In this document: positions 1 to 64,000 of the stretch, piece by piece
Numbering within the stretch: the first letter of the stretch is position 1
How the letters are laid out: every line of letters begins with the position of its first letter
From: a virus
Taxonomy: Duplodnaviria; Caudoviricetes
IMG/VR virus record: IMGVR_UViG_3300042445_001485
Direction: 5' to 3' (one strand)
Length of the DNA stretch: 64,000 bases
Position numbers and translations under genes: made by a program
The notes under the pieces: generated by a model
Databases searched by the model: none
Told to the model about the DNA's origin: nothing
The model's input: the letters and a program-made list of their open reading frames with translations, nothing else

Positions 1-52
1 CATCACCGTGATTATATGGATCTTGCCAAGGTACCCTAATAGTTATCATATA

Positions 53-271
53 TTAACTCCACTTCAGTAAAAATGCTGACATGTCTTCTTCTCGGTCAAA
101 TCGAAATGTATCAAATGCTGTGCGTCGTACTGTGGGCATGGTGTTCCAACACCAATGTTGTATAGGATCCATTAGGGCTTCGTTTAGGATATAGCCGGGG
201 TTACTGTAGTCACTGGTAATAGTATCAGCTATTTTCAACTCCATGCCATCTCTAATCCATTTCATGTCCAC
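53..271 (-). CDS. small hypothetical phage protein (C-terminal F-x-F...F-x-L-x-W family)
   Basis: ORF ends FRFDREEDMSAFLLKWS; same C-terminal pattern as the two adjacent ORFs. Confidence 0.7.
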   Translation of the reverse strand: MDMKWIRDGMELKIADTITSDYSNPGYILNEALMDPIQHWCWNTMPTVRRTAFDTFRFDREEDMSAFLLKWS

Positions 272-474
272 ACCAATGCAAATGCTGTTGCATCTCTGTC
301 ATGTTTGAATGTAAAAGTTGTTTCTCCAAACATGCTCCATACAGCCCAGGTTCGTTTATCCCAGTCGCCAGGATCGGCATACACATGCCCGCCATGGCCA
401 ATATGGTCATAGCACCAAGCGGACATTTCTCTGTTGAGATGATATTGTTGTTTACCAATTTTGATTTCGGTCAT
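262..474 (-). CDS. small hypothetical phage protein (same family)
   Basis: Ends FTFKHDRDATAFALVWT; start placed at ATG 474, which overlaps the TGA of the upstream gene (ATGA). Confidence 0.7.
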   Translation of the reverse strand: MTEIKIGKQQYHLNREMSAWCYDHIGHGGHVYADPGDWDKRTWAVWSMFGETTFTFKHDRDATAFALVWT

Positions 475-701
475 TGCCATCGTAAACAAAATAAGGTTGC
501 ACCCTCCGGAGTGGGCATTCGAAAAGTCCATACGTGGCTGGGGAATCCACTGCTGAAACTCCAGGCATCTATGCCAATTTCTCGTTCACACCAATCAATG
601 ATATCGTAGATATCTTTATCTTTACAATCTAAGGTTATGGAAGTCATATCACATTGTAACATTGTTGTCTTTATAGGTCTTGTTTTTTGAGCGTGTCCCA
701 T
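471..701 (-). CDS. small hypothetical phage protein (same family); probable start 647
   Basis: Ends WTFRMPTPEGATLFCLRWQ; tandem with its paralogues. Confidence 0.65.
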   Translation of the reverse strand: MGHAQKTRPIKTTMLQCDMTSITLDCKDKDIYDIIDWCEREIGIDAWSFSSGFPSHVWTFRMPTPEGATLFCLRWQ

Positions 702-1096
702 ACTTCTTTTTGCTCTCGGAACTTGTCGCGTAGTCGTCTATATTGGATGCCGGCTTCTTTGAGTTCGTCAAATTCTTTTTCCAATGCAGAGTCCATCTTC
801 ATTACACCCAGCATTTCCTGTATGCTCACCAATGTCTCTGTCAAACTCACGCCGTTTATTTTAAGGTCTGCGTTCTTGCCATTTAGCTCCAAGGTGCCGC
901 TTTGTTTTAGTGTGGCGGCGGTATTGTTGACCGCATAGCCTGGGTTGGCCCAAGTTCCGTTGGTGCCCGAGCTGGTGTACACATAGCCATTTTGTCCCAT
1001 TGGCGGGACGGTGACAGTTACATTACCATATGTGTATGGTGATGCGGTTGTATTCATTGTGTATGACATAATAGCATTATATATCTTTAGCACCAA
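671..1096 (-). CDS. hypothetical protein
   Basis: 141-aa ORF with a C-terminal coiled-coil-like segment; start uncertain. Confidence 0.65.
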   Translation of the reverse strand: MVLKIYNAIMSYTMNTTASPYTYGNVTVTVPPMGQNGYVYTSSGTNGTWANPGYAVNNTAATLKQSGTLELNGKNADLKINGVSLTETLVSIQEMLGVMKMDSALEKEFDELKEAGIQYRRLRDKFREQKEVWDTLKKQDL

Positions 1097-1117
1097 GATG
1101 TCAAACTAAATATTTCC

Positions 1118-1474
1118 ATGTTAGCACTTAAATATGAATCTTACCGACCAGACCTTTCTGTACCATGGGTATCGGAACTACTTACAACAACACAAGATCC
1201 TGCATTGCAATCGTTGAGTCAGAGCTATAATCGTTGGCTAGACCTATCACAGGGACAACATGGGTGGCGTATGCAGATCGTACACGGCAATGATCCACAC
1301 GTGGGCATACACATACACGACTTTGGTCCAACCACTACCGAAGAAAGTATATATCACTTGTACGATCTTTATCTATATCGCTTCTTGCCAGAGTACCAAG
1401 AATGGTACCACTGGCTAAGAAACTATGTGCAACAACATAATTGGCGTATCACTAGAACCATCATAGAGATTTAG
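1118..1474 (+). CDS. hypothetical protein
   Basis: 118-aa ORF preceded by TAAATA at 1107-1112. Confidence 0.6.
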   Translation: MLALKYESYRPDLSVPWVSELLTTTQDPALQSLSQSYNRWLDLSQGQHGWRMQIVHGNDPHVGIHIHDFGPTTTEESIYHLYDLYLYRFLPEYQEWYHWLRNYVQQHNWRITRTIIEI

Positions 1475-2325
1475 ATATCAAATCCAAAATTGGGATCAAA
1501 GTGTTCTGCTGATTCCTCGTAACCTTTATAGCCACGCGGATTGCATACCACACGACACTCTCCGATCATGTAGTCAAATTGATCATGTGTGTGTCCATGC
1601 GTCCATACTTTGATTTCTGGATAATCCAACATAAACTCACTGAGATCACTGCTGTAAGCACCATTCATAATGGTGTCATTTAAGTAGCGTGGTTTGATAC
1701 TGACCTTGCTTGGAGCATGGTGAGTGCAGATCACAACCGGACTTGTCTTGCCTTCTGCACGACGATTTGACATCACTGACTTGAGATAACCCACAGTTTT
1801 ATAATGATCTGTCATGGTTTTTTCTGGCTGTAGCCTATGATATGCATTCTTGGTTTCGTTAAACATGGTGATTTGACGATAGTCGTTCATCATTGATTTC
1901 ATATGAAACAAGGTCAACTCGTCACCTCGGTTCATATCGGTCCAAAGCGTAGCACCTAAGAATGTAACACCATCGATGTCAATACACTCATTTTCCAACA
2001 GTTGCACATTGTCGGGCATCTGTTCTTTTAAATGTGAGTAAGTCTTGTGGTACTGGAATCCATAATGCTCGTGGTTACCCATGACATAGATCACCTGCCT
2101 GTACTTGGGACATTCTTCAAGAAAGAAACGGATATACCGATCTTCGCGTTTTCCATTAAACACCTGTTCTGTTAACACCTGATTCAATATGTGGTTTTCT
2201 CTGTAACGTTCACGCTTGACATTCTTGGCCTCACAGATGTCTCCAGACAGGATTAGGACATCGCCGCCTGGCAACTCGAGATCTGCAAACTCAAGGTGTA
2301 AATCACTCATAACATTAACACGCAT
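1471..2325 (-). CDS. calcineurin-like metallophosphoesterase
   Basis: Motifs SDLH, GDI, GNHE, THH and HGHTH. Confidence 0.92.
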   Translation of the reverse strand: MRVNVMSDLHLEFADLELPGGDVLILSGDICEAKNVKRERYRENHILNQVLTEQVFNGKREDRYIRFFLEECPKYRQVIYVMGNHEHYGFQYHKTYSHLKEQMPDNVQLLENECIDIDGVTFLGATLWTDMNRGDELTLFHMKSMMNDYRQITMFNETKNAYHRLQPEKTMTDHYKTVGYLKSVMSNRRAEGKTSPVVICTHHAPSKVSIKPRYLNDTIMNGAYSSDLSEFMLDYPEIKVWTHGHTHDQFDYMIGECRVVCNPRGYKGYEESAEHFDPNFGFDI

Positions 2326-2379
2326 CTTCTTCTCCTATAATAGTAATTATACTATCAATTCCGTTATTGCACAAATAAA

Positions 2380-2401
2380 AAAAGGCCCCTCGGGGCCTTT
2401 T
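2380..2401. terminator. intrinsic terminator (bidirectional form)
   Basis: aaaaggcccctcggggcctttt hairpin with A/T tracts, just after the 2417 gene. Confidence 0.85.
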
Positions 2402-2416
2402 GGGTCGCGCCAGGGA

Positions 2417-2683
2417 TTAAACCAAACCCATTGCCAATGCTTTGTAACCAGCGGCTACAACTTTGCGGCTTGGTTTGCCATGCACATACTCAGTAACAGT
2501 AACACCGTTACCAGCTTTGCGGCTGTTTGCATAAATTGCAAAACCAGCTTGACGAATACGACTGGCTTCAGCACTCAAGTTGCCAATGCCAAAACGCTTA
2601 CGAGCTTCGCTTGCAGTCAATTTCTCACCATTGAGAACCATGGCTTTAAAAGCCTTACCAGTTTTAGTTTCTAGATTAATCAT
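2417..2683 (-). CDS. small winged-helix DNA-binding protein (putative)
   Basis: LTASEARKRFGIGNLSAEASRIRQAGFAI helix-turn-helix-like pattern. Confidence 0.6.
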   Translation of the reverse strand: MINLETKTGKAFKAMVLNGEKLTASEARKRFGIGNLSAEASRIRQAGFAIYANSRKAGNGVTVTEYVHGKPSRKVVAAGYKALAMGLV

Positions 2684-2729
2684 CTTTTTTCCTTTAAAAG
2701 TATTTGCAGTAATTTCAACTGCTGATGCT

Positions 2730-2758
2730 AGTATAGCAAAATTATTACACTAGGTCAA
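2730..2758 (-). promoter_or_regulatory. sigma70-type promoter
   Basis: TTGACC-N17-TATACT upstream of 2683. Confidence 0.75.
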
Positions 2759-2767
2759 CAACTAGTT

Positions 2768-2986
2768 TTACCGTTTGTAATATGTTTGCCCATAATATAT
2801 CTTGCGACACACTTCTTGACCTTGGAGCAGTCGATATGTAACGCAATCTTGATGGTAATGGTCACTTAGGGCATGACTGGCAACCGTTTTTCCAGTTGTG
2901 GCGGCCACACCCAAATCCATAACTGTAGTCACGGCACAACCTTGAAGGGTGACCAATAACACCATTAACCACTTATAGGTTATCAT
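2768..2986 (-). CDS. small putative lipoprotein
   Basis: Hydrophobic N-terminus with lipobox-like LQGC. Confidence 0.55.
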   Translation of the reverse strand: MITYKWLMVLLVTLQGCAVTTVMDLGVAATTGKTVASHALSDHYHQDCVTYRLLQGQEVCRKIYYGQTYYKR

Positions 2987-3347
2987 ATGAAATAGGCATC
3001 CATCCTAGTTGTCGTAGGTCTGTTTCAATTTCTTCGGTTACTTGCCCTTCGGGCACAAATCCTTCGCCTGTGCGACAACCAAGACCAAATCCTTCTTCTT
3101 CGGATCCAATGCCCGAGCAGTACCAATCTATGTAATTACCTTGCTGTCTAATGGTGGCAATGATGCCTCCGGCATAGCGCCAACTGCAATGCCACAGTTG
3201 TTTTTTCAATATGGCCATGACTTCTAGTCGTTGCCACTGCATATTACACAAGGCCGCATAGAGGTTTTGTGCATAGGTGTCATTGGCCCTGACCTTGTCA
3301 CAGATCCAGGTGGTATTTTTTAGATCGGTTTCTAAATTATGATCCAT
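2973..3347 (-). CDS. hypothetical phage protein
   Basis: 124-aa ORF directly behind a consensus promoter. Confidence 0.75.
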   Translation of the reverse strand: MDHNLETDLKNTTWICDKVRANDTYAQNLYAALCNMQWQRLEVMAILKKQLWHCSWRYAGGIIATIRQQGNYIDWYCSGIGSEEEGFGLGCRTGEGFVPEGQVTEEIETDLRQLGWMPISYDNL

Positions 3348-3352
3348 ACCTT

Positions 3353-3381
3353 ATTATAAACTATTTTAAATTTTGTGTCAA
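3353..3381 (-). promoter_or_regulatory. sigma70 consensus promoter
   Basis: TTGACA-N17-TATAAT, 5 nt before ATG 3347. Confidence 0.85.
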
Positions 3382-3427
3382 CTAAAAAGTGGTCTACGGC
3401 GTTGTATATATGTAACATAAAAAACAA

Positions 3428-3772
3428 ATGAAATTACTTGCCATTTTAATTGCTGTATCAGTATTTGCGGTAGAACCTGCTGGCGCGGTAGTAACGGTCA
3501 CACCAAAAACGGCCAAAGCGCATCTACCACGAGTGCCTAGAGTCAAACTGCTTCGTAGTAATCCACACAGGTTTACTGCCATTCGGTTGCAGGGTACCAA
3601 TCCGTATGATGCACCAGATGATGATTTCCTTTGTGTCAGTAGTGCTCGCAAACCAAAAGTTATCAATCCCAATCTTGTGGATGACGATGAAGAACTTTCG
3701 GAATATGTGACCATACGATTGATGGTGGCCCGTGCCAGAGCCATGCAAAAGTACAGAGAAGTCCGTGCATAA
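3428..3772 (+). CDS. hypothetical protein with signal peptide
   Basis: MKLLAILIAVSVFA N-terminus; followed by a terminator. Confidence 0.65.
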   Translation: MKLLAILIAVSVFAVEPAGAVVTVTPKTAKAHLPRVPRVKLLRSNPHRFTAIRLQGTNPYDAPDDDFLCVSSARKPKVINPNLVDDDEELSEYVTIRLMVARARAMQKYREVRA

Positions 3773-3773
3773 A

Positions 3774-3796
3774 AAAAGGCCCTAAGGGGCCTTTTT
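3774..3796. terminator. bidirectional intrinsic terminator
   Basis: aaaaggccctaaggggccttttt between convergent genes. Confidence 0.85.
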
Positions 3797-4003
3797 GGTT
3801 AATGTAACTTGCCGGGTGCGTTCATCAATGCCCCAAGTCAGCTCATCACCGATTCGCCAACCATTGGCCTCCAATGCGTCTGGGGGCAAGGGCATAACAA
3901 TGTCGCCAGTTTCGGGATCCTCCTCCAACTCAACCGTCCAAGTTGTGGCAGATTGGCGAGTAATCCGGGCATCTAGCACACTTGCCTCAATCTGACTTTT
4001 CAT
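3782..4003 (-). CDS. AbrB/MazE-like small protein (putative)
   Basis: IVMPLPPDALEANGWRIGDELTW resembles the swapped-hairpin AbrB pattern. Confidence 0.55.
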   Translation of the reverse strand: MKSQIEASVLDARITRQSATTWTVELEEDPETGDIVMPLPPDALEANGWRIGDELTWGIDERTRQVTLTKKAP

Positions 4004-4292
4004 TTATAATCCTAACATCAGTTACATTCATCACACGAAATGATCTCCATTCGTTTTTGTCTAGACAGAATACGCTAAGTGTTTCGGGTTTGTATAAACG
4101 AGTTTGGTGATGTTCGTTTACGGCCCGAGCAGGCATTGCCGCCGCTCTAAGGGTGCAAGGCATGGTGCGTACAGAGCCATCTACCTTGGTAAAAGTAATT
4201 TCGCAATCGTGTTCACTTAACAGATTACGGATATAACGATTGCGACTATCAGCATCACCTGCTAATTCTAGTACTATTTCAGTGTCGGTCAT
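3987..4292 (-). CDS. SH3/WYL-like fold small phage protein
   Basis: ITFTKVDGSVRTMPCTL...WRSFR pattern typical of T4-like phage WYL_2-type proteins. Confidence 0.7.
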   Translation of the reverse strand: MTDTEIVLELAGDADSRNRYIRNLLSEHDCEITFTKVDGSVRTMPCTLRAAAMPARAVNEHHQTRLYKPETLSVFCLDKNEWRSFRVMNVTDVRIINEKSD

Positions 4293-4459
4293 TTGTCGCC
4301 CTTGTTACGACTAGTGCGTTGTCTAGAACCGTCTTGTTCGATTACAACATAACTACGCACAAAGGCACCACGAGTATGGTTGTCTAAAATCAGTGACGCG
4401 GCACGTTTTACACTCTTGCTGATCTTAACAGCTTTTGGATCATATCCTCTACAGGTCAT
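4289..4459 (-). CDS. 56-aa hypothetical protein (not in ORF track)
   Basis: Hand-translated MTCRGYDPKAVKISKSVKRAAS...; overlaps both neighbours in operon fashion. Confidence 0.55.
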   Translation of the reverse strand: MTCRGYDPKAVKISKSVKRAASLILDNHTRGAFVRSYVVIEQDGSRQRTSRNKGDK

Positions 4460-4700
4460 TTTGTGTTTCCTTTTTAAATTGTTTACGACAGGCTCGTTTC
4501 ATAGCAGGAGTAAAGTCTGGATGTATCTCTGCTACACTGCAATTATACACATGATCTCTATCGTTGAGCAAGAGCTTTTGAACAATATTAATGCCAAGCC
4601 AAATCAAACCAAACAATGCAATCACAATGACTACATCTAATACCATAACTGTTAGTTTAAATAATTTTGTGTTTTCTTTGCTGGTGATTACAAATTTCAC
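4449..4700 (-). CDS. small membrane protein
   Basis: Single transmembrane segment; coupled to neighbours. Confidence 0.6.
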   Translation of the reverse strand: MKFVITSKENTKLFKLTVMVLDVVIVIALFGLIWLGINIVQKLLLNDRDHVYNCSVAEIHPDFTPAMKRACRKQFKKETQNDL

Positions 4701-4891
4701 GCCAATGTGTCTACCTTTGTTCCTAACCCTCGACTTTTACCACCGATATCAAGTCGCCTTAGACGCATACGCTCGTTATCAATGATGTCTGCGTTAATCT
4801 TTAATGATTGATGTTTGAGTTCCATTATGTGCTGATCTAACTGCTGGAGTTCCATTTGTTTCTGGTAAGATTGGACTACATCAATTCTCAT
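4697..4891 (-). CDS. small hypothetical protein
   Basis: ATGA overlap with the ligase stop. Confidence 0.55.
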   Translation of the reverse strand: MRIDVVQSYQKQMELQQLDQHIMELKHQSLKINADIIDNERMRLRRLDIGGKSRGLGTKVDTLA

Positions 4892-6189
4892 AATTTCTCT
4901 CCTATTTCAAAGCCACGGAATCGAAGGAACCTAGGAAAGCGCAAACTGTAAGTACCATCTTGGTTCTGTGTTATGGCATCGGCTCGCACTTCGACCACCT
5001 GGCCTGCACACTTGGCGCGATCCTGCCAAAAGTCTTCTCGCTGTTGGTCACTGAGTCCTGAACCTACATTGACTTGAATGGCTCGTTCATCGTCAACACC
5101 TTCACATACCAGGGCACCTAACTTGCCCACATTGCGTCCTGTACCTTCTTCTGTATTTACGACAGTTAGGCTAACTTCAATAAAGGGTTTTTGTTTTAAC
5201 CATGCGGTGCTTCTTTTACATTCGTAAACTGCATAAGGATCTTTGATCATAATGCCTTCGTATCCGCCTGCAATGGCATCTGCATTGATTTGGGTAAAAC
5301 GATCGGCACCCTCATCGGTATCTAGGTTCACAAGTTCCTGTCCCACAACTGACACATTGGGCATATGGTCTGCAATTGGCAAGTACCAGGCCAATAATTG
5401 CTCACTGCGTTTGTGCTGTGGACAACTGCTGACGCCTGATTGAAATTCCTTCAGTGGTAAGATGTCAAACAGGTTCAGCACCGCATCGTCGGTTCGGGCA
5501 TCACCTTTGCGATGAATCTGCCGCATCAAGTCTTGAAAGTTTCCCGACATGATCTCACCATCTAACACTATTGGCTCTCGAAGAAACACCGCATGTTTGG
5601 CAATCTGTCGTTTAACTTCTTCAAAGTTCACCAGTTCTTTGCCATTGCGACTGTACTGATCAACTTGACCATTTGGGTACACAATGGTAATCACACGCAC
5701 ACCATCAAGTTTGACTTCGATGACTTTTTCGCCAGAAACTTTACCTTCATGCTTGGCACCATCAAATGCCAATTGGCACTCAAACACCGGCACATGAAAC
5801 TTGGGATCTGCATGTTTGTTAATAGTACTATCACTAGTGCCACAACGCATGTCTTTGATCAAGATGCGTCGATACCACAGATTCCATTCTGCTTCACGGG
5901 CATTCATACGCAGATAGTTCACTGCGGTAACGGCAGTATTGCCAGTGATACGGCGGTCGGCCAAGTCCTGTGCTGTTTTCCAAAACACTTCGCTAGTAAG
6001 TCCTTTGCCATCACCTGTTTTCTCGTCGACTTTTTTAACACCAAATGTGATCATGGCATCATATGCCGCACGGAATCCGCGGAACAATTCGGCATTGTCT
6101 GCCGCACTCTCTCGACGAATGATGGCTTCTTTTACTAGACGACTGTTGTCGGCTTCCAGCTCGGCAACAACTTCCCAGGGTTTGTTCAT
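4888..6189 (-). CDS. lig: ATP-dependent DNA ligase
   Basis: Motif I KLDGVR, LDGE, YEGIMIK, WLK-K and C-terminal OB fold SLRFPRF. Confidence 0.96.
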   Translation of the reverse strand: MNKPWEVVAELEADNSRLVKEAIIRRESAADNAELFRGFRAAYDAMITFGVKKVDEKTGDGKGLTSEVFWKTAQDLADRRITGNTAVTAVNYLRMNAREAEWNLWYRRILIKDMRCGTSDSTINKHADPKFHVPVFECQLAFDGAKHEGKVSGEKVIEVKLDGVRVITIVYPNGQVDQYSRNGKELVNFEEVKRQIAKHAVFLREPIVLDGEIMSGNFQDLMRQIHRKGDARTDDAVLNLFDILPLKEFQSGVSSCPQHKRSEQLLAWYLPIADHMPNVSVVGQELVNLDTDEGADRFTQINADAIAGGYEGIMIKDPYAVYECKRSTAWLKQKPFIEVSLTVVNTEEGTGRNVGKLGALVCEGVDDERAIQVNVGSGLSDQQREDFWQDRAKCAGQVVEVRADAITQNQDGTYSLRFPRFLRFRGFEIGEKL

Positions 6190-6458
6190 TTTGTTTCTCC
6201 ATAGTGGATTGATTGGCCGGGCTTGATGCCCAAATAGTTCATGGCCATGATCAACATGAAATTGGCATGTTCTTTATTTTTGGGCAGTACAACTCTTTCA
6301 CCTTCATTCAGTTGGCGTAGTTCTTCTTTGAGTTGTTCAAGTTCAAACACCAGGGGTCGAACTTCTAACCTCATAACTTCACGGGCTATGGCTTCAGCTT
6401 GACTTCTAGTAACTGGTACGGTATCTATCATAATTGTTCCTCTTGTAGGGTTTCCCAC
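6186..6458 (-). CDS. hypothetical protein
   Basis: ATGA coupling to the ligase. Confidence 0.6.
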   Translation of the reverse strand: MGNPTRGTIMIDTVPVTRSQAEAIAREVMRLEVRPLVFELEQLKEELRQLNEGERVVLPKNKEHANFMLIMAMNYLGIKPGQSIHYGETK

Positions 6459-6799
6459 ATCATTCGCTTTTCACACTCGGCGCGAAACTGCTCGCGAAGC
6501 TCAGGGCTTTTACACCAGGCCTTGATGTTGGCATAACTGCCCTGTGCCTTGTTAGGTACATTTTCTCGTATCCACATGGCAGTGGCCCAAAACACCGTAC
6601 GGCTCTGCCTGTCTGTGTTAAACAGGGCCCGTTCATATTCATGTGCCAACATGGCCTCCATGTGTCCACCGGGCAACAAGCCATCAAACAAGTAACGGTC
6701 CATTGCGGCCATTTGGTTGTCACTCCAACGCATGCCAACATATCGGGCATCGTGGTACATGCTACGATTATAATCAATTGCGTTGGGCTTGTAAATCAT
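6428..6799 (-). CDS. hypothetical phage protein
   Basis: Start at ATG 6799, overlapping the upstream stop. Confidence 0.65.
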   Translation of the reverse strand: MIYKPNAIDYNRSMYHDARYVGMRWSDNQMAAMDRYLFDGLLPGGHMEAMLAHEYERALFNTDRQSRTVFWATAMWIRENVPNKAQGSYANIKAWCKSPELREQFRAECEKRMMWETLQEEQL

Positions 6800-7149
6800 T
6801 TTGCACTTTCGAATTCTTTGACATGTCGACAAGCACCGCGGAATTGGAATCCGCTACAAGTGCAATTATACACATTTTCTTCTAAGGTCACAATGTATAT
6901 ATCACCTTTTGAACCTGTGACTTCCCAACGATTGGGATTTGTAGTAACTTCAATCTCAAAGTTAGGTTGATTTTTTAATGCAACAAATTTACGACCGCGG
7001 AGATCAATGCGTATGGCCGTTTTGAATGTTTTGATTTCTGTTGAGCCGGGTTTAATGTATGCATACATTTTGGTCTTGGAGTCATCCAACAAGTAAACAC
7101 CGTTGCCAAATGGATCAGCCCATGTAGTAGTTTCTTGATAAAATTTCAT
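6796..7149 (-). CDS. SWIM zinc-finger protein
   Basis: C-terminal CTCSGFQFRGACRH (CxC...CxH). Confidence 0.8.
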   Translation of the reverse strand: MKFYQETTTWADPFGNGVYLLDDSKTKMYAYIKPGSTEIKTFKTAIRIDLRGRKFVALKNQPNFEIEVTTNPNRWEVTGSKGDIYIVTLEENVYNCTCSGFQFRGACRHVKEFESAK

Positions 7150-7382
7150 CGTGTCTCCTCAACCATACGCATGAATGCCCGCATCATGGTCTGTGCCTGT
7201 GCCAGGTTCTGCTCGGGTGTCTGCTGTTGCACACAGGCCGCTGTCACCTGCTGACGATGAAACTGTGCCAGGTTTGCTTGACAAGCGGTTTGTTCTGCAT
7301 AGGTGCCAACTGTGGTGATACCTGTTGCAAGGATGATAATTAGATTGTACATGTTAGTCGGCTCTTGAGCAGGCATACGCAT
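7146..7382 (-). CDS. small hypothetical protein
   Basis: Operon position; start probably about 7352. Confidence 0.5.
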   Translation of the reverse strand: MRMPAQEPTNMYNLIIILATGITTVGTYAEQTACQANLAQFHRQQVTAACVQQQTPEQNLAQAQTMMRAFMRMVEETR

Positions 7383-7671
7383 TCAGGCCTGCCTTACGCA
7401 GAACTTCGGCAAACGCATGAGCACCGGCTTCTTTGATGTCCATACTCTGTGTGAACGAACCACCGGGGTTCCAAACACTCAGGCATTTTGGTTTGTAATC
7501 TTTCTTGAAACCTGCCGCAATCAATTCCTTGGCCTCTTTGGAGTTGGTACGATCCACAAACACATCAACCCAGGCAAAACCACAGTAGCCAGGTTCACCA
7601 TGACGAGCACGAAAGTCTGCTTCGGCTTGGCGGGCGGCTTCGAAAGCTTCTTGGACAATTTGATTCAACAT
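7354..7671 (-). CDS. early hypothetical protein
   Basis: AAAAAGGAG Shine-Dalgarno and promoter directly upstream of ATG 7671. Confidence 0.8.
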   Translation of the reverse strand: MLNQIVQEAFEAARQAEADFRARHGEPGYCGFAWVDVFVDRTNSKEAKELIAAGFKKDYKPKCLSVWNPGGSFTQSMDIKEAGAHAFAEVLRKAGLNAYACSRAD

Positions 7672-7701
7672 GTCTGACTCCTTTTTAATTACAATACAAC
7701 A

Positions 7702-7730
7702 ATTATACAAAAGATCGCCTTTTCGGGCAA
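7702..7730 (-). promoter_or_regulatory. early promoter cassette
   Basis: TTGCCC-N17-TATAAT with the repeated spacer gaaaaggcgatctttt. Confidence 0.75.
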
Positions 7731-7731
7731 A

Positions 7732-8007
7732 TCACATGCTCCAAAAAGTTTCACTAGCAGGCGAGCAACAATTTGGGGTGTTGACATCTTCTTCAAATGT
7801 TTTGCCCGACATCAAATTTGTGCGGGTGACCATCTTGGGCTTGTAGTGTTTGGTGTCAATGATGTTGAGTTGATCAACTGTATAACCTGCCTTGTTGCAC
7901 AAGCGGGTTCTTGTTGCACGAGCTGACCCAAAAGTTTTGTAGGCTCTAGTACGATTTGGACCGTCTGTAACAATAAGTCCGGTACCTCTAGCGACAATAT
8001 AAAACAT
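7732..8007 (-). CDS. early hypothetical protein
   Basis: AAAAAGGAG Shine-Dalgarno; C-terminal TPNCCSPASETFWSM. Confidence 0.8.
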   Translation of the reverse strand: MFYIVARGTGLIVTDGPNRTRAYKTFGSARATRTRLCNKAGYTVDQLNIIDTKHYKPKMVTRTNLMSGKTFEEDVNTPNCCSPASETFWSM

Positions 8008-8036
8008 CTCAACTCCTTTTTAGCTTCAATACATGT

Positions 8037-8065
8037 ATTGTATAATAGATGCCATTCGGAGTCAA
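8037..8065 (-). promoter_or_regulatory. early promoter cassette
   Basis: TTGACT-N17-TACAAT, repeat family member. Confidence 0.85.
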
Positions 8066-8100
8066 ATTTTGGGCAAATTGGGTGTTGTAAATGAGCCACA

Positions 8101-8130
8101 AAAAAGCCCCGCAAATCTTGCAGGGCTTTT
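8101..8130 (-). terminator. porin terminator
   Basis: aaaaagccc...gggctttt hairpin. Confidence 0.75.
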
Positions 8131-8165
8131 GTAGTACTTTAGTATTACTTTTTGATCAGTAATAC
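8131..8165. repeat. AGTACT/AGTATTACT-rich repeat
   Basis: gtagtactttagtattactttt is identical to 57088-57109. Confidence 0.75.
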
Positions 8166-8172
8166 TTTGGTA

Positions 8173-9270
8173 TTAGAACGTGTGACGCAAGCCAACTGCG
8201 GTGCGCTTTGTTACACCAGCGGTGGCTGTGGCACCTGCGGTGTTGGTGTCAGCATCACGAGTGTCAAAACGTGCATACAAGTTGGTTCTCTTGCTGAGTT
8301 CATGATCCACACCGTAACCAAGAATTTTCTTGTCTACATTGGCTGTGCTCTTTTCATTGCTGGAACCAGTTGACCACATGACGCTGGTAGCACCAACGGT
8401 GTACTTGGCACCAAACATTTGTCCAGTCTGGTCGATAGCGGTGGCTGTGTTTTGTTTTTCTGTCCAACGACCACCATACACAGTTGCGGCACCAATCTTG
8501 TAGTTGGCAGACAACATGCTGAGAGTGTTGTTGGTACCATCAGTCAAGGCCTGTGAACCAGTGGCAATGAATGATGCAGTGGTAGTGGCCAAAGTGCCTG
8601 ACTGCTCAATGCGTTGAGCGGCATACTGCACACTCACGGGACCATTGGCATATTTTACACCATAGTCAACCACACTCTGAGCATTGACGCTGGCACTTGG
8701 TGGCACATACAAATAAGAACCACTTACACCTGCCACTGCTGGAGACTCATAACGAATGGCTCCATTGAAGCGAGTAGGTGCAGATTGTGCTGTGTGAGTT
8801 GCTGTGGCACTGTAACGAGTAAAGATGTTACCGTTTGATCCATAACCTGAACCAATGGCTGTACCAAACACAGATCCGTTGCCCCAGGCATCTAGGATGT
8901 TGGAATTCACACGACCAAGTTTCACAGTGCCCCAATTGGCTTCTGTGCCTATAAAGGCTTCTTGACCCACACCCACAGTGCCTGCTGTGGTTGAGTTGTA
9001 TGTGGTGCCTTCAACTCCGGCACCATTGATGAAATCAGGTGTTAGTTGTAGTTTGAAATTGGCACGGAGTCCGCCGCCTAGATCATCTGTACCGGCAATG
9101 TTCAGCACCGTAGTGGCTGAATTATTGGCTGCAAGACCTTTGGTGTTGACACCAGTGGCTGCATTGGTAAACAACAGGCCGGTATCAACCAGGCCAGTGA
9201 TATTGACAGCACTTTGAGCAAACACAGAGGTGGCCGCAAGTGCAATCATGATTGCGAAGATTTTCTTCAT
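8173..9270 (-). CDS. Gram-negative trimeric porin (betaproteobacterial-type)
   Basis: Signal peptide MKKIFAIMIALAATSVFAQ, alternating beta-strands, RFNGAIRYESP, LSKRTNLYA and terminal VGLRHTF (C-terminal Phe). Confidence 0.93.
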   Translation of the reverse strand: MKKIFAIMIALAATSVFAQSAVNITGLVDTGLLFTNAATGVNTKGLAANNSATTVLNIAGTDDLGGGLRANFKLQLTPDFINGAGVEGTTYNSTTAGTVGVGQEAFIGTEANWGTVKLGRVNSNILDAWGNGSVFGTAIGSGYGSNGNIFTRYSATATHTAQSAPTRFNGAIRYESPAVAGVSGSYLYVPPSASVNAQSVVDYGVKYANGPVSVQYAAQRIEQSGTLATTTASFIATGSQALTDGTNNTLSMLSANYKIGAATVYGGRWTEKQNTATAIDQTGQMFGAKYTVGATSVMWSTGSSNEKSTANVDKKILGYGVDHELSKRTNLYARFDTRDADTNTAGATATAGVTKRTAVGLRHTF

Positions 9271-9317
9271 TGAGTTTTCCTTTTTAATAAAAATCATGGT
9301 CTTTCGATCCATGTGTT

Positions 9318-9346
9318 ATTATATAGCCTTCTGAACTGAAGAGCAA
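9318..9346 (-). promoter_or_regulatory. sigma70-type promoter of the porin
   Basis: TTGCTC-N17-TATAAT. Confidence 0.7.
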
Positions 9347-9376
9347 TATATTCTGTTAATTTTGGCTAAATTTCTG

Positions 9377-9916
9377 CTATTTGCCAAAAATCTTCTTTAG
9401 TCTACCAAAAGTCACATTGTCTTTTTTAACCGGATCGGTAATAACCATGCTGTAACACCAGCGTTCTTCACCGGGGTTTACTATATTGTGTGGTATTCCC
9501 ACTTGTACCAAACTGGGGTTCTTAATTGTTGCTGTATGCAGTAGTTGAACTTCGGTTGGATCAAATATGGTATACTTGCTACCCACTGGTGTTTCTAACA
9601 TAGCCTTTGGCAAACTGTTTGTAATTCTATACCAATGCATGGTAGACCCTTTGCCACCGAACACCCAGTTAATTTTACCCCTATCACCGGGTCCGTTGTC
9701 AATATGAATACCTAGCGTGTACGGAGTCTCAGGCGGGCCATAAAATAGCTCTAGTCGTTCAAACAATAACCCGTGCCCTTTTAACAGTTTAATCCAGGCC
9801 GGATTAACTGCATTAGAATCTGCATCTATATGACAGCGTTGACTATAATGGGGGTGTTCATAGTCTGGAACAAACAGTGGAGGTTGTAAGCCTAGCGGTA
9901 TACAAAATAAACTCAT
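9377..9916 (-). CDS. HxD...H cupin / 2OG-Fe(II) oxygenase-like protein
   Basis: GIHID ... PHNI; start at ATG 9916, 4 nt after TAAATA. Confidence 0.65.
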   Translation of the reverse strand: MSLFCIPLGLQPPLFVPDYEHPHYSQRCHIDADSNAVNPAWIKLLKGHGLLFERLELFYGPPETPYTLGIHIDNGPGDRGKINWVFGGKGSTMHWYRITNSLPKAMLETPVGSKYTIFDPTEVQLLHTATIKNPSLVQVGIPHNIVNPGEERWCYSMVITDPVKKDNVTFGRLKKIFGK

Positions 9917-9960
9917 AAAGTATTTATTGCTGGTCGTGCCTGGCAATATTATTAAAATAC

Positions 9961-10200
9961 TTACTTGCTTTTCTCTACTTGCTTTTCTTCCGTTTTCTCC
10001 ACTTTCTTTTCGATGGGTGGTGGGAAATGCGGTTCAATCACATAGTGTGTGGCACCCCACCAACCAAATGCTGAGATAAAACCGTATAAAAATATTTCAA
10101 TTACCATAGCCTGTATTATACAAGCAAGTAAATTTTTGTCAATGTTTTCGGGTAAGATTGCAAGCAGGATCTTTACAAGCTGTAATTCGTTTACGATCAC
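9961..10200 (-). CDS. small membrane protein; probable start about 10104
   Basis: One TM segment and a Lys/Glu-rich tail. Confidence 0.45.
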   Translation of the reverse strand: MIVNELQLVKILLAILPENIDKNLLACIIQAMVIEIFLYGFISAFGWWGATHYVIEPHFPPPIEKKVEKTEEKQVEKSK

Positions 10201-10348
10201 AGTCCGGGCAGTTTTTAATAACTCTGCCTAAGTTGACAGGCATAAATCTTACTATTTCATTTTTACCTGGTTTATCCCAACTGTCACATTTAGTAGCATG
10301 TATCATCGATGTCTCCTTGACATACATATACAACGCCTTAGCCTGCAA
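10139..10348 (-). CDS. small Cys-rich hypothetical protein
   Basis: CPDC...C...C pattern; start uncertain. Confidence 0.45.
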   Translation of the reverse strand: MQAKALYMYVKETSMIHATKCDSWDKPGKNEIVRFMPVNLGRVIKNCPDCDRKRITACKDPACNLTRKH

Positions 10349-10373
10349 AAGGGTTTACACACTTGGTAATATG

Positions 10374-10916
10374 TTAATAATGCGAAGGATCCATTGGTCC
10401 AAGTTGATTTAGATAAGCCAGCATATCCTCATAAGTTTGGTCGTACACGGTGATTGCCAGTGTGTATCTATTTGTGGTTCCCAAAGTCAACACTGAATGT
10501 TCTACCTGTGTATTAAACAATATTGGTTGATATCTTATGTACTCAACCGGCTTGACCATAAACATGGACGAATTCTGTTCGCCCACCTTGAATAAAGTGG
10601 TGGCATCAGGGCTATCACTTAGTAGTACATTTATTCCGCATAATCTTGTTCCGCGGGAATTAATTAAATCTTTGTGAAATTTGTAATATGTTCCTGGACT
10701 AAATCTCATATAGTCAAATGCCACATTCTTAAATTCACGCATTAATTTTTTCCCAAAGAGACTGCGTTCAAATCGCATACAGCGAGCTGTGGTTATTTTT
10801 GTTGGCATCTTGTGTTGGGTTGGATTACGGTAAGCCGCTTGTAATGCGTCATAGTAGTAAGAGATTGGTATCGGGGGTAAACCAGTTGATTGATAACAGT
10901 CGTTGATATTGATCAT
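10374..10916 (-). CDS. HxD...H cupin / 2OG-Fe(II) oxygenase-like protein
   Basis: YKFHKD ... EHSV; TAAATA-N4-ATG. Confidence 0.7.
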   Translation of the reverse strand: MININDCYQSTGLPPIPISYYYDALQAAYRNPTQHKMPTKITTARCMRFERSLFGKKLMREFKNVAFDYMRFSPGTYYKFHKDLINSRGTRLCGINVLLSDSPDATTLFKVGEQNSSMFMVKPVEYIRYQPILFNTQVEHSVLTLGTTNRYTLAITVYDQTYEDMLAYLNQLGPMDPSHY

Positions 10917-10929
10917 ACAGTATTTAACT

Positions 10930-11115
10930 TAAGAGAAACCCGCCGAAGCGGGTTTCCTGAGTTTCTGTTACGAGGTATGTCTTACCCTAGGCTACTTTAC
11001 GCGGCCAATGCGAACTGTGAGTCGTTAGCGTTTACTTTTTTTGCTTGATTAACGGTCATCGCCTACCGAGCGCCATTACTTGTACTCTTGACCCAATCGA
11101 TCCTGTGTCAGGCCC
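10930..11115 (-). ncRNA. ssrA: tmRNA coding piece (permuted, two-piece ssrA)
   Basis: 5' GGGCCUG acceptor strand at 11115, D-loop analogue ACACAGGAUCGAU, PK1 (CGC/GCG, CGGU/ACCG), resume context GUAAAC-GCU-AAC-GAC, tag (A)ANDSQFALAA* at 11029-10997; 3' end approximate. Confidence 0.93.
10935..10956 (-). terminator. terminator hairpin at the 3' end of the tmRNA coding piece
   Basis: gaaacccgc-ttcg-gcgggtttc perfect 9-bp stem with UUCG loop (minus strand). Confidence 0.85.
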
Positions 11116-11116
11116 A

Positions 11117-11329
11117 TCATAAGAAAACTTCTTCACCGTGTTCATCGCATAAACTAATATAGTGTTTGTTAGGACCAACAAACTTATACATCAAGTGACC
11201 TTGCTCTTTGTCCCGCTTGGTAAGAACCAAGTAATGCACTTGACCAAATTGGTTGGGCACTTCTTGAAACTTCTCGCCGTGGAATACAGGCAATATCTCT
11301 CCGTCACTTGTTTTTACACAAATCTTCAC
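11117..11329 (-). CDS. 70-aa protein encoded inside the tmRNA intervening segment
   Basis: TAAGGA Shine-Dalgarno immediately after ACCA, GTG at 11329, open for 70 codons, TGA ends 1 nt before the coding-piece 5' G. Confidence 0.7.
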   Translation of the reverse strand: MKICVKTSDGEILPVFHGEKFQEVPNQFGQVHYLVLTKRDKEQGHLMYKFVGPNKHYISLCDEHGEEVFL

Positions 11330-11340
11330 AAACTTCCTTA

Positions 11341-11405
11341 TGGTGGACCTGGGCGGCACTGCCCCGCCGTCTTGAATCCTTTTCTCAGTAACAGTTTACG
11401 CTGTT
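11341..11405 (-). ncRNA. ssrA: tmRNA acceptor piece (permuted ssrA)
   Basis: GAC-GGCGG-GGCAGUG-CCGCC-CAGGUCC-ACCA; pairs with GGGCCUG giving G3:U70; GAUUCAA and CUGUUACU pair with the coding piece; 5' end estimated from the promoter. Confidence 0.92.
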
Positions 11406-11411
11406 CTTGTT

Positions 11412-11440
11412 ATTATATATTTATTTTGATTGCGTGTCAA
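11412..11440 (-). promoter_or_regulatory. sigma70 consensus promoter of the tmRNA locus
   Basis: TTGACA-N17-TATAAT. Confidence 0.9.
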
Positions 11441-11589
11441 CCTATTTGGTACTTGGGTTACATCTGGCTACTATTTTTTTGTTTTGAGCCCGGTATTCTT
11501 CTTGCTTTTGGGACCTGGCCTGCTCTATTTCCGTCACTCATTCTTCAACTCCAATGGACGCCAGACTGGATCGTAGGGTAAAGTCACTG

Positions 11590-11838
11590 TCATGAACTCC
11601 ACCTCAACGCAAACCATGTGGCCAACTTGGGATCTTTGACTGTGATGGTGGGCACATATTTTGGTGCCAGGTTAAACCCTTCAAACGCTTCATGTCCTTG
11701 TGGATACACACGCTCACGCCGGTAGAACCAAGCATACTCGTCACTGTCTTTGATATCAGTCATATTGCCTCGGCCCACATGCTGGTACAGCCATTCAACG
11801 CAACCTTCAGGCACACCTTGATTGAACTCTACTCTCAT
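11590..11838 (-). CDS. small hypothetical protein (C-terminal F-x-L-x-W family)
   Basis: Ends ITVKDPKLATWFALRWSS. Confidence 0.7.
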   Translation of the reverse strand: MRVEFNQGVPEGCVEWLYQHVGRGNMTDIKDSDEYAWFYRRERVYPQGHEAFEGFNLAPKYVPTITVKDPKLATWFALRWSS

Positions 11839-12113
11839 TCAACTCCGAAATGTTGCTCAATATATGCCGCGGCTTTTAGTTGCCCGTTATACAATTCATC
11901 GTTCATACCACGATTATAGCATTGATCCAAACATTCCCGCACAATCAGTTCGGCGAACTTTGACTCATATGCCTCCGACCAAAAACTCTCACCCTTGAAG
12001 TTATAGTCGGCATACTTTTCAGCCTGTTCAGCAAGTTGTTTAATTCGTTCGTTCATTTCAGTTTCCAATTTGGGGAAGTCAACAGGATTGTTAGTGTTTG
12101 ATTTATGTGTCAT
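11835..12113 (-). CDS. small hypothetical phage protein (KFAELIVREC type)
   Basis: MNERIKQLAEQA...KFAELIVREC...HFGVE pattern. Confidence 0.7.
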   Translation of the reverse strand: MTHKSNTNNPVDFPKLETEMNERIKQLAEQAEKYADYNFKGESFWSEAYESKFAELIVRECLDQCYNRGMNDELYNGQLKAAAYIEQHFGVE

Positions 12114-12158
12114 TCTTCAACTCTACATTGCGCGGTAATAAGACACACGGTGGCTTTA

Positions 12159-12223
12159 TGGTTACGCAGGGTTAAGCACCCCCGGGTCTTGAATCCATTT
12201 TTATCTGCTTCATACAGCAATAA
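12159..12223 (-). pseudogene. partial second tmRNA acceptor piece
   Basis: ttattgct...ggattcaagacccgggggtgc mirrors the acceptor piece, but the T-arm and acceptor strand are broken. Confidence 0.55.
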
Positions 12224-12502
12224 TCATTTGTCTCTAAAAAGGCTTTCAACCTTAGAGACAGCATCTGGTGTTGACCCTTCCGCCACACCTTGTTCTTTAT
12301 CCTTCTTTGCTTTCTCTATTGCGTCCCATTCGGCTCCGGTCTTTTCACCTCGTTTTTTCTTCACAGGAGGTTTAGATGAACGAACACCAGTGTGGCTGTT
12401 TTGGTAATCACCACTTGGTAGTTTAGTCCAGCCCTCTGCTACTTCTTCACTTTGGGCATTTTCAATAAGGTTGATATAATCGCGGAAAGATTTATTTGTC
12501 AT
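12224..12502 (-). CDS. small putative head-associated protein, possibly truncated
   Basis: TAAATA-N7-ATG; LIE and two VAEG motifs; ends abruptly at the tmRNA-like remnant. Confidence 0.55.
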   Translation of the reverse strand: MTNKSFRDYINLIENAQSEEVAEGWTKLPSGDYQNSHTGVRSSKPPVKKKRGEKTGAEWDAIEKAKKDKEQGVAEGSTPDAVSKVESLFRDK

Positions 12503-12741
12503 AGTATAGTATTTATCCTTCACGCTTCCAAAATCTAAAAGATTCTGTGAGTTTGTTGCGGATGTATTCTTCTGTTTCAGTATCGCAAGATGCTAACTCA
12601 CTATCCACTAAATCGTGAATTTTTGTCCATAATTCATTATATAGGTCTTGCGAATCCATAATATCCTAACACGGTAGTCCTACCCTTGCGTCCAGGACCT
12701 GTTTCTCTTTGCTTCATATAGCAATAACTTACATTGTATAT

Positions 12742-13203
12742 TTATTTTCGACCAATGTCAACCGGTATACTCAATGCTTTTAATCGTTGCAATACCGCAG
12801 GCTTGATTTCCTCAGGGTAATCAATGATGTTTACCAGTTTGATGTATTGATTAGTAAAAGGAATCGCTTGTGCAATTCGTTCTTCTTCTTCTCCGGTTGC
12901 TGGTCCACCTGTATAACCCGGTAAGTTACTTTGCCAAGCATGACTTTGGACATTGGCTAGTTTTCTCACGGCTCGGCCATCAACTGTGATCATTACAGAG
13001 TTGGCAAGATCATTGAAATGGTACCAGTCTGGATTTCTTGTTAAACTTACATTACCGTAGTCACTATAATCAAAATCAGGATCAACATTGTCAGCACCGC
13101 TAACATCCAGCTTGCCACTGCGAACCATACCATTTAACCCTTGTGTAGTAGTTTTGTGGTAAAGTAGATCGGTTGATTCTGTTAGAATTTCATTTATACG
13201 CAT
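12742..13203 (-). CDS. ADP-ribosyltransferase-like fold protein (putative)
   Basis: LYHKT and VSLTR strands typical of ART folds; MRINEILTES N-terminus; TAAATA-N4-ATG. Confidence 0.5.
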   Translation of the reverse strand: MRINEILTESTDLLYHKTTTQGLNGMVRSGKLDVSGADNVDPDFDYSDYGNVSLTRNPDWYHFNDLANSVMITVDGRAVRKLANVQSHAWQSNLPGYTGGPATGEEEERIAQAIPFTNQYIKLVNIIDYPEEIKPAVLQRLKALSIPVDIGRK

Positions 13204-13224
13204 CTAGTATTTATTACACCAGAT

Positions 13225-13761
13225 TCAATCATAACTGTCAAGTTTCAAATCTTTCAAATGATCCAATGCTTCAGCATAGGCAACTTGGTACAAACTCACA
13301 CTTAAAATATATCTAGGTTGGTCGGTAGGATTTAATACTGCATGTGGATGTTGTGTGTTAAAAAGCGTAGCTCCTAAGAATGTGTAGTCACAAACTACTA
13401 TACCGTGATTCATTTTATTAAATGAATGATCTTTAAACATGGTAACTGCCCCAGGATTCTCGCTAACAACATAGTTGATACAGCATTGTCTTGTTCCGTA
13501 TTTTACACCACTTAGATCACAATGCCAATCATAAAAACTGTAGGGTTCATTTCTAAAAAAAGTAACAATTGTGGTTGAAAACTTTTTTGACAGGTCATTT
13601 ACAAAGTTGGTACCTTGAAACTTTATACAGGAAGCCAAGGTAATTTGATTGGGTTTCTTGTGTTCCTCTGGAAAAAAATACTTGGCTCGTTTTGCCAAGT
13701 CTGTATATTTCTCCGATAACTTTGGTAAATTTGGTAAGTGATGAAAATAATCATGTTCCAT
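13225..13761 (-). CDS. HxD...H cupin / 2OG-Fe(II) oxygenase-like protein
   Basis: YDWHCD ... PHAV; similar in layout to 10374-10916. Confidence 0.7.
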   Translation of the reverse strand: MEHDYFHHLPNLPKLSEKYTDLAKRAKYFFPEEHKKPNQITLASCIKFQGTNFVNDLSKKFSTTIVTFFRNEPYSFYDWHCDLSGVKYGTRQCCINYVVSENPGAVTMFKDHSFNKMNHGIVVCDYTFLGATLFNTQHPHAVLNPTDQPRYILSVSLYQVAYAEALDHLKDLKLDSYD

Positions 13762-14275
13762 TGAGCTGTCCTTGATAATGTTTAATCAACGAAAACGGAT
13801 CAGTGTTGTTTAATCCCACCGTTATAGCAGACCGTTCTGTCTTGATTCCTTTGACTGAATGTAGCACACGAGTATTCAGTATATGCCACCTACTGGGCTC
13901 AATGCATACACTTTCAAGTATATTTAATTTGGCATATTCTGGAATTTTGACCCTGGGCTCTCTCGAAACAGGTTGTCCGGGCTGTTGCCAAAGTGTAGTG
14001 GTCACGGTTGGTCCACCAGTGTTGATTATATAGTTTATTGCCCATAATCTTTTATCACAGTGAGCATTAACATCTTCCGAAATAACCTGATACCCTGCGA
14101 GATCGACATCACTACTGATATTTTCAGCAAGCCAAGATTTTAATTCAGGATGTACGGCCCATCGTGCATAGCCGGCATCTTGGAATCCAATTTGAGTCGG
14201 GTCTGGTATGTAAGGATTCTTCAATAATTCTTCAGGAATCCTGGGCAGTTGATCTAGATATTGGAATAGAATCAT
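13751..14275 (-). CDS. HxD...H cupin / 2OG-Fe(II) oxygenase-like protein
   Basis: NAHCD ... WAINY ... LHSV. Confidence 0.7.
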   Translation of the reverse strand: MILFQYLDQLPRIPEELLKNPYIPDPTQIGFQDAGYARWAVHPELKSWLAENISSDVDLAGYQVISEDVNAHCDKRLWAINYIINTGGPTVTTTLWQQPGQPVSREPRVKIPEYAKLNILESVCIEPSRWHILNTRVLHSVKGIKTERSAITVGLNNTDPFSLIKHYQGQLNGT

Positions 14276-14814
14276 AATATTAGTATATCTTCTAGATTTT
14301 GTTTTTCAAATCCAATTGTACAAGTAATTCTCGGTTCTAAACATTTAGGATTAATAACCACGCCGTGACAAATTTTAGTATTGAATACCATTGGTCGTAA
14401 TAATTCAATTGACTCAATTTCTTTTAGTGGAAACTTTCTCTCTGGTTCTAGATATGATTCTCGCCCCTGGTGTCTTTGAATTTTGTTGCCGTTTGTATCA
14501 TAAAATTTTGTATAACTGCCTGCACAATTAATCACCGGCCACAGCACTCGGTGTATGTGCTTACCAGTATCGAGATGGACAGGACCGTTTACCAAAGGCT
14601 CCCACCGCAAAATTGTTATCATGTTTATTTTTGATTTTATAACCTTGGCAAGCTCTTCTTCCAATTCAGGCACAAAATCTAATACCGATTCGGCATTTGC
14701 AGTAGTCCAACCCCATCTGTTAAATAACTCACTGTTTTCTGTGACATATTGATAAAGTTTATCAGAAATTAGTTGTTGTTGATCTACATCTAGAAATTTA
14801 TAAATTCGACGCAT
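14272..14814 (-). CDS. HxD...H cupin / 2OG-Fe(II) oxygenase-like protein
   Basis: PVHLD ... CHGV; start at ATG 14814, 4 nt after TAAATA. Confidence 0.7.
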   Translation of the reverse strand: MRRIYKFLDVDQQQLISDKLYQYVTENSELFNRWGWTTANAESVLDFVPELEEELAKVIKSKINMITILRWEPLVNGPVHLDTGKHIHRVLWPVINCAGSYTKFYDTNGNKIQRHQGRESYLEPERKFPLKEIESIELLRPMVFNTKICHGVVINPKCLEPRITCTIGFEKQNLEDILIL

Positions 14815-14832
14815 TAGGTATTTATAAAAAGG

Positions 14833-14863
14833 AAAAAGGCACACTTGAAAAAGGTGCCTTTTT
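14833..14863 (-). terminator. intrinsic terminator
   Basis: aaaaaggcac...gtgccttttt. Confidence 0.7.
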
Positions 14864-14886
14864 AAAGAGGGACAAGCCCTCTGTGC

Positions 14887-15222
14887 TTACTCAGCAATCA
14901 CTTCTTTAGTGGACTTGGTAGCACGAGCTTTGATAGCTTCCATGCTGGGCTTTGCGGCCTTGCCCTTGGTAACTTTGACCACGCCATTGTACTTGGCATC
15001 AGCCATGTCGATGGCCTCACGGTATGCAGGGTTTGCATACAGGTCGTGGGTCTTAAGGAACGCAACCAGGGCTGGCTTGTCCATTGCAGTTGGCAATTCA
15101 AACAGCTGGATATCGCTGTCAGTTTTTGCCAAGATCTTGACACGAGTTGTATCAGTTGCAAAGCGAACCTTGTAACCACCTTTAGATTTACTAACACCAC
15201 CGACTTTGAAAAGTTTAGTCAT
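14887..15222 (-). CDS. basic hypothetical protein
   Basis: 111-aa ORF with GGAG Shine-Dalgarno and strongly biased codons; Lys/Ala-rich C-terminus. Confidence 0.75.
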   Translation of the reverse strand: MTKLFKVGGVSKSKGGYKVRFATDTTRVKILAKTDSDIQLFELPTAMDKPALVAFLKTHDLYANPAYREAIDMADAKYNGVVKVTKGKAAKPSMEAIKARATKSTKEVIAE

Positions 15223-15456
15223 TTAAGACACTCCATTTAGTTAAGTTGAAAAACAATACAGACACACTCTGTATATTCGAATTATAGTTGAAAACGAATT
15301 TCGTGTCAACCACAATTTGAACTCTTTTACCCATTTTACTGAGCCAATTCTTTACTGTGCGTTTTGACCGCACCAATACCATTGTCCAACATTCGGGCCA
15401 CACCCGAAAAGCCCACAGTTGCAACAACAATACCTAACACAAATCCAATGATGAGA

Positions 15457-15933
15457 TTACGCATTTTCTGTCTCCTTTACAGAGGCCAGGGCCTCGTCCA
15501 AGCGAACCAGGCGACGAGCAAAGTTGCCGTACATGCTACCACAGTACCATACACTGTTTTCCATCACATAGTAGTACTCGCCGACACAGGCATCAACCTG
15601 CTCTAAGAATTCTTCAAATGTGTGCGATACTTTCCAGCCGACATCTTTTTCGCCGCGATCGCGACCGTAAAAGGTACACATATCCTGCGTGGTCTCTTCG
15701 TGCAAGCGTTGTTCAATTTGGCTAGCCAAGTCAAACTTGCTAAAGGCGTGCTTCTCGCCAATGTCCTTACGCAGGCTACTCATGTCACCCAGGGCCACCA
15801 ATTGATTGGCTTTGCCGGAGTCATAGTGCTCAGCCAAAATTTCTCCATTGTGTTCCAAATAACCATCCCAATGGCAATAAACTGATTTACAAACTGTACC
15901 GTGCATGACTGCAATACGACTTCTAGTTCCCAT
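15457..15933 (-). CDS. early hypothetical phage protein
   Basis: MGTRSRIAV...VYCHWDGYLEHNG motif; AAAAAGGA Shine-Dalgarno. Confidence 0.8.
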   Translation of the reverse strand: MGTRSRIAVMHGTVCKSVYCHWDGYLEHNGEILAEHYDSGKANQLVALGDMSSLRKDIGEKHAFSKFDLASQIEQRLHEETTQDMCTFYGRDRGEKDVGWKVSHTFEEFLEQVDACVGEYYYVMENSVWYCGSMYGNFARRLVRLDEALASVKETENA

Positions 15934-15964
15934 TTTGGATTCCTTTTTAAGTTTCAATACAAGT

Positions 15965-15993
15965 ATTGTACAATAGATGCCTTTTCGAGTCAA
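15965..15993 (-). promoter_or_regulatory. early promoter cassette
   Basis: TTGACT-cgaaaaggcatctattg-TACAAT. Confidence 0.88.
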
Positions 15994-15996
15994 CCA

Positions 15997-16185
15997 TTAT
16001 TTGCGTGTAATAGTTGTTTTGAAAACACCGCTCAAAACCACCACTGCACACCAAGTTTCAAATGTCAGTGGTATGGCCAGTGTAGGGAAAAGTGTGTTCA
16101 TGCTCCAAATTACTGCAACCGGGCCAAGTATGACCAGGGCAATAATAATCACAGCCCACAGAATAATTTTATTTGCATCGCTCAT
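15997..16185 (-). CDS. small two-TM membrane protein
   Basis: Start MSDANKIILW; hydrophobic. Confidence 0.6.
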   Translation of the reverse strand: MSDANKIILWAVIIIALVILGPVAVIWSMNTLFPTLAIPLTFETWCAVVVLSGVFKTTITRK

Positions 16186-16356
16186 GATGATTTCTTTAAC
16201 TGTTGATTGTTTTAAACGGGCTGAGTTCTTCTTGCTCTGCTTCCATATAGACCCAATCCACTGGGATATTGAGAAGTCGTGCAATATCTTGTGGGGCGAT
16301 ATCGTCCTCCAGCATTTCTTGGATGTCGATTGAAATATCACTCATTGAGATTCGAT

Positions 16357-16551
16357 TCATATAGTCTTTCTACATTCAAAAACACCGGGAAACATCCGGT
16401 TCTCCCGCACCAATTGGTCCATGTATGTGACCATGGAAGTCCGGGTCTTTTCACAGTCCTCTAGTTCTCTAAACTGACTCATGCGCTCTATGTGAAAGCC
16501 CGGAAGCCCGGCCTTGGTTACTACTAAGAATGTAAATATTAATTCGTACAT
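16357..16551 (-). CDS. small hypothetical protein
   Basis: Coupled to the upstream gene. Confidence 0.55.
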   Translation of the reverse strand: MYELIFTFLVVTKAGLPGFHIERMSQFRELEDCEKTRTSMVTYMDQLVRENRMFPGVFECRKTI

Positions 16552-16868
16552 TATGCAGTCCTCATCTGACCTTCAACGATTTCCAGCATGTTGGCCGGAA
16601 TCTTCCACAATGTGCCGTCACTATCTTTACGGACTGTGACATACTTGATGGCAATCTTTGTAACTGTACCGTGAGCACCCCAGGTGTGTTTGGGACTGGA
16701 CCAGCGAACTTGAACACCCACATCCAGGCTACGCTTGATCTGCTTGCGAAGATTGGTCTGTGCAAAACGAATGGCGTCGGTCATGCTACGAAGTTCTACA
16801 TCAGTCCATGTGCCAAACATGATAGATCTATTAAGTTGCTGAATGTCTAAAAGTCGTTCCATTTTCAA
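16551..16868 (-). CDS. early hypothetical protein (SH3-like C-terminus)
   Basis: Promoter cassette and Shine-Dalgarno directly upstream; GTVTKIAIKYVTV...WKIPANML. Confidence 0.75.
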   Translation of the reverse strand: MKMERLLDIQQLNRSIMFGTWTDVELRSMTDAIRFAQTNLRKQIKRSLDVGVQVRWSSPKHTWGAHGTVTKIAIKYVTVRKDSDGTLWKIPANMLEIVEGQMRTA

Positions 16869-16894
16869 GTTCCTTTTTAAGTTTCAATACAAGT

Positions 16895-16923
16895 ATTGTA
16901 TAATAGATACCATTTCTAGTCAA
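16895..16923 (-). promoter_or_regulatory. early promoter cassette
   Basis: TTGACT-N17-TACAAT, repeat family member. Confidence 0.85.
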
Positions 16924-17116
16924 CCAAACGCTGAAAAATTGTCTGTTGTAAAATAGCAACATCTTCCGACGGCACATAAAAGTCTGTGGCAGGGTCGTAA
17001 TACTCACCTGCTTTGGGGTCATAATAAAGTACTACACCGCTGGGATAGTGAAAAGGACCTTCTAGCCCGGCTCTAGGACCCCACTTGGGGTCATGTTGGA
17101 AAACAGTATTTGCCAT
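16916..17116 (-). CDS. small hypothetical protein
   Basis: GLEGPFHY...LYYDPKAGEYYDP motif. Confidence 0.7.
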   Translation of the reverse strand: MANTVFQHDPKWGPRAGLEGPFHYPSGVVLYYDPKAGEYYDPATDFYVPSEDVAILQQTIFQRLVD

Positions 17117-17117
17117 T

Positions 17118-17369
17118 TTAGTTTGCCATCAATGTGATTTGAACTTCGTGACCTTCGTGGGTGATGTTTACTCCCACTGGGCGGCCTTCCCCGCGGAAAC
17201 TACTGTGACGACGATCGTAAGCCAATTTTTGTATTGCAAGGCGCAGAGCCGCACCGTGCGTGACTGTGGCTGTTTTTGTATAGATGTCGTTGATAGTACC
17301 ATACATGCCAAAACCGTTGATAACAAAACGAATTCGGGTGCTGTTACTAAATCCTGCTACATGACGCAT
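17118..17369 (-). CDS. early hypothetical protein
   Basis: AAAAAGGAG Shine-Dalgarno before ATG 17369. Confidence 0.75.
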   Translation of the reverse strand: MRHVAGFSNSTRIRFVINGFGMYGTINDIYTKTATVTHGAALRLAIQKLAYDRRHSSFRGEGRPVGVNITHEGHEVQITLMAN

Positions 17370-17399
17370 CGCTGACTCCTTTTTAGCTTCAATACAAGT

Positions 17400-17428
17400 A
17401 TTGTATAATAGATGCCTTTTCGAGTCAA
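17400..17428 (-). promoter_or_regulatory. early promoter cassette
   Basis: TTGACT-cgaaaaggcatctatta-TACAAT. Confidence 0.88.
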
Positions 17429-17430
17429 CC

Positions 17431-17492
17431 AAAAAAAGTAGTACTTGAGTAGTACATGTTGTTTTATTACAACAGAGCAGGTATAGTACTAA
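17431..17492. repeat. AGTAGTAC/AGTACT-rich repeat
   Basis: aaaagtagtacttgagtagtac...tagtact. Confidence 0.65.
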
Positions 17493-17528
17493 ATATCTAT
17501 ATCAACCCTAACCCTGTTATTAGATTAC

Positions 17529-19037
17529 ATGGCTATTTCAACTCGTTTCCTTATTGATTTTCCTCTCACACCAAATCTTAGTATTACAGATACAGGTCAG
17601 GAAGGCATGCCGACCTACAACCATGATACCATTGATCGACGAATCAACGCTGTTGCGTCGGGCTTAACCCGTTTAAATTTTCCAGACAATAGTAGAATTA
17701 CAATTATAGATTATCTATCATATAATTTTGTTACATTCAACGTCGGCGTATACCGAGCCAGGCATACCATAGCACCGATTAATTTTAAACTTTCAGCCGA
17801 ACAGGTTGAACATTGTATTAGAGATTCGGGTTCTGTAATAGTTTTTTGCAATCAACATTTTACACATCTTGTACCACCTGGTATGAAATTTATTGTGTTT
17901 GATTCAACAGAATTCAATGATTTTTTAGGAGACGAGAATTTTATTCCCGTTCCACCTTCTACTAATTATGAAGATTTTGAAAATAGAAATGTAACAATGA
18001 TGTACACTTCGGGAACAACCGGTAATCCCAAAGGGGTAGTAAATAATTATAGAAATAGATTTTTTCAAATCAGCCGCGGAATTGACAATCCCATTGTCAA
18101 ATATAAACGATTGGTTTCGTTGGCTCCATTACCAATATATCATTTAGCAGGACTTAACAATATCGAGCAAGATATGTTTTTTAGTTATTCTGAAGAAACA
18201 CAGATTGTACTAATGCCACATTTTGATACTAAAAAATACATACAACACGTACAGGATTTTAAAATAACAAGATTGCGACTAGTCTCACCAATGATGGCTA
18301 TGGTTCTTCAAGAAACAGAATTACTAGAAAAAGCTGATTTTTCTCGCGTGGTAGGAATTGCATTAAACTCAAGTTTTGCTCCAAAGAAAATGCAAGATGA
18401 CATAAGAAAATACTTTAAAGATTTAAAATGGTTAGACAATCCCTACGGTTTAACGGAAACAGGTCCACTGTTTGGAAAAGAAAACCCCAGGAACTTGCCT
18501 AAACCGATGATGAGTGTGGGATATCCGCTGCCGGAGGTTAGTTGTCGTATTAACAAAGATAATGTACTCGAAGTTAAAGCACCAGCGTGTTTGTCTCAAT
18601 ACCATAATAGACCCGAGTTACAGACTTCGTTTACCGACGATGGATATTTTATCACAGGTGATTTATTTAGAGTTAACTATAATGGATTTTATTTTTACAT
18701 GGGTCGTGCCGATGACATGTTTAAAAGTGGTGGTGAAAAAATCTATCCATCTGAAATTGAACCAGTTATTGAACGCCACCCCGGTGTTGCGCTAAGTACG
18801 GTAGTGGGTGTAGAAGATGAAATCAAAGGGCATAAACCATATGCATTTGTAGAGCTCAAAATCGGAGCCAAAGCCACAGCCGAAGAAATTAAACAGTTTA
18901 CCATTGAAAATGTTGCAACATATCAAATTCCTCGTCGAGTATGGATTTTAGATTCATTGCCGAGAACCAACATAGGCAAGATTGATCGCAAAACATTAAA
19001 AAATCTTGCCATTGATCTTTTAAAGGAAAATACATGA
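17529..19037 (+). CDS. acyl-CoA synthetase / AMP-binding (ANL) enzyme
   Basis: YTSGTTGNPKG, YGLTETGP, TGDL, GRADDMFKSGGEKIYPSEIE, PRTNIGKIDR. Confidence 0.95.
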   Translation: MAISTRFLIDFPLTPNLSITDTGQEGMPTYNHDTIDRRINAVASGLTRLNFPDNSRITIIDYLSYNFVTFNVGVYRARHTIAPINFKLSAEQVEHCIRDSGSVIVFCNQHFTHLVPPGMKFIVFDSTEFNDFLGDENFIPVPPSTNYEDFENRNVTMMYTSGTTGNPKGVVNNYRNRFFQISRGIDNPIVKYKRLVSLAPLPIYHLAGLNNIEQDMFFSYSEETQIVLMPHFDTKKYIQHVQDFKITRLRLVSPMMAMVLQETELLEKADFSRVVGIALNSSFAPKKMQDDIRKYFKDLKWLDNPYGLTETGPLFGKENPRNLPKPMMSVGYPLPEVSCRINKDNVLEVKAPACLSQYHNRPELQTSFTDDGYFITGDLFRVNYNGFYFYMGRADDMFKSGGEKIYPSEIEPVIERHPGVALSTVVGVEDEIKGHKPYAFVELKIGAKATAEEIKQFTIENVATYQIPRRVWILDSLPRTNIGKIDRKTLKNLAIDLLKENT

Positions 19038-19804
19038 CATTTAACGCATGGGACACATTGGAAGGTAAAACTGCTGTGATAACCGGTGTTACCGGAGGAA
19101 TTGGGTTTGCTACCGCACAAAGACTTGCCAGACGCGGAGCCCGAATAATTGGTATAGTCAGAAGAAATTTAGAAGATGCACAGGCTAAATTAAACACATT
19201 ACCATGTAGTAGTAAAGAACCTCATCTAGCATTACTAGCAGATGTATCCAACAAGGTTCAACTACAAGAAGCAATTCTATCCATTGATCGTTGCGATATA
19301 TTGGTACAAAGCACTGGCAATACCAAAAGAATTCCACACGAAAAAATTCAGTTAATGACTGATACCTACTTTGATGAGATGACCAGAGATAACCTAAGAA
19401 GTTATTTTACTGTTATAAGGTCGTTTGAACCATTGCTGAGAAAAAGTCGAGAATCTGTCGTTGTCAATATTGGATCTGTTGCGGGCAATGCACACAGCGC
19501 CGGGGGCGGCAGCAATATTGCCTACTGTGCCGCCAAAGCCGGACTTGATGCATTGACTAGAAATTTATCCAAGGCATTAGCGCCAGACATTCGTGTGGTT
19601 GGTGTTAGTCCCGGTATAGTAGATACTACGTTTGTTACCAAGGCCATCGACAACTACCCTAATTTAGAGTCAATTGCCAATAGCACTCCACTTAAACGAA
19701 TTGCCACAGTAGAAGATATAGCGGCAAATGTAGAAGCTTTAACTACCTTAATGAGATATTCCACAGGCATTGTAATCTGTGTAGACGGAGGAAGAACCCT
19801 ATGA
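19034..19804 (+). CDS. short-chain dehydrogenase/reductase (SDR)
   Basis: TGVTGGIG Rossmann motif, YCAAK catalytic YxxxK, VSPG. Confidence 0.95.
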   Translation: MTFNAWDTLEGKTAVITGVTGGIGFATAQRLARRGARIIGIVRRNLEDAQAKLNTLPCSSKEPHLALLADVSNKVQLQEAILSIDRCDILVQSTGNTKRIPHEKIQLMTDTYFDEMTRDNLRSYFTVIRSFEPLLRKSRESVVVNIGSVAGNAHSAGGGSNIAYCAAKAGLDALTRNLSKALAPDIRVVGVSPGIVDTTFVTKAIDNYPNLESIANSTPLKRIATVEDIAANVEALTTLMRYSTGIVICVDGGRTL

Positions 19805-20694
19805 TCATCAGACCAGAAAAAACTATTATGACTTGCGCCATTACTGGCGCCATCACAGATCCCAATTCAACACCGTATTTGCCAATCAGTCCAGAAGAGA
19901 TAGCAGATAGTGCATTAGGTGCCGCAGAAGCAGGAGCCTCAATAGTGCATTTACATGTTAGAGATCCTGCAACTAAAATGGCCAGCATGAGCACCGAACT
20001 GTATATAAAAGTAGTTGAGATGATCAAAAAAGACAATCCAGATCTTATTATCAATTTGACCACAGGTCCTGGAGCACTATTTGTTCCCGGTGCTAGACTA
20101 TTGCAAGTTGGTGAAAAAAGTAGTGTCATGAGAAGTGCTAGACAGAGAACCGAACATATAACTGAAATTAGACCAGATATCTGTAGTTTTGATTTCAATA
20201 CCATGCATCATGGCGGACCAAGTATTCGTTTAAATTTTATGCCTGTGCTAAGAGAAATGGCAGTTATTATTAAAGAAGCAGGAACCAAACCTGAACTTGA
20301 ATGCTTTGACTCCGGAGATGTTAGAATTGCCATGCAGTTGCAAAAAGAAGGTTTAATTGAAGAACACCCGCTGTGGCAGTTTGCAATGGGTGTCAAATAT
20401 GGATGGGATAATACTCCCGAGGCATTAAACTATGCCCGATGTGCGATACCACACGGTTCGTTATGGTCGGCGTTTGGTATCAGTCGGGAAGAAATGCCAA
20501 TGGTGGCCAATACTTGGTTGTTAGGCGGGCATGTTAGGGTTGGTCTCGAAGACAACATTTACCTAAGTAAAAATGTGTTGGCAAAAACCAATGCTGAGTT
20601 AGTTACCAAAGGTCGTCGTGTTGTTGAGGATTTGGGTGGTCAGTTGGCCAACTATGCAGAAGCTAGGGCAATATTAAATCTCCCTAGCAAGTAA
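19801..20694 (+). CDS. beta-keto acid cleavage enzyme (BKACE / Kce / DUF849)
   Basis: TCAITGA, P-SPEEIA, AGASIVHLHVRD, GGHVRVGLEDN. Confidence 0.95.
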   Translation: MIIRPEKTIMTCAITGAITDPNSTPYLPISPEEIADSALGAAEAGASIVHLHVRDPATKMASMSTELYIKVVEMIKKDNPDLIINLTTGPGALFVPGARLLQVGEKSSVMRSARQRTEHITEIRPDICSFDFNTMHHGGPSIRLNFMPVLREMAVIIKEAGTKPELECFDSGDVRIAMQLQKEGLIEEHPLWQFAMGVKYGWDNTPEALNYARCAIPHGSLWSAFGISREEMPMVANTWLLGGHVRVGLEDNIYLSKNVLAKTNAELVTKGRRVVEDLGGQLANYAEARAILNLPSK

Positions 20695-20696
20695 TA

Positions 20697-21239
20697 TTAG
20701 GGTTGAGTATAACCTTCTACATGTTGATCAATTACGCTGTCGTCTGGTAGTTCCATCCCGGGAGCAATGACCAATACTTCTTCTTCACTGAGAACACAGG
20801 CACGTTCTGCCCCAAATGCCAAGCACCAGTCGATCCATTCTTGTGCATGTTCTGCCTTGAGAACTCTCAAACTTTTCCACGATTCGGGGACTGTTCGTAA
20901 ATGCGGATAATCAGCTATAACTACATTTCTTACAGTATCGTGCGTATAATAGGTATTACAGGCCCAATGGCGGTATTTCACATTCCAATCGATTTTTCTG
21001 CCTGCATGTGGCGAAGGTATATCATAGGGTATGTAGGTGTCTCCACCGGGTGTGTCCGGCGAAGATCTAGTCCCTAATGTTCCCTTGACCATTTTTCCGG
21101 CATCAACCAGTTCGGCAACTTTAGCAACCAGTGCATCATTGTTGGCTTTTGTGGGCGCTTCCAGGGTGCCAGGCAGGGGAATCGAAAAAGTTTCTGGCGG
21201 AAATGAGTTGGTAACGATAACATATTTTGCTGATGGCAT
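20697..21239 (-). CDS. hypothetical protein
   Basis: 180-aa ORF with TAAATA and AGGAG upstream. Confidence 0.7.
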   Translation of the reverse strand: MPSAKYVIVTNSFPPETFSIPLPGTLEAPTKANNDALVAKVAELVDAGKMVKGTLGTRSSPDTPGGDTYIPYDIPSPHAGRKIDWNVKYRHWACNTYYTHDTVRNVVIADYPHLRTVPESWKSLRVLKAEHAQEWIDWCLAFGAERACVLSEEEVLVIAPGMELPDDSVIDQHVEGYTQP

Positions 21240-21269
21240 TTTAAAAATCTCCTATTACTAGTATTTACC

Positions 21270-22421
21270 TTAGTGAAACATTAAGAATTGATTTTGCACA
21301 TCAAGTCTGGTTGCACCTAGATCACCGTGTCCTGCTGGAAATACCACAACATTCCATTGCGGCTTGGGTCCTTCGGGTATACGATTCATTTGATCGTATG
21401 TGATAATTGATGCAGGGTCAATACGGTATTTTGCCGACAACTGCTGTTTAAATTCGTCCCATGCTTCGGCACTACGGACCTGTGTACGACCCTGTTCGTC
21501 CTTGACATACTTGCCCTTGGCATCGGTGACAAACAAGTTACGGAACATGTCCTTGGGAATGGTGGGTGCGCCTTTTAGGTTTTTTCCGGCATTGCGATGG
21601 AATTCAACTTTTTTGACTTCACGACTCTTGGCGCCACCGTCACTGAAGTTGGGTAGTGTATTGGCCGGTGTGTTGGGGTCAGTTACTGGATCACCCATTT
21701 TACTATAGAAGTAAAAACGCACATCAGGATTGTTGAGTTGTACCTTTTTACTCAGGTCCCAGTATTGTTTACTGAAGAAGTCTCCAGCATCATGAATACG
21801 CACCAACAGTTTGATACCGTTTTTGTCTGCCAGGGCTTTTGTTCGTTTGATTTCTGTGTCAAACATCTGCATGTATTCGTCAGGGTGGTTGACCAAGAAG
21901 TTCAAGGCTTGTGCGGCACTCATTGATGCGGCCGGGAACATGACATAGCCACCTTTGCGGGCATAGCAGAACAGTTGGCATTCGCCGGCTCCGGGACAAG
22001 TTGTGATTTCCACAAACTCTCCAGTCTCTTCATCCACAACAATACCGCTCAGTGCTGGCAAGGTCAAGTCATATGTGATAGCGCCTTCTTTTTTGCTCTT
22101 GCTCATTTTGGCATTTGATCCCAAAATAGCTCTTGGCGGTGTGGTAATTTGACGCTTTAGATCTTCCAGGTCCCATTCTTCGGTGCCATCATCTTTGGTA
22201 ATGGCCTTGACATTGCTGCCGTGAATGATGGGTTTAAAGCGATCTTGTTTTGTTTTAGTACCAGTCTTGATACGAGTCAAGTAGGCCTGCATGTCTTGTC
22301 GGGACCATGACTTTTGTGGAGCATCTAGTTTGATTGCTTCTTCTACATCGCCCTGCTCAATATGAAGCGGCTTGACTGTAAAGCCACCTAATTTTGTTTC
22401 AATAAGTTGTGAATATCGCAT
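21270..22421 (-). CDS. GP88-like (Fe-S / radical-SAM-related) phage protein
   Basis: SNAKM, TCPGAGECQLFCYA, VRIHDAGDFF; start MRYSQLIE, 5 nt after TAAATA. Confidence 0.7.
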   Translation of the reverse strand: MRYSQLIETKLGGFTVKPLHIEQGDVEEAIKLDAPQKSWSRQDMQAYLTRIKTGTKTKQDRFKPIIHGSNVKAITKDDGTEEWDLEDLKRQITTPPRAILGSNAKMSKSKKEGAITYDLTLPALSGIVVDEETGEFVEITTCPGAGECQLFCYARKGGYVMFPAASMSAAQALNFLVNHPDEYMQMFDTEIKRTKALADKNGIKLLVRIHDAGDFFSKQYWDLSKKVQLNNPDVRFYFYSKMGDPVTDPNTPANTLPNFSDGGAKSREVKKVEFHRNAGKNLKGAPTIPKDMFRNLFVTDAKGKYVKDEQGRTQVRSAEAWDEFKQQLSAKYRIDPASIITYDQMNRIPEGPKPQWNVVVFPAGHGDLGATRLDVQNQFLMFH

Positions 22422-22429
22422 AGTTGTAT

Positions 22430-23611
22430 TTATAGGAATGTGTCTGCCAATTGCTGACACTTGTCCCTTATATCCTTGTTGTTGGTCACGGTGACTGAAA
22501 AGTCTTGCTCGCTGTGGTCATGTTGTGTGGGATCTGCATATCCAGCATACACTTTGTGTACATTGGTGTTGTTGATCAAATCGGTACAACTGCCGCCTGC
22601 TCGCTCATCGGCCATGTCAGTTTCATATTCGTTGCAAGGACTCAGGGTTGTAATGATAATCGAACCCTTGGGTATTTCACCGTACTGCTTGTTATATTTG
22701 TTGATAGCAACTCGTTCAGCATGTATTCGTGTGTCACCGTCACCGGGTAAGTTTATACCTGTGACAATGTTATCATCTGGATCCACCACAGCGGCCGCAA
22801 CCTTGCCATAACGGTCTGGGTCTTTGGCCTGGCCATCTACGATCATCTGTATCAACTGGGTCAGTATGCGATCCAATTTGGGGGTGTTGTGTACACGATA
22901 ATCGTCAACGCTTTCCATGCTGAACTCGCGGTCTTGTGTGGTGTGGTATGCTTTACCAAGTCGATCTAAATAGCCCAAATTGCGTACAACTTTAAATGCC
23001 AGGTTCTCTACACTGAACTCACCACCCGCATCCAGGCCTGCTCGGCGCATCTTACGCAGTTTATCTGTGATGCGCTTGATGTCACGACTGTCATCTGCCG
23101 TTGCCAGGGCATGTCGTATTTGTACCAATAAGTCTTGTACCTTGTGATTTACAGCACCTGTGCTGATCTTGGGCTGTAGGTACTTGGGTGTGTGTACCCA
23201 ACGATTGTTTGTGATGCTGTATACGCCTTGACTCACAGGTGGTTGTTTGACATCTTCTACATATAACTCTACATCATGTCCACGAATACGAATATTGTGT
23301 GCATCATTCCAAATCTTTTTCTTGGCTTGGTAAAGTGCTTCTGCCAAGTCATCACATTGCAAGTTGTTGTAGTCAGTGACCACATGCAGATCAAAGTCAC
23401 TAAACCGGGTCCAGTTGTAGTTGCTCATTGATCCAGTCAACACAATGTCTATGACTTCAAAGTCGGGTATTTCAAGATAGTCAACAAAGGTGCCAACAAT
23501 GGCCAGCAGTCGCTCTCTAACTTCGGGACGCATTTGATCGCCGGTCCAAGTGGCTGGATTCAGCCGGTTGTGATATGCAATATTGCCTGCGACGAAGTCT
23601 TGTGCTCTCAT
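22430..23611 (-). CDS. nucleotidyltransferase fused to a zinc-dependent deaminase domain
   Basis: N-terminal LTGS...SDFDLH (Pol-beta NTase G-S / DxD); C-terminal HAE...TLSPC...C (CDA-like). Confidence 0.8.
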   Translation of the reverse strand: MRAQDFVAGNIAYHNRLNPATWTGDQMRPEVRERLLAIVGTFVDYLEIPDFEVIDIVLTGSMSNYNWTRFSDFDLHVVTDYNNLQCDDLAEALYQAKKKIWNDAHNIRIRGHDVELYVEDVKQPPVSQGVYSITNNRWVHTPKYLQPKISTGAVNHKVQDLLVQIRHALATADDSRDIKRITDKLRKMRRAGLDAGGEFSVENLAFKVVRNLGYLDRLGKAYHTTQDREFSMESVDDYRVHNTPKLDRILTQLIQMIVDGQAKDPDRYGKVAAAVVDPDDNIVTGINLPGDGDTRIHAERVAINKYNKQYGEIPKGSIIITTLSPCNEYETDMADERAGGSCTDLINNTNVHKVYAGYADPTQHDHSEQDFSVTVTNNKDIRDKCQQLADTFL

Positions 23612-23618
23612 TGTATAT

Positions 23619-24314
23619 TTACGCTAGATGCGTCATTAGCGCATCCATTTGTTCTATACCACCTCGGGACAACTGAAAGCCTTGTTGCCGGGCTTTGTCC
23701 ATGCGTTGATCGTATGTGGGGTGTGTGCTGTTGGGTTGGCTGGCTAATTTTTTCATATATTCCAACTCGCCTTTCTTGGCATGCATGAATTTAAACACAC
23801 CAGCTTTGTTGTAGCCCAGGGCTTTACATAACCTAACAGCAAAATCATCAGCATCCATTTCATCTTTACGGGATTGTTCTGGACTTGGCTCATCATCTAC
23901 ATGTCCTAGCGCAATGTGTCCTAGTTCATGTGCTATGGCAAAAGTCAATACATCTGCTGGAGCGTCCCAGAATACAGTTAAGTCTATGCTGATGTATCGG
24001 TTCTCAGGATCACTTTGTATGTATTGTCTATTAGACTTTACACCGATGGTAGCTCCCTGCAACGGTGCGGCCCATGAGGCACCTGCAGTTCTAATCAACT
24101 TGGCAAGTACAGCGTTACATTTTTCCTGTAAGGCCTGCATTCGTGGAGCCCAAATCTTAACCAAAGCCTGTGGGTCTTGTTTGGTTATGTCTTGGTATTC
24201 ACCGGCTTGTGCCGTGGAAGCCATTGACCCCAGGGCGGCTGCTCCTGCCGCACCGGCAAGGCCCTTGAGTATATCACGGCGACCTATTTCTGTGATAAAC
24301 TCACGAGCTCTCAT
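23619..24314 (-). CDS. M48-family zinc metallopeptidase with twin-arginine signal
   Basis: HELGH, E-x-D-A-D, S-T-H-P...R; GRRDILKG plus hydrophobic segment plus AQA. Confidence 0.85.
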   Translation of the reverse strand: MRAREFITEIGRRDILKGLAGAAGAAALGSMASTAQAGEYQDITKQDPQALVKIWAPRMQALQEKCNAVLAKLIRTAGASWAAPLQGATIGVKSNRQYIQSDPENRYISIDLTVFWDAPADVLTFAIAHELGHIALGHVDDEPSPEQSRKDEMDADDFAVRLCKALGYNKAGVFKFMHAKKGELEYMKKLASQPNSTHPTYDQRMDKARQQGFQLSRGGIEQMDALMTHLA

Positions 24315-25135
24315 TAGTCAGCGTTCTTCCCGCACTTGGCTCTTTTGGCATTTGTTAATGCACCAAAGTCAACTTTCCACTCTGCACCAGGTTGAACTTC
24401 TATCACACCTGCGGGGAACTTGTAGTCTACACCGGCTACTTTTTCTATCTCTGCAATGGACCGACGGAATACTGTCAAGTCGTTGCCCAGGTTAACATAG
24501 GGTTTGGTGTGCGGGAATACCCAACCTGCGGCCTGCTTGGTTGTGTTGTTGATCACAATCTTGTAGTATCCATGTGGAACAACAACACCGTTGCCGATAG
24601 TGGGATCACCGGCACCGTACAATGCACCCACATAAATTGTAAAGGGTTGATTCAGTTGTACAGTCCATCCACGAACTGCTGTTTCCAACAGTTTCCAAAT
24701 GCCACGATTCAAACTACCGTGTTGTGGATACATGTTGGTCATTAAGAAACTTTCGTATTCTACTTGTTGACTCCATGAAAGGTCACCGTCAGGTGCGGCA
24801 TGGCCTTTGTCGTAGCCTGTGCCAGCATAGTCGTCTGGGCGAGCACCTGTACCATTTAAACTGGCATCAGCAACAAACGCATTTGTGCGGGGAAAGCAAC
24901 CAAGTGCGTTCTGTGGTAGCAGGGTGTAGGCCACATAAGCAGGAATCTTTACCGGAGCATCATATGCCACAAGATATGCTTCACGGCAAATGGCCTGCAC
25001 TGGTCGTTTGACTACAGCAAATCCATAAGGGCTATGGACTGCACAGGCTTGTACAGGATTAGGAGGCCGTTGGTCCCAGGCTTGTGCAGAAAATACACCC
25101 GTTGCTAGGGCAATTGATAACAAAAACTTCTTCAT
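24314..25135 (-). CDS. secreted DNA/RNA non-specific endonuclease (NucA-like)
   Basis: Signal peptide; YDKGHAAP, LMTNMYPQ, LNRGIW. Confidence 0.93.
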   Translation of the reverse strand: MKKFLLSIALATGVFSAQAWDQRPPNPVQACAVHSPYGFAVVKRPVQAICREAYLVAYDAPVKIPAYVAYTLLPQNALGCFPRTNAFVADASLNGTGARPDDYAGTGYDKGHAAPDGDLSWSQQVEYESFLMTNMYPQHGSLNRGIWKLLETAVRGWTVQLNQPFTIYVGALYGAGDPTIGNGVVVPHGYYKIVINNTTKQAAGWVFPHTKPYVNLGNDLTVFRRSIAEIEKVAGVDYKFPAGVIEVQPGAEWKVDFGALTNAKRAKCGKNAD

Positions 25136-25159
25136 TGATGGTCCTTTTAAAACAGTTTA

Positions 25160-25774
25160 TTAACTATTTATGGCAGGATCTATGAAGCTTTGAGTGTAGT
25201 CGTAATTGACCATTGTGCTGTAGCTCTGTGTGCGTCGGCGCTCACTGTTGTCAGCATTGGGAATAACACGCAATATTTTTGCACCATTGCGTATATGGAA
25301 CTTGGCCACTGGATCTTTTTGTGCAGATAAAAACTCCATGATGGCATTCATCGTGGGTGGCTCGGCAAAATGTGCGCTCAAATTTGGAATAGGGCTCATT
25401 GTGACAAACTGTTGAATTTCAGGCCGGTTGGCATGAATCCAAGTGGCAGCTTCGCGAATTAGTCGAGCACCAGTGTTTTGTACACCGCTGGGTTTATCAG
25501 TTCTAAACACGCTGTAAAAGACGGCATGGTCTGCTTGAAGGCACACAGCACTAGCAACATCTAGTATCTCATCAATATTGTCGGTTAGACCTTGGATGTA
25601 GGCCACACACAACACCGCTGTGGGTACATTGTTCTCTATCCAGAAAAATATATTACGGTCGAATTCGCATCTTCGGTCAAGGCTACGACTCTCAGTTAAA
25701 CTGTGAACTGGGTCCTGATGAACATATTGTAAGTAATCTGGATGGAACTCTGCTGACCGTAAGTGAACAAGCAT
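25160..25774 (-). CDS. malonyl-CoA decarboxylase catalytic-domain-like protein
   Basis: AVFYSV, FVTMSPIP, DPVAKFHIRNGA, MVNYDY. Confidence 0.85.
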   Translation of the reverse strand: MLVHLRSAEFHPDYLQYVHQDPVHSLTESRSLDRRCEFDRNIFFWIENNVPTAVLCVAYIQGLTDNIDEILDVASAVCLQADHAVFYSVFRTDKPSGVQNTGARLIREAATWIHANRPEIQQFVTMSPIPNLSAHFAEPPTMNAIMEFLSAQKDPVAKFHIRNGAKILRVIPNADNSERRRTQSYSTMVNYDYTQSFIDPAINS

Positions 25775-26018
25775 ATTGAAAGCCCTCGTGCTATTATATG
25801 CGTATTTATTCTAGAATGAATAAATGATATAAATTAGTCTATAAATTTAAGATTGTTTGGCCGGCGTTGGCAAACGACCGTAGTTGACCCATTCCCAATC
25901 ATCGTCGGTCATTGGTAACCAATTGCACATGATCAATACCATCCGTAACGAACAGCCTTTTCAGCTCGCACACGACCATAGGCTTCAAAGAAAGCCCAAA
26001 CCTTTGTTAGAATTTTTT

Positions 26019-26171
26019 TCATATTGCCCACTTTTTTTGTTGTTCTTGGTTATAGAAATTGATCCAATACTCAACTTCGGCAGTTGATTTTGGTTGCTTG
26101 CTAACTACATAATATTCCACGCTGTCTTGGTAAGTTGGCGTTGTGAATAGACTTTTGATCCATTTTAACAT
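26019..26171 (-). CDS. small protein (DUF3563-like)
   Basis: AAGGAG Shine-Dalgarno, MLKWIKSLFTTPTYQDSVEYY. Confidence 0.55.
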   Translation of the reverse strand: MLKWIKSLFTTPTYQDSVEYYVVSKQPKSTAEVEYWINFYNQEQQKKWAI

Positions 26172-26236
26172 TTTAATCTCCTTAGTAGAAACCTTATTAG
26201 TGTTTCTACTAGTATTTATCATGCACTGCAACAAAG

Positions 26237-27091
26237 TTAAGAGAATCGCACCGATTTTACAAATTGCCTTGCGGCCAAATGATCTAAGTCTAGGGGAGTC
26301 GTTAGGTCTGCTAGGGGAAAACTGGCATTGGTGTAACAGTACTGCCAAGCACCAAAGAACTCTTGATTTTTGAGATAGTAGTTGTACATCTGCATGTACT
26401 TCGCATCTGCTTGCTCTGGTGTTCTAGCAAAAAAACGCACAACAAAATCTGCACTATAGTGTCTAAAAGGCTTGAACGCTTCCGCGGCTATGTACTGATC
26501 ATTGTCTTCGGCCAGGTCCTGTATAGTTTTGCCAATTTCCGCATAGTTTAAAAAAACTGTGCCCGGGCGCCAAATATGTACAGCATGAGTATAATCGGAA
26601 TCTCTTAGCACTTGGTCTTTGGGCAAACCAAACCAGGTGACCACATGCCTGGCGTCAGCGCCGCGGGCAACACTTTCACAACGATGTACTAGTATGTTTA
26701 GATCCGCTAGTGCTCGGCGCACAGAATCTGGCGCTCGTAACCAAAATTCGCTATTCTGTTGGTCCAGTAAACCGTGATAGCGTTCAAAGATATTATGTAA
26801 GTAGTTTAGGGTGTCTTGATCTGTGACGGTGTCAAGTGTACGATCAATGATTGGTTGATGAGAATTTATTAGACTAATACATTTGTTGATCTGTAGCAAT
26901 GCCGTTTCAACCTGATCGCTGCCTAGGCCATAAAATCTAGCAGGATCATCAATGGGGTACTGGGCTTGTGCTGTTTCCACACGCTCTATCCAACGAGCAA
27001 CCACAGGATTATTTCTTAACTGAAATTCTAAGGTAATACAATCATCTAGATCTTCGGGGTCAGCATAATCGATTAACAGTTTTTTATACAT
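26237..27091 (-). CDS. hypothetical phage protein
   Basis: 284-aa ORF; TATAAT 6 nt upstream of ATG. Confidence 0.8.
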   Translation of the reverse strand: MYKKLLIDYADPEDLDDCITLEFQLRNNPVVARWIERVETAQAQYPIDDPARFYGLGSDQVETALLQINKCISLINSHQPIIDRTLDTVTDQDTLNYLHNIFERYHGLLDQQNSEFWLRAPDSVRRALADLNILVHRCESVARGADARHVVTWFGLPKDQVLRDSDYTHAVHIWRPGTVFLNYAEIGKTIQDLAEDNDQYIAAEAFKPFRHYSADFVVRFFARTPEQADAKYMQMYNYYLKNQEFFGAWQYCYTNASFPLADLTTPLDLDHLAARQFVKSVRFS

Positions 27092-27111
27092 CTAGCAATT
27101 ATACTAGAAAA

Positions 27112-27615
27112 TCAGCACTTTGTAAAGTCTTGGTACTTGAACCACTTTTTCATTCTGTGAGCTGTTTTTAAGTTTATTCCGTATTCGGCCATTCTGTCAC
27201 GGTATATGAAGAAGGCTGATCGATGTGTCATTCTACGATCTTCCCCGCGACTTTCATAGTATTCGCCTACGACATCCCATTCGTATTGGTGTGCCATTTC
27301 GTGTGCCACTGTTGTGACCATCCACTGAACACAAAACCACTTGTCGCTGATCTTCATAGTGCAATACGTGCCGGGATTGGTCATTTCGTCATGTCCGGTA
27401 CATTCACCCCAGAATCCTTTGAATTGTCCCACTGTGATTGGTGGCCGCTTTAGTTCGTTGTCAAAAATATAACGGTTTACAATATTATATGTGTATATAA
27501 TTTCATCAGTGGTAGGTCGGTACAGTTTCCGTCGTTGCTCTGTTAAAGAGGGCAACGGAGCCTGCATCATCGCTCGAATTGGGTTGGGTCTTGCCATAGA
27601 AAATGCTCCAGACAA
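27112..27615 (-). CDS. SprT-like zinc metalloprotease
   Basis: HEMAH, plus downstream H...F. Confidence 0.75.
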   Translation of the reverse strand: MSGAFSMARPNPIRAMMQAPLPSLTEQRRKLYRPTTDEIIYTYNIVNRYIFDNELKRPPITVGQFKGFWGECTGHDEMTNPGTYCTMKISDKWFCVQWMVTTVAHEMAHQYEWDVVGEYYESRGEDRRMTHRSAFFIYRDRMAEYGINLKTAHRMKKWFKYQDFTKC

Positions 27616-27662
27616 TCGTATTTAACGACTGTGCTGGAGCAATTATACTATGCTAAAACTAC

Positions 27663-28472
27663 TTATCTGAATGTAATTTGTCCAACTACAGCATTGGGTT
27701 TTGCCAATGCTTCTGCCCGCTTTTGCTTATATTCTGTGTTATCCACATCTAAGAGCTTGATTTCTGTACCGGATGTGGTACTAACCTTTTCTGCGGGTTT
27801 TGCGGCTTCGGGAACCACAACAGGCTCAACTTTAGATTGGGGTTGTACTATGGTTTCTCCACGATCCAGGCTTTCACGATCAAGCTCGGCCTTGCGATTG
27901 CGCTCAACTTGCTCTTTCAATTCCTGTTCTGCGCGACGGGCATTTACAGCCTGGTTTCGTTGTGCTCGAGATGCAAGTTCTGCAGTCAACAACTGATTGG
28001 CATCTCCTAGGGGGTAACGCATCAACACAAACACACGGAAGGTCGACCCTTCTTGTGTGATCTGACTGTCTACTTTGTGGTGCCCAATAATGGTTGCACT
28101 AGCAACTTTACGAGTCAACATCTCAGCACTCTCAGCACCATACTTGCCTCCGGTGTCTGTCTTGAAGCTCTTGATCATGGCTTCGACTTGACTCTTCATT
28201 TGGAATGCCAACTTGGCGTCGGCATCCAGCGTGGCTTTCTGCACAGTCATGCCCAAGAATGGACCTGTTGCTTCGCCCACAACAAAGATATGTTGTGCTG
28301 TGTTCTCAGGTGGTTGTATAAACCAGTCCGGAACTTTCAGTGTGGGCACCACTGTGCCTTGTGCTTTCAGCACCGTGGTAGGTAAGGTTTGTTCAACCTT
28401 GGTCTGTGGATTTGCCGCACAGCCTGCAAACAGCAAACTCAAAACACTCAATGCAATTAAACTACGATTCAT
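27663..28472 (-). CDS. lipoprotein (LPP20-like)
   Basis: Lipobox FAGC; VPDWF...A...A...A...LA pattern. Confidence 0.7.
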   Translation of the reverse strand: MNRSLIALSVLSLLFAGCAANPQTKVEQTLPTTVLKAQGTVVPTLKVPDWFIQPPENTAQHIFVVGEATGPFLGMTVQKATLDADAKLAFQMKSQVEAMIKSFKTDTGGKYGAESAEMLTRKVASATIIGHHKVDSQITQEGSTFRVFVLMRYPLGDANQLLTAELASRAQRNQAVNARRAEQELKEQVERNRKAELDRESLDRGETIVQPQSKVEPVVVPEAAKPAEKVSTTSGTEIKLLDVDNTEYKQKRAEALAKPNAVVGQITFR

Positions 28473-28524
28473 TTTAAACCTCTCGGGTTAGTTAATATAA
28501 CACAACTATACTATAGAACTCTTT

Positions 28525-29094
28525 TTAGAACAAGTCTACAACTTGCCATTTTCCGGGTTGCATAGTACACATGATTCCAGCAAAACCAACAGGTTTTCCC
28601 AAGTGTGCTTCTTTATAGGAAAACCACTTGCAGTCGGTGCCTTGGTGCCTAAATGGTCGAGGATAGCGGTGGAACACGCCCACTTCACTTTCCTGTATCC
28701 AATCACCAACCTGAATCCGTTCACGAATTCGGATAGGTGGGGCATCAGTACACACCATACTGGATTCTGAGTTAACCACAGGGTCATCTACAGGGATTAA
28801 AAATCTTGCCTGTGCAATATCACGAGCATTGGAACAGGCCTGCTGATCCGTCTCTGCGATTCCTTCGCCTTCTGCGTCTTGCCATTCGTTATTGATCTGC
28901 ACACGCATGGTGGCTATACATTTACGAAGCCCGTTATAGGGCAGTTTGATTTCTTTTACATCTGCAATTCGTTGCAATTGGCTGGTGCCAGAAACAACTG
29001 TTGCTGAACGCACATAACACTGGGCCGCCGCCGAAGTGGCCATAGCCAGTGCTATGGCCGTTATGAGCGGGCGCATTCTGTTCTTAGTGTCCAT
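28525..29094 (-). CDS. secreted Cys-containing hypothetical protein; probable start 29076
   Basis: Signal peptide ending AAA-QC. Confidence 0.7.
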   Translation of the reverse strand: MDTKNRMRPLITAIALAMATSAAAQCYVRSATVVSGTSQLQRIADVKEIKLPYNGLRKCIATMRVQINNEWQDAEGEGIAETDQQACSNARDIAQARFLIPVDDPVVNSESSMVCTDAPPIRIRERIQVGDWIQESEVGVFHRYPRPFRHQGTDCKWFSYKEAHLGKPVGFAGIMCTMQPGKWQVVDLF

Positions 29095-29351
29095 ATCTTC
29101 AACTTTGTTAGAGTATAAAATTTCTTACTAATTGTGTCGGGCCGGTCATTGCCCACCACGCCATCTACCACATAAAATTTTCTTGCGGTCAACTGTTGTT
29201 CCAATTGTGCAATTTGACTTGCCTGACGACGGCAATCAATTTGAAATGCGGCAACTTCTTGTTCAGTCATCAAACGGACTGGCGCAGGCGGGGGAGCCGA
29301 CGCACAGCCAGTCAGGGCCAGGGCTAGTATTAGACCGTAACGGATTTCCAT
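29061..29351 (-). CDS. small lipoprotein
   Basis: Lipobox LTGC. Confidence 0.65.
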   Translation of the reverse strand: MEIRYGLILALALTGCASAPPPAPVRLMTEQEVAAFQIDCRRQASQIAQLEQQLTARKFYVVDGVVGNDRPDTISKKFYTLTKLKIWTLRTECARS

Positions 29352-29518
29352 GAGTCTGCCTTGGGTTGGCGATGGAATGTCGCCACAGAGCGAATGGCTC
29401 GCTCGGCCTCTTTCTCCTGAACTTGGGCGTTACGCATGACATAACGCACAGCCTCGCGGGTGCGAAACTGTAGTTGGAACACGGCTTGATTAGCCATCTC
29501 TTCGGTACGCTCATTCAT
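29330..29518 (-). CDS. small hypothetical protein
   Basis: Operon coupling. Confidence 0.55.
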   Translation of the reverse strand: MNERTEEMANQAVFQLQFRTREAVRYVMRNAQVQEKEAERAIRSVATFHRQPKADSWKSVTV

Positions 29519-29699
29519 CGTTTTCTCCTTGGTTGCGATGTTTAGGGTTGCGTTGAAACTTGTTTTTAACAGTCACAGTCTTGGGACGAAACGGAGTGTT
29601 TTGTGCAAACAGCACAAAGTGCGCCCGTGGACTGGGATTCTGTTTCAGTTTCAGTTTGATTTTCACTTCAGTCTCCGCTGTCAATCTGATAACAGTCAT
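29511..29699 (-). CDS. small basic hypothetical protein
   Basis: RAHFVLFAQNTPFRPK motif; operon coupling. Confidence 0.55.
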   Translation of the reverse strand: MTVIRLTAETEVKIKLKLKQNPSPRAHFVLFAQNTPFRPKTVTVKNKFQRNPKHRNQGENDE

Positions 29700-29952
29700 T
29701 ACAGTGTTGGCAAGTGTATTCAGTTAAACAACGACCAACAGTCTTACTGGTGTAAGAATGTGTGCATGGCTCGCCATGCTGATTGTGATTGACCTTGCCA
29801 GTGGAACGACCAAACATGTATTGGCTGCCACAATTTCTACACGGTAGTGTGTCAGTTTCACGATCATATCCGGCTAGTACACTTTTGTGTTGATGTCCAC
29901 CAGCAGGTACGCGACAGGTTCCGTTGCAAACGGGGCAGGTTCCTTGTGTCAT
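29668..29952 (-). CDS. zinc-finger hypothetical protein
   Basis: CPVCNG, CRNCG, CQHC, terminal IDSGD. Confidence 0.7.
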   Translation of the reverse strand: MTQGTCPVCNGTCRVPAGGHQHKSVLAGYDRETDTLPCRNCGSQYMFGRSTGKVNHNQHGEPCTHSYTSKTVGRCLTEYTCQHCNDCYQIDSGD

Positions 29953-30046
29953 TTTACAAATTCCTCAATTAATACACAGGCCAACATTAGCCAAACAGGA
30001 GCCATAACAATGGCCAAATTTACGATTGCTTGCATACTGATTCCTA

Positions 30047-30274
30047 TCATTTCAAAATATGATTGACCACTTGCGAACGCACAAATGCATTTTCAATCTT
30101 GTCCAAATTTTGTATGGCTTGCACTTTTAACATTCTTGCGGCAGGGTCTGTTTCTTGATATTGCACATAAGTCATCAATGCACTCTGCTCCATGCCTTTG
30201 GCACAGGCACCAAGAATCGCTAATCCGCCAACTACCAAAACCCATGTGGGTAGTGATAAGATAAAATCAATCAT
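30047..30274 (-). CDS. small membrane protein
   Basis: N-terminal TM; coupled to the upstream stop. Confidence 0.55.
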   Translation of the reverse strand: MIDFILSLPTWVLVVGGLAILGACAKGMEQSALMTYVQYQETDPAARMLKVQAIQNLDKIENAFVRSQVVNHILK

Positions 30275-30646
30275 TTAAGCCACCTTTCGAAAATAACCAT
30301 AGGGCAAGCCCTGGGTGAAAGCAAAATACTCCGAGTCGCCATTGGCGTGTTCGGCCTCCATGAGCCATGCAATCACACGCTCGCGGTTTGTACCAGTGTG
30401 CATAAGATTCAGCACACGGTCTTCAAACCGCACAATGGCTTCGGCTTCTGCGGCCTTGCGAGCCGTTTCTTCTTGCTCGATCGCTTCGCCCAGTATTTTA
30501 AATTCGGCTTCAAAGTATTCCAGGGTCCAACCACTGGTGTCGACACCACGAGGGCGGACGCCATAAGCATCTTTGTACATGTCACTGTAGGTGGCCTGAG
30601 CTTGCTCCAGTGCAGACATTTCTTCCCAACTTTTGAACTGTTCCAT
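30275..30646 (-). CDS. early hypothetical phage protein
   Basis: AAAAAGGAG Shine-Dalgarno; YSDMYKDAYGVRPR motif. Confidence 0.8.
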   Translation of the reverse strand: MEQFKSWEEMSALEQAQATYSDMYKDAYGVRPRGVDTSGWTLEYFEAEFKILGEAIEQEETARKAAEAEAIVRFEDRVLNLMHTGTNRERVIAWLMEAEHANGDSEYFAFTQGLPYGYFRKVA

Positions 30647-30676
30647 TGCTGACTCCTTTTTACTTACTATGCCACT

Positions 30677-30705
30677 ATTATACAAAAGAAATCTTTTCGA
30701 GTCAA
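30677..30705 (-). promoter_or_regulatory. early promoter cassette
   Basis: TTGACT-N17-TATAAT. Confidence 0.85.
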
Positions 30706-30833
30706 CCGTTTAACTGCTTGATCAGCAACTGATGCAGGGTGGGTTTGAGCCCCATGCGTTTGCGAAACAGTTCGCCCAGTGTTGGCTTTTTGGTTTTTGT
30801 CATCTGCTTTTCCTTTTTTGTTTTCATGTTCTA

Positions 30834-30862
30834 ATTATACTAATGATTCCATTTCGGATCAA
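30834..30862 (-). promoter_or_regulatory. early promoter cassette
   Basis: TTGATC-N17-TATAAT, 6 nt before a small ORF ATG (30827). Confidence 0.7.
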
Positions 30863-31092
30863 CCAAATACTTTATACAAACCCAAAACACACAGGACTAT
30901 GGCTACGCCATTAATGATCATCTGTTGTTTATTTGCAACACGAATAGCCCATGCAAAAAAGCATACAGCACCGCCTAGTCCCATTATAATGTTCCAGGGG
31001 TAGAGATTGGGGAAAAAGTTCATAATTGCATACATCACTAAGATAAATGCTGTTCCAATCCACTGTATAATTTCATTGATTTTTAAGTTCAT
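30859..31092 (-). CDS. small multi-TM membrane protein
   Basis: Start MNLKINEIIQW, 6 nt after TATAAT; about 3 hydrophobic segments. Confidence 0.65.
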   Translation of the reverse strand: MNLKINEIIQWIGTAFILVMYAIMNFFPNLYPWNIIMGLGGAVCFFAWAIRVANKQQMIINGVAIVLCVLGLYKVFG

Positions 31093-31098
31093 ACAAAT

Positions 31099-31127
31099 AT
31101 TATACAAAAGATACCATTGTGAGTCAA
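31099..31127 (-). promoter_or_regulatory. early promoter cassette
   Basis: TTGACT-N17-TATAAT. Confidence 0.85.
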
Positions 31128-31134
31128 CCAAAAG

Positions 31135-31158
31135 AAAAGCCCCAAACGGGGCTTTTTT
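31135..31158 (-). terminator. intrinsic terminator
   Basis: aaaagcccc-aaac-ggggctttttt. Confidence 0.8.
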
Positions 31159-31165
31159 GTAACAG

Positions 31166-31204
31166 AAAGTACTACCGGTAAAAGTAGTACTAGAGTATTA
31201 CTTT
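31166..31204. repeat. AGTACT-rich repeat
   Basis: aaagtactac...aaaagtagtactagagtattacttt. Confidence 0.7.
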
Positions 31205-31476
31205 GCTTTAGCGGTCTTGGGAGCGAAAACTGCCAACATGTCTTGAGTGGCTTTGACATAGTCAAATTTTGTCACGGCTTCCATTTGCTTGACCATTTCA
31301 CTGGTCAATGTGGTCACTGTATCAGTGCCAACTTTGGCGGCTCGTTTGGTGTAGTCGGCTTGTGCGTCAATGAATTTGATCATTGCTTCTTTGGTTGCTT
31401 CGTTTGTAACAAATGTGTTAACAAATGTTTTTTTACCAGTTTGAACTGTGTCGATGATTGCGTCTGCTGTAAACAT
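31198..31476 (-). CDS. small helical protein, phasin-like (tentative)
   Basis: Ala/Thr/Lys-rich amphipathic helices with no Cys, Trp or His; strong Shine-Dalgarno. Confidence 0.5.
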   Translation of the reverse strand: MFTADAIIDTVQTGKKTFVNTFVTNEATKEAMIKFIDAQADYTKRAAKVGTDTVTTLTSEMVKQMEAVTKFDYVKATQDMLAVFAPKTAKAK

Positions 31477-31669
31477 AATTTCTTTCCTTTATATAAGCGA
31501 AATTTACTTTTCTAAGAGCCCACCTGATTGCGGCACCCTACAAAGTATTTAGCAATTATACTAGTGGTAAACCATGAAAGTCAATGGTTTTCTCTAGTGA
31601 GCTGTCACTAAATAATAGTGTAATACTTAAAAGAGTAAATACAAGTATATTTCAATTTAGGAGATCAAA

Positions 31670-31945
31670 ATGGAAATTTTAATTGTTGCTCTAGTAGCAG
31701 TGGGCTTTTGGTTAGTTTGGCAAGCAAACAAATCTAAAAGGTTTGATATTAACAAAGACGGCAAAGTAGACATGGCAGATGCTCAAGCCGCAGTGGTCAA
31801 AGTTGAGGAAGCTGTTGTTGCCGAAGTTAAAGAAGCTGTTGAAGAAGTCAAAGTTGTTGCCAAGAAAACTGCTACTCGGGCCAAAGCCGCTGGTGACGCA
31901 GTAAAAAAGGCCACTACACGGACTAAAAAAACCACCGCTGAGTAA
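31670..31945 (+). CDS. membrane-anchored protein with EF-hand-like loop
   Basis: N-terminal TM, DINKDGKVDMAD, Lys/Ala-rich tail. Confidence 0.7.
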   Translation: MEILIVALVAVGFWLVWQANKSKRFDINKDGKVDMADAQAAVVKVEEAVVAEVKEAVEEVKVVAKKTATRAKAAGDAVKKATTRTKKTTAE

Positions 31946-33042
31946 TGTCAAGACTTGATTTTGGGGTGTTGGTAAACAGTCCAACCTGTAAATTCCATCT
32001 CGATCATTTTCAGAACAACAACATCCAAGAGTGGGCCATCTATCATGATTCGCCCACTTATTTTCTGCAATTTCAACATCGTGCTCGTGCGGCATTATTG
32101 CATTGGCCATTTCCCGATAATCCCGAATTTGATACGCTAGTTGATCAGTTATACGATCATTGCGAAATTATTGTAATCACAATAACTGAATTACATAATA
32201 GTAGTATCAATTTTATGCGTCGATTTGACCGACCTAAGATTGTGTTTTATATTGCTGGTTTTATACAAGAACCGTTAAAGTCAGCTCAAGTAAAAAACTA
32301 CATGGATTGGTTCCACACCAGCAGGCATTTTTATCGAAACTACCTGCCTGAGATCCTACAGCGAATCAAACCTGGTGCTATTGAAAATTATTTTGACATA
32401 CTGTTGGGTCGTAAAAAACCACACAGGGATTATATCAATCAATATGTTACTAAAAATCTTCGTACTGAACAATATTTCCTAACCTATTTCAACGAGCACG
32501 ACATTGACTTTGCTGAAAATGAATTGCTATGGGCTTGGGAACAGCCCGGCCTTCGTTTCATTGATCGTCCAAAATGGACAGTAGACATGGTTGAATACTT
32601 TGGTTTGAAGATGAGTATTAGCCAAGTAATTCCCATCGACATATACAATCGCACTGCTTATTCAGTTGTAGCAGAGACTTGCTACTCAAACGAGTTTGTA
32701 TTCTTTACTGAAAAAACTGCCAAGCCAATAATTGCCAGGCGTCTATTTGTTATGTTTGCCGGACAAGGGTATCTGGCACGCCTACAACAACTAGGCTTTC
32801 GAACCTTTGACAGTATAATTGATGAAAGTTATGATCAAGAATCAGATCCTGTTCGTAGATGGGGCATGGCCTGTGATCAACTACTATTGTTAACACAAAA
32901 ACCTCAGGACCAAGTATTAACACAGATAAAGCCCATTGTGGATCATAATTTTAAAATTATGATGAACAGCAATTGGTATACTGATTTTAGTTCTGATTTA
33001 GAAAACCTGCTTGGTACACTTGCTGAGCAAACTCGGCGCTAG
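31945..33042 (+). CDS. glycosyltransferase-like protein (GT10-like motif, tentative)
   Basis: VAET...FTEKTAKP...GFRTFDSIIDESYD; paralogue of 40436-41572. Confidence 0.6.
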   Translation: MSRLDFGVLVNSPTCKFHLDHFQNNNIQEWAIYHDSPTYFLQFQHRARAALLHWPFPDNPEFDTLVDQLYDHCEIIVITITELHNSSINFMRRFDRPKIVFYIAGFIQEPLKSAQVKNYMDWFHTSRHFYRNYLPEILQRIKPGAIENYFDILLGRKKPHRDYINQYVTKNLRTEQYFLTYFNEHDIDFAENELLWAWEQPGLRFIDRPKWTVDMVEYFGLKMSISQVIPIDIYNRTAYSVVAETCYSNEFVFFTEKTAKPIIARRLFVMFAGQGYLARLQQLGFRTFDSIIDESYDQESDPVRRWGMACDQLLLLTQKPQDQVLTQIKPIVDHNFKIMMNSNWYTDFSSDLENLLGTLAEQTRR

Positions 33043-34030
33043 CCAGGTTCTTGCCCTTGGCCTCGCACATGATATCAAATTTCTGGCTAAATTGTGCGGC
33101 CCACTGATTGGTAGCTTGATTCCAAAAGAAATCACTGTGTGCCCGTAGTTTTTGTTTCTTGCGACCTTCTGCCAACAAGGCCTGATAGTCGGGACGCACA
33201 GTGGCATCATGTCCTACTAGGTAGTCTTCACGACTACAGGAATAATGCATAGTAGGACGTATGCCGCGCCAACTGTTAAGAATCCGTGAAATTCGGGCAT
33301 CGCCGGGATCCAAGTAATCCCCTTCTCGTATCCAATAATGATGGATGTCAAGAACAGTAGGTATAATATCGCTAAGACTGAGACAAGTATCAAGACCATG
33401 TGAATTCTCCTCGTTTTCTACGGTGATGCAGTTACGGGCCTCGGGACTGAGACGACCATGCACAGCTCGCATGCCTTCAGCACCGCGTTTGCCTGAAATA
33501 TGTATGTTGATTTTAAAATCCTGAAAAGACTTACCAAATCCCATCCACCGTGCCAGGTCTGCATGGTATTCAAATTCCAGTATGCTACGCTCCACAATCG
33601 CATCCGATTCAGAAGCCAACACACAAAATTGTCCAGGATGGAAACTAAGGCGCACACCCAGGCGTCGTGCCGCTTCACCCACAGGGGCAAATATCTTTGC
33701 ACAATGGTCTTGGATTTCTGTTCGTTGCCACCAGTCAATCCAGTCTTTCTCAGTATAACCCTGTAACATTTCGCTACCTAGTCGAACCATGCGTAAATGT
33801 GGTGCAAGACTACCCACACGCTCAACCAGTCTGGTAGCGGCAGCCGCATTGTGGTTCATGATGTCCCACTGGCGTTGGTCAGCCTCGCCCTTGTGCTCTC
33901 TGAGCCAACGCATGGTAGTTGACCTACCGTTTAGGTCACGGTCCACAGCATTGACTTTCATGCCCCCACATTCACTGGGGTCATTGAGCCATTTGCAAGC
34001 AAAACCTATTCGGGGTGTAACTGTAGTCAT
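32987..34030 (-). CDS. uvdE: UV-damage endonuclease UvdE (UVDE)
   Basis: RIGFACK, RLSFHPGQF, NIHISG, ENEE, LDIHH, HYS, HSD, IMCEAKGK. Confidence 0.93.
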   Translation of the reverse strand: MTTVTPRIGFACKWLNDPSECGGMKVNAVDRDLNGRSTTMRWLREHKGEADQRQWDIMNHNAAAATRLVERVGSLAPHLRMVRLGSEMLQGYTEKDWIDWWQRTEIQDHCAKIFAPVGEAARRLGVRLSFHPGQFCVLASESDAIVERSILEFEYHADLARWMGFGKSFQDFKINIHISGKRGAEGMRAVHGRLSPEARNCITVENEENSHGLDTCLSLSDIIPTVLDIHHYWIREGDYLDPGDARISRILNSWRGIRPTMHYSCSREDYLVGHDATVRPDYQALLAEGRKKQKLRAHSDFFWNQATNQWAAQFSQKFDIMCEAKGKNLASAEFAQQVYQAGFLNQN

Positions 34031-34061
34031 ACTTGTATTATATACATACTTTATTTTATTG

Positions 34062-34499
34062 TCAACTGTAGATCCACCCTAAATGTTCCTTTTGGTGTAA
34101 CCAAGTAAAAATAGGTACCGTAAATGCCAATTCCCATCTGCCATTCCATCCCAAATGGGTCGCACCCCGAAGTATTTGATCCAGACTACTTTGTGAGTCT
34201 GCCCAAGGTTGTGGATAGTTGGGTGTATATGTTCCAGACCATTTTAGCCTGTCAGTTGTGATTCCTTCTACCGAGACCGAATCTACAACAACCATCATGT
34301 CTGGGGTGTCGTTGGTTTTGTTGGCAAACTCAAAGAAGAACCTGTGTGCTGTTGTAGATAAGTCTAGACTAAAGTGTAGCGTTACCTCATTGTCGATGAA
34401 AATTTTATTACATACTTCATTGTCTATGCCATAGGTAATCTCGGGACGACCCACACCCCGTAATGTAACAGCAAAGCTAGTATTATACTTGGTATCCAT
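34062..34499 (-). CDS. hypothetical protein
   Basis: 145 aa; coupled to the radical SAM gene. Confidence 0.7.
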   Translation of the reverse strand: MDTKYNTSFAVTLRGVGRPEITYGIDNEVCNKIFIDNEVTLHFSLDLSTTAHRFFFEFANKTNDTPDMMVVVDSVSVEGITTDRLKWSGTYTPNYPQPWADSQSSLDQILRGATHLGWNGRWELAFTVPIFTWLHQKEHLGWIYS

Positions 34500-35775
34500 G
34501 CTCTAATAAAAATTCTCGGTACTCGGGATAAATCTCTCGAGCATCCAATTTGAACTCGTTGTCCCATCTGGCCAACCAATGTATCAACTGCTCTCGTAAT
34601 TCTACAACATTGTCAGGTTCAGGTGCAGACAACATATTGATAACGGTTTCTGTGTGTCTGGCCAACATTTGTTCTATGTTGGCTACATTTCTTCCTGTGG
34701 TAAGTCCAACACGATCCGGAACCAGTTCAGTTAACTGTGCAAGTAGTTCTGTATATTTGGGAATCAAACCAGTTCTAATTTCCAAAGGCAATACACAGAT
34801 TTGTAAATATTCTGGTTCAGTCAACGGAATGCTTTGAATTGCCAACTTGTTTTGTAACGCCCATCTAATCAATTCATCATAGTTGTTCACGCTCAACAAT
34901 TGTGGCACTGTACGCAATACAATATTAAAAGTGTCGCTTTGATGTTGAGTCAATTCTAAAATAGTTTGCTTTACATCCGCGGTAACAGATCCTTGCCTAA
35001 TGTAATGGTTGTTGTCTTTGACACTTTCTATGCTGATTTCAATATCGCATGATCTAAATTGTTTTAGTCTAGCGACTGCTTGATCGTACAACATTGTGCC
35101 ATTGCTTACAAAACTAATGCTGATATCTGTGCGCCCCTGTGCTATTAGAAAATCCAGTAGTTCAATGAATCGTTTACTGAGCATGGGTTCGCCACCCATG
35201 AAATGTAGTCTATTTAAATGCTTGGTTTCTAGTATGCTGGTCTTAAAAGATTCCCAGGCTTGATCGTCCGCAGTCCAATTACGATTGGCAGTCGCATCTA
35301 TTAGTTTCCATTTTTGATAAATGCTACTAATCTTACTGCTGGCTCTAGGATAGCACATCTTACAGGCCAGGTTACACTCATTGCCCAAGTCTATGTGCCA
35401 ATCAACAGGCTGTCGATCTGTTACAGTAGCAAATGCATCACGCATGGGACTTTGAATATAACTGCGTTCGAATGCCCGCTCTGTAAAGATTACAGTTTTA
35501 AAGTTTTCACGGATGCGTCGACTTTCGTGCCCGTGTGCTTCTTCTTTGTAACAGTCCCTACAACCATTGATGGGTTCTGCTCCTTGGATAGCCCGACGCT
35601 TGGCCTGCATGGGCACAGAGTTGTACCACTGACCCACTGTCATGTTTTTAATATTGTATTGTGCAGGATCTGTGTGTGGCTGTTCTCGTTCACTGCAACA
35701 CAGGCCAAAACTGCCGTCCCAATAGATATGTGTATTCGTCCAAGGAACGCTACAAAATATTCGCTGATCAGGCAT
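34483..35775 (-). CDS. radical SAM protein with N-terminal SPASM/twitch-like Fe-S domain
   Basis: CNLACKMC (CxxxCxxC), FMGGEP, N-terminal CSVPW...CC...CRDC. Confidence 0.9.
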   Translation of the reverse strand: MPDQRIFCSVPWTNTHIYWDGSFGLCCSEREQPHTDPAQYNIKNMTVGQWYNSVPMQAKRRAIQGAEPINGCRDCYKEEAHGHESRRIRENFKTVIFTERAFERSYIQSPMRDAFATVTDRQPVDWHIDLGNECNLACKMCYPRASSKISSIYQKWKLIDATANRNWTADDQAWESFKTSILETKHLNRLHFMGGEPMLSKRFIELLDFLIAQGRTDISISFVSNGTMLYDQAVARLKQFRSCDIEISIESVKDNNHYIRQGSVTADVKQTILELTQHQSDTFNIVLRTVPQLLSVNNYDELIRWALQNKLAIQSIPLTEPEYLQICVLPLEIRTGLIPKYTELLAQLTELVPDRVGLTTGRNVANIEQMLARHTETVINMLSAPEPDNVVELREQLIHWLARWDNEFKLDAREIYPEYREFLLEHGYQV

Positions 35776-35776
35776 G

Positions 35777-37033
35777 TTACTCTATTATGCCAAAGTTAGC
35801 CCAGCGAGCTTGCCCTAAACTAACCCACCCAAGCGGGCCACCAATGCTGGGATTACTGTTGAACACAATTGATCCTTTTTCGGTATCGTTATTGGGTGGA
35901 GTAGGCGATGTGCTAATACTAGTTGTTCCTAGTTGTAGTCGTGGAATAGTCACAGATCCATCGGTGTTCAACAACAAGTTAGATTTACCATTGGTCCCGA
36001 TGACCAATAACTGGTCTCTATTAGACCATATCTGTGCTACCCCTTGTTGTCGTTTGCCAATGTTAATATCAATTTCTTCTTCCCATATAGTCAGAGCACT
36101 ACTTGGTTCCATTGTATTAACACCCACTCGTTTACTTCCAGTATACAAAGTATTATATATTAAGGTTTCACCACGAACCATAAGTTCATGTAACACGCCA
36201 ACTTTTTGTAAATTACTTTCTATTATAGCATTGTCTAGTCTGTTACCAACTACTAGATCAACACCGTTTAATTTTATTTGATTAAGATCAAGTCCGTTGG
36301 CATCTATTTCGTTATATAAATGCTTACTAAATTTTGTAAACAGTTCGTCGTTTAATTCTTCTTGTACTTGCTTTTTAGCGGCACTAACCACAGTGACAAA
36401 ACCCGGACTGGTTTCTACTATAGTTCCGTTTAAAGATAAATTACCTTCAAATATGGTATTACCTTTAACAATTAGATCTTTAGTTAATAAATTATTTTCA
36501 ATTACTGTGACATCATCCATGATGGTAACACGACAACCGGTTGCTTTGTCATCTATGCCTGTGCTACCAAACTCTGTAATGATGCCGCCTTTGACTGTAT
36601 CTCCGCTGATTGTACCTACTTGTTTAATTGCGGTACTGTTGATACTTTCGTTGGGGAATGTAAAATCTTTTAATTTACTGTCGATAATGGATGTTAATGC
36701 AGAAGCAATAGCTCCATTAAAATCTATACTGCTGATTCTAGCTGTTATTGCTTCATTAACCAATCTCGACGCGGTATTGGAGATATTATCTACAATGGCC
36801 TTTGTTGATGCGGCAAGTTGTTTATCAATTTCACCCAACTTTGGTTTATATTGTACCGCGGCAACTCGGGCCTCAGCCTTTGCGGCTTCATCCACCCGTG
36901 CGGCAACATTTATTGCATCAAGTTGTCTATTGATTGTATCTTGTAGACTGTTATTGACTTTAGCTGATACTTCTTTAAGTATCTGTTGCGAAAGATTGTC
37001 AACTAAGCCAGATAGTATATTGTTAGATTCCAT
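35777..37033 (-). CDS. hypothetical protein (coiled-coil N-terminus, beta-rich C-terminus; possibly structural)
   Basis: 418-aa ORF. Confidence 0.75.
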   Translation of the reverse strand: MESNNILSGLVDNLSQQILKEVSAKVNNSLQDTINRQLDAINVAARVDEAAKAEARVAAVQYKPKLGEIDKQLAASTKAIVDNISNTASRLVNEAITARISSIDFNGAIASALTSIIDSKLKDFTFPNESINSTAIKQVGTISGDTVKGGIITEFGSTGIDDKATGCRVTIMDDVTVIENNLLTKDLIVKGNTIFEGNLSLNGTIVETSPGFVTVVSAAKKQVQEELNDELFTKFSKHLYNEIDANGLDLNQIKLNGVDLVVGNRLDNAIIESNLQKVGVLHELMVRGETLIYNTLYTGSKRVGVNTMEPSSALTIWEEEIDINIGKRQQGVAQIWSNRDQLLVIGTNGKSNLLLNTDGSVTIPRLQLGTTSISTSPTPPNNDTEKGSIVFNSNPSIGGPLGWVSLGQARWANFGIIE

Positions 37034-37766
37034 CGAATGTTATTGAAATTACATGCTCATAATTTCGCTTGACCAAGCTCTTGTACATAAGATTTTTATG
37101 AACTAAAAAGTTACTTGCTCCTGAGTCTAAGCTGAATTTGGCTAATTGTTTGAAATACATAGTTCTGCGACTAAAAGGTCCGTGTGTTGTTAACTCATTT
37201 ATAGATTGATCAATTTCGTATACTGCTGTTTTCCATGACGCACGATCTTTAAGGTCCCAATCGTGACTTTCTATGTAGGTAGTTTTAGACAGCCCCGATC
37301 TTACCAAAACTGGTTGACTGTATTCACGGTCTTTGTAGTCTTGATTTTTATAATCCTTTAAAGTACTTATTAAAAATTCTCGGGCCAGGCTACAAAATAA
37401 TTTAATTTGGTGTTGCTGTTCTGCATCCGATTGAGCAAATGTAAAATACTCATCTAGTGCCACCACAACATCAAATCCTTTTTGATATTTGTGTAGATCT
37501 ACATAATCTATGTATCTAAATTTAACTCCGCGGTCTGTCAATGATTTTTGCGCCTCGGAACTAATTTCAGTGACTGCAATATCGCCAACAGTGGATGCAA
37601 TAATAGCTGGATTGTATCCAACAAACAAAATTGAATCAGGTGCCAGATTGTAAAAATCGTACACTCCGATTATAATTTCGTTTTTCTTGTTTATAACATC
37701 TTGTGCATGAGAGTTGCGATTAAATGCAGATAAGATACTGTCTGTATAGCTGTCAAATTCGGTCAT
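37023..37766 (-). CDS. hypothetical protein, degenerate methyltransferase-like fold
   Basis: SILFVG...FDVVVA pattern; TAAATA upstream. Confidence 0.55.
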   Translation of the reverse strand: MTEFDSYTDSILSAFNRNSHAQDVINKKNEIIIGVYDFYNLAPDSILFVGYNPAIIASTVGDIAVTEISSEAQKSLTDRGVKFRYIDYVDLHKYQKGFDVVVALDEYFTFAQSDAEQQHQIKLFCSLAREFLISTLKDYKNQDYKDREYSQPVLVRSGLSKTTYIESHDWDLKDRASWKTAVYEIDQSINELTTHGPFSRRTMYFKQLAKFSLDSGASNFLVHKNLMYKSLVKRNYEHVISITFDGI

Positions 37767-37787
37767 AGTTTTATTCTAATAATGCTA

Positions 37788-38708
37788 TTATTTAGCGACC
37801 CGAACCAAATCCAATGTAACACAATGAAACCCACCTCCCAGTGTACGACTGTGGCGTAGCTCCAAGGGAATGACTGTAAATTTATAACTCTCAAGAGACT
37901 TGATCAATTCTGTTTGATGTCGATCTACAATAACTGTATGTTGATCTACCACCAGCATGTTCATGGCAATCCACTTGCTGGCATAGGGATATTGATAGAA
38001 GTCTTGTGTCACCACATCATTGATCCATATCTTGTGCCATCCATCAAATGCACGGGGTACGGTGTCTGCGGTGACACGACTTCCGTTCAGCATTACCAGA
38101 CCTGGTCTCAAGGGAACTATGGTGCTGTCAATGTGTACTCCACTGTAGAAGTTACATAATTCGATGCTGGTGGTTGGGGGCAAGTTGGCCAATAGCCAAT
38201 AGTATGCCAGCCGATTGCCACTGGCACTTTCTAAGTACAGTAATTTATTCTCACCCAGTCGTAATATATTGGCCGCATCCAACACAAGTCCTTGATCTCT
38301 AGGCATGTGTAAGACCCGAGCATCTCGAAGTATGTCGTGATAACATTGTAGTTCCATATCCCTGCAGGGATACATCATTGGTGTGTCCACTACTGTATCA
38401 CCTAGCACTAATAATCTATCTCGGGGGCAGTAGTTATACATGCCATCGTGAGTTTGAAAGTTTAACGGGTCAGGTCGTACGACTTCAACACCCAGACTTG
38501 TCAATGTCGTGGCCAGTGTATCTAAGTCTTCGTTAGTTTCTTCTATTATGCGTTGTGGGACAGGGCCTCGTGGCACCGGAGTTTCTTTCCAAGTGGTCTT
38601 TTCGCTCTCTTTGTTAAAAACAGGATCGTTAACTGGCCAATTGGCATCGGTAGCATCACCAACTACAACTCTTTTTAAACTATCCCATTCATTCCATGTT
38701 GATATCAT
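37788..38708 (-). CDS. amidinotransferase (glycine / inosamine-phosphate amidinotransferase family)
   Basis: NEWDSLKRVVVG, YCPRD, HIDST, GGGFHCVTLD (catalytic Cys). Confidence 0.92.
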   Translation of the reverse strand: MISTWNEWDSLKRVVVGDATDANWPVNDPVFNKESEKTTWKETPVPRGPVPQRIIEETNEDLDTLATTLTSLGVEVVRPDPLNFQTHDGMYNYCPRDRLLVLGDTVVDTPMMYPCRDMELQCYHDILRDARVLHMPRDQGLVLDAANILRLGENKLLYLESASGNRLAYYWLLANLPPTTSIELCNFYSGVHIDSTIVPLRPGLVMLNGSRVTADTVPRAFDGWHKIWINDVVTQDFYQYPYASKWIAMNMLVVDQHTVIVDRHQTELIKSLESYKFTVIPLELRHSRTLGGGFHCVTLDLVRVAK

Positions 38709-39223
38709 ACATGCCCTGTAATTTGTAATGTGTAGCGCGGTTCCAATCCCATGTTGGCTGCCATATGTGGCGCATCATAACTCCACTCATTGGCCCAGCC
38801 TGCTGTCCAACCGACAAAAGGTTGATCATTATACTCAGCATAATGCCCAGGCTTCCAATCTTCTAAGAACACAACGGTACGCCGTATGGTCTGCTCTTGC
38901 CCTCGAAGTTTAAAAATATCAATATACCTCGTATACAAGTCACTGTGTGTGGGCAATATGGTTCCAGGCATCATTCTGTAGTAACTGGTGCCAACATCTT
39001 GCCAACCCAATTGTTCAAATATATTGACGAATTGTCGATTCCAGGTGGGCTGTACACTACGCATGTCACACATATCACCAGTGAACTTGTTTGCAAAACC
39101 TGATTCCGTCCAACGCTTCAAATTTTCATCGTCATTGAATGATTCATTGACATATGGTAACGACTTAAACTCGTCGTCCCAAAATTTGGGAATCTTATAC
39201 TTGGTTATTGCGTGTGTTACCAT
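38705..39223 (-). CDS. 2OG-Fe(II) / AspH-like oxygenase
   Basis: PGTILPTHSD ... PHMAANMG...RYTLQITG. Confidence 0.75.
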   Translation of the reverse strand: MVTHAITKYKIPKFWDDEFKSLPYVNESFNDDENLKRWTESGFANKFTGDMCDMRSVQPTWNRQFVNIFEQLGWQDVGTSYYRMMPGTILPTHSDLYTRYIDIFKLRGQEQTIRRTVVFLEDWKPGHYAEYNDQPFVGWTAGWANEWSYDAPHMAANMGLEPRYTLQITGHV

Positions 39224-40436
39224 AATGTATTACCTTAATATCGGGGTTAGTCGTCTTGTATGTTCGCCACGGATCAATGATTGTGCTACCTGATCCTATT
39301 TCACAGTACAGCGGTTGTTCAACAATATTGCCACTATAGCCATAAGTGATCTGCTGATTATGTGCCAACAAGAATACACCAATTGCAAATTGTAATTGTG
39401 TATCTTCGGCCAACGGATCAATGTAGTAAGGTTTGATACCCATTTCTTCTAGATAGTATCCCACTAGCAAACTGTAACTTCCTTCAGTATAGGCCACATT
39501 AGGTTTATATGCTTTGCCGTGAATGTAAACCGATTTATCAAGTCCCTGCTCAACAGCAACATCACGAATAAACCTTGCCATATTTTTGGCCTGTTGTTCT
39601 CTTGCTTTCATTATAGCATCAAATAAGTCATAACCCAAATCTAATTCTTCCGCAAGATAGCGCAAGGCAATATTATCCCTGGGATGACAAGGACCTGCAT
39701 CGCCCAAACCTGCAGTCATGTATTTTGGTCCCATAATACGCATTTTGCTATTGGCCAGGGCATTGGTAACTACATCTACATCGATGTTGCCTTGCTTCAT
39801 TGCTACATCTTGTATCATGTTGGCTAGTCCAAGTTTGGCACTGATAAATGTATTATAAAATACCTTGATACACTCAGCCTCATCCCAGGTGCCAACTTCG
39901 TATCGTGGATCATTTTGCATTATGGTTTTGTAAAATGTAATTAATTCTCGAGCATCGCCTGTTTCACTGCCGTCTTCTGTGCCAATAATAACCATTTCTG
40001 GATTGACCATATCCCACTCCACTGAGCCCATGGCAATTAAGTACGGATTGTAAATGAAACGAGCATTGGTAATGTTGGGTCTTAGTAGTCTACGGGTAGT
40101 ACCGGGCAGTACTGTACTAATTAACACAACCAATTGATCGGGTTGTGCCCAAGCATCAACATCTTTTAACACCTGTGTGACTTTTGTGTAGTCAAAATCT
40201 TTGTTCTTCAAGTGTGTGATAGGTTGTTCGCCTCCGTAAACAGGATCGTGCGGAGTTTGTACAGCAATAAAGATTATGTCTTGATTGACCACTGCACCAC
40301 GCAGGCTATCGGATATTCTAATCTTGTCACTTTTTCGTGGATAAATATCATACCCAGTAACTTCATGCTGAGTAGCCATTACTTCGGCGCACGACATTCC
40401 CAATTTGCCTATTCCAATAAATCCTATTTTCATCAA
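39195..40436 (-). CDS. ugd: UDP-glucose/GDP-mannose 6-dehydrogenase
   Basis: GIGKLG, IAVQTP, ISTVLPGT, KVFYN, GDAGPCHPRD. Confidence 0.93.
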   Translation of the reverse strand: MMKIGFIGIGKLGMSCAEVMATQHEVTGYDIYPRKSDKIRISDSLRGAVVNQDIIFIAVQTPHDPVYGGEQPITHLKNKDFDYTKVTQVLKDVDAWAQPDQLVVLISTVLPGTTRRLLRPNITNARFIYNPYLIAMGSVEWDMVNPEMVIIGTEDGSETGDARELITFYKTIMQNDPRYEVGTWDEAECIKVFYNTFISAKLGLANMIQDVAMKQGNIDVDVVTNALANSKMRIMGPKYMTAGLGDAGPCHPRDNIALRYLAEELDLGYDLFDAIMKAREQQAKNMARFIRDVAVEQGLDKSVYIHGKAYKPNVAYTEGSYSLLVGYYLEEMGIKPYYIDPLAEDTQLQFAIGVFLLAHNQQITYGYSGNIVEQPLYCEIGSGSTIIDPWRTYKTTNPDIKVIHYGNTRNNQV

Positions 40437-41572
40437 TGAGTTCCTTTAATTTCGTTAGTTTTACCAATTGGTATCGAATTTTACATAGATACTTTTTTTC
40501 TAATTTAGATTTTGATCTGCACTATGTATCATCAATGCTGGATGAATCACCTTATTATCATATTTCATCCGATGGTACTAAAATAGATAACAGCAAACAT
40601 AGTATCTTGTTTTTTGACCAAGAACCTATTCACCCAGAGTTAATTCATTATGTCAGATCTGCGGCCGATTGGTATTTTACCCCAGGACGGCGTTTTTTTG
40701 TAACCAGTGAAAAGTCTAACACAGTTGATCGATATACACATGGCATGAATGCCCAAAGTATTTATTATTTCTTTCATGCCATTGCGGCAAATGAGTGGTA
40801 TCACCAATACAGATGGCGCAAACCTGTTTATAAAGATCATCAGCACCTGTATATAAGCTACAATAATCTAGTTAATCCTTACAGAGCGCATCGCATTGAT
40901 TTGCTGTGTAGATTATACAGCAAAAATCTAATAGATCAAGGGCTTGTTAGTTTTAATTCGCCCGGACAGAAATACCTGGCAAAGATAGTGGACGAATGCA
41001 CTTGGTATAGCACAAAGTCTCGAGACCTATTTCAACAACACACACATCAATTAACTAATAGAACTATCGACACAGACTCAATCGATGGCTTTCTAAGTGC
41101 CACCATTGATGTAGATCATTCAACTCAGTGCTTGCTTCAGATTGTAACCGAAACAGATTTTTACAAAGATAAATTGCATTTAACTGAAAAAGTATTTAAA
41201 CCTATAGTGAGCGGACAACCGTTTATGTTATTGGCAGGTCGAGGAAATTTAGCATACTTGCGTGAATATGGTTTTAAAACATTTGATGATTACTGGGATG
41301 AATCATATGATGACATATCTGATCCTGGTGACAGAGTGGGTGCTGTGGTAAATCAGCTAGAGCGACTTGCCAATTTGAGTCACACCCAACAACAATCAAT
41401 GCGACAAGATATGCAACATATCGTAGAACATAATTTTAATCACTTGTTCTTTGATCTAAGACTGTGCGTAGTAGCAGAACTTACAAACAACATAGCACAG
41501 GCATTGAAATTGCAAGATATTGCCTACAATCCTGCAGATTTACGCGAGCTTTACCGCCAGCTGGTCAATTAG
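40436..41572 (+). CDS. glycosyltransferase-like protein (GT10-like motif, tentative)
   Basis: IVTET...LTEKVFKP...GFKTFDDYWDESYD; paralogue of 31945-33042. Confidence 0.6.
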   Translation: MSSFNFVSFTNWYRILHRYFFSNLDFDLHYVSSMLDESPYYHISSDGTKIDNSKHSILFFDQEPIHPELIHYVRSAADWYFTPGRRFFVTSEKSNTVDRYTHGMNAQSIYYFFHAIAANEWYHQYRWRKPVYKDHQHLYISYNNLVNPYRAHRIDLLCRLYSKNLIDQGLVSFNSPGQKYLAKIVDECTWYSTKSRDLFQQHTHQLTNRTIDTDSIDGFLSATIDVDHSTQCLLQIVTETDFYKDKLHLTEKVFKPIVSGQPFMLLAGRGNLAYLREYGFKTFDDYWDESYDDISDPGDRVGAVVNQLERLANLSHTQQQSMRQDMQHIVEHNFNHLFFDLRLCVVAELTNNIAQALKLQDIAYNPADLRELYRQLVN

Positions 41573-42356
41573 TATTGTAGATAAACTCAGCCTCGGGTAT
41601 GCGAGTTCGCCCGTCTTTACTGCCCAACACAACAACACGGCGTAATCCTCGTTCTGTTTCTACAGTTAAAACAATGCACCCACCGGCAGCATTTGTGGTT
41701 CCTGTTTTACTTACTATGAACTTATGTTTATGTCCTATTAGGGGATTGGTCTGTTTGAATACTAGCCACTTCTTTTTGTTTTTTATTGTAACCTTAGTCT
41801 TGCCGGCGGCACCAACAATTAAGTAATTTTTTTCGGCTATAGTTAATAGCTTTAACAGGTCTTCGGCTGTGCTGACATTACCAGACGATAAACCCGATGC
41901 ATCTGCAAATCGAGTATTTTCTAATCCGTATTTAATTGCCAGGTCGTTCATTGCTTCTATGCATTTTTTATAACCGCCCAAGTAGTTGTTACACAACACA
42001 TCTGCGGCATGATTGTCACTGCGTACCAATGTTATTTCTATCAACTCCTGCCTTGTTAGTCGAAGTTTTTTATTGTAAGTCAGATGTTGATCCATTAAAG
42101 GACGAGATTCCATTACAGCCAATACAGTCATAATTTTGGTAATACTACCAATGGAACGAACTGTTGTGGTATCTTTACTGGCCAAGATTCGATTGTCGGC
42201 ATCGGCCACAAGCCAGCTTTGTGCAGTGAGATCATTGGTATCAGTGATCAATTTGGCTGTTGCTGTGGTTGCCAAGGAAACAACCACCCATGTGATCCAT
42301 TTCTTCAGCAATGTTAAATTTCCAATTGGTCTATATTTTTTCTTATGTGATCCCAA
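41565..42356 (-). CDS. D-alanyl-D-alanine carboxypeptidase/endopeptidase (peptidase S11); true start probably about 42310
   Basis: SxxK (SITK), SxN (SDN) and KTG motifs; N-terminal signal. Confidence 0.92.
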   Translation of the reverse strand: MGSHKKKYRPIGNLTLLKKWITWVVVSLATTATAKLITDTNDLTAQSWLVADADNRILASKDTTTVRSIGSITKIMTVLAVMESRPLMDQHLTYNKKLRLTRQELIEITLVRSDNHAADVLCNNYLGGYKKCIEAMNDLAIKYGLENTRFADASGLSSGNVSTAEDLLKLLTIAEKNYLIVGAAGKTKVTIKNKKKWLVFKQTNPLIGHKHKFIVSKTGTTNAAGGCIVLTVETERGLRRVVVLGSKDGRTRIPEAEFIYNTN

Positions 42357-43021
42357 ACACCTGTGGGATTACCATCTTCGAATGTAATAGTAGTGCCAAC
42401 CACATATCTGAAGCCGTCGCCCTGTATAACATGGTGAGCCAACTCTGTTCTTACCAGGGCACTGGGGCATGTAGTAACCGATGAAAATGCAGGTTTGGGT
42501 ATGTTATCCCAGGAGATCTTGCCTTGATGTAGATCTTCTACAAAATCAGCTATGCCTTTGACCCGAATAGGACCTGGGCGCAATGCCAAAGTAATTTTTA
42601 CATCATCTTCACTCCACCAACGAATTGCACCCGGACCGTCGCATAGTTCATAAAACGACATCCTTGCTTCTAATGTTGATACAGTATTGTTCAATCGATC
42701 TTGTTCGGTGAAGTATCCATCTTTGTGTACTGTCCATCCTGTTTGGTTTTTGTTACTTACAAAAGATGTCAAGTTGCGGCACACCAGGCCAATCGGGTTG
42801 AGAAATTTGTTACAGATTGCCAATGTTTTTTGCCACTGTGCTGGGTTTGCAGGCAATACCACATGTCCAACTTTTATATATCCATACTGTTCTCTTAGCT
42901 GGGCAACCGTGGTGTTAATTGCTAGTTCGCGTTCTTCAGGATCAATTCGAAACTGTAACGGTATAAAGTAATCTAAATTGCGTTTAGGCAACTGTGTAAA
43001 ATCATAATCTATGTTGAGCAT
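42314..43021 (-). CDS. HxD...H cupin-like protein, tandem copy 2
   Basis: WTVHKD ... AHHV; TAAATA-N4-ATG. Confidence 0.75.
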   Translation of the reverse strand: MLNIDYDFTQLPKRNLDYFIPLQFRIDPEERELAINTTVAQLREQYGYIKVGHVVLPANPAQWQKTLAICNKFLNPIGLVCRNLTSFVSNKNQTGWTVHKDGYFTEQDRLNNTVSTLEARMSFYELCDGPGAIRWWSEDDVKITLALRPGPIRVKGIADFVEDLHQGKISWDNIPKPAFSSVTTCPSALVRTELAHHVIQGDGFRYVVGTTITFEDGNPTGVWDHIRKNIDQLEI

Positions 43022-43040
43022 TGAATATTTAGTGATAAGG

Positions 43041-43760
43041 CTAAACTGCCAATTGGTCTATATTTTTTATAATATGGTCCCATACCCCAATTGGATTACC
43101 ATCATCAAATGTAATAGTGAATCCAACAACATATCTAAAACCATCACCTTGTATAACATGATGTGCTAAATTTGTTCTTACTAATGCACTGGGACATGTG
43201 GTCACTGATGAAAATGCAGGTGCTGGTATTTCATTCCAGGAGATCTTGCCTTGCTGTAGATCTTCTACAAAATCGGCATTGCCTTTGACTCGTCTTGGGC
43301 CAATCATTAACCCAGAGTTCACTTCTAGATTAATTTTCACATCATCCTCACTCCACCAACGAATTGCACCCGGGGCTGTAGATAGTCCATAAAATGATAT
43401 CCTTGCCTCCAACGATGAAATTGTGTTGTTTAATCGATCATCATTGGTAAAGTATCCATCTTTGTGTACATTCCAGGCTGTTTGATTTTTGTTGCTGACA
43501 AAGACTGTCACATACCGACTTGCAAGTCCAATTGGATTAAGAAATTTGTTGCAAATTGCAAGGGTTTGGGTCCAGTCGGCCATATTGCCAGCTGACCCAT
43601 AATGACCAGTTTTCTTATGACCTTGGCTTGCTATTGCCCGAGGGACTGTGGTGTTGACTGCTGTGGCATACTCTGCGGGATCTGGCTGCAGATCCATTGG
43701 TATAAAGTAATCTAAATTGCGTTTAGGCAACTCTGTAAAATCATAATCTATGTTGAGCAT
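43041..43760 (-). CDS. HxD...H cupin-like protein, tandem copy 1
   Basis: WNVHKD ... AHHV; TAAATA-N4-ATG. Confidence 0.75.
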   Translation of the reverse strand: MLNIDYDFTELPKRNLDYFIPMDLQPDPAEYATAVNTTVPRAIASQGHKKTGHYGSAGNMADWTQTLAICNKFLNPIGLASRYVTVFVSNKNQTAWNVHKDGYFTNDDRLNNTISSLEARISFYGLSTAPGAIRWWSEDDVKINLEVNSGLMIGPRRVKGNADFVEDLQQGKISWNEIPAPAFSSVTTCPSALVRTNLAHHVIQGDGFRYVVGFTITFDDGNPIGVWDHIIKNIDQLAV

Positions 43761-44401
43761 TGAATATTTAGTTGTTGTACAAAGTCTAAAAGTAATGCGT
43801 GATGTTGCCCATTATGATATCGGTCTCGCATCCATGAGTAACTGTCATACCAAAATTCTTCGCTTTCAGGATGGCAACCAATCAAACCGATATTGTTTTG
43901 TATGATGGCCATGCTGTCACCGTTGGCGTAGGTGGCAATGGTTTTAAATCGTCTATGATCTCCGGTCAAGGTACATCCATCATACCAAAACATATTGATA
44001 GGTTGTCCTTGCCAGGTGATGGGCATGTTCTTGGCATGTGGTCTACGAGTGTCTGAGCCTGGGCGTTTTAAATACTGCACAGCATCAACACCGTCTAAGA
44101 TATCAAGGTAATAACTACCGGCCCAGTATGCACCCATACATATACCCAAATATCTACCACCCTGTTTGACAAATTTTTTCACAGCCGACATGTTGTGTTT
44201 GAACCCAACATCAAAACTGGCTGCGTCTCCAAATCCCCCCGGAACTGCAACTATATCAACATCATCAAAGAAGTTATCTTCAATTTTGTTCTTGCTAAAG
44301 ATTTTGAAATTATAATGATTTTGTAAGGCTCGGATTATGCCATTACCCGACTGTACAGAGCATTTTGGATCATACAAAAATAACGCAATGGTGGGTTTCA
44401 T
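43748..44401 (-). CDS. BPL-N-like class I glutamine amidotransferase-fold protein
   Basis: VPGG, GGRYLGICMGAY (nucleophile Cys), GCHPE. Confidence 0.85.
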   Translation of the reverse strand: MKPTIALFLYDPKCSVQSGNGIIRALQNHYNFKIFSKNKIEDNFFDDVDIVAVPGGFGDAASFDVGFKHNMSAVKKFVKQGGRYLGICMGAYWAGSYYLDILDGVDAVQYLKRPGSDTRRPHAKNMPITWQGQPINMFWYDGCTLTGDHRRFKTIATYANGDSMAIIQNNIGLIGCHPESEEFWYDSYSWMRDRYHNGQHHALLLDFVQQLNIQCST

Positions 44402-44433
44402 GTTTGAATATCAGTGTTTCTGTATTTAGTCAT

Positions 44434-44460
44434 AAAAAAACGGGCCTAAGCCCGTTTCTT
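44434..44460 (-). terminator. intrinsic terminator
   Basis: Minus strand aaacgggc-ttag-gcccgttttttt. Confidence 0.85.
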
Positions 44461-44472
44461 CAATAAGCCATA

Positions 44473-45429
44473 TTAGGCTTGCTTACGGATAGCATCAACC
44501 AATCCTGGTGTGAACATGTCACGGAACTGATCATAAACTACAGCAGTTTGTGCTTTGGCCCAAGCCAATTCTTCTGTGCTCAAAGGTTGAATCTTTGCAC
44601 CTTCGGCAGTTAGCTTTTGCTTGGCAATTTCGCCATCACGGATTGTTTCTAAACGCTCTTCACGCCCGGCTTCAATTGCGGCCTGCTTGATAACAGCCTT
44701 GACCGCAGGGCTCAGACTTTCCCAGAAACGGTCACCAATGATCATAGTGGTCAAGAACAAACTGTGTTCTGTGTCTAACACAGTCTTGGTAACAGCATTT
44801 TGACCCAATGGGTAAATACGTGGATAATTAGTTTCTGCACCTTCACAGTTACCAGCTGTCATGTTGTCTACGATTTCTTCTAGTTCGCAAACAAATGGGT
44901 TCAATCCCAATGCACGGTAAGTTGCTTGTGCGACTGGGTTACGGTTGCTACGCTGTGTAGTTCCAGCCAACTCTGCCAGTGTACTGACTTCTTTGTTGGA
45001 AATCATTTGACGGAAACCACCCGAGTATGTGTAGCTCAAGCCACGAACATTGCTCTTTTCTTTCAATTTGGCCAACAAGCCTTCGCCAACTTCGCCTTCT
45101 AACACGCGAGTTGCGTGGTCATGACCTGCAAAGATGTATGGCAAATCAAATGCCAACATGTCTTGCTCATAGTGTTCAGCCAACCATGTGGTGTACATTT
45201 GGCTCATTTCAATCTTGCCTTGATCCATTAGATCTAACAAGTCGTGTTTTGTAACCAAGACGCCATCGTTATACTTGTGACTGTATTCAGTCAAAGTCAT
45301 GATTTCAACTTGAACTTTTTCGCTGTCATTGCTGATAGCGGCATTCAAGTGGTCTTGGAAGTCTTTGGCGGCACGAACAAATAGATTTAGTGGCTCGTGT
45401 GCGATTACCCAGCGGATTTTTGTAGTCAT
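44473..45429 (-). CDS. dctP: TRAP transporter DctP-family solute-binding protein, lacking a signal peptide
   Basis: FDLPYIF, GGFRQ, R-x-x-x-N-P, G-x-E-x-N-Y, HSLF; GGAG Shine-Dalgarno before ATG 45429. Confidence 0.85.
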   Translation of the reverse strand: MTTKIRWVIAHEPLNLFVRAAKDFQDHLNAAISNDSEKVQVEIMTLTEYSHKYNDGVLVTKHDLLDLMDQGKIEMSQMYTTWLAEHYEQDMLAFDLPYIFAGHDHATRVLEGEVGEGLLAKLKEKSNVRGLSYTYSGGFRQMISNKEVSTLAELAGTTQRSNRNPVAQATYRALGLNPFVCELEEIVDNMTAGNCEGAETNYPRIYPLGQNAVTKTVLDTEHSLFLTTMIIGDRFWESLSPAVKAVIKQAAIEAGREERLETIRDGEIAKQKLTAEGAKIQPLSTEELAWAKAQTAVVYDQFRDMFTPGLVDAIRKQA

Positions 45430-45444
45430 ATATGGTTTCTCCAT

Positions 45445-45569
45445 TTAAAATTTAGTAAGGGTTTGCAAGCGTTCTAGGCATTGTATGCTAGTAAAAGGGT
45501 CTCTACCCTAAGCGTTTCGACAGCGTCGTCGTCGTCAACATTGCGTTGGCGTTTGCATAATAATATTTA
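45445..45569 (-). promoter_or_regulatory. structured leader with short uORFs upstream of dctP
   Basis: TAAATA, uORFs MQTPTQC* and MLTTTTLSKRLG*, hairpins agggt/accct and ctagcat/atgcctag. Confidence 0.45.
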
Positions 45570-45588
45570 TCTTTTGTGAATAAAATTG

Positions 45589-45888
45589 TTATATACTGAT
45601 GCCAAAGCGCAACAATGTTGATTGTTCTCCTGTACCAATTATGCAGGCCATGGTATTGGTATATTCAATCAGAGTCCAGGTCTGAGTTTTGGGATTAACA
45701 AGCATGGTAAATTTGGTTTCGGCGCCCGAGCCGTTCCATTGCGGTTCTTCGCCGTAAGTCTTGGTTATTTGTTCTACAATCATACTAAATGTACCACAAA
45801 CAACTGGTTTGTTAAGTTGAACTATAGATTGGGCGTTTGCTACTGAGCCATACAAGCAGAATAGGAACGCCATTGCTAATCTTCGCAT
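45589..45888 (-). CDS. small secreted hypothetical protein
   Basis: Signal peptide, Cys pair, AAGGAG Shine-Dalgarno. Confidence 0.75.
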   Translation of the reverse strand: MRRLAMAFLFCLYGSVANAQSIVQLNKPVVCGTFSMIVEQITKTYGEEPQWNGSGAETKFTMLVNPKTQTWTLIEYTNTMACIIGTGEQSTLLRFGISI

Positions 45889-45910
45889 ACTGGCTCCTTT
45901 ATTATACTTA

Positions 45911-48007
45911 TTAAAAACGCATCATTCCCCGTATAAACCAATTGTTAGTGGCTATATCGTCTTTTTGCTGTCTACTTGCATACACACCAATCGATTGATC
46001 TCGTGCTGGACTAAAAGCAACTCCTACTTCGGTATTTCTATATCCGTTGCTGGTACTAGATACATCACCCGATACGGTAAACTCATCAATTGCTTTTGCT
46101 ACACGCACACCTGCTTCGGCATAACCTGTGGAATTATTAACACCATCTATAGTTCTAGCACTTTGTATATCGCCTGACTCAGTATAACCGTTTCTGCGTG
46201 AAGTACCAAAAGTGTAGCCCACATAAGGGCGTACTTCTGCGGATTCTACGGGCAAGGTTGGTACATATAATCTGTTGCTAATCCAGGTGTCTGTGCCATT
46301 GGTTGTGTATGCATTGTTGAACAATCCACCAACACTACGATTTGTGGCTATATTGTTTCTAGCATGACCCAAATTGGTTGCCAATATATGCCCGTCATCA
46401 AATGTATAGATGCTGTATAAACCTGCCGCAACTTTGCCTTGTGTGGTTGTGCTGTCAGTGCCGGTCATTGTGGTATTGAATTGACTGTATTGAGCACCAA
46501 CACGCCAATTTGGTTCAACTTTAACATCGCCACCAATGTTGTACATGTTGCTGGCAGCACCATAGCCGTCGCCCGCGCCAGTTGTTTGTCTACCACCGCG
46601 AATAAAGAAACTCTTTTGACCATCTTCGCTTTTGTAAACATCCATACGGAACGGATCCATGTTTAAACTGCGATTAATACCTGTGTTAAGGACGGACAAC
46701 TTGGCCTGTTGGTCAATACGACCACTGAAACTGTCATTGACCACTGCGGTATCCACATTGTTTTCTACCGTGACTATACTGGTAGGAGCCGCATCAGTGA
46801 ATGTAGTGGTACCATCACTCCATGTAGATGTGGTACGAACCCGAGTTGTCACTGTACGATCATATGGTGTTGTGGTATTTGTAGTTGTTTCTCTACCAAC
46901 AGTCTGTACTGTGGCAGTTTCACCCGGAGTATGATGCGCCAGGCTGGCAATGATGACCGGAAATGAGGTATTAATAGTTCGTGTGTCGGACACTGCAATG
47001 GTTGATGTTGCTGTGCTTACCACTGTAGGAGAACTACTACCGCCAGTTGCCGCCGCATCAGTTGCTGAACCAACATCAGTTAAAGTGCCGCCACCTGGAA
47101 CAGAGCCTGCCGTGCCGCCACCTGCACCTCCGGTTATGGCATAGTTAGCCGCGCCAAAAGCGTTTGGTCCGAATATGTAAGCATACTGAAAGTTAACTAT
47201 GTCACCAGGTGCTACATTGTTTACTAGAAAGCCAAGCCCGATTGTAACATCACCGCGACCGTAGTCTACGGTAACACCACCTGATGTGTATGGACTGTAC
47301 CCGTTGTAGTATATCACCGGGTTAGTGGTCCAATTGTTGGCGTCACCACCAATACCTGCGCCCACATTTGCGGCCGCACTATACAGGCCCAGGGCATAAC
47401 GACTGGTTGTGGCTTCAGCGAAGGCCACATTTGTGCGTGGGATGGCACCGTAGCCCAACACATTGTCTGTGGCACTGGTATCACCGGTCATGGGCATGGC
47501 GTCTGGATCAATGAAACGACCAAAGTACAATCTGCCTATAGCAACACTAGCGGTAATGCCGGTGTTGATGTTGATGTAGCGTTGACCGCTGGGTAAACTA
47601 TAGTTATTTGTGATGGTGAAGTCGCTAGTAGAGGCACTCCATATGGCACCGGCGGCTGTGGGTGTTCCAACCCAGGCGCCGGTTGTGATACTTCTAGCAC
47701 CATTATTGTTGTTTGTGTATGTACTAACTAGTGTTCCGCTACTGTCTTCTAAACGAACAGTAAAGCCTTCAAAAGGTGAACCGGGTGTTAGGTAGTCACC
47801 TTGACATGTATCGCACGGAAATGTACCGGTACCAGTGTTGTCGTACTGTAGACCGGGACGAGTACTACCACCTGAGCCCAAGGTACCAGTAGATAGGTTT
47901 ACACCTGCACGAACATATTCGTTTTCAATTATGACATTTTGTGATATGGCTGTGGTGGCCACGAAGACAGAGAAGGCCGCGAGGGCCTTCGAAAAATAAT
48001 AGCGCAT
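45911..48007 (-). CDS. autotransporter-like outer-membrane protein
   Basis: Signal peptide, Thr/Gly/Ser-rich passenger, about 270-aa C-terminal amphipathic beta-barrel ending in Phe. Confidence 0.8.
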   Translation of the reverse strand: MRYYFSKALAAFSVFVATTAISQNVIIENEYVRAGVNLSTGTLGSGGSTRPGLQYDNTGTGTFPCDTCQGDYLTPGSPFEGFTVRLEDSSGTLVSTYTNNNNGARSITTGAWVGTPTAAGAIWSASTSDFTITNNYSLPSGQRYININTGITASVAIGRLYFGRFIDPDAMPMTGDTSATDNVLGYGAIPRTNVAFAEATTSRYALGLYSAAANVGAGIGGDANNWTTNPVIYYNGYSPYTSGGVTVDYGRGDVTIGLGFLVNNVAPGDIVNFQYAYIFGPNAFGAANYAITGGAGGGTAGSVPGGGTLTDVGSATDAAATGGSSSPTVVSTATSTIAVSDTRTINTSFPVIIASLAHHTPGETATVQTVGRETTTNTTTPYDRTVTTRVRTTSTWSDGTTTFTDAAPTSIVTVENNVDTAVVNDSFSGRIDQQAKLSVLNTGINRSLNMDPFRMDVYKSEDGQKSFFIRGGRQTTGAGDGYGAASNMYNIGGDVKVEPNWRVGAQYSQFNTTMTGTDSTTTQGKVAAGLYSIYTFDDGHILATNLGHARNNIATNRSVGGLFNNAYTTNGTDTWISNRLYVPTLPVESAEVRPYVGYTFGTSRRNGYTESGDIQSARTIDGVNNSTGYAEAGVRVAKAIDEFTVSGDVSSTSNGYRNTEVGVAFSPARDQSIGVYASRQQKDDIATNNWFIRGMMRF

Positions 48008-48437
48008 TTTTAGTTCCTTGTTATTTTTATTATTGCTAATAAATGCGTAAGTATTTACGCTAACAAAGTCTAGAGATTTATTATGCTATTTGGATTTTTT
48101 TGATTTAGTAGTTTTGCCACGCACCTGTTTTTTTATTTCCTCTAAGATCTTTTCGCTGACTGGACTTGATCGGTGCGGATGGGACACCGACCCTGTTGAT
48201 GTGTGGGGCGGGTATTTTGGGGGCTTGTGTTTAAACCAACTCATATTGTATATATATGTAGTTTAGTTTTCGAGAGAATAATCTAAATATATTATATGAG
48301 TAGCTTTTTTGAAGACCTAAACGACATAGTTGCAGAAACACCAGTGGGTAAAGTATTGGGTGTTACTCTGTTGATTCTTGTTTTTGCCGGAGTCGTTGCA
48401 CTTGGATTTGCCTACTGGTTTACCCACAGCCATTGAG

Positions 48438-49217
48438 TTATCTTCCTGAATATCGCTTGGGTTCAGCTTCTAGTTGTCGTTGACGATCTGTCTTGGGTAT
48501 GATGCCGGTACCCAATTGTGGATATTTTTCGATCCTATCTTGTATAACTATGGCAAAGATCAAGCCAACAGCAGCCGCAACAACTATACAGGCTATGCCC
48601 CAGGCAGCATTGGCCCACACAGCATCCATACGTTGTCGTTTACGAACTGCTCTAACATGATCATCTTGCATTTGCTTGGCCACAAGTAGTTTTTGTTGCT
48701 TGCCCATGACCTTCATCATCTGTTCCACTTCGGTGTGTAGGGCACCCAGTTCTTTTGGACTTTGATAAACCATTACTTCACGCAATTCCACACCCATTTG
48801 TTCCAGTTGCTTACGCATAAGCACACGTTGTAAAGCACGTTTGCCCAGGCTAGCGTCACCTTGGTATATTTCATGTTGGTGGTGTTTTTCTTCTTCTTCA
48901 AAGACAGCCATGCACTTGTAATAGTTGTCATAGTAGGTGCCCAGGTGCTCACCAAGTTCTTGATAGATGCTTACAGTCTCACCATCACGTTTGTTCAGTT
49001 CAATTACACGATTCTTTTCTTTTACAAACTGGTTGCGTTGTTCAACTGTGGCAGTTTTACCCTTGGCCTCAAATGCGCCATGGAACTGTGCATCGAGATC
49101 CTTGAGCACATCCTTGACATCTCCCGCGGCACCTTTGATGTCTTTGTAAAGTTTGCAGCCGGCTTTGACTGCAGAAACTGCACCATTGGCCAGTGCAAAC
49201 AGGGTTAAGGGATCCAT
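48438..49217 (-). CDS. coiled-coil membrane protein
   Basis: MDPLTLFALANGAV start; one C-terminal TM. Confidence 0.8.
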   Translation of the reverse strand: MDPLTLFALANGAVSAVKAGCKLYKDIKGAAGDVKDVLKDLDAQFHGAFEAKGKTATVEQRNQFVKEKNRVIELNKRDGETVSIYQELGEHLGTYYDNYYKCMAVFEEEEKHHQHEIYQGDASLGKRALQRVLMRKQLEQMGVELREVMVYQSPKELGALHTEVEQMMKVMGKQQKLLVAKQMQDDHVRAVRKRQRMDAVWANAAWGIACIVVAAAVGLIFAIVIQDRIEKYPQLGTGIIPKTDRQRQLEAEPKRYSGR

Positions 49218-49492
49218 TACTTAACCTCCTTCTTCAAGCGATACTCAACACAGATCAAGGTTCTGTTGTTGACATCTCCTATCCAGGCTGTTCTAACACA
49301 TTCAGCTGTGCCAGAATTAAGCCGGACTTCTCGTTCTCGAGGGGGTAGCTCTCGTGCTACAGCAGATTTATCGTAGTGATGTCGATCTCCGCCGTACAGG
49401 GGAGATGATACAGTGTGTTGAGATCGTGACAATCCCAGCAACAACAAAGTCGCCAGGACAAATACCTTGAAGTACTGTAGTATTATTGACAT
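49217..49492 (-). CDS. small secreted hypothetical protein
   Basis: Coupled to the downstream gene. Confidence 0.55.
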   Translation of the reverse strand: MSIILQYFKVFVLATLLLLGLSRSQHTVSSPLYGGDRHHYDKSAVARELPPREREVRLNSGTAECVRTAWIGDVNNRTLICVEYRLKKEVK

Positions 49493-49547
49493 GATCCGAT
49501 CCCACTTATCTCTATTTAAGTGGAAAACGGATAAAAATTATCTAGTG

Positions 49548-49853
49548 TTAGATACTTATTCTTTGTATAATTTCTTGGTAAAAAGTGTCTACTTCTCCGC
49601 CAAACTTACCAATTATGTGCGGAAAAAGATCGTTACAGATCTTGTAGTCTTTGATGTTATAAGCATCAACAAATGCTTGATGTAACTTGCAGTTGTGATC
49701 AAGTTGTGGTAATTCTGACAAGTTAATTCGATCCGCGGGAATAACACAATATGCATCTAAAGTTATGCCATCTTTCACAATGGTTTCTAACTCCAACACA
49801 GTATGTTGTTTTCGTAATTCTTCTGCTACCACACGACTAAAAATTATTTGCAT
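49548..49853 (-). CDS. hypothetical phage protein
   Basis: Coupled to the exonuclease. Confidence 0.75.
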   Translation of the reverse strand: MQIIFSRVVAEELRKQHTVLELETIVKDGITLDAYCVIPADRINLSELPQLDHNCKLHQAFVDAYNIKDYKICNDLFPHIIGKFGGEVDTFYQEIIQRISI

Positions 49854-50383
49854 TATTGTTTTTGTATCCCTAGTTTATTATATACCTGTTGTACCGCAGT
49901 GGCTTGGCTAACACAGTCTTCCAAGGCATTGTGTAGTCCTGCTTTGCCTTTGACTCTTGGATCTCCGTGTACTCCAAATAGTGTACGACTGTCACGGATT
50001 TGCCAGTATTGCCAAGGAGTAGGCCACCCCATCTGTCTATACAAGTTTTCCAATATAGCAAAATCGAACAAAGGACCTTGAGCCCAAATATTGTTGGCGC
50101 CTACTAGAAATCTATTTAAGTCTCGATACAGGGTATCTAAACTAACACGCTCGTTTTCGCCCAGGGCTTCTTCACGGATGTCATCGGCCTGGCTAATCCA
50201 CCAAGCAAGAGTGTCTTCTTGCACTTCGCGACCCAGTGCTGTTTGTTCATCTACATCCACACGAAAGTAAATACCTGGTCCCGGGTCACTTAATGTATAA
50301 GGGTCAAACTTAATTGCACCCAGAGTAAGTATGACGCAATCTGGGCGAGTTCCTAGTGTTTCTAAATCAAGCATGATGTCCAT
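49853..50383 (-). CDS. DEDDh 3'-5' exonuclease/exoribonuclease (RNase T / DnaQ-like)
   Basis: DLETLG, FD, RDSRT, HNALED. Confidence 0.9.
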   Translation of the reverse strand: MDIMLDLETLGTRPDCVILTLGAIKFDPYTLSDPGPGIYFRVDVDEQTALGREVQEDTLAWWISQADDIREEALGENERVSLDTLYRDLNRFLVGANNIWAQGPLFDFAILENLYRQMGWPTPWQYWQIRDSRTLFGVHGDPRVKGKAGLHNALEDCVSQATAVQQVYNKLGIQKQ

Positions 50384-50400
50384 ACTTGTATTATATGCTA

Positions 50401-50880
50401 TTATTTACTTTGTGTCAAGAGTTTTTGGCTTTCTGCGGCAACCACACGGCTACGCAGACCCGAACTGGAGAACGAATGATCTCTGCCGTTGAACACTAGT
50501 TCAATCCCGCGCATTCCACATTCCTCCATGCCAGAGAAATTTATATGTTGATATTCCACACCCAAGATGCGTACATCCACAGGCAAGATCAACAACAGGT
50601 CCCTAAGGTCCTGTTCAGTTTGATACACAACAACTTCGTCCACATAACGGCATGCGGCCAATTGTATTTGTCGTTCCACAATACTTTGTACAGGTTTGTT
50701 TTTGGTATCCGGGCGATCGATTGTGGGATCTGTTTGCAAGCCACAAATTAGATAATCGCAATGATTCTTGGCTTCACTCAACATGGCAATATGTCCGGCA
50801 TGGAGCATGTCGAATGTGCTGAATGTTATACCAATTTTTTTACCTGCGTCTTTGAGTTCTCTAATGTGATTGAATATCAT
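50401..50880 (-). CDS. cytidylyltransferase (TagD/RfaE-like)
   Basis: TFDMLHAGH (HxGH), ICGLQTD, SSSGLR. Confidence 0.92.
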   Translation of the reverse strand: MIFNHIRELKDAGKKIGITFSTFDMLHAGHIAMLSEAKNHCDYLICGLQTDPTIDRPDTKNKPVQSIVERQIQLAACRYVDEVVVYQTEQDLRDLLLILPVDVRILGVEYQHINFSGMEECGMRGIELVFNGRDHSFSSSGLRSRVVAAESQKLLTQSK

Positions 50881-51188
50881 GTTTCTATTTCAAGTTTGAC
50901 ACTCAGCGGGAATCCGTGACTGCGAGCCAGCAAGGTGACTTCGACACCTTTTTGTTCTGCAATCTCATAGGGTAGTACTGCTACCACCGCCGATCCTGCT
51001 TCGTGAATCTTTTCTGTGATTGCCACAGCGGCCGATTCATCATAGTAAAACATTATCTTTAATGTTTCCACAACAAATTCCATGGTGGTTACTTCATCAT
51101 TGATGTAGATCACTCTATATTGACTAGGTTCTTTGAGTTTAACCTTAGGAGCAATCTTTGGTTTATTTTTAGTTTCAGGTTCTGCCAT
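50877..51188 (-). CDS. clpS: ClpS adaptor protein
   Basis: VIYINDEVTTMEFVV, IHEAGSAVV, FPL. Confidence 0.93.
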   Translation of the reverse strand: MAEPETKNKPKIAPKVKLKEPSQYRVIYINDEVTTMEFVVETLKIMFYYDESAAVAITEKIHEAGSAVVAVLPYEIAEQKGVEVTLLARSHGFPLSVKLEIET

Positions 51189-51204
51189 AGTATAGTATTT
51201 AACA

Positions 51205-51228
51205 CAAGGGTGGATGAGTCCACCCTTG
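51205..51228. terminator. hairpin after hsp20
   Basis: caagggtgga-tgag-tccacccttg perfect 10-bp stem. Confidence 0.7.
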
Positions 51229-51239
51229 CTTAGATTATA

Positions 51240-51683
51240 TTACTTTGTGAAAGTAATTGCAATCTTTTTGGGCTTGTCTTCTTCAGGCACTAGTTGTTCT
51301 AGTGCAATAGAAAGAATACCGTTTTTAACAGTGGCCCCACAAACTTCAATATGTTCTGCCAATGGAAATGTGCGAGCAAAATTGCGGGCACTAATACCTT
51401 TGTGTAGGTATTCAACTTCTGTTTCGTCTTTGGCTTTGTCGCCACGGACTGTCAAGATGTTGTCCTTTAGTTCTACATCAATTTCGCTGTCAGCAAAGCC
51501 AGCAACTGCCAACTCAATCACATAGTGTGTGTCGTCAATTTTGATTACATTATGTGGGGGATAGTTGCCATCGCTTTTGCTGTTGGCAAAAGTGCGATTT
51601 AACTGTGCAAACAATTGGTCAAAGCCAATGGCATGACGGTGTAGGCTAGGTAAATCGAGGGTGTGAAGTGTGAATTGTGTCAT
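51240..51683 (-). CDS. small heat-shock protein Hsp20 (IbpA-like)
   Basis: YPPHN, ELAVAGF, YLHKGISARNF, NGILSI. Confidence 0.95.
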   Translation of the reverse strand: MTQFTLHTLDLPSLHRHAIGFDQLFAQLNRTFANSKSDGNYPPHNVIKIDDTHYVIELAVAGFADSEIDVELKDNILTVRGDKAKDETEVEYLHKGISARNFARTFPLAEHIEVCGATVKNGILSIALEQLVPEEDKPKKIAITFTK

Positions 51684-51721
51684 GTTGTTTCTCCTTTAAT
51701 AAGCAAGTTATGACTTTTGTA

Positions 51722-51747
51722 ATGTAGCCCCATAATGGGCGCTACAT
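51722..51747. terminator. hairpin after the bS21 gene
   Basis: atgtagc...gctacat stem. Confidence 0.55.
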
Positions 51748-51774
51748 GTTTATTTATTATACAGAAAAAATTAT

Positions 51775-52014
51775 TTAATACAACTTTTTTGGTAATTCTT
51801 GGTCACGCAACTTTTTACGCCAACGGGCCTGTGCCGCACCTCGTTTGCGTTTGCGTTCGGTTGTGGGTTTTTCAAAATGTTGGCGTTCTTTTATTTCTTC
51901 AAGTAGTCCCGACTCTTGGATTTTTTTCTTGAATTTGCGTAGAGCTTTATCCACTTGATCATTTTGAACAATTACGCTACATCCGCGAATTGGTTTTGGT
52001 TTGTAATATGACAT
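51775..52014 (-). CDS. rpsU: ribosomal protein bS21
   Basis: VDKALRKFKKK...GLLEEIKERQHFEKPTTERKRKR.AA..R. Confidence 0.93.
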   Translation of the reverse strand: MSYYKPKPIRGCSVIVQNDQVDKALRKFKKKIQESGLLEEIKERQHFEKPTTERKRKRGAAQARWRKKLRDQELPKKLY

Positions 52015-52025
52015 GTACTATTTAC

Positions 52026-53516
52026 TTAAATTTTACCTTGTTGTTGATTTTTTAAATATTCAGCTATTTGGGTTTGTTCTGTTTCACTGAGCTCGTCCGG
52101 ATCGTACTCGCCCGAAGCAATTTTATCTACCAGATGTTTGATATATGCTTCATTAAATACGTAGTTATCTGTTAGTGATTTATCACTTTCAACCCACTTG
52201 GACCCATTCCATTTGAACAATTTACTGGGTAGATAATCTGTACGCAAAAACATGTCACCCTTGTTTGGCTTCAACGGAAACGATGTTCCGAAGTCAGCAT
52301 TTGATGCGTTGCCTAAACTGGGATGATTATCTGCTAGGGCACTTAATTCTGGAAACTGTTGTTTAAACGAGTCAATGCTATAACTACGGCCGTTATGCAT
52401 TAAATGATCGCTGTTTGTTAAAAATACCAAGTTATCGTCGGGTGGTAGCGGTTCATCTAATGCCGCAACTTCCGCTTCAGTAAAAGGTCTAGTTTCAACA
52501 GCGGAAATCTCCCCAGGGGCGAGTATAGCCATTGCGGCCGCATCTTCGTGTATGGCATGTGTGCTGGGTGGGGGTGGCGCCACCATGGGCATAAGATTCT
52601 TAAAATGTTCAAATGGCCGTTTTAAATATGCCAAAGGGTCAAACTTAGTTTGAGGTTCATCGGGCTCGTTCTGAGCTATGGGCTCAGCGACTTCCGGCGC
52701 TGTTGGTGCCTCTACCGTTGGTTCATCTAAAATTGATCCCGATTCTTTCTTGTCTCGTTCTTCTTGGGCCCACTTGATGCTTTGTTGTGCGGCTAGTATT
52801 AATACCAGTGCCAAGGGATCAAACACCAGCACAATAATAATGATCACCAGCCTGACAGCTCGTTCTAATACATTCTGATCAGGATTGTCGCCATACACCA
52901 GGGCCGCTATGTATTTTATAGGACCGACTTCTGATTCGATCTTCCTGTTCTCTGCGGCGAGAGGTGCCCGGTCTTCATTAAGTTGACTAATTTTTTTCTG
53001 TTCGGCCTCGATCTCGGCTTGTAAACGGGTTCGCTCTTTTTGCTGAGATCTGCGTATAGAGACTGCTTTATCGGCACCCTTTTCATCTGAGCTTCGGCCC
53101 ATGACTTGATCCACTGCCTCATCATACTGTTTAAGAACTTTGCGGTTAGCATCGATATTGTCCCTTGCTATTTTGATTTTTTCATCGTATATGGCTACCC
53201 GGGCCATTGAATCACCTGATACTAAACTTTGATCACTGTGTGCTTTACTCAGGAATCCAAAGATGCCCATGCTTGTTAACAGCATTAAGAATGCCACAGC
53301 CGGAACAAGATAAAACTTGTACAACAGGCTGGCTCGTTCCCAATACATCTTTAGCCAAATAGCCGCAGTGACTTTGCCAACTTCTAGGCTGGCACCCATG
53401 ATCATGATGGGGATCACAGCGGCTGAGAAAATGGCAGTTAGGCCTATAATACTGTAGTAGGCCGCAATGGCACTGATGATCAGTGCAACGATTAGAGTGA
53501 AGTATCCAAATATCAT
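52026..53516 (-). CDS. membrane-anchored coiled-coil phage protein
   Basis: Several N-terminal TMs, coiled coil, further TM, C-terminal KGDMFLRTDYLP. Confidence 0.85.
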   Translation of the reverse strand: MIFGYFTLIVALIISAIAAYYSIIGLTAIFSAAVIPIMIMGASLEVGKVTAAIWLKMYWERASLLYKFYLVPAVAFLMLLTSMGIFGFLSKAHSDQSLVSGDSMARVAIYDEKIKIARDNIDANRKVLKQYDEAVDQVMGRSSDEKGADKAVSIRRSQQKERTRLQAEIEAEQKKISQLNEDRAPLAAENRKIESEVGPIKYIAALVYGDNPDQNVLERAVRLVIIIIVLVFDPLALVLILAAQQSIKWAQEERDKKESGSILDEPTVEAPTAPEVAEPIAQNEPDEPQTKFDPLAYLKRPFEHFKNLMPMVAPPPPSTHAIHEDAAAMAILAPGEISAVETRPFTEAEVAALDEPLPPDDNLVFLTNSDHLMHNGRSYSIDSFKQQFPELSALADNHPSLGNASNADFGTSFPLKPNKGDMFLRTDYLPSKLFKWNGSKWVESDKSLTDNYVFNEAYIKHLVDKIASGEYDPDELSETEQTQIAEYLKNQQQGKI

Positions 53517-53583
53517 AGTCGTATATTTATAGGTTTTAGTCCTATAGTATACGCAGATAAATGGGAGTTGTCAATGATTATGG

Positions 53584-53735
53584 TTAATCTACTAACCAGG
53601 TTAAACCAATAGCAGACCTTGTTAAGGAGCCACCACTGCTGACAAACACACTGATTGTTTCGCCAGGTGCTAGTGTTAGATTATAATCCAACAGGTCAAA
53701 TGTAGGTTGGTCGAGTTAGGATTTTGTACACCCAT
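53584..53735 (-). pseudogene. internally deleted gene remnant
   Basis: Coupled ATG giving MGVQNPNST, joined out of frame to a C-terminus LDYNLTLAPGETISVFVSS...LTWLVD*. Confidence 0.5.
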
Positions 53736-54595
53736 TATGCTTTAATACCAATAAAGAGTTGACTAGTACGATCAGCAGTCCATGTGTTGCTGTTAGTAGA
53801 ACCATACCCATTATTGATTGCTGTTCTTACGGTGGCATTTAATGCAGAGGCATCCCAAACAGTAAGTACCACAATGTTACCACTGGCAACTCCGTTTAAT
53901 GCGTTTGCCAACAAAGTTAAATCACCAGCAACTCCATATGTGTCATAATTTGCTGTACTAACTAAATCACCATAAGAATCCAACACCACCATATTATGGC
54001 CTCTATCGCCAATATTCAATAGTTCAATGTCGTTTACAACTACTCTGCTATTCTGATATTCAGGTACATCCCATGTTGATGCATACACATAAATCTTATT
54101 ACCACTCACATACTGTGTGGTTGTTAATGCCGCGGTTGTTCCAAATGCTTCGTAGAATGTAAATGCGGATACTGTTTCAATCCAAGGACGACCAGTAACA
54201 AGCCCGCCAACATTGGGATTGTCCACGATAGAGTTGCCCGCAAATTGTGTGGGCAATGATGTAAGGTCATAAGTGGCTCTTGGTTTGCTTGATGCCGCCC
54301 GGTCTAGTGCGGCCAAATCTAATTTGGCTTTTTGTCTAATTTCTCTAGAAGCCAATCTGCCAATCTTGTTGTGTGTTCTTAGTGCTGTGCCAGTGATGAT
54401 GCTCAAACTAGCAAGTGTGGCAGATTCCGTCAAAATGGTTTCTGCCTTAGATATGTCGTACCAAGTAGAATTAAACCCACGGGCTGTGTTGATGGCTGTT
54501 TTTAACTGTGCCACGGTCTGACCATTGTCGATGGTGTAGCTGTCATAAACGGCTGTGTTTAACAAGCTCTGTACTGTAATGGTGATATTGGCCAT
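53735..54595 (-). CDS. ubiquitin-like domain plus ILEI/PANDER (GG-lectin)-like domain protein
   Basis: N-terminus TVAQLKTAI...ILTESATLASLSI; C-terminus GHNMVVLD...YDT...IVVLTVWD...LFIGIK. Confidence 0.65.
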   Translation of the reverse strand: MANITITVQSLLNTAVYDSYTIDNGQTVAQLKTAINTARGFNSTWYDISKAETILTESATLASLSIITGTALRTHNKIGRLASREIRQKAKLDLAALDRAASSKPRATYDLTSLPTQFAGNSIVDNPNVGGLVTGRPWIETVSAFTFYEAFGTTAALTTTQYVSGNKIYVYASTWDVPEYQNSRVVVNDIELLNIGDRGHNMVVLDSYGDLVSTANYDTYGVAGDLTLLANALNGVASGNIVVLTVWDASALNATVRTAINNGYGSTNSNTWTADRTSQLFIGIKA

Positions 54596-54647
54596 ATTTG
54601 TCCCTGTATAGGATATTTAGCCAAAAGACCACCCGCCGGGGCGGTGT

Positions 54648-54830
54648 TTACTGCACTACTGCTTGTAAGTATTCTTCACCAGCAACCTTAAGCATGGCAG
54701 TATGAGTTACCAATCTAGCAAATTCATCAATTTCTTCAGCAGATGCATATATTTCTGGAAGTGTGCTGTGACATACTGCCCACAGGCGTTCAATGTCGGC
54801 TTCTGTTAACCAAGTATCAAATTCCATCAT
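54648..54830 (-). CDS. small hypothetical protein
   Basis: GGAG Shine-Dalgarno; terminator-like hairpin follows. Confidence 0.6.
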   Translation of the reverse strand: MMEFDTWLTEADIERLWAVCHSTLPEIYASAEEIDEFARLVTHTAMLKVAGEEYLQAVVQ

Positions 54831-54969
54831 TCTTCCACTCCGATCCTAATTAGAAAACCACGAGAGTTTCTTAACTTATCTAATTCAGAGAGTTCGTTGT
54901 CTGAACCCACTGTGGTCCAATTGGCGTATAATGCAACGATTGCAATAACTATGAAACCAATTGTTTCTT

Positions 54970-55482
54970 TCATTCTGCAACTCCAAACTGTTTTATCAAT
55001 CGTGAGATATCGGTAATATCGTTTTTTGTAATATTAAACCATTCTCCTCTTACCCATTTTTTTTCAAAATGCTTGTGTAATTTTTTTTCAATAATATCTA
55101 CTCGGTTCAGCAAGTCTGATTTCCAAACTAATTTAAGATCCAACCAATGCGCTGTCTGTAAAGATCTTTTTCTTTTATCTGTGTTTGATCCCGAAGTTAT
55201 TCCAATTTTATAAGGTGTTCCTGGGATATCTGGACCTATAACATAAATGGTTCCAGTAACAGCACCTGCCATGACCAATGTAGTTTTTTGACTACGAACT
55301 AGTCCTTTGGCCTTTATTGCGCTACGCCATTGTGTGGCATATTGTTTGGCACAGGATTTACATTGGGGAATAGCAAGTTGATTCAAATTTTTAGCAACCT
55401 TCTTGAGACCGCTAGGAAAAAAATACTCTTCTGTTGCTTCCAGTAACAGTTTACATTTTGAGCAGGTGTAATGTAATTTCAT
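54970..55482 (-). CDS. T5orf172 / GIY-YIG-like endonuclease with N-terminal Zn finger
   Basis: CSKC...CKSC; IYVIG, YKIGIT, EKKLH, GEWF; start MKLHY. Confidence 0.8.
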   Translation of the reverse strand: MKLHYTCSKCKLLLEATEEYFFPSGLKKVAKNLNQLAIPQCKSCAKQYATQWRSAIKAKGLVRSQKTTLVMAGAVTGTIYVIGPDIPGTPYKIGITSGSNTDKRKRSLQTAHWLDLKLVWKSDLLNRVDIIEKKLHKHFEKKWVRGEWFNITKNDITDISRLIKQFGVAE

Positions 55483-55842
55483 TCTAATTCCTATCCACTG
55501 GTAAACAAACATATTGTCGAGCAGTGGTATTGGGTTGTTTAGCAGATACACAATCCTGTTTGGTTCGATAATGCTCGACCACTTGATAATCCTTGATAGG
55601 ACCATTATTGGATCCCGGAGACAACAATACAACAACCAATACCCAATTGAGCATCACAGACCTTTGATAAAGTCTATAACTGCACGGGCTTGAGTTAAAT
55701 CCATGTCGGTGTCGTCTGCTGTTTTATCTGCCGGACGGAATACATAGTGTGTATTCTTAATGGCATACAGACTGGTGTTGTTGGTGGGTACAACATTGAA
55801 TCGGTCATAGCTCATTTGGCGTTTCTTGTTCATACTTGCTCC

Positions 55843-56223
55843 TTAGGTGATTAAAATATGTTTCTGGTTGGCTCGGTCGCTGTACAACTGGTTGCCACGC
55901 TCACGAATCATGTCGGCCGCTGTCTGCGGTGTGGACTCAAACAGGTCACGCAAATCTTGTTGAGTAATACCACGGTCTGTTGTTACTGTATAAATTTCGT
56001 AATGTCGCTGTGGGTTTTTTCGGGCTCGCATGATCATCATACCAACCATTTGGTTGACTTTTACCAGGTGTTCATTGCGTGGTACTGTGTCTGGATCGCG
56101 GATTATGTCGAACAGTTTTTCTTGTTCAAATGTTTCTGAGCGATCACGGTCTTGTGTAATGTCAACACAGGCTTCAAGTCCGGTGTTGTCCCAACTAAGA
56201 ATAAAAAGATTTTGTTTCTTCAT
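55843..56223 (-). CDS. early hypothetical protein
   Basis: TACAAT-N6-ATG. Confidence 0.75.
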   Translation of the reverse strand: MKKQNLFILSWDNTGLEACVDITQDRDRSETFEQEKLFDIIRDPDTVPRNEHLVKVNQMVGMMIMRARKNPQRHYEIYTVTTDRGITQQDLRDLFESTPQTAADMIRERGNQLYSDRANQKHILIT

Positions 56224-56229
56224 AGTGCT

Positions 56230-56258
56230 ATTGTACAATAGATGCCATTGTTAGTCAA
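56230..56258 (-). promoter_or_regulatory. early promoter cassette
   Basis: TTGACT-N17-TACAAT with atggcatctattg spacer. Confidence 0.82.
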
Positions 56259-56649
56259 TGGCTCTACGGAACACAATTTCCTGTCGTGCAAAGGCTTCTT
56301 GTTCCCAGGGTTGATCCAAATACGGAGTGCGTCTTGAGTAGAACTTGCCACACCATTTTTTACCTCGTGGTGTTATCTTTAATATACCTTTGGCCATTTG
56401 ACGCACATGCACCAATTCATGTGCAAGTGTTACTCCCAATTCCAGGCAATTGCGTTTGGGCTTTAACACAACCAAAACGGTATCTATGCCTGTCATTGGC
56501 ACTGTGGTGCCGTGGTCTTTGAGATCACGATCTACTTTAATCATTAAAAATTTACGGCTACTGTCCAACCCAAGTTGGGTCAGCATACTGGGCAGTACCG
56601 CTTCAATAAATCGTCGAGTCTTGGGGCCTGCTTCAACATGGAATTCCAT
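56251..56649 (-). CDS. HExxH metallopeptidase-like protein
   Basis: TLAHELVH, QPWEQEAF. Confidence 0.8.
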   Translation of the reverse strand: MEFHVEAGPKTRRFIEAVLPSMLTQLGLDSSRKFLMIKVDRDLKDHGTTVPMTGIDTVLVVLKPKRNCLELGVTLAHELVHVRQMAKGILKITPRGKKWCGKFYSRRTPYLDQPWEQEAFARQEIVFRRAID

Positions 56650-56659
56650 TGTGTGTTCC

Positions 56660-56986
56660 TTAGTGGCTGTTCAGAGCAGGATTAAATTCGGCAATCAATT
56701 CACGCTCACGAGCATGAGCAGGCTTGCGTCCACGCACAAACTCCACAATGCCGTAAGTGTGAGCCAATGTGCCGTATTCGCGAATTGACTTACACAAAGC
56801 CCAATCTTTGTTTTCTGTAACTGCACGGCGTACATGTTTCTGCATACGCACTTTTAGAGCTTTACGAACTTGTTGTCCGCAAACTGTAATACCAATGTAT
56901 TGTTGGCCTGTTGTTGTATTGGTAATACAGTAAACGACATGCTTGGTATCTTGGCGTCTTTTTCGGGGTTGCTTTTTAAGTTCCAT
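56660..56986 (-). CDS. GIY-YIG nuclease-family protein
   Basis: VVYCITN...YIG, R...H, E...I...P.LN. Confidence 0.85.
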   Translation of the reverse strand: MELKKQPRKRRQDTKHVVYCITNTTTGQQYIGITVCGQQVRKALKVRMQKHVRRAVTENKDWALCKSIREYGTLAHTYGIVEFVRGRKPAHARERELIAEFNPALNSH

Positions 56987-56992
56987 ACAAGT

Positions 56993-57021
56993 ATTATAGC
57001 AATGATTCCTTTTTCGGACAA
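56993..57021 (-). promoter_or_regulatory. early promoter cassette
   Basis: TTGTCC-N17-TATAAT, 6 nt before ATG 56986. Confidence 0.78.
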
Positions 57022-57032
57022 ATTTCGGCCAT

Positions 57033-57110
57033 AAAAAAAGTACTACAAAAGTAGTACTTTTTGAGCCCTAAAAGTAGTACTTTTTATGTAGTACTTTAGT
57101 ATTACTTTTA
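57033..57110. repeat. cluster of AGTACT/AGTAGTAC repeats
   Basis: At least four agtact cores within 78 bp. Confidence 0.8.
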
Positions 57111-57335
57111 GTGCAGAGTTGCGTCATTGTCAATGTCGTCTATGTCCCTGACCCCAAATATTTTCAATATTCTTTGTACACTTTTAGGTGCAGTAAAGGA
57201 TCCAGTTTCGGGTAACAATACGCTTTTTAATTTGCCATCGGGGCTAATAATAAAAGCATAGTCCTCGTCTGCCCAATCTACTTCATTAAGAAATTCGTCA
57301 ATTTCTTCTTCCGACTCTCGCGTGACCTTGGACAT
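57108..57335 (-). CDS. acidic hypothetical protein
   Basis: AGGAGG Shine-Dalgarno. Confidence 0.75.
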   Translation of the reverse strand: MSKVTRESEEEIDEFLNEVDWADEDYAFIISPDGKLKSVLLPETGSFTAPKSVQRILKIFGVRDIDDIDNDATLH

Positions 57336-57359
57336 GTCTGTCCTCCTTGTTATTATTAT

Positions 57360-57692
57360 TTACTTAAAAAGTATCATTGCCATTATGGTTGCTTGAGCAA
57401 TAAACCCAATTCCGATTGTGACAATATTCAGGGTGTCTTTGAGAATCACTGCACGGCCAAACAGCAGTACAAGTCCGGCCCACATGAACAGCACAATGTC
57501 CAGTCCTGGAGTGCGATCACTGAGCCCGGTCAACAGAGCCAACAAACTGGGAACTGTGGCACAATGTATCACTATTGCGGCCAACCAACCCAGGGTGTCT
57601 GCTGAGATTTTACCAAAATGATCTTCAAAAAACTTGATGATGTTGAATTTAACTTTGGCCACAGTGAATAGATTCATGTCAGGAAATTTCAT
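57360..57692 (-). CDS. small 3-TM membrane protein (SemiSWEET/PQ-loop-like, tentative)
   Basis: Three hydrophobic helices with Pro at the end of TM1. Confidence 0.6.
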   Translation of the reverse strand: MKFPDMNLFTVAKVKFNIIKFFEDHFGKISADTLGWLAAIVIHCATVPSLLALLTGLSDRTPGLDIVLFMWAGLVLLFGRAVILKDTLNIVTIGIGFIAQATIMAMILFK

Positions 57693-57695
57693 TGC

Positions 57696-58271
57696 TTAGT
57701 CCTTGTAAAAAATATGGCGGCCAATTTGGCTAATTTTCTTCTTGCCCCAGTTGGGACTGACATAATCGCCATGGAAGTAAAGTGCATCACGCATTGTACT
57801 AAGTCCAAAGTTTTCTAGCAACACTTTCTTTGCCACTTCTTCACTTTCTCGATAAAGTGCAGGATATATGGGTCGGATTTTGTGTGTGGCTTCGCAGACC
57901 CAGCTGAATTGGCAAACTATTTTGCCAAGGTAATTGTTCTGTTGATATACCACTCCGCATACTCCTTCGCCAAATCGACCTGATGTAACTCGGTTCATGG
58001 TAACTTGAGCCACAGCAACTTTGCCTTCAAACGGCTCACTTGCGGCTTCCCAATAGATGTTCCTGGTCAAACAATCCAACTGACGAGTACGATCTGCTGT
58101 ACTGACGAAACCTTGACGGTAAGCTTCTGAGCCTTCCCTTAGGTTTTCGAATTTAATATTGACTACCTGTACCAGTACAGCGGCAATTAACATTAAACCT
58201 AAAAATTTCAACAGCATTGTAGTGAATGCCGCTAAAAGGTCTTGGTTGATACGAGACATGAGTGTCATCAT
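57696..58271 (-). CDS. cell wall hydrolase (SleB / Hydrolase_2)
   Basis: CLTRNIYWEA, VAQVTMNRV, CQFSW, LYFH, IGRHIFY. Confidence 0.93.
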   Translation of the reverse strand: MMTLMSRINQDLLAAFTTMLLKFLGLMLIAAVLVQVVNIKFENLREGSEAYRQGFVSTADRTRQLDCLTRNIYWEAASEPFEGKVAVAQVTMNRVTSGRFGEGVCGVVYQQNNYLGKIVCQFSWVCEATHKIRPIYPALYRESEEVAKKVLLENFGLSTMRDALYFHGDYVSPNWGKKKISQIGRHIFYKD

Positions 58272-58410
58272 ATTTTACCTCCTTCTATAGGTGTGTAGTT
58301 TTATATAACCCATTAAGTCTTGGGGTAAACGACTACTATAACCCAATGACTGAGTATATTATAGCGTTTTTTTCGTAGAAAAGCAAGTAATATGGGCAGT
58401 TAATGCCCAT

Positions 58411-59970
58411 TTATTTTTTGTATTTTGTACCAATCAGCAACGAGTTGCGAGACTGCACCAACAGATTTCTTCCCTCAACCAGAGCGGCATGAATGGCATC
58501 GCCACCAGCATTGCTCTGGCGGCATCCTTCAAAAAGTGTGGCATAATTTAGTCCCTGACTATCAACTCCATAGTCATGTAAATTATTAACCATGCTCAAA
58601 ATACCGGTAACTCCGGCTGGGGTTATGTCGTCCAGTTGTATTCCCGCCAATAATAAATTATTCAATTCAGTTGTCACTTGAGATTGCATGGCAGTGACAG
58701 CAGAATTTCCTGTGGTGGCCGTTGAGCTGAGTGCTGTTGTGGTGTTGAAGGTATTGGCCGCCGACCAAAGCGCCACAAATGCATTATCAATTTTGCTGGC
58801 TAGGCCGGTTGCACATTGTGTAATGACATTTGCTAAATTTGCGTTAAGGGCTGTACCTGCTGTGTCAGACTCTGCTGTGGTTAAACAACTGCTGATGGTT
58901 GTAAGTGCCGTACTGTGGGTAACTCCTGCTATAGAACCCATAACATCTGTTATAGTTGGGTTACCTAGACTGCCTGTACCTGTACCTATAGAAGCAGACA
59001 AATTGGCATAATCAGAATCTGATATAATATCAGTATAGGCATCCAAGTAAGTGAGGACAGGAACTTCAATGTTGTTTAATAAATCAGCAACTTCTGTAAA
59101 AGATTTAAATCTGCCGCCTAAGTTAATGAACTCATTGGCCAAGCCTGCAAAGTCACCACCGGGAACAACTGCCAGCTCTGCACTATTAAAGATCTTACTC
59201 AAGTCAAGCAATTGACTTAAATCTGTTATGGTAGAATTTGGTCTAAGGCCTGTTTGAGAAATAATTTTGTTTAGTGTGTCGCCTTTGATACTTGATAAGA
59301 ATATAAGTAGTGTATTGGCGTCATCTGTTCTCCAAGTGGTAGGCAATAAGTAACCACCGATTATATAATCGGATTTCTGCGTTTCTGCAAAGCCATAGTC
59401 TATTAGATTCTGTATAAATGTTGCAGGGTCGCCTAATTTGTTTAGATTTTTAACATCATAGGCAGTACCAAAGCGGCGAATGCCATTGCTTAATGTGGCC
59501 ATTTGTGCATCAGTGCCGAAGATGTTACTAAGTCCATTAGCAACTGCGCTACTGTGATTTGTAACACTGATACCCAGATCATCAAATGTTTGATCATAAA
59601 AAGTTTCCAACATGGTCTGTGTTGCTAGACTTGCTGTAACAAATGCACCGGCTTGTGATAGTATAGCAGTAAACTTTGTGATATCGTATAGGCCGTTGCC
59701 AATGCTGGGCAACATTTTATTGTAGTGTGATGACACCGTGGAAATTGTTGTGTTAGCGTTAGCAATATACAAGGGCAAGTATAAGTTAGTTACTGTCCAT
59801 CCTCTAGCAGACAGGGTATTGCCGTGTGTGGTTCCAGGTTGTAGATTTGAATAGTTGCTGACTAGACCATTGGTGCTGATAGTGGTCATAGCCGAGGTCA
59901 TAATGGCATTGGGTTGCAGGCCAACATTGCCAAGTAGATTTGACGCTGAGATCATCAATGACGGAGTCAT
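58411..59970 (-). CDS. putative virion (baseplate/tail-associated) protein
   Basis: 519 aa, Thr/Ser/Asn-rich, directly downstream of the PAAR-like gene; function inferred from position only. Confidence 0.6.
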   Translation of the reverse strand: MTPSLMISASNLLGNVGLQPNAIMTSAMTTISTNGLVSNYSNLQPGTTHGNTLSARGWTVTNLYLPLYIANANTTISTVSSHYNKMLPSIGNGLYDITKFTAILSQAGAFVTASLATQTMLETFYDQTFDDLGISVTNHSSAVANGLSNIFGTDAQMATLSNGIRRFGTAYDVKNLNKLGDPATFIQNLIDYGFAETQKSDYIIGGYLLPTTWRTDDANTLLIFLSSIKGDTLNKIISQTGLRPNSTITDLSQLLDLSKIFNSAELAVVPGGDFAGLANEFINLGGRFKSFTEVADLLNNIEVPVLTYLDAYTDIISDSDYANLSASIGTGTGSLGNPTITDVMGSIAGVTHSTALTTISSCLTTAESDTAGTALNANLANVITQCATGLASKIDNAFVALWSAANTFNTTTALSSTATTGNSAVTAMQSQVTTELNNLLLAGIQLDDITPAGVTGILSMVNNLHDYGVDSQGLNYATLFEGCRQSNAGGDAIHAALVEGRNLLVQSRNSLLIGTKYKK

Positions 59971-59971
59971 A

Positions 59972-60265
59972 TCACGATCCTACCGTTACTGTTGCGGCGC
60001 CCGGGCCTGTGATGGGACCTGGTCCCCAAAACTCTCTGCGATTTTTTTTAACTGATACTGTGGTAGTATCTCCAACAAAACTCAATGCTTTACCTTCAAT
60101 GGTTACAGTACTGGATCCCGGACCCGTAACAGTTTCGCCGTGATCTGTTTTGTCGCTTGATACCAGTGTTGGTGGTTTGCCTTCAATCGTGACTGTACTT
60201 GCTCCAGGGCCTGCTACGCTTTCGCCCTTGGCAGTTGCATCACCGAGTAACGAAGGTACGGCCAT
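59972..60265 (-). CDS. PAAR-like / gp5.4-like spike tip protein
   Basis: Three internal repeats GPG(A/S)(S/A)TVT(I/V)(E)G; about 97 aa. Confidence 0.7.
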   Translation of the reverse strand: MAVPSLLGDATAKGESVAGPGASTVTIEGKPPTLVSSDKTDHGETVTGPGSSTVTIEGKALSFVGDTTTVSVKKNRREFWGPGPITGPGAATVTVGS

Positions 60266-60266
60266 G

Positions 60267-60581
60267 TTATACTATGATCTTTTGTTTTGGTGCAACATCA
60301 ATACCTGTTGTGGTTTTGATATAGTGCGATTTCATTTGTTCTAGAGACTCGGCATGGAACATGACATGTTGCCTACTTAGAAATACCTTGGCATCTTGTT
60401 CGGCACTGAATAAACTCTGAATCAAGCCTATACCTTGTTGACTTGGCATGACCGTACAGGGACTGGCAACACTGAAGCCTTCGCCTGTTTCTTCCACAAC
60501 CTTGGCTACTAGCTCGTCACCGTTGACCATTTTAAAACTTGCTATGTCGCCTGCGGCATATTGTTGATTTGTTACTAGCAT
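60267..60581 (-). CDS. Sm-like fold hypothetical phage protein
   Basis: SFKMVNGDELVAKV pattern. Confidence 0.7.
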   Translation of the reverse strand: MLVTNQQYAAGDIASFKMVNGDELVAKVVEETGEGFSVASPCTVMPSQQGIGLIQSLFSAEQDAKVFLSRQHVMFHAESLEQMKSHYIKTTTGIDVAPKQKIIV

Positions 60582-60582
60582 G

Positions 60583-60825
60583 TTATACCCTTAGTTCTGC
60601 CCAAAACTCTTCGCCTTTGCCAGCGATGCCTTGGTAACCACCCGGAACAAGAGTTGTGCCATTGAATATCTGCGGAACACTACGCAGGCCCAAGTCTACC
60701 AGATGTTGTCTTGCATCCGAATCTTCTTCGATGCTGACTGTGGTATATTCTACACCACGACTCTCTAATAGACTTTTAGCCCGATCGCAAAACGGGCAAT
60801 TACTTTTTGAATAAACTGTTATCAT
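60583..60825 (-). CDS. glutaredoxin (NrdC/NrdH-like)
   Basis: CPFC active site, RSVPQIF. Confidence 0.95.
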   Translation of the reverse strand: MITVYSKSNCPFCDRAKSLLESRGVEYTTVSIEEDSDARQHLVDLGLRSVPQIFNGTTLVPGGYQGIAGKGEEFWAELRV

Positions 60826-61952
60826 TATAAACTAAAACCTTTAAATGTGTCGTTGTCGACATCTTGTTTTGTACCACCCACTACATAACTGCTGATTTCA
60901 GTTTCTTGCGGTGCCACTTGTACTTCTGCGCCTGCAATCCATTTAGCAGTCCACGGTAGGGGATTAGATCCGGGCTTCATACCACAATCCAATCCTACTG
61001 CTGTCATACGCTTGCAAGTCAACCAATCAACATACTGTCCCAATAATTGCTCATTGAGTCCAATCATTGATCCGTCCTTAAACAAATATTTAGCCCATGC
61101 TTTTTCCTGTTCTGCGGCCTTTAAAAACATTGCTTCACATTCAGCTTTTGTTTCTTGTTTGAGTTCGGCAAACGCAGGATCATCGCCGGGCAACAATTTG
61201 ATCAACATCTGAGTACTACCCAAGTGGACATTCTCGTCACGGCAGATTAATTTAATAATCTTGGCATTGCCTTCCATCTTCTTGAGCTCAGCAAAGGCCC
61301 AAGAGCAGGCAAACGAAACATAGAAGCGAATACCTTCTAGTGCGTTTACGCTATTGATAGCAAGCCATAGTTTCTTCTTGAGTTGGTATGTGTCAATCAC
61401 TAGTTCTCGGCCGTTAATGACATGTGTGCCTGCGCCCAATAGGTTATAATAACCACCGTACTCAATCACATCATCATAGTATTTGCTAATGTCTTTGGCA
61501 CAATTAACGATGGGCTCAATGTCCATGAGTTCGTCAAAAATTCTACCGGGGTCTGAGTATACATTGCGAATAATGTGAGTATAACTGCGGCTATGGATGG
61601 TTTCATTAAATGCCCAAGTTTGTATCCAGGTCTCTAACTCCGGAATCGAAACAAAGGGTAAGAACGCCAGATTAGGACTGCGTCCTTGTACGCTATCCAA
61701 TAGAATTTGTCTTTTTAAGTTGCTGGTAAAAATATGCTGTTCAAATTCTGTTAACTCTTTGAAGTCTTTGCTGTCACGCATGACATCAACTTCTTCAGGC
61801 CTCCAAAAAAATCCCAACTGCTTGTCAGTTAGTTTGTCAAACTGTCTGTACTTCAGTGTCTCATATCGTTGTAGTGTTACTGACCCACTGGGGTCTAAAA
61901 AGGCCAGGGCCTCAGTATGTTTTTTATTATTGTTAATATTGAATACACTCAT
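60825..61952 (-). CDS. nrdB: ribonucleotide reductase class Ia beta subunit
   Basis: FFWRPEEVD, ETIHSRSY, LEGIRFY, RDENVH, VAPQETE. Confidence 0.97.
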   Translation of the reverse strand: MSVFNINNNKKHTEALAFLDPSGSVTLQRYETLKYRQFDKLTDKQLGFFWRPEEVDVMRDSKDFKELTEFEQHIFTSNLKRQILLDSVQGRSPNLAFLPFVSIPELETWIQTWAFNETIHSRSYTHIIRNVYSDPGRIFDELMDIEPIVNCAKDISKYYDDVIEYGGYYNLLGAGTHVINGRELVIDTYQLKKKLWLAINSVNALEGIRFYVSFACSWAFAELKKMEGNAKIIKLICRDENVHLGSTQMLIKLLPGDDPAFAELKQETKAECEAMFLKAAEQEKAWAKYLFKDGSMIGLNEQLLGQYVDWLTCKRMTAVGLDCGMKPGSNPLPWTAKWIAGAEVQVAPQETEISSYVVGGTKQDVDNDTFKGFSL

Positions 61953-61967
61953 ACCACTATGTTATCC

Positions 61968-62663
61968 TTATGTTTTTTCAAATACGATCCTAACAGTACC
62001 ATCAAGTTCATTCATGTACTCCATGGAGTCAAGATCAAATACCAAATACTTACAAGGCAAGTTACTCAGTTGATCTCTAACATAGTCGTCAACTTCATAA
62101 TATGAAGGATCAGGAGTACCAAACAAACCATCTAGTACCTCAGCATCTTCTCTCTGCAACATGGGTGCCAAATCCAGGGCAATATAACCACGACCGCCAG
62201 GGCTAACAATGGATACAAAATTTTCAACTATTTCTTTGACCTGTGACAACGGACTATAATGCAAAGAACAGATACTTATAGCCGACTCGAATTGTCCTTC
62301 GTTGTACATAACAAAATTTTGATCAAAGAAATCATGACTATCGCCATAATAATTTGGATCTCCTTCCACATCAGGGGATATGCCCACAATTTGCGGAACA
62401 TACTTTTTAAACATATTCCAACCACAGCCAATGTCAAAAATGCTGTCGGGGGTTTTTTCTAATATGTACTGCAGGTAGTAAAAACTAGTTACCGTACAAA
62501 TGCGTAGACCAAGGGCTTGTCGTAGTGTAGGGTATATGTTAAAGGGCATGGTGTGTTTGTCCCATATCAGAGTATCAAAATCTTTTTCAAGTTTTTGGAA
62601 CATCTCAGTTTTACTAAACTGTTCTTCAAATTCTTCTTGGTTATATTCGTTTAAATTATGCAT
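61968..62663 (-). CDS. class I SAM-dependent methyltransferase-like protein
   Basis: IFDIGCG motif I, SICSLHY, VSPGGR. Confidence 0.75.
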   Translation of the reverse strand: MHNLNEYNQEEFEEQFSKTEMFQKLEKDFDTLIWDKHTMPFNIYPTLRQALGLRICTVTSFYYLQYILEKTPDSIFDIGCGWNMFKKYVPQIVGISPDVEGDPNYYGDSHDFFDQNFVMYNEGQFESAISICSLHYSPLSQVKEIVENFVSIVSPGGRGYIALDLAPMLQREDAEVLDGLFGTPDPSYYEVDDYVRDQLSNLPCKYLVFDLDSMEYMNELDGTVRIVFEKT

Positions 62664-64000
62664 GAGTCACAATCCTCTTGATTTTCAATTGTTTCTGCCA
62701 TAGGGAGAGTTTGTTTTTCACCTATTTTGTCAACATCAATTTCGCCCTGGCCGTCATTGGTGTTAAAATAGTATAATTGCTTAGTTCCATATTTATAGCA
62801 CATGATCAAGTGCTTGAGCATTTCACTCATGGGGATCTTTTCATCATCGTAAAACTTAGGGTTATACGAAGTGTTGGTACTGATACCTTGATCAATATAT
62901 TTTTGCAATACTGCACAAATTTTTAGATATCCTTCTGGACTCTTTTGATCCCACAATAGTTCATATTTGTTTTTCAATTTACGATACTCTGGTACAACCT
63001 GTCGTAATACGCCATGTTTGCTTTGTTTAATGCTTACATAACTTCTAGGTGGTTCTATTCCGTTAGTAGCATTACTTATCTGTGCTGAGGTCTCTGCAGG
63101 CATTAATGCCATCAAAGTGGCATTGCGAATGCCTGTGTTGAGAATTTGCTCACGCAAGGCACGCCACGGCATGCGCTCTTGATGTGGCACTAATTCATCC
63201 ACTTCTTGCTTTCGTGTATCGATTGGCAATAGGCCGTCTGCATACTTTAAATTTTTCCAGGCAAGGCATGGTCCCTGCTCAACGGCAAGATCAGCACTGG
63301 CTTTAATTAAATAATAACTCCAGGCTTCTGCATATTCATCTACTAATGCTAATGCTTTTGGATCACTGTAACTAATATCATGTTTGGCCAAAAAGTAAGC
63401 AAAGTTAATAATACCGTTACCCAGTGGGCGGTATTCTTGTGTTGATAGTTCAGCGGCTCGAACAGGATAATTCTGATAACTGAGTAACGCATCTAATCCA
63501 CGAACACTCAATGTACACATACGCTCAAAATCTCGGGGGGATCGAACATTACCCCAATTTTGTGCGCTGAGTGTACACAATGCAATACGACCATTTTCAT
63601 CCCGAATATCATTGAGTGGTACTGTTGGCAAGTCAATTTCACTGCATAAATTGCTCATCTTAATTGGAGCAATCTTTTCCTTAAATGGGCTGTGTGTGTT
63701 GGCATGATCTACATTTTGCAAATAGATGCGGCCTGTATCTTTACGCTCAGTCATAAACCGGCTAAACAAGTCCGCGGCTCTGAATGTTTTCTTACGCAAT
63801 TTAGTATTACGCTCGGCCTTTTCATATAACTCTTTAAAACGATCTTGATCGTTAAAAAATGCATTATACATTTCCGGAACATCATGCGGACTAAAACAAG
63901 TAATGTCTCCACCTGTTATCAATCGTTCATACATGAGTTTATTAAACTGAACACCATAATCCATTTGACGCACACGATTTTCTTCTGTGCCTTTATTGTT
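62651..64000 (-). CDS. nrdA: ribonucleotide reductase class Ia alpha subunit (5' part outside the window)
   Basis: SNLCSEI (NxCxE), ALCTLSA, MPAETSA, KQLYY, terminal CDSC; frame open to the window edge. Confidence 0.97.
   Translation of the reverse strand, partial: NNKGTEENRVRQMDYGVQFNKLMYERLITGGDITCFSPHDVPEMYNAFFNDQDRFKELYEKAERNTKLRKKTFRAADLFSRFMTERKDTGRIYLQNVDHANTHSPFKEKIAPIKMSNLCSEIDLPTVPLNDIRDENGRIALCTLSAQNWGNVRSPRDFERMCTLSVRGLDALLSYQNYPVRAAELSTQEYRPLGNGIINFAYFLAKHDISYSDPKALALVDEYAEAWSYYLIKASADLAVEQGPCLAWKNLKYADGLLPIDTRKQEVDELVPHQERMPWRALREQILNTGIRNATLMALMPAETSAQISNATNGIEPPRSYVSIKQSKHGVLRQVVPEYRKLKNKYELLWDQKSPEGYLKICAVLQKYIDQGISTNTSYNPKFYDDEKIPMSEMLKHLIMCYKYGTKQLYYFNTNDGQGEIDVDKIGEKQTLPMAETIENQEDCDSCII

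What the first reader, a model, noticed from the sequence alone, without database searches (positions are those of the whole stretch)
1107..56998. Systematic leaderless gene architecture at both late and early promoters
Seen in sequence: TAAATA sits only 4-5 nt before the ATG at 1118, 9916, 10916, 13203, 14814, 22421, 23611, 43021, 43760 and 52014 (bS21), and 7 nt before 12502, 51188 (clpS) and 53516. TATAAT/TACAAT sits exactly 6 nt before the ATG at 27091, 30827, 31092, 34030, 50383, 56223 and 56986. None of these leaves room for a Shine-Dalgarno. With normal -10 to TSS spacing, the transcripts would start at or next to the AUG. The same window encodes its own bS21, a protein that affects SD-dependent initiation and anti-SD availability, and its own tmRNA. 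Inference: the phage runs a largely leaderless translation programme alongside an SD-led set (AAAAAGGAG genes) and may tune ribosomes between the two.
Basis: partly seen in the sequence, partly recalled or inferred. Interest (0 to 1): 0.75.

Follow-up and report, generated by a model that had tools for sequence, protein, structure and literature searches.

The report
Phage promoters fused to start codons
In this uncultured giant phage about a quarter of the genes start 4-7 bases after a promoter box with no ribosome-binding site, so their messages probably begin at the AUG itself; relatives, three of them cultured, share the layout, but no RNA data confirm it and the phage's own ribosomal protein is not needed to explain it.

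Summary
All 20 coordinates and spacings are exact, and I added five more cases. TAAATA-N4-ATG occurs 9 times against 1.3 in shuffles. TATAAT-N6-ATG occurs 9 times against 1.06.

- **Early class:** full sigma70 promoters (TTGACA-like, 16-17 nt, TATAAT) that put the canonical +1 on the A of ATG.
- **Late class:** the core of the T4 late-promoter box.
- **Distances:** box-to-ATG distances are bimodal. There is a sharp peak at 4-7 nt without SD, an almost empty zone at 8-16 nt, and a broad peak at 17-33 nt with SD.
- **Relatives:** three complete ~350-kb uncultured relatives show the same pattern, as do cultured Xanthomonas phage XacN1, Stenotrophomonas phage RAS14 and Pelagibacter phage Mosig. 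T4, NCTB and Yoloswag do not.
- **Orthologues:** they keep the spacing while the surrounding sequence, and even the start codon position, changes.

Leaderless or near-leaderless mRNAs are the best reading (about 0.7), inferred from sequence only.

The proposed link to phage bS21 is not supported. G003, XacN1 and RAS14 have the layout but no bS21, and published E. coli work says ribosomes lacking bS21 favour leaderless mRNA.

I found no paper describing this layout. This scan has already noted the same layout on other phage DNA.

The parts
1067..1104 (-). Early-type promoter fused to ATG 1069 (TTGACA-N17-TATAAT-N6-ATG), 132-aa ORF
3345..3381 (-). Early-type promoter fused to ATG 3347 (TTGACA-N17-TATAAT-N5-ATG), 124-aa ORF
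9310..9346 (-). Early-type promoter (TTGCTC-N17-TATAAT-N5) fused to ATG 9312 of the phage porin gene
10105..10142 (-). Early-type promoter (TTGACA-N16-TATAAT-N7) before ATG 10107, 48-aa ORF; candidate only
27089..27126 (-). Early-type promoter (TTTACA-N17-TATAAT-N6) fused to ATG 27091, 284 aa; the G001 orthologue keeps TATAAT-N6-ATG
30825..30862 (-). Early-type promoter (TTGATC-N17-TATAAT-N6) fused to ATG 30827, 41-aa ORF; kept with the same spacing in G003
31090..31127 (-). Early-type promoter (TTGACT-N17-TATAAT-N6) fused to ATG 31092, 77 aa; kept in G003 and G005
34028..34065 (-). Early-type promoter (TTGACA-N17-TATAAT-N6) fused to ATG 34030 of the UV-damage endonuclease (UvsE-like) gene; kept in many orthologues even where the start codon has moved
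50381..50418 (-). Early-type promoter (12 of 12 consensus, N6) fused to ATG 50383 of the 3'-5' exoribonuclease gene; kept in G001 and G005
56221..56258 (-). Early-type promoter (TTGACT-N17-TACAAT-N6) fused to ATG 56223, 126 aa
56984..57021 (-). Early-type promoter (TTGTCC-N17-TG-n-TATAAT-N6) fused to ATG 56986 of a GIY-YIG protein; kept in G003 and G005
1107..1120 (+). TAAATA-N5-ATG, 118-aa ORF with weak coding score
9914..9926 (-). TAAATA-N4-ATG 9916, 179 aa
10914..10926 (-). TAAATA-N4-ATG 10916, 180 aa; follows directly after the G+C-rich hairpin that ends the tmRNA gene
12500..12515 (-). TAAATA-N7-ATG 12502, 92 aa; the same 16-mer as at 51188; TAA doubles as the stop of a 48-codon upstream ORF
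13201..13213 (-). TAAATA-N4-ATG 13203, 153 aa
14812..14824 (-). TAAATA-N4-ATG 14814, 180 aa; follows a hairpin plus T-run
22419..22432 (-). TAAATA-N5-ATG 22421, 383 aa with a GP88 domain; TAA is also the stop of the upstream gene
23609..23621 (-). TAAATA-N4-ATG 23611, 393 aa with a deaminase domain; TAA is also the stop of the upstream gene
43019..43031 (-). TAAATA-N4-ATG 43021, 235 aa; paralogue of the next entry
43758..43770 (-). TAAATA-N4-ATG 43760, 239 aa; the box lies inside the 3' end of the upstream gene
48284..48298 (+). TAAATA-N6-ATG 48296, 46-aa ORF; candidate only
51186..51201 (-). TAAATA-N7-ATG 51188 of clpS; follows a hairpin
52012..52024 (-). TAAATA-N4-ATG 52014 of the phage bS21 gene (51775-52014); the G001 orthologue has TAAATA-N7, the G005 orthologue has an SD instead
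53514..53529 (-). TAAATA-N7-ATG 53516 of a 496-aa gene with a weak virion-protein match; nearly all of about 55 distinct orthologues keep TAAATA 4-7 nt before the ATG
10953..11444 (-). Permuted (two-piece) tmRNA gene behind a 12 of 12 sigma70 promoter (11440-11412)

Best explanation
Two promoter classes are deliberately placed against start codons, so the first gene of many transcription units is made as a leaderless or near-leaderless mRNA (0-3 nt leader).

- Class 1 is a host sigma70-type promoter (TTGACA-like, 16-17 nt, TATAAT). Its -10 box ends 6 nt (rarely 5 or 7) before the ATG, so the canonical +1 is the A of AUG.
- Class 2 is the core of the T4-type late promoter (TAAATA, no -35). It is presumably read by a gp55-like phage sigma, and it ends 4-7 nt before the ATG.
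- Ribosomes would then start on the 5'-terminal AUG without an SD. Downstream genes in the unit, and a separate set of leadered genes behind the same two promoter types, use AAGGAG-type SDs.

Shown here: the motifs, the spacing, its statistics, its conservation, the absence of an SD, and T4-type capsid, portal and gp55-like genes in relatives.

Inferred: the transcription start points, the temporal classes, and the mode of translation.
For: 1. Sharp single-spacing peaks far above shuffles.
2. Bimodal distance from box to ORF-opening ATG in the window and in the complete relatives G001, G003 and G005. There is a peak at 4-7 (TAAATA) or 6 (TATAAT) with no SD, an almost empty zone at 8-16, and a second peak at 17-33 that mostly carries an SD. 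This is what is expected if a leader must be either absent or long enough to hold an SD.
3. The same two-peak pattern appears in cultured XacN1 (N5 8, N6 5; TATAAT N6-7 6+6), RAS14 (N5 8) and Mosig (N5 6). N5 is exactly the T4 geometry, with the box at -13 to -6 (PMC1524935).
4. Conservation: orthologues of the 496-aa gene at 45-98% identity keep TAAATA 4-7 nt from the ATG. UvsE, exoribonuclease, GIY-YIG and small-ORF orthologues keep the sigma70 promoter at N6 with different spacer sequences and shifted start codons. Other orthologues have swapped it for an SD.
5. N-termini are conserved from residue 1 (MIFG...; MD...), so the ATGs are the real starts.
6. All 25 starts are ATG.
7. TAAATA as a late promoter: it precedes the T4-type portal gene in 4 of 5 relatives. 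The relatives have T4-type gp23 and gp20 genes and a weak gp55 homologue.
8. Hairpins sit directly before the box at 10916, 14814 and 51188.
9. The exact pattern TTGACA-N17-TATAAT-N6-ATG is found in all five large relatives and never in the reversed-pattern control.
Against: - No transcript 5' end has been seen.
- With strict T4 geometry, the dominant N4 spacing of this window puts +1 on the T of ATG. The late polymerase would have to start 1 nt closer than in T4. N7 cases would carry a 2-3-nt leader.
- The gp55 match in relatives is weak (E 3e-6 to 4e-5). The window's own genome outside these 64 kb is not held, so its sigma factor is unseen.
- In three late cases the TAA is also the upstream stop codon, so translational coupling could contribute there.
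- The 5' ends of these genes are only marginally less structured than those of SD-led genes (-1.54 vs -2.69 kcal/mol, p 0.06).
- The scan tool did not call the hairpins before 10916, 14814 and 51188 as terminators.
- In raw ATG counts the XacN1 and RAS14 peaks are not significant against a background that includes the leadered class.
Confidence: 0.7

Rival explanations
1. The boxes are promoters, but the close packing reflects only genome compaction. The genes would be translated mainly from longer read-through transcripts, by stop-start coupling or by SD-independent, A/U-rich (S1-type) initiation, not from 5'-terminal AUGs.
For: Many of these genes lie 8-31 nt after a same-strand gene with no called terminator. 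In three late cases the TAA of the box is the upstream stop codon.
Against: Compaction alone does not predict a one-base-sharp spacing or the empty 8-16 nt zone. It also does not predict the same spacing where the intergenic gap is 44-218 nt (9916, 14814, 51188, 53516). Orthologues that lose the fused promoter gain an SD.
Confidence: 0.15
2. TAAATA next to the ATG is an RNA-level signal rather than a promoter. It could be a ribosome-recruiting element that replaces the SD, or an RNase processing site that trims transcripts to the AUG.
For: It sits at a fixed distance from the start codon, as an SD does. The upstream TA of the T4 octamer is not conserved here.
Against: The same hexamer also occurs 17-33 nt upstream of genes that carry their own SD. 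It precedes the T4-type portal gene in relatives. The relatives encode gp55-like proteins. An unrelated, unmistakable promoter (sigma70) shows the same fusion to ATG.
Confidence: 0.07
3. One reading: phage bS21, with the tmRNA, retunes host ribosomes to balance leaderless and SD-led phage messages.
For: bS21 sits by the anti-SD and affects initiation (PMC9723584, PMC10491246). The gene is in this window behind a fused late box.
Against: G003, XacN1 and RAS14 have the layout but no bS21. The phage protein is an ordinary proteobacterial-type bS21. In E. coli, ribosomes lacking bS21 favour leaderless mRNA (PMC10491246), which is the opposite direction to what the late leaderless class would need.
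Confidence: 0.08
4. Chance co-occurrence in A+T-rich intergenic DNA.
For: The motifs are short and A+T-rich. Overall, TAAATA is not over-represented (60 copies against 56 in shuffles).
Against: Peaks at single spacings have p 1e-5 and 2e-6. They recur in six other genomes. They are conserved at orthologous genes. T4, NCTB and Yoloswag lack them.
Confidence: 0.01

Closest known systems
Phage T4 late promoters (TATAAATA at -13 to -6, read by gp55 with gp33 and the gp45 clamp; PMC1524935)
   Same: Same core box with no -35 element. Relatives carry T4-type gp23, gp20 and a gp55-like gene. The box precedes the portal gene. A leadered class sits 17-33 nt from the ATG with an SD, as in T4.
   Different: T4 has no short-distance peak, and its late messages carry leaders. 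Here about half of the boxes that precede an ORF abut the ATG. The dominant spacing is N4, one base shorter than T4 geometry predicts. The upstream TA of the octamer is not conserved.
Thermus phage phiYS40 (and P23-45) leaderless middle/late transcripts (as reviewed in PMC3594737)
   Same: A lytic phage in which a whole temporal class of messages lacks a leader.
   Different: Different host phylum and a different promoter motif. phiYS40 is reported to shift host IF2 and IF3 levels. Here both a host-sigma70 class and a T4-type late class are fused to ATG, in phages of Pseudomonadota-type hosts, next to many SD-led genes. Nothing is known here about initiation factors.
Lambda PRM-cI leaderless mRNA (PMC10491246)
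   Same: A sigma70 promoter whose +1 is the A of AUG, with no SD.
   Different: One regulatory gene in a temperate phage, against about 25 of roughly 100 genes in this window.
Leaderless transcriptomes of mycobacteria and other bacteria (PMC4633059)
   Same: A -10 box at a fixed short distance from the start codon, used as the signature of leaderless genes.
   Different: That is a property of the host genome. Here it is a property of a phage clade, and it involves a phage-specific promoter class.
Jumbo phages with mapped 5' ends: phiKZ (PMC8244752) and AR9 (PMC5312081)
   Same: Large phage genomes with early and late promoter classes.
   Different: phiKZ showed no leaderless transcript, and AR9 has 5' UTRs of 26-491 nt. 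The layout seen here is therefore not a general jumbo-phage trait.

Membership tests
Leaderless mRNA genes | Transcript 5' end at (or within a few nt of) the A of the start codon | not testable with these tools
   No RNA data. Metagenome contig ends gave no information. Inferred only from promoter geometry.
Leaderless mRNA genes | A promoter -10 element at a fixed short distance upstream of the start codon | tested here: met
   TATAAT N6 (9 copies against 1.06 expected) and TAAATA N4 (9 against 1.31). Bimodal distances.
Leaderless mRNA genes | No Shine-Dalgarno sequence before the start codon | tested here: met
   Only 4-7 nt lie between box and ATG, and none holds an SD core.
Leaderless mRNA genes | AUG start codon | tested here: met
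   25 of 25 are ATG. Low power, because GTG and TTG are rare in all classes.
Sigma70-type promoters | -35 TTGACA-like and -10 TATAAT-like hexamers 16-18 nt apart | tested here: met
   9 to 12 of 12 consensus positions for all 11 early cases.
T4-type late promoters | TATAAATA box without a -35 element | tested here: inconclusive
   The core TAAATA is invariant, but the two upstream bases vary. The -13 T is also loose in other T4-like phages (PMC1524935).
T4-type late promoters | A gp55-type sigma factor encoded by the phage | tested here: inconclusive
   The window's own genome beyond 64 kb is not held. Four complete relatives give weak hits to T4 gp55, E 3e-6 to 4e-5.
T4-type late promoters | Placed before virion (late) genes | tested here: met
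   TAAATA precedes the T4-type portal gene in G001, G003, XacN1 and RAS14. In the window it precedes a 496-aa gene with a weak virion-protein match. Most other window genes behind it have no known function.
T4-type late promoters | Transcription starts 6 nt after the box | not testable with these tools
   Needs RNA 5'-end mapping.
Phage bS21-dependent specialised translation | The layout co-occurs with a phage bS21 gene | tested here: not met
   bS21 is present in the window, G001, G005 and Mosig. It is absent from G003, XacN1 and RAS14, which all have the layout.
phiYS40-type leaderless programme | Most middle and late transcripts mapped as leaderless, with host IF2 raised and IF3 lowered | not testable with these tools
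   Known only from the review PMC3594737. No expression data exist for this phage.

The most novel reading that the evidence does not exclude
Promoter-gated translation. Because these genes have no SD, they would be translated only from transcripts that start at their own promoter, and would stay silent on read-through RNA from upstream units. In a tightly packed genome with few terminators, fusing the promoter to the AUG would then keep early and late protein sets apart at the level of translation. That would explain why both promoter classes use the trick, and why orthologues switch cleanly between 'fused promoter' and 'SD'.
Probability: 0.3. Interest if true: 0.7.

Novelty: new variant of a known kind. 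Interest (0 to 1): 0.55.

Why it matters
- **Scale.** If the 5' ends are confirmed, a large and abundant clade of aquatic T4-superfamily giant phages, plus cultured phages of Xanthomonas, Stenotrophomonas and SAR11, would express a sizeable share of their genes as leaderless mRNAs from both host-type and phage-type promoters. T4, the model for this superfamily, shows no such short-spacing peak.
- **Annotation.** Gene finders that expect an SD will misplace these starts. Several longest-ORF calls in this window start inside the promoter, for example at 7710, 14844, 22460, 30685 and 56238.
- **Promoter prediction.** It gives a simple sequence rule for finding promoters and true start codons in phage metagenomes.
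- **Biology.** It raises a testable question: how do infected Proteobacteria translate many leaderless messages efficiently?
- **Tractability.** Cultured members make the question testable at the bench.

Tried and rejected
- **tmRNA.** ARAGORN found no tmRNA. Rfam did.
- **Close relatives.** Megablast of 20 kb against deposited phages gave nothing. No whole genome is held for the window, so its sigma factors could not be looked for.
- **Host.** A search with the porin in bacterial genomes gave no relative. The protein atlas says only Pseudomonadota. The bS21 neighbours there are viral.
- **Contig ends as TSS proxy.** I hoped metagenome or metatranscriptome contig ends would mark transcription starts. 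None of 80 contigs begins at the ATG.
- **Start-codon test.** ATG against GTG/TTG has no power, because all classes use ATG almost exclusively.
- **5' structure test.** Only marginal, p 0.06.
- **Raw counts in cultured phages.** Raw motif-to-ATG counts in XacN1 and RAS14 are not significant against a background inflated by the leadered class. The signal there rests on the ORF-opening analysis.
- **Terminators.** The scan did not call the hairpins I saw before 10916, 14814 and 51188, so I treat them as hairpins only.
- **More distant phages.** NCTB and Yoloswag (UvsE about 43-45% identical) and T4 lack the short-spacing peak.
- **Bacteroidetes host.** I considered this because related freshwater bS21 phages were assigned to Bacteroidetes (PMC9723584). 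I rejected it for this phage because it uses AAGGAG SDs, TTGACA/TATAAT promoters and a proteobacterial-type bS21.
- **Literature.** Nine searches found no description of this layout in T4-like or jumbo phages.

Full report
**What the window is.** The 64 kb are phage DNA of about 42% G+C, with most genes on the minus strand. Identified genes:
- bS21 (51775-52014), ClpS (50877-51188) and an ATP-dependent DNA ligase;
- a Gram-negative porin and an autotransporter beta-domain protein;
- ribonucleotide reductase and a UV-damage endonuclease;
- a permuted two-piece tmRNA (10953-11444, Rfam 113.5 bits), which ARAGORN misses.

No deposited phage is close at the DNA level, and no whole genome is held.

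**The observation.** I printed the 45 nt before each named start and then listed every motif-to-ATG pair.
- The early set consists of complete sigma70-type promoters. Each has a TTGACA-like hexamer, 17 nt (once 16), then TATAAT or TACAAT, then 6 nt, then ATG.
- Five further cases fit: 1069 (N6), 3347 and 9312 (N5), 10107 (N7) and 48296+ (TAAATA N6).
- That makes about 11 early-type and 14 late-type genes out of roughly 100.
- About 31 other genes carry strong AAGGA/AGGAG-type SDs.

**Is it more than chance?** Yes.
- In 200 dinucleotide-preserving shuffles, TAAATA-N4-ATG is expected 1.31 times (largest 6) and is seen 9 times.
- TATAAT-N6-ATG is expected 1.06 times (largest 4) and is seen 9 times. 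Neighbouring spacings are at background.
- Of 60 TAAATA copies, 28 are followed within 45 nt by an ATG that opens at least 60 codons. Random positions give 9.2 +/- 2.7.
- 13 are followed within 3-7 nt, against 1.24 +/- 1.14 for random positions.
- Two cautions apply. 43021 and 43760 are tandem paralogues. At 12502, 22421 and 23611 the TAA of the box is also the upstream stop codon.

**The key pattern is bimodal.** I measured the distance from each box to the first ORF-opening ATG.
- There is a sharp peak at 4-7 nt for TAAATA and at 6 nt for TATAAT, with no SD.
- The zone from about 8 to 16 nt is nearly empty.
- A second broad peak lies at 17-33 nt, where most leaders hold an SD core.
- This holds in the window and in three complete relatives of 345-357 kb (G001, G003, G005).
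- The exact pattern TTGACA-N17-TATAAT-N6-ATG occurs in all five large relatives searched and never in the reversed-pattern control.
- A leader that is either absent or long enough to hold an SD is what a mixed leaderless and SD-led design predicts.

**Conservation.**
- The 496-aa gene at 53516 has about 55 distinct orthologues in IMG/VR at 45-98% identity. Nearly all keep TAAATA 4-7 nt before an ATG whose first codons (MIFG...) are conserved.
- Many UvsE orthologues at 59-71% identity keep the sigma70 promoter at exactly N6. They do so although the spacer sequence differs and the start codon has shifted by -3 to +15 nt. Others have replaced it with an AAGGA SD.
- The exoribonuclease, the GIY-YIG gene, the 284-aa ORF at 27091 and two small ORFs keep the fused promoter in at least one of G001, G003 and G005.
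- Many late-type genes of the window are accessory and have no orthologue in those three genomes.

**What the late box is.**
- The relatives encode T4-type major capsid (Pfam Gp23, about 1e-99) and portal (about 1e-105) proteins.
- They also encode a weak but consistent gp55 homologue (E 3e-6 to 4e-5).
- TAAATA precedes the portal gene in G001, G003, XacN1 and RAS14.
- The T4 late box lies at -13 to -6 (PMC1524935), so the sixth base after the box is +1.
- N5 therefore puts +1 on the A of ATG, and N7 gives a 2-nt leader.
- The window's dominant N4 needs a start one base closer than in T4. This is the main loose end for the late class.
- For the early class, N6 is the textbook sigma70 distance (my own knowledge). 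The tmRNA gene in the same window sits behind the same promoter type.

**How far the layout reaches.**
- By protein similarity, the nearest cultured phages are Pelagibacter phage Mosig and the jumbo phages XacN1, RAS14/CM1, SCTP-2 and RsoM2USA.
- I analysed whole sequences of XacN1, RAS14 and Mosig. XacN1 has 8 ORF-opening ATGs at N5 and 5 at N6, plus 6+6 at TATAAT N6-7. RAS14 has 8 at N5. Mosig has 6 at N5. Next to nothing lies at 7-16 nt in XacN1 and RAS14; Mosig still has some cases at 8-11 nt. All three have a leadered class beyond that.
- T4 has no short-distance peak. NCTB and Yoloswag have none either.
- The two jumbo phages with published 5'-end maps have no leaderless messages: phiKZ (PMC8244752) and AR9, whose UTRs are 26-491 nt (PMC5312081).

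**The bS21 idea.**
- The phage bS21 is closest to 71-residue proteobacterial bS21 proteins (E 3e-14) and far from the Flavobacterium type (5e-4).
- bS21 is present in the window, G001, G005 and Mosig. It is absent from G003 (99% complete), XacN1 and RAS14, which all show the layout.
- The lambda cI cryo-EM preprint reports that ribosomes lacking uS2 and bS21 favour leaderless mRNA (PMC10491246).
- Published thinking on phage bS21 is about favouring phage over host messages late in infection (PMC9723584), not about leaderless messages.
- I therefore see no support for ribosome tuning between the two gene sets, although it is not excluded for this phage.

**Host.** Three things point to a Pseudomonadota host rather than the Bacteroidetes hosts proposed for related freshwater bS21 phages (PMC9723584):
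- the porin's nearest clusters are from Pseudomonadota;
- the tmRNA is of the two-piece type, best matched by the alphaproteobacterial model within its clan;
- the phage uses SDs and TTGACA/TATAAT promoters.

**Comparison with what is known.** Leaderless messages are known from lambda cI, from Thermus phage phiYS40 (most middle and late transcripts, with IF2 raised and IF3 lowered; PMC3594737), and from mycobacteria (PMC4633059). What differs here:
- a T4-type late promoter is fused to AUG;
- a host sigma70 class is fused in the same way;
- both sit beside an SD-led set;
- the layout spans a large aquatic clade and includes cultured phages.

Nine literature searches found no description of this. 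The XacN1 paper and a jumbo-phage review do not mention it. Earlier notes of this scan describe the same layout in other phage genomes and in this genome's neighbouring window. My XacN1 and RAS14 result adds cultured jumbo phages to the list.

**Verdict.** Leaderless or near-leaderless expression is the best explanation, at about 0.7. It is inferred from sequence only. The bS21 link is not supported.

Noticed in passing
window 12500-12515 and 51186-51201; 34028-34042 and 50381-50395: Unrelated genes share identical promoter-to-start strings. The 16-mer TAAATACTATACTATG stands before both a 92-aa ORF and clpS. TATAATACAAGTATG stands before both uvsE and the exoribonuclease gene. This suggests either copied promoter cassettes or a strong constraint on the bases between box and ATG.
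   Followed up: no
window 8013-8042, 17376-17405 (variants before 15933 and 16868): A repeated leadered early cassette: TACAAT, the same ACTTGT spacer as in the fused promoters, then a conserved leader of about 24 nt ending in AAAAAGGAG. There are 2 matches within 3 mismatches against 0 in shuffles.
   Followed up: partly
window 8173-9312 and 45911-48007: The phage encodes a Gram-negative porin (Porin_4, 1.4e-30) and a 698-aa protein with an autotransporter beta-domain (2e-15). These are outer-membrane proteins a phage would have to insert into its host. The porin gene sits behind a fused sigma70 promoter.
   Followed up: partly
window 21270-22421: The GP88-domain protein is 91% identical to its counterpart in G003, whereas other shared proteins are 36-69% identical. 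The two have different N-termini. This looks like a recent exchange between distant clade members.
   Followed up: partly
window 42314-43021 and 43041-43760: Tandem paralogues of 235 and 239 aa have identical late box, spacing and first four codons. No family match.
   Followed up: no
window 10953-11444: The permuted tmRNA is found by Rfam and missed by ARAGORN. It has a 12 of 12 sigma70 promoter (11440-11412). A fused late box for the next gene (10916) follows directly after its terminal hairpin.
   Followed up: partly
window 7710, 14844, 22460, 30685, 56238: Longest-ORF starts (TTG or GTG) at these places lie inside or upstream of promoter boxes. They are probably wrong, and the likely starts are ATGs a few codons downstream. 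Automatic annotation of this clade will tend to over-extend such genes.
   Followed up: partly
L091 / L240 (IMG/VR contig of 331,654 bp): A relative in this clade has the same length as the largest genome ('up to 331 kbp') in the published freshwater bS21-phage study that proposed Bacteroidetes hosts. The clade found here may overlap with that study's phages. Not checked.
   Followed up: no

What the first reader, a model, noticed from the sequence alone, without database searches (positions are those of the whole stretch)
10930..11440. Complete circularly permuted (two-piece) tmRNA carried by a phage
On the minus strand the order is: perfect sigma70 promoter (11440-11412), acceptor piece ending CAGGUCC-ACCA (11341), intervening segment, then coding piece starting GGGCCUG (11115), then terminator. 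The 7-bp acceptor stem has the alanyl-tRNA synthetase determinant G3:U70. The two pieces pair through UUGGGUC/GAUUCAA (11096-11090 with 11378-11372) and AGUAAUGG/CUGUUACU (11080-11073 with 11394-11387). PK1 is present and the tag reads (A)ANDSQFALAA*, ending in the ClpXP-type LAA. Permuted tmRNAs are established in Alphaproteobacteria, some Betaproteobacteria and some cyanobacteria. A phage copy implies the phage supplies its own ribosome rescue. No smpB is seen in this window.
Basis: partly seen in the sequence, partly recalled or inferred. Interest (0 to 1): 0.85.

Follow-up and report, generated by a model that had tools for sequence, protein, structure and literature searches.

The report
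Phage two-piece tmRNA with nested gene
An uncultured lake-water phage carries a complete split (two-piece) tmRNA gene for rescuing stalled ribosomes, which is a known kind of phage cargo. The unusual part is that the spacer cut out during its maturation holds a real 70-codon protein gene, one of many swappable small genes found at that spot in related phages.

Summary
Window 10930-11440 (minus strand) is a complete circularly permuted tmRNA gene: Rfam tmRNA_permuted scores 113.5 bits against a cut-off of 47 (E 2e-21). It has a 12/12 sigma-70 promoter, an acceptor stem with G3:U70 and encoded CCA, helices joining the two pieces with compensatory changes in relatives, the tag ANDSQFALAA, and a terminator hairpin. 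The DNA is phage. No SmpB gene is in the window or in three complete 323-374 kb relatives, so host SmpB is needed.

Phage two-piece tmRNAs are already published (PMC9004378, PMC7162821), so the tmRNA alone is a new member of a known kind.

The less ordinary point is that the 225-nt intervening segment is filled end to end by a 70-aa gene. An 11-bp closing stem hides its ribosome-binding site. The gene is under purifying selection (dN/dS 0.05-0.08) and has free-standing homologues in other phages. In 118 related viral tmRNA loci, 25 carry such genes from 14 unrelated families, two of them Pfam families. The same cassette occurs in different tmRNA backbones, and one backbone can hold different cassettes. 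I found no paper describing this. Other follow-ups of this scan reported the same layout on other phage DNA. Processing, translation and tagging remain untested.

The parts
11412..11440 (-). Sigma-70 promoter TTGACA-17 nt-TATAAT. The start of transcription is inferred near 11405.
   Evidence: 12 of 12 consensus matches. Sequence.
11341..11405 (-). Acceptor piece: 5' strands of helices P2c/P2b/P2a, T-arm (stem 11368-11364 / 11356-11352, loop GGCAGUG), 3' acceptor strand CAGGUCC (11351-11345), encoded ACCA (11344-11341).
   Evidence: Rfam alignment. The T stem changes GC<->CG at two pairs in 75 relatives. The 5' end is inferred from the promoter.
11116..11340 (-). Intervening segment (225 nt), removed when the two pieces mature. 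Here it is a gene cassette.
   Evidence: Insert between model positions. It is 95% identical to L017 and L018, whose tmRNA flanks are only 69-78% identical.
11330..11340 (-). 5' strand of the closing stem, UAAGGAAGUUU. It contains the Shine-Dalgarno AAGGAAG (11339-11333).
   Evidence: It pairs over 11 bp with 11130-11120. SD-like 5' strands go with the presence of an ORF across 75 spacers, Fisher p = 3e-7.
11120..11130 (-). 3' strand of the closing stem, AAGUUUUCUUA. It also encodes the C-terminal residues ..VFL. It is followed by the stop UGA (11119-11117) and one leader base before the RNase P site.
   Evidence: All 75 distinct spacers have a covarying closing stem that ends 3-6 nt (mostly 4 nt) before the mature 5' end.
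11117..11329 (-). Nested gene: GTG start, 70 aa, TGA stop (protein P0001). A small all-beta protein of unknown function.
   Evidence: dN/dS is 0.05-0.08 against the nested copies in L017 and L018, and 0.26 against the free-standing L020. Free-standing homologues sit in phage operons. AF2 pLDDT is 88 with no fold match. No Pfam or PHROG hit.
10957..11115 (-). Coding piece: 5' acceptor strand GGGCCUG (11115-11109), D-region, 3' strands of P2a (11096-11090), P2b (11080-11073) and P2c (11072-11069), PK1 hairpin (11068-11053), tag frame, and a 3' hairpin region.
   Evidence: Rfam alignments. Covariation.
10997..11029 (-). Tag reading frame: resume codon GCU, then ANDSQFALAA, then UAA.
   Evidence: The same tag is the commonest in the phage family, 22 of 75 distinct sequences.
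10931..10956 (-). Terminator-like hairpin, GAAACCCGC-UUCG-GCGGGUUUC, then UCUU.
   Evidence: 9-bp hairpin in the MFE fold. Not called by the consensus scan.
12176..12223 (-). Degenerate second copy of an acceptor piece, of the UUAUUGCUGUAUGAAGC type seen in L017, L018 and L013. It lacks a strand able to pair with GGGCCUG. Probably a relic of tmRNA gene turnover.
   Evidence: 79% identity over 44-48 nt to the acceptor pieces of L017, L018 and L029. Sequence.

Best explanation
This is a working ssrA gene of a large lake-water phage, in the circularly permuted (two-piece) form.

**tmRNA maturation and action.** A consensus sigma-70 promoter lets host RNA polymerase transcribe one precursor: acceptor piece, a 225-nt intervening segment, the coding piece, then a terminator. 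Host RNase P is inferred to cut at 11116|11115, and 3' trimming to stop at the encoded CCA (11341). The two pieces stay joined through the acceptor stem and helices P2a-c. Host alanyl-tRNA synthetase (via G3:U70) and host SmpB would then let the RNA enter stalled ribosomes. It would add (A)ANDSQFALAA, marking the proteins for proteolysis and freeing the ribosomes during infection.

**The cut-out segment.** This segment is not waste. It is a hairpin whose 11-bp closing stem holds the Shine-Dalgarno sequence on one strand and the last codons on the other. Its loop is a complete 70-codon gene. The precursor, or the excised segment, therefore also serves as a small mRNA.

**The slot in relatives.** In related phages the same stem-closed slot holds many unrelated small genes. 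These are exchanged between tmRNA backbones, probably by recombination through the shared ends.

**Shown here:** the gene's anatomy, its family membership, covariation, selection on the nested gene, the mosaic pattern, and the absence of SmpB.

**Inferred, not shown:** processing sites, charging, tagging, translation of the nested gene, and the exchange mechanism.
For: **Identity and structure.**
- RF04321 scores 113.5 bits, E 2e-21, over the full model.
- The promoter matches 12 of 12.
- G3:U70, the encoded CCA and the tag frame are read directly.
- Compensatory changes occur in the T stem, P2a, P2b, P2c and the PK1 hairpin across 75 distinct relatives.
- The tag ANDSQFALAA is shared with 22 of 75 relatives, and all tags end LAA, MAA, VA or similar.

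**Phage context.**
- PHROG hits include ribonucleotide reductase, endonuclease, endolysin and a virion protein.
- The 496-aa protein matches only phages, such as Pelagibacter phage Mosig and jumbo phages.
- Relatives of the tmRNA lie in terminal-repeat-complete viral genomes of 323-374 kb.
- The 21-nt 5' motif of the coding piece hits more than 119 viral contigs. It hits only 2 of 185,579 bacterial species genomes, and neither hit is a tmRNA by Rfam.

**Nested gene.**
- SD, GTG start and a stop 1 nt before the mature 5' end.
- dN/dS is 0.05-0.08 between nested copies, p = 1e-4 to 4e-6.
- Free-standing homologues, 64-82% identical, sit in tightly packed phage operons.

**Slot.**
- All 21 distinct spacers of 121 nt or more with a readable stop hold an end-to-end ORF.
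- 25 of 118 loci carry one, from 14 families.
- Two of these ORFs pass Pfam cut-offs: DUF2061 at 72.6 bits and DUF6356 at 39.3 bits.
- 15 of 15 tested loci are full RF04321 hits.

**Mosaic.**
- Window against L017: acceptor piece 71%, spacer 95%, coding piece 78% identity.
- Window against L012: 90%, 25%, 91%.
- L048, L060, L078 and L124 share a 100% identical acceptor piece but carry four different cassettes.

**Occurrence in public data.**
- The locus recurs in 17 other lake-water metagenome studies.
- One RNA-library contig spans the whole spacer. Another joins the same flanks across a short spacer.
Against: - There is no direct evidence of processing, alanylation, tagging or translation. 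The RNA-library data are assembled contigs, which show no ends and may include DNA.
- ARAGORN does not call the gene.
- The T-loop GGCAGUG is non-canonical. It resembles the alphaproteobacterial consensus GGCGGUA.
- The second stem of PK1 is only 3 bp.
- The beta-type Rfam model does not report the window itself, although it does report its closest short-spacer relatives.
- No SmpB is present in the phage lineage.
- The closing stem sequesters the ribosome-binding site, so translation may be inefficient or conditional.
- The host is unknown.
Confidence: 0.8

Rival explanations
1. The tmRNA gene is a relic or decoy. Insertion of a gene into its spacer, or the odd T-loop, has stopped it working in ribosome rescue. 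It persists only as a strong promoter and processing scaffold for the nested gene, or as an inhibitor of host trans-translation, as reported for the CDS-less tmRNA of mycobacteriophage DS6A (mentioned in PMC11915505).
For: - ARAGORN misses it.
- The T-loop is non-canonical.
- The PK1 second stem is weak.
- No phage SmpB is found.
- A clearly degenerate acceptor-piece copy lies 800 bp away, showing that such genes do decay here.
Against: - Every modelled element is intact, and the model is matched end to end.
- The helices keep pairing through compensatory changes, and the tag frame is conserved with protease-type ends across 75 distinct relatives, with or without a cassette.
- The same T-loop type is the consensus of the alphaproteobacterial model. 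From prior knowledge, alphaproteobacterial two-piece tmRNAs work (Keiler et al. 2000, cited in PMC9004378).
Confidence: 0.08
2. The locus is host DNA. It would be a bacterial ssrA gene on a mis-binned bacterial contig or at a prophage junction, since tmRNA genes are common integration sites. In that case no phage 'carries' it.
For: - tmRNA genes are known integration targets, and prophages often carry fragments of them (PMC9004378, PMC4383910 abstract).
- A host-like porin gene lies 2 kb away.
Against: - The gene is complete, with its own promoter and terminator. It is not a 3' fragment.
- Both flanks are phage-like small genes, and base composition is even.
- Relatives sit inside complete viral genomes with terminal repeats.
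- The 5' motif of the coding piece is almost absent from 185,579 bacterial species genomes.
- The window's structural-type protein matches only phages.
Confidence: 0.02
3. The 70-codon frame in the spacer is not expressed from the tmRNA transcript. It is a recently captured gene fragment whose conservation reflects recent transfer only. The spacer acts purely as an RNA hairpin for processing.
For: - Nested copies are only about 5% diverged.
- The start is GTG.
- The ribosome-binding site is locked in an 11-bp stem.
- There are no expression data with read ends.
Against: - Between nested copies, synonymous changes outnumber replacements by far (8-10 against 2.5-3; dN/dS 0.05-0.08).
- A second, much more diverged nested lineage (L124) still has dN/dS of 0.24.
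- SD-like stems occur with ORFs and not in non-coding spacers (p = 3e-7).
- Other nested ORFs belong to Pfam families.
Confidence: 0.1

Closest known systems
Two-piece (circularly permuted) tmRNA of Alphaproteobacteria, a betaproteobacterial lineage and some cyanobacteria (Rfam RF01849, RF01850, RF01851, merged as RF04321; Keiler et al. 2000 and Sharkady & Williams 2004 as cited in PMC9004378; PMC11915505)
   Same: - Gene order: acceptor piece, intervening sequence, coding piece.
- Acceptor stem with G3:U70 and encoded CCA.
- Helices holding the two pieces together.
- An Ala resume codon and a tag ending in LAA.
- The nearest short-spacer relatives score 107-114 bits on the beta model.
- The T-loop resembles the alpha consensus.
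   Different: - It is carried by a phage.
- Its 5' coding-piece motif is almost absent from bacterial genomes.
- Its spacer is 225 nt and protein-coding.
- No cognate smpB lies in the same genome.
Published phage-encoded two-piece tmRNAs: OM43 phage Melnitz and pelagimyophages (PMC9004378); tmRNAs of huge phages (PMC7162821)
   Same: - A complete permuted ssrA in aquatic T4-like or large myophages, behind an early-type promoter.
- The window's virion-type protein has its best cultured match in Pelagibacter phage Mosig.
   Different: - Those reports describe no protein gene in the spacer. Melnitz instead has a glutamine riboswitch in the 3' domain.
- They relied on ARAGORN, which is blind to this T-loop lineage.
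- No GenBank phage record matches this locus by blastn.
Unusual insertions in tmRNA genes listed in the 2025 tmRNA database paper (PMC11915505): a tRNA-Ala gene in one intervening sequence, a repetitive element in another, and group I introns (some with homing endonuclease genes) in the T-loop
   Same: Foreign genetic material sits in a part of the tmRNA precursor that is removed before the RNA functions.
   Different: - Here the insert is an ordinary small protein gene with SD, start and stop framed by the spacer's closing stem.
- It recurs with 14 gene families.
- It is released, by inference, through tRNA-type end processing rather than self-splicing.
Intervening sequences of bacterial 23S rRNA that carry an ORF (S23p family; Coxiella, Leptospira).
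   Same: A stem-closed segment excised from a stable-RNA precursor contains a protein-coding frame.
   Different: - A different host RNA and a different processing enzyme (RNase III).
- One ORF family rather than an exchangeable set.
- Bacterial rather than phage.

Membership tests
Permuted (two-piece) tmRNA, Rfam RF04321 | Covariance-model score above the curated gathering cut-off, over the full model | tested here: met
   113.5 bits against a cut-off of 47, E 2.3e-21, model positions 1-213.
Permuted (two-piece) tmRNA, Rfam RF04321 | Circular permutation: the 3' acceptor/T-arm half lies upstream of the 5' acceptor/tag half in one transcription unit | tested here: met
   The order on the minus strand is promoter 11440, CCA end 11341, GGGCCUG 11115, terminator about 10935.
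Permuted (two-piece) tmRNA, Rfam RF04321 | 7-bp acceptor stem with the G3:U70 alanine identity pair and a 3' CCA | tested here: met
   GGGCCUG (11115-11109) pairs with CAGGUCC (11351-11345), with G:U at the third pair. ACCA is encoded at 11344-11341.
Permuted (two-piece) tmRNA, Rfam RF04321 | T-arm | tested here: met
   The 5-bp stem pairs in 75 of 75 relatives, with GC<->CG swaps at two pairs. The loop GGCAGUG is non-canonical and close to the alpha-model consensus GGCGGUA.
Permuted (two-piece) tmRNA, Rfam RF04321 | Helices (P2) that hold the acceptor and coding pieces together | tested here: met
   P2a, P2b and P2c all show compensatory changes among relatives. P2b energy alone is not above shuffles.
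Permuted (two-piece) tmRNA, Rfam RF04321 | Tag reading frame with an Ala resume codon, a hydrophobic protease-type C-terminus and a stop | tested here: met
   GCU at 11029, frame ANDSQFALAA, UAA at 10999-10997. It is the commonest tag in the family.
Permuted (two-piece) tmRNA, Rfam RF04321 | Pseudoknot PK1 just upstream of the resume codon | tested here: inconclusive
   The first stem (11068-11065 with 11056-11053) covaries. The candidate second stem is only GAU/AUC. Other family members have differently built, larger structures at this position.
Permuted (two-piece) tmRNA, Rfam RF04321 | Precursor is processed into two RNAs; the RNA is alanylated and tags proteins | not testable with these tools
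   Only assembled contigs of RNA libraries were available, and these show no ends.
tmRNA-SmpB system | A cognate SmpB protein encoded in the same genome | tested here: not met
   No PF01668 hit in five related viral records, three of them terminal-repeat-complete. tblastn of two bacterial SmpB proteins against the window gives nothing. The rest of this phage's genome could not be searched. Host SmpB is presumably used.
Betaproteobacterial subtype, Rfam RF01850 | Score above the 84-bit cut-off on the beta model | tested here: inconclusive
   The window reports only the alpha model within the clan. Its closest relatives L012, L014 and L015 (84-94% identical mature parts) score 107-114 bits on RF01850.
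Bacteriophage genome | Phage gene content, and relatives in complete viral genomes | tested here: met
   PHROG hits. Phage-only matches of a 496-aa protein. Relatives lie in complete 323-374 kb viral records. No capsid, portal or terminase gene was identified inside this window.
Protein-coding gene (nested ORF 11329-11117) | Start with a ribosome-binding site, an intact frame, purifying selection, and homologues elsewhere | tested here: met
   AAGGAAG-N3-GTG. dN/dS 0.05-0.26. Free-standing homologues in phage operons. Expression was not tested.

The most novel reading that the evidence does not exclude
In a largely phage-specific lineage of permuted tmRNA genes, the stem-closed intervening segment is a modular expression slot. 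Unrelated small protein genes are swapped in and out through the conserved ends (acceptor-stem halves plus the closing stem). tRNA-type processing by RNase P and 3' trimming releases each as a minimal, hairpin-closed mRNA. One strongly transcribed precursor would then yield both a ribosome-rescue RNA and a messenger, with translation and tmRNA folding competing on the same molecule.
Probability: 0.45. Interest if true: 0.8.

Novelty: new variant of a known kind. Interest (0 to 1): 0.62.

Why it matters
The tmRNA alone adds one more aquatic phage to a known list. Three further points matter more.

1. **A blind spot in surveys.** A large family of lake-phage tmRNAs is invisible to ARAGORN, the tool used in the published phage surveys. 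Phage tmRNAs are therefore probably undercounted.
2. **The spacer codes for proteins.** The spacer of permuted tmRNA genes has been treated as discarded RNA. In these phages it repeatedly encodes selected proteins. This gives a natural case in which a stable-RNA precursor is also an mRNA, and a compact, portable expression cassette bounded by processing sites.
3. **Visible gene exchange.** The cassette/backbone mosaics show small phage genes being exchanged at a defined, structured site.

These points make several questions directly testable: how tmRNA precursors are processed, whether excised spacers are translated, and what phages gain from bringing their own tmRNA.

Tried and rejected
- **ARAGORN on the window.** No gene was called. 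I reject this as evidence against the gene, because ARAGORN misses every GGCAGUG T-loop relative whatever the spacer length, yet finds L017 and L018 with the same spacer.
- **blastn of the locus against 50,697 GenBank phages.** No match.
- **Whole-genome search.** No genome is held for this window.
- **Neighbour-gene relatives.** Only distant hits, of no use.
- **Exact 33-mer of the coding piece in bacterial genomes.** Nothing found. The looser 21-mer gave two bacterial loci, neither a tmRNA by Rfam. The donor or host lineage could therefore not be named.
- **Thermodynamic folding of the two pieces.** It recovers the acceptor stem, T-arm, closing stem and terminator but not the P2 helices. The P2b duplex energy equals that of shuffles. 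Covariation was used instead.
- **Function of the 70-aa protein.** No result from Pfam or PHROGs, an exhaustive profile search (4 clusters only), or Foldseek against PDB and AFDB. The function stays unknown.
- **RNA-library contigs.** They cannot show ends, strand or expression level. Parts without cover mean nothing.
- **The 139-aa ORF on the plus strand (11162-11581).** Rejected as the antisense shadow of the nested gene. It runs over the tmRNA acceptor piece and promoter. A similar antisense frame accompanies the free-standing homologue in L020.
- **The first script for SmpB.** It picked wrong frames and was redone.
- **Sharkady & Williams 2004.** The paper could not be read.
Full report
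**1. Observation**

Rfam's covariance models place a full-length permuted tmRNA on the minus strand. RF04321 covers 10997-11402 at 113.5 bits (cut-off 47, E 2.3e-21), and RF01849 covers 10953-11444 at 73.7 bits.
- TTGACA-17-TATAAT at 11440-11412, 12 of 12 matches.
- An acceptor piece ending CAGGUCC-ACCA at 11341.
- A coding piece starting GGGCCUG at 11115.
- G3:U70 in the 7-bp acceptor stem.
- Resume codon GCU at 11029, and the frame ANDSQFALAA-UAA ending at 10997.
- A 9-bp GC-rich hairpin at 10956-10935 followed by UCUU. The simple terminator scan does not call it.

ARAGORN reports nothing. This is not a contradiction. ARAGORN also misses L010, L012, L013, L014 and L015, which have spacers of 27-115 nt and the same T-loop GGCAGUG. 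It does call L017 and L018, which have the same 225-nt spacer but a canonical T-loop.

**2. Structure tested by comparison**

An exact 25-mer of the T-arm/acceptor end found 8 viral contigs. A 21-nt motif of the coding-piece 5' end found more than 119. From these I extracted 75 distinct tmRNAs.
- **T stem.** It pairs in all 75, with GC<->CG swaps at two positions.
- **P2a (11378-11372 with 11096-11090).** It shows AU<->GC and GC<->UA changes.
It is not distinguishable from shuffles by energy. It is supported by double compensatory changes in the window's own subclass..ACU/AGU.. in the window..AUC/GAU.. in L012 and L014..AUU/AAU.. in L073.
- **P2c (AGCG 11402-11399 with CGCU 11072-11069).** This further helix corresponds to GACUGU/ACAGUC, UGCUGU/ACAGCA and GGUUGU/ACAACU in other subclasses.
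- **PK1.** The hairpin (11068-11053) covaries, but the second stem is only 3 bp. 'PK1 present' is therefore only partly confirmed.
- **Tag.** The window's tag is the commonest in the family, 22 of 75.

**3. It is phage DNA, and the lineage is mostly viral**

The window encodes ribonucleotide reductase subunits, a DNA ligase, an endonuclease, an endolysin-like protein and a virion-type protein, all with PHROG hits. The 496-aa protein matches only phages, best Pelagibacter phage Mosig and then several jumbo phages. Relatives of the tmRNA lie in viral records of 300-374 kb, three of them complete with terminal repeats.

The 33-mer at the start of the coding piece is absent from 185,579 bacterial species genomes. 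The 21-nt motif hits two, and neither is a tmRNA by Rfam. The locus is held by 17 other lake-water metagenome studies.

SmpB is absent from five related viral records. tblastn with two bacterial SmpB proteins does not find it in the window. The RNA must therefore rely on host SmpB.

**4. What is known**

Phage two-piece tmRNAs are published. Phage Melnitz and pelagimyophages carry them, and 53 ARAGORN-called two-piece tmRNAs were counted among 18,146 phage genomes (PMC9004378). Huge phages carry tmRNAs and sometimes SmpB (PMC7162821). As a phage-borne permuted tmRNA the finding is thus a new member of a known kind.

**5. The intervening segment**

The 225 nt between CCA and G1 (11340-11116) contain AAGGAAG-N3-GTG, 70 codons, and a TGA that ends one base before the RNase P site. 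The first 11 nt (UAAGGAAGUUU) pair with 11130-11120 (AAGUUUUCUUA). The ribosome-binding site and the last codons therefore form the closing stem, and the gene is its loop.

The protein has free-standing homologues in tightly packed operons of other phage contigs. L020 is 81% identical and L008 is 64% identical. Copies nested in a tmRNA occur in L017, L018 and L029. A diverged nested copy occurs in L124. Selection is purifying:
- dN/dS is 0.08 and 0.05 between the window and the nested copies L017 and L018.
- It is 0.24 against L124.
- It is 0.26 against L020.

The model structure is a small beta protein (pLDDT 88) with no significant fold or family match. Its function is unknown.

**6. A general slot**

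All 75 distinct spacers have a covarying closing stem of 3-14 bp (8 bp or more in most). It begins at or near the first spacer base and ends 3-6 nt, mostly 4 nt, before G1, usually leaving UGAU or UAAU.
- Every distinct spacer of 121 nt or more with a readable stop (21 of them) holds an end-to-end ORF.
- 25 of 118 loci carry such an ORF, from 14 families of 37-123 aa.
- SD-like 5' strands go with ORF presence (Fisher p = 3e-7).
- Pairs of nested ORFs give dN/dS of 0.10-0.15.
- Two nested ORFs pass Pfam cut-offs: DUF2061 at 72.6 bits and DUF6356 at 39.3 bits.
- Fifteen of fifteen such loci are full RF04321 hits.

Cassettes and backbones are mosaic:
- Window against L017: 71% (acceptor), 95% (spacer), 78% (coding).
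- Window against L012: 90%, 25%, 91%.
- L048, L060, L078 and L124 have identical acceptor pieces and four different cassettes.

In alignment A1 the high identity starts exactly at CCAGGUCCACCA and stops at GGGCCUG. One RNA-library contig joins the window's flanks across a 42-letter replacement of the spacer region. Another spans the whole coding spacer. These are contigs only, so they give no information on ends.

The 2025 tmRNA database paper lists a tRNA-Ala gene and a repeat element as spacer oddities, but no protein gene (PMC11915505). My literature searches found no description of coding spacers. Earlier follow-ups of this scan reported the same layout on other phage DNA, and the same reader noted the nested gene here. 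I re-derived it independently from this window.

**7. Mechanism**

Shown here: the anatomy, family membership, covariation, selection, mosaicism and lack of SmpB.

Inferred:
- Host RNA polymerase transcribes the unit early in infection.
- RNase P and 3' trimming release the two pieces and the spacer.
- Host alanyl-tRNA synthetase and SmpB make the RNA active in trans-translation.
- The nested gene is translated from the precursor or from the excised spacer once the closing stem opens.
- A ribosome terminating at 11119-11117 would cover the 5' acceptor strand. Translation and tRNA-like folding of one molecule should therefore exclude each other.
- Cassette exchange probably uses the roughly 25-30 nt of shared sequence at each end.

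**8. Verdict**

The tmRNA alone is ordinary for aquatic large phages. The coding, exchangeable spacer makes the locus a new variant of a known kind.

Noticed in passing
window 12176-12223 (-): A degenerate second acceptor piece lies between two small genes. It has the UUAUUGCUGUAUGAAGC 5' part typical of another tmRNA subclass (L017, L018, L013), then GGAUUCAAGAC and a damaged T-arm. No strand can pair with GGGCCUG. It looks like a relic of tmRNA gene replacement.
   Followed up: partly
L015:8155-8451 (its 115-nt spacer): The spacer of this related tmRNA encodes ..[29 protein letters not shown].., an Oxidored-like CCxxGCxxCVW motif. It has no start codon inside the spacer, and the frame runs on into both mature pieces.
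   Followed up: no
L010, L012, L013, L014, L015 and others: ARAGORN misses every member of the GGCAGUG T-loop phage tmRNA lineage. ARAGORN-based surveys of phage tmRNAs therefore undercount them.
   Followed up: partly
L075, L048 and L065 nested ORFs; window 12742-13203 (-): Several larger nested proteins begin MRI(N/K/T)E(I/L) or MKISEL. This resembles the N-terminus MRINEILTE of the free-standing window gene at 13203. The shared leader might be a targeting or cleavage signal.
   Followed up: no
window 8173-9312 (-): A complete Gram-negative porin gene (Pfam Porin_4, 107.7 bits) lies inside the phage DNA. It hints at a betaproteobacterial-type host.
   Followed up: no
window 17529-20694 (+): A plus-strand block among minus-strand genes starts with an AMP-binding acyl-CoA ligase-like gene (Pfam 134.7 bits). 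It looks like a metabolic insert.
   Followed up: no
window 10964-11068, run X21: Very deep contigs (word depth up to about 3000) from a lake-water metatranscriptome match the conserved tag region at 90-99% identity. Related tmRNAs seem abundant in lake RNA. The source organisms were not resolved.
   Followed up: no
L014 and L015 flanks: In related phages the tmRNA sits next to arrays of 10-20 tRNA genes. This window has no tRNA gene at all.
   Followed up: no

What the first reader, a model, noticed from the sequence alone, without database searches (positions are those of the whole stretch)
11116..11340. A protein-coding gene fills the tmRNA intervening segment end to end
The segment excised during two-piece tmRNA maturation is normally short and non-coding. 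Here it is 225 nt. It begins right after the CCA with TAAGGA (Shine-Dalgarno), has GTG at 11329, stays open for 70 codons (MKICVKTSDGEILPVFHGEKFQEVPNQFGQVHYLVLTKRDKEQGHLMYKFVGPNKHYISLCDEHGEEVFL), and its TGA ends one nucleotide before the coding-piece 5' G. The precursor is therefore both an mRNA and a pre-tmRNA, so RNase P and 3' processing would release or destroy a mini-mRNA in step with tmRNA production. Possible roles (inference): a tmRNA/SmpB/ribosome-rescue cofactor, a processing regulator, a protease adaptor modulator, or a passenger gene using the strong promoter. This is my best candidate for an undescribed system in the window.
Basis: partly seen in the sequence, partly recalled or inferred. 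Interest (0 to 1): 0.9.

Follow-up and report, generated by a model that had tools for sequence, protein, structure and literature searches.

The report
Small protein gene inside phage tmRNA spacer
A lake phage's two-piece tmRNA gene carries a real, conserved 70-codon protein gene in the spacer that is cut out when the RNA matures, and related phages use the same stem-closed spacer as a slot for many unrelated small genes, so a "throw-away" part of a stable RNA probably also serves as a messenger.

Summary
A circularly permuted tmRNA (Rfam RF04321, 113.5 bits) lies on the minus strand at 11402-10997. Its 225-nt intervening segment (11340-11116) holds an SD (AAGGA), GTG at 11329, 70 codons, and a TGA one base before the coding piece's 5' G.

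The ORF is a real gene. Homologues of 34-96% identity show dN/dS of 0.13-0.23. One variant differs by ten synonymous changes and one I-to-V.

It is not exclusive to tmRNA. Three lineages sit in ordinary phage operons, and three or more sit in spacers of divergent tmRNA backbones.

In 105 related viral loci the spacer is 49-382 nt long. 25 of 27 unique spacers of 111 nt or more are filled by one sense ORF, from about 17 unrelated families, one of them DUF2061. None of the 15 shorter than 75 nt has an SD or an ORF. The nearest backbone relative has an empty 61-nt spacer.

A covarying helix closes every spacer. It holds the SD in one strand and the stop codon in the other.

Best reading: the spacer is a recombining cargo slot driven by a perfect sigma-70 promoter, and this gene is a passenger of unknown function. 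Translation and processing were not shown.

This scan found the same layout earlier in other phage genomes. I found no paper describing it.

The parts
11412..11440 (-). Promoter of the pre-tmRNA unit: TTGACA-17 nt-TATAAT
   Evidence: 12 of 12 consensus match. It is one of 9 such sites in the window against 0.28 expected. The same promoter precedes the tmRNA in L010 and L092.
11341..11402 (-). tmRNA acceptor piece: P2 5' strand, T-arm, and 3' acceptor strand CAGGTCC followed by ACCA
   Evidence: Rfam RF04321 alignment. It is 95.5% identical to the acceptor piece of L092, which has an ORF-less spacer.
11116..11340 (-). Intervening segment (spacer), 225 nt, removed on maturation
   Evidence: It lies between the encoded CCA and the 5' G of the coding piece. 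It is 96% identical to the spacer of L010, although the tmRNA bodies are only 36-61% identical.
11330..11344 (-). 5' strand of the closing helix (ACCAUAAGGAAGUUU); contains the SD AAGGA at 11338-11334
   Evidence: It is paired in the MFE fold of the precursor. The helix covaries across 70 unique spacers: 13.6 of 16 pairs with the own partner against 10.3 with mismatched partners.
11117..11329 (-). 70-codon gene (GTG start, TGA stop) for a small beta-rich protein of unknown function
   Evidence: Translation. Homologues P0002, P0003, P0005, P0006 and loci L001, L002, L042, L107, L181, L194-L198. dN/dS is 0.13-0.23. AlphaFold pLDDT is 87.6.
11116..11130 (-). 3' strand of the closing helix (AAGUUUUCUUAUGAU); encodes the last residues VFL and the stop codon
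   Evidence: Free-standing homologues end differently (EPVEVEND, VEVEQ, EEIEL), so the C-terminus of the spacer copies comes from the stem.
10997..11115 (-). tmRNA coding piece up to the tag stop: 5' acceptor strand GGGCCTG, P2 3' strand, and tag frame 11029-10997 (ANDSQFALAA plus stop)
   Evidence: Rfam RF04321 and RF01849 alignments. It also matches beta_tmRNA at 71 bits, below that family's cut-off of 84. The tag was read from the sequence.
10930..10957 (-). G+C-rich hairpin with a short T tail after the tmRNA; probable terminator
   Evidence: Read from the sequence. The simple terminator scan did not call it because the T run is too short.

Best explanation
The locus is one transcription unit: a perfect sigma-70 promoter, the tmRNA acceptor piece, a 225-nt spacer, the tmRNA coding piece and a hairpin. 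The spacer is a cargo slot. In this family of aquatic phage tmRNA genes it is closed by a helix of about 15 bp that continues the acceptor stem. Small genes sit between the two strands of that helix, using an SD built into the 5' strand and a stop codon built into the 3' strand. The 70-codon gene here is a real protein gene for a small beta-barrel-like protein of unknown function, most likely an early host-takeover type passenger. It is expressed from the pre-tmRNA or from the excised spacer. It reached this tmRNA by recombination at the conserved stems. Shown: the anatomy, purifying selection, free-standing homologues, many unrelated cargoes, an empty slot in the nearest relative, the covarying helix, and discordant cargo and backbone histories. 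Inferred: translation itself; cleavage by RNase P, 3' trimming and possibly RNase III on the 22-bp composite helix; and competition between translation, which must melt the helix, and processing, which needs it.
For: Anatomy.

Real gene: dN/dS is 0.13 against L010, 0.20 against the free-standing L003, and 0.23 against L107. A variant seen in contigs of two runs differs in the ORF by 10 synonymous third-position changes and one I58V. A 1-nt difference turns ATG (L010) into GTG (window) while keeping the frame.

Not tmRNA-bound: P0003 (L003-L009, L183-185), L001/L002 (plus L186-193) and P0005 (L182) sit in overlapping small-gene operons without any tmRNA.

Slot: 105 viral loci have spacers of 49-382 nt. 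25 of 27 unique spacers of 111 nt or more have a sense ORF covering at least 80% (0 of 27 antisense), and 22 of 27 have an SD. 0 of 15 spacers under 75 nt have either. There are 23 cargo families, about 17 of them 32 aa or longer. One is DUF2061 at E 3.5e-20. Other cargoes show dN/dS of 0.11-0.22.

Empty slot: L092 has the same promoter, a 95.5% identical acceptor piece, and a 61-nt ORF-less spacer.

Exchange: the window and L010 spacers are 96% identical while the acceptor pieces are 61% and the coding pieces 36% identical.

Helix. It is weaker in coding spacers (-10.5 against -12.9 kcal/mol, p 1.7e-5).

Promoter.
Against: No direct evidence of transcription, processing or translation for this phage. 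The RNA-library data are assembled contigs that may contain DNA. In the best-studied analogue, the Coxiella 23S rRNA intervening sequence, the embedded ORF is apparently not translated and is decaying (PMC4990558). This cargo family recurs in spacers of at least three very different tmRNA backbones and acceptor-stem types, spanning the whole diversity of the family (34-96% identity). That leaves room for a functional tie to tmRNA. The SD is base-paired in the predicted precursor. The loci were collected with patterns that require the conserved acceptor stem, so conservation at the cassette borders is partly by construction.
Confidence: 0.7

Rival explanations
1. The 70-aa protein is functionally tied to the phage tmRNA, as a cofactor or regulator of trans-translation, of tmRNA processing, or of tag-dependent proteolysis. 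It is kept in the spacer so that it is made in step with tmRNA.
For: The family sits in tmRNA spacers in at least three deep lineages with three acceptor-stem types: CAGGUCC (window, L010, L042, L107, L194/195), CACCUCC (L181) and CAUCUCC (L197/198). On a midpoint-rooted tree the deepest branch is a spacer copy. L010 also has an RF-1-domain (ArfB-like) gene and tRNAs beside its tmRNA.
Against: Three lineages are free-standing in operons with no tmRNA nearby. About 16 other unrelated families, including membrane mini-proteins, occupy the same slot. The closest backbone relative has no ORF. There is no Pfam, PHROG, fold or Atlas link to translation factors.
Confidence: 0.15
2. The ORF is not translated. 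The spacer is conserved as RNA, either as a processing scaffold or as selfish intervening sequence like the 23S rRNA IVS, and the open frame is a relic of a captured gene.
For: The SD is sequestered in the closing helix. In Coxiella the IVS ORF is not expressed in vivo and the excised IVS is rapidly degraded (PMC4990558). There are no expression data here.
Against: Substitutions are overwhelmingly synonymous (10 of 11) and dN/dS is 0.13-0.23 between spacer copies. SD presence tracks ORF presence: 22 of 27 long spacers against 0 of 15 short ones. A start codon is maintained across an indel. The whole precursor is not unusually structured (z -0.94). Coding spacers have weaker closing helices.
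Confidence: 0.08
3. The spacer with its ORF is an autonomous mobile element whose protein promotes its own spread between tmRNA genes, in a homing-like manner.
For: The cassette is 96% identical between tmRNAs that are otherwise 36-61% identical, with sharp borders at the acceptor stem.
Against: The protein is 70 aa with no nuclease or recombinase motif or family. Unrelated cargoes, including 20-40 aa membrane peptides, show the same layout, so mobility does not need this protein. Ordinary homologous recombination at the conserved stems is sufficient.
Confidence: 0.04

Closest known systems
Circularly permuted (two-piece) tmRNA genes of Alpha- and Betaproteobacteria, cyanobacteria and aquatic phages (Keiler, Shapiro & Williams 2000; Sharkady & Williams 2004; phage Melnitz, PMC9004378; tmRNA database 2025, PMC11915505)
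   Same: Gene order is acceptor piece, then intervening sequence, then coding piece. It has the tRNA-like domain with G3:U70, an encoded CCA, and an ALAA-ended tag. It matches Rfam RF04321 and RF01849.
   Different: The published descriptions I could read treat the intervening sequence as non-coding. The 2025 database paper singles out only a tRNA-Ala gene and a repetitive element inside such sequences. Here and in relatives the spacer is a full protein gene with its SD and stop codon built into the closing stem.
Intervening sequences of bacterial 23S rRNA that carry the S23p ORF (Coxiella burnetii, Leptospira; PMC4990558)
   Same: Both are a stem-closed segment inside a stable-RNA precursor that is excised, leaves the mature RNA in pieces, and holds an ORF. 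Both were horizontally acquired.
   Different: That one is in rRNA helix 45, is excised by RNase III, carries a single ORF family (S23p), and is apparently not translated and decaying. Here the host RNA is a tmRNA, the cargoes are many unrelated families, there is purifying selection and an SD, and the borders coincide with tRNA-type processing sites.
Group I introns, some with homing endonuclease genes, in the T-loop of tmRNA genes (PMC11915505)
   Same: Both have a protein-coding ORF inside a segment that is absent from mature tmRNA.
   Different: Those are self-splicing introns in the T-loop of one-piece genes, and the exons are religated. Here no splicing or ligation is needed, the position is between CCA and G1, and no intron or endonuclease signature is present.
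Moron-type and early-gene cassettes of large phages that shuffle by recombination at conserved regulatory flanks (own knowledge: T4-type promoter/stem-loop cassettes)
   Same: Small, unrelated, fast-swapping genes sit behind strong early promoters, and conserved flanks act as recombination sites.
   Different: Here the flanks are functional parts of a stable RNA: the acceptor stem and the closing helix.

Membership tests
Permuted two-piece tmRNA (Rfam RF04321 / RF01849 / RF01850) | Covariance-model score above the curated cut-off | tested here: met
   RF04321 scores 113.5 bits (cut-off 47) and RF01849 scores 73.7 (cut-off 50). RF01850 scores 71 on the coding piece only, below its cut-off of 84.
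Permuted two-piece tmRNA (Rfam RF04321 / RF01849 / RF01850) | Order is acceptor piece (ending in CCA), then intervening sequence, then coding piece that starts with the 5' acceptor strand | tested here: met
   The CCA ends at 11341 and GGGCCTG starts at 11115.
Permuted two-piece tmRNA (Rfam RF04321 / RF01849 / RF01850) | Alanine identity pair G3:U70 in a 7-bp acceptor stem | tested here: met
   GGGCCUG pairs with CAGGUCC, and the third pair is G-U.
Permuted two-piece tmRNA (Rfam RF04321 / RF01849 / RF01850) | Tag reading frame ending in a hydrophobic ALAA-type degron plus a stop codon | tested here: met
   ANDSQFALAA and TAA at 11029-10997.
Permuted two-piece tmRNA (Rfam RF04321 / RF01849 / RF01850) | The precursor is cleaved into two base-paired RNAs, and the molecule is charged and acts in trans-translation | not testable with these tools
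   Only assembled contigs of RNA libraries were available.
23S rRNA intervening-sequence protein (S23p, Pfam 23S_rRNA_IVP) | Sequence membership of the encoded protein | tested here: not met
   No Pfam family at E <= 0.01.
23S rRNA intervening-sequence protein (S23p, Pfam 23S_rRNA_IVP) | The ORF lies in a stem-closed, excised segment of a stable-RNA precursor | tested here: met
   Closing helix. This is a resemblance in layout only.
Group I intron with homing endonuclease in tmRNA | Intron core (P3-P9) inserted in the T-loop, with a LAGLIDADG, GIY-YIG or HNH ORF | tested here: not met
   The insertion is between CCA and G1, not in the T-loop. There is no Rfam intron hit and no Pfam hit for the ORF.
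Any named protein family for the 70-aa product | Significant profile or fold match | tested here: inconclusive
   Pfam gave none. PHROGs gave only E 0.07. Foldseek against PDB and AFDB gave E >= 0.15. The best VIA Z is 4.6, to chromo/Tudor/SH3-like barrels. The best Atlas score is 0.77.

The most novel reading that the evidence does not exclude
The stem-closed spacer of phage permuted tmRNA genes is a dedicated expression platform. Cassettes of small genes are swapped among phages by recombination at the acceptor stem and closing helix. Translation and tmRNA maturation are mechanically coupled: the ribosome must melt the SD- and stop-containing helix, and cleavage at G1 leaves a message whose stop codon is one base from its 3' end, at the edge of becoming a non-stop substrate for the tmRNA made from the same transcript. 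For this family, which recurs in many tmRNA backbones, the protein itself may act on ribosome rescue.
Probability: 0.2. Interest if true: 0.85.

Novelty: new variant of a known kind. Interest (0 to 1): 0.62.

Why it matters
tmRNA spacers are treated as disposable and are masked as RNA genes in annotation, so the genes inside them go unseen or are mis-called. P0006, for example, was called with 22 extra residues read through the acceptor piece.

If the spacer really is a widely used gene slot, three things follow:
- It adds a class of bifunctional transcripts that are both stable-RNA precursor and mRNA.
- It exposes a pool of strongly expressed, rapidly exchanged small phage proteins, likely host-takeover or membrane factors.
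- It gives a simple natural system for studying how translation competes with RNase P or RNase III processing, and what happens to a message whose stop codon sits at its very 3' end.

It also matters for annotation: ARAGORN missed this tmRNA.

Tried and rejected
- ARAGORN found no tmRNA or tRNA in the window; Rfam did.
- No whole genome is held for the window.
- There was no DNA or protein match in the INPHARED phage collection.
- Pfam, PHROGs and the Protein Atlas gave no family for the 70-aa protein.
- Foldseek (PDB, AFDB clusters) and VIA-align gave only weak small-beta-barrel resemblances. No function can be drawn from them.
- A profile search of 1.84 billion representatives found only 4 proteins.
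- Reads: only Logan contigs of four metatranscriptome runs could be laid. They do not show transcription, ends or strand for this phage. The high depth over 10963-11068 comes from short contigs of relatives' conserved tag region. Parts without cover carry no meaning.
- A search for tmRNA in the two viral records that hold free-standing homologues found none, but those records are 18% and 41% complete fragments. The other three records are not held.
- The protein tree (17 rows, 72 columns) is too poorly resolved to count transitions between spacer and free-standing copies or to give their direction. The best tree needs 2, and the supported branches force only 1.
- The longer 80-codon reading from GTG 11359 is rejected as the start. 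It runs through the acceptor piece and lacks an SD, and relatives have a conserved ATG at the 11329 position.
- No complex prediction was run, because I do not claim a binding partner.

Full report
**What is there.** Rfam places a complete circularly permuted tmRNA on the minus strand at 11402-10997 (RF04321 113.5 bits; RF01849 73.7 bits). ARAGORN misses it.

Read on the minus strand, the layout is as follows:
- The acceptor piece ends with the T-arm, the 3' acceptor strand CAGGTCC, and ACCA at 11341.
- The coding piece begins GGGCCTG at 11115, which gives a 7-bp acceptor stem with a G3:U70 pair.
- The tag frame at 11029-10997 reads ANDSQFALAA followed by a stop.
- A perfect TTGACA-17-TATAAT promoter lies at 11440-11412. 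It is one of nine in the window against 0.28 expected.
- A G+C-rich hairpin follows the gene at 10957-10930.

Between CCA and G1 lie 225 nt (11340-11116). No shuffle out of 200 gave an ORF covering 93% of the segment, and the antisense strand reaches only 13%.

**Is the ORF a gene?** Yes.

A word-indexed search found P0002 (96% identity), P0003 (84%) and a fragment. Viral contigs gave L001 and L002 at 66%. A profile search of 1.84 billion representatives added P0005 and P0006. A metagenome scan gave 16 more loci.

Nei-Gojobori dN/dS is 0.13 against L010, 0.20 against L003 and 0.23 against L107. dS is saturated against the 66% group.

A variant assembled in two metatranscriptome libraries differs from the window's ORF at 11 positions. 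Ten are synonymous third-position changes and one is I58V.

Where L010 has ...TTTGATGAAG, the window has ...TTTGTGAAG. A 1-nt difference therefore replaces ATG with GTG in the same frame.

AlphaFold gives a confident small beta-rich fold (pLDDT 87.6). It has only weak chromo/Tudor/SH3-like resemblances: Foldseek E >= 0.15 and VIA Z <= 4.6. There are no Pfam, PHROG or Atlas leads. The function is unknown.

**Does the gene always sit in a permuted ssrA?** No.

The P0003 group (L003-L009, L183-185), the L001/L002 group (L186-193) and P0005 (L182) lie in arrays of small genes with overlapping stops and starts, and no tmRNA is present.

Spacer copies occur in the window, L010/L011, L042, L107 and L194/195. 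More distant copies (34-40% identity) occur in tmRNAs with other acceptor stems: L181 has CACCUCC (120 bits), and L197/198 have CAUCUCC and score above the beta_tmRNA cut-off.

Spacer copies end ...EVFL or ...EVFF, encoded by the stem. Free copies end EPVEVEND, VEVEQ or EEIEL.

The protein tree is too weak to count transitions between spacer and free-standing copies.

**The general pattern.** Together they gave 105 loci with both pieces, and 70 unique spacers of 49-382 nt.
- Of the 27 unique spacers of 111 nt or more, 25 are at least 80% covered by one sense ORF. That ORF starts 6-12 nt after the CCA in all but one (23 nt) and ends 1 nt, or 12-14 nt, before G1. None is covered to that extent on the antisense strand. 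22 of the 27 have an SD in the first 14 nt.
- None of the 15 spacers under 75 nt has an SD or a long ORF.
- The cargoes fall into 23 families, about 17 of them 32 aa or longer.
- One cargo is a clear DUF2061 membrane protein (E 3.5e-20).
- Seven further cargo pairs (six other families and one within this family) give dN/dS of 0.11-0.22. One near-identical pair has too few changes to judge.
- Several 76-112-nt spacers with TAAGGAG carry 20-32-aa hydrophobic mini-ORFs.

**Slot, helix and exchange.** The two ends of every spacer are complementary and continue the acceptor stem. With ACCA plus the first 12 nt against the last 16 nt, own partners form 13.6 of 16 pairs (duplex -12.1 kcal/mol). Mismatched partners form 10.3 pairs (-5.3 kcal/mol).

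ORF-less spacers read TAAAGCATA.../...TATGCTTTTGAT. Coding spacers read TAAGGAAGTTT.../...AAGTTTTCTTATGAT. So the SD lies in the 5' strand, and the last codons plus TGA lie in the 3' strand.

The MFE fold of the window's precursor shows the acceptor stem plus this helix as one composite helix of about 22 bp. Coding spacers have weaker helices (-10.5 against -12.9 kcal/mol, p 1.7e-5). The samples are not phylogenetically independent.

The window's nearest tmRNA backbone is L092. It has the same promoter, a 95.5% identical acceptor piece, a 72% identical coding piece, and an unrelated 61-nt spacer with no ORF. Conversely, the window and L010 share a 96% identical spacer while the acceptor pieces are 61% and the coding pieces 36% identical, and their tags differ. 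Cargo and backbone therefore have different histories. Recombination at the conserved stems is the simplest cause. One caveat: my search patterns required those stems.

**Mechanism.**

Shown:
- One promoter-to-hairpin unit.
- A selected ORF with an SD inside the excised segment.
- A covarying closing helix.

Inferred from the established biology of two-piece tmRNA and tRNA-like processing:
- RNase P cuts before G1 at 11115, one base after the stop codon.
- The 3' end is trimmed back to CCA at 11341.
- The long composite helix may first be cut by RNase III, as in rRNA intervening sequences (PMC4990558).

A ribosome reading the last codons must melt the helix that processing needs, and the helix hides the SD. 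Translation and maturation should therefore compete on each transcript. This is untested.

**Surroundings.** The window is from a large lake phage. It encodes an ATP-dependent ligase, ribonucleotide reductase, a radical-SAM enzyme, UDP-glucose dehydrogenase, a porin and an autotransporter domain. The stretch is present in contigs of at least 18 lake-water metagenome runs.

**Known or new.**
- The 2025 tmRNA database paper lists 79 phage tmRNAs. For permuted intervening sequences it mentions only a tRNA-Ala gene and a repetitive element.
- The Melnitz paper describes phage two-piece tmRNAs without spacer genes.
- Full-text searches for ORFs in permuted tmRNA intervening sequences found nothing relevant.
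- The nearest analogue is the S23p ORF in the RNase III-excised 23S rRNA intervening sequence, where translation in vivo was not found.
- Earlier follow-ups of this scan reported the same layout in at least eight other genomes. My counts agree with theirs and were made independently on this family.

**Verdict.**
The gene is real and the transcript is probably bifunctional. The gene is most likely exchangeable cargo rather than a tmRNA cofactor.
- This family's repeated presence in divergent tmRNA spacers keeps the cofactor idea alive at about 15%.

Noticed in passing
window 12150-12223 (-): A second, broken acceptor-piece copy. 43 nt are 97.7% identical to the 5' part of L010's acceptor piece (TTATTGCTGTATGAAGCAGATAAAAATGGATTCAAGAC). 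A degenerate T-arm and ...ACCATAAAG follow, and it runs straight into the 92-aa gene at 12113. It is the L010/L112/L125 allele of the P2 strand, not the allele of the window's working tmRNA. This fits modular recombination among tmRNA genes.
   Followed up: partly
window 12700-12765 (-): A third copy of the promoter plus leader module (TTGACA-17-TACAAT, then TAAGTTATTGCTATATGAAGCA), here in front of a 48-aa gene. The same module heads the tmRNA in L010.
   Followed up: no
window 11497-11519 (-): CCAGGTCC-CAAAAG lies about 60 nt upstream of the tmRNA promoter. It resembles the 3' acceptor strand plus the start of a closing helix, with two bases missing. CCAGGTCC occurs 6 times in the window against 1.0 expected. 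This may be another tmRNA remnant or chance.
   Followed up: no
L030:2889-3245, L058:1857-2222, L017:1935-2237, L066:7885-8196; window 12742-13203 (-): The longer spacer cargoes (101-123 aa) in related phages start MRI(K/N)E(L/I)T... or MKISELT.... The free-standing 153-aa gene of the window (MRINEILTES) starts the same way. This points to a shared N-terminal module, or to a shared 5' recombination or translation-start sequence.
   Followed up: no
L010:1891-2355 and 4445-6040: In the phage with the 96% identical cargo, the tmRNA sits among 10 tRNA genes and next to a 124-aa RF-1-domain (ArfB-like peptidyl-tRNA hydrolase) gene. Together these form a ribosome-rescue and translation cluster. The window has no tRNA genes at all.
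   Followed up: no
L181:804-1058 (P0006): A public gene call for a spacer cargo begins 22 codons too early. It reads through the T-arm and acceptor strand of the tmRNA (…FDSPHLHQKK…). This shows how such genes get mis-annotated when the tmRNA is not recognised.
   Followed up: yes
window 8173-9312 (-) and 45911-48007 (-): The phage encodes a Gram-negative porin (Porin_4, E 1.4e-30) and a 698-aa protein with an autotransporter beta-domain (E 2e-15). Together with the beta_tmRNA-like coding piece, these hint at a betaproteobacterial host.
   Followed up: no
window 9377-9946, 10374-10916, 13225-13761, 13751-14275 (-): A set of paralogous genes of about 175-190 aa with no Pfam family flanks the tmRNA unit on both sides.
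   Followed up: no
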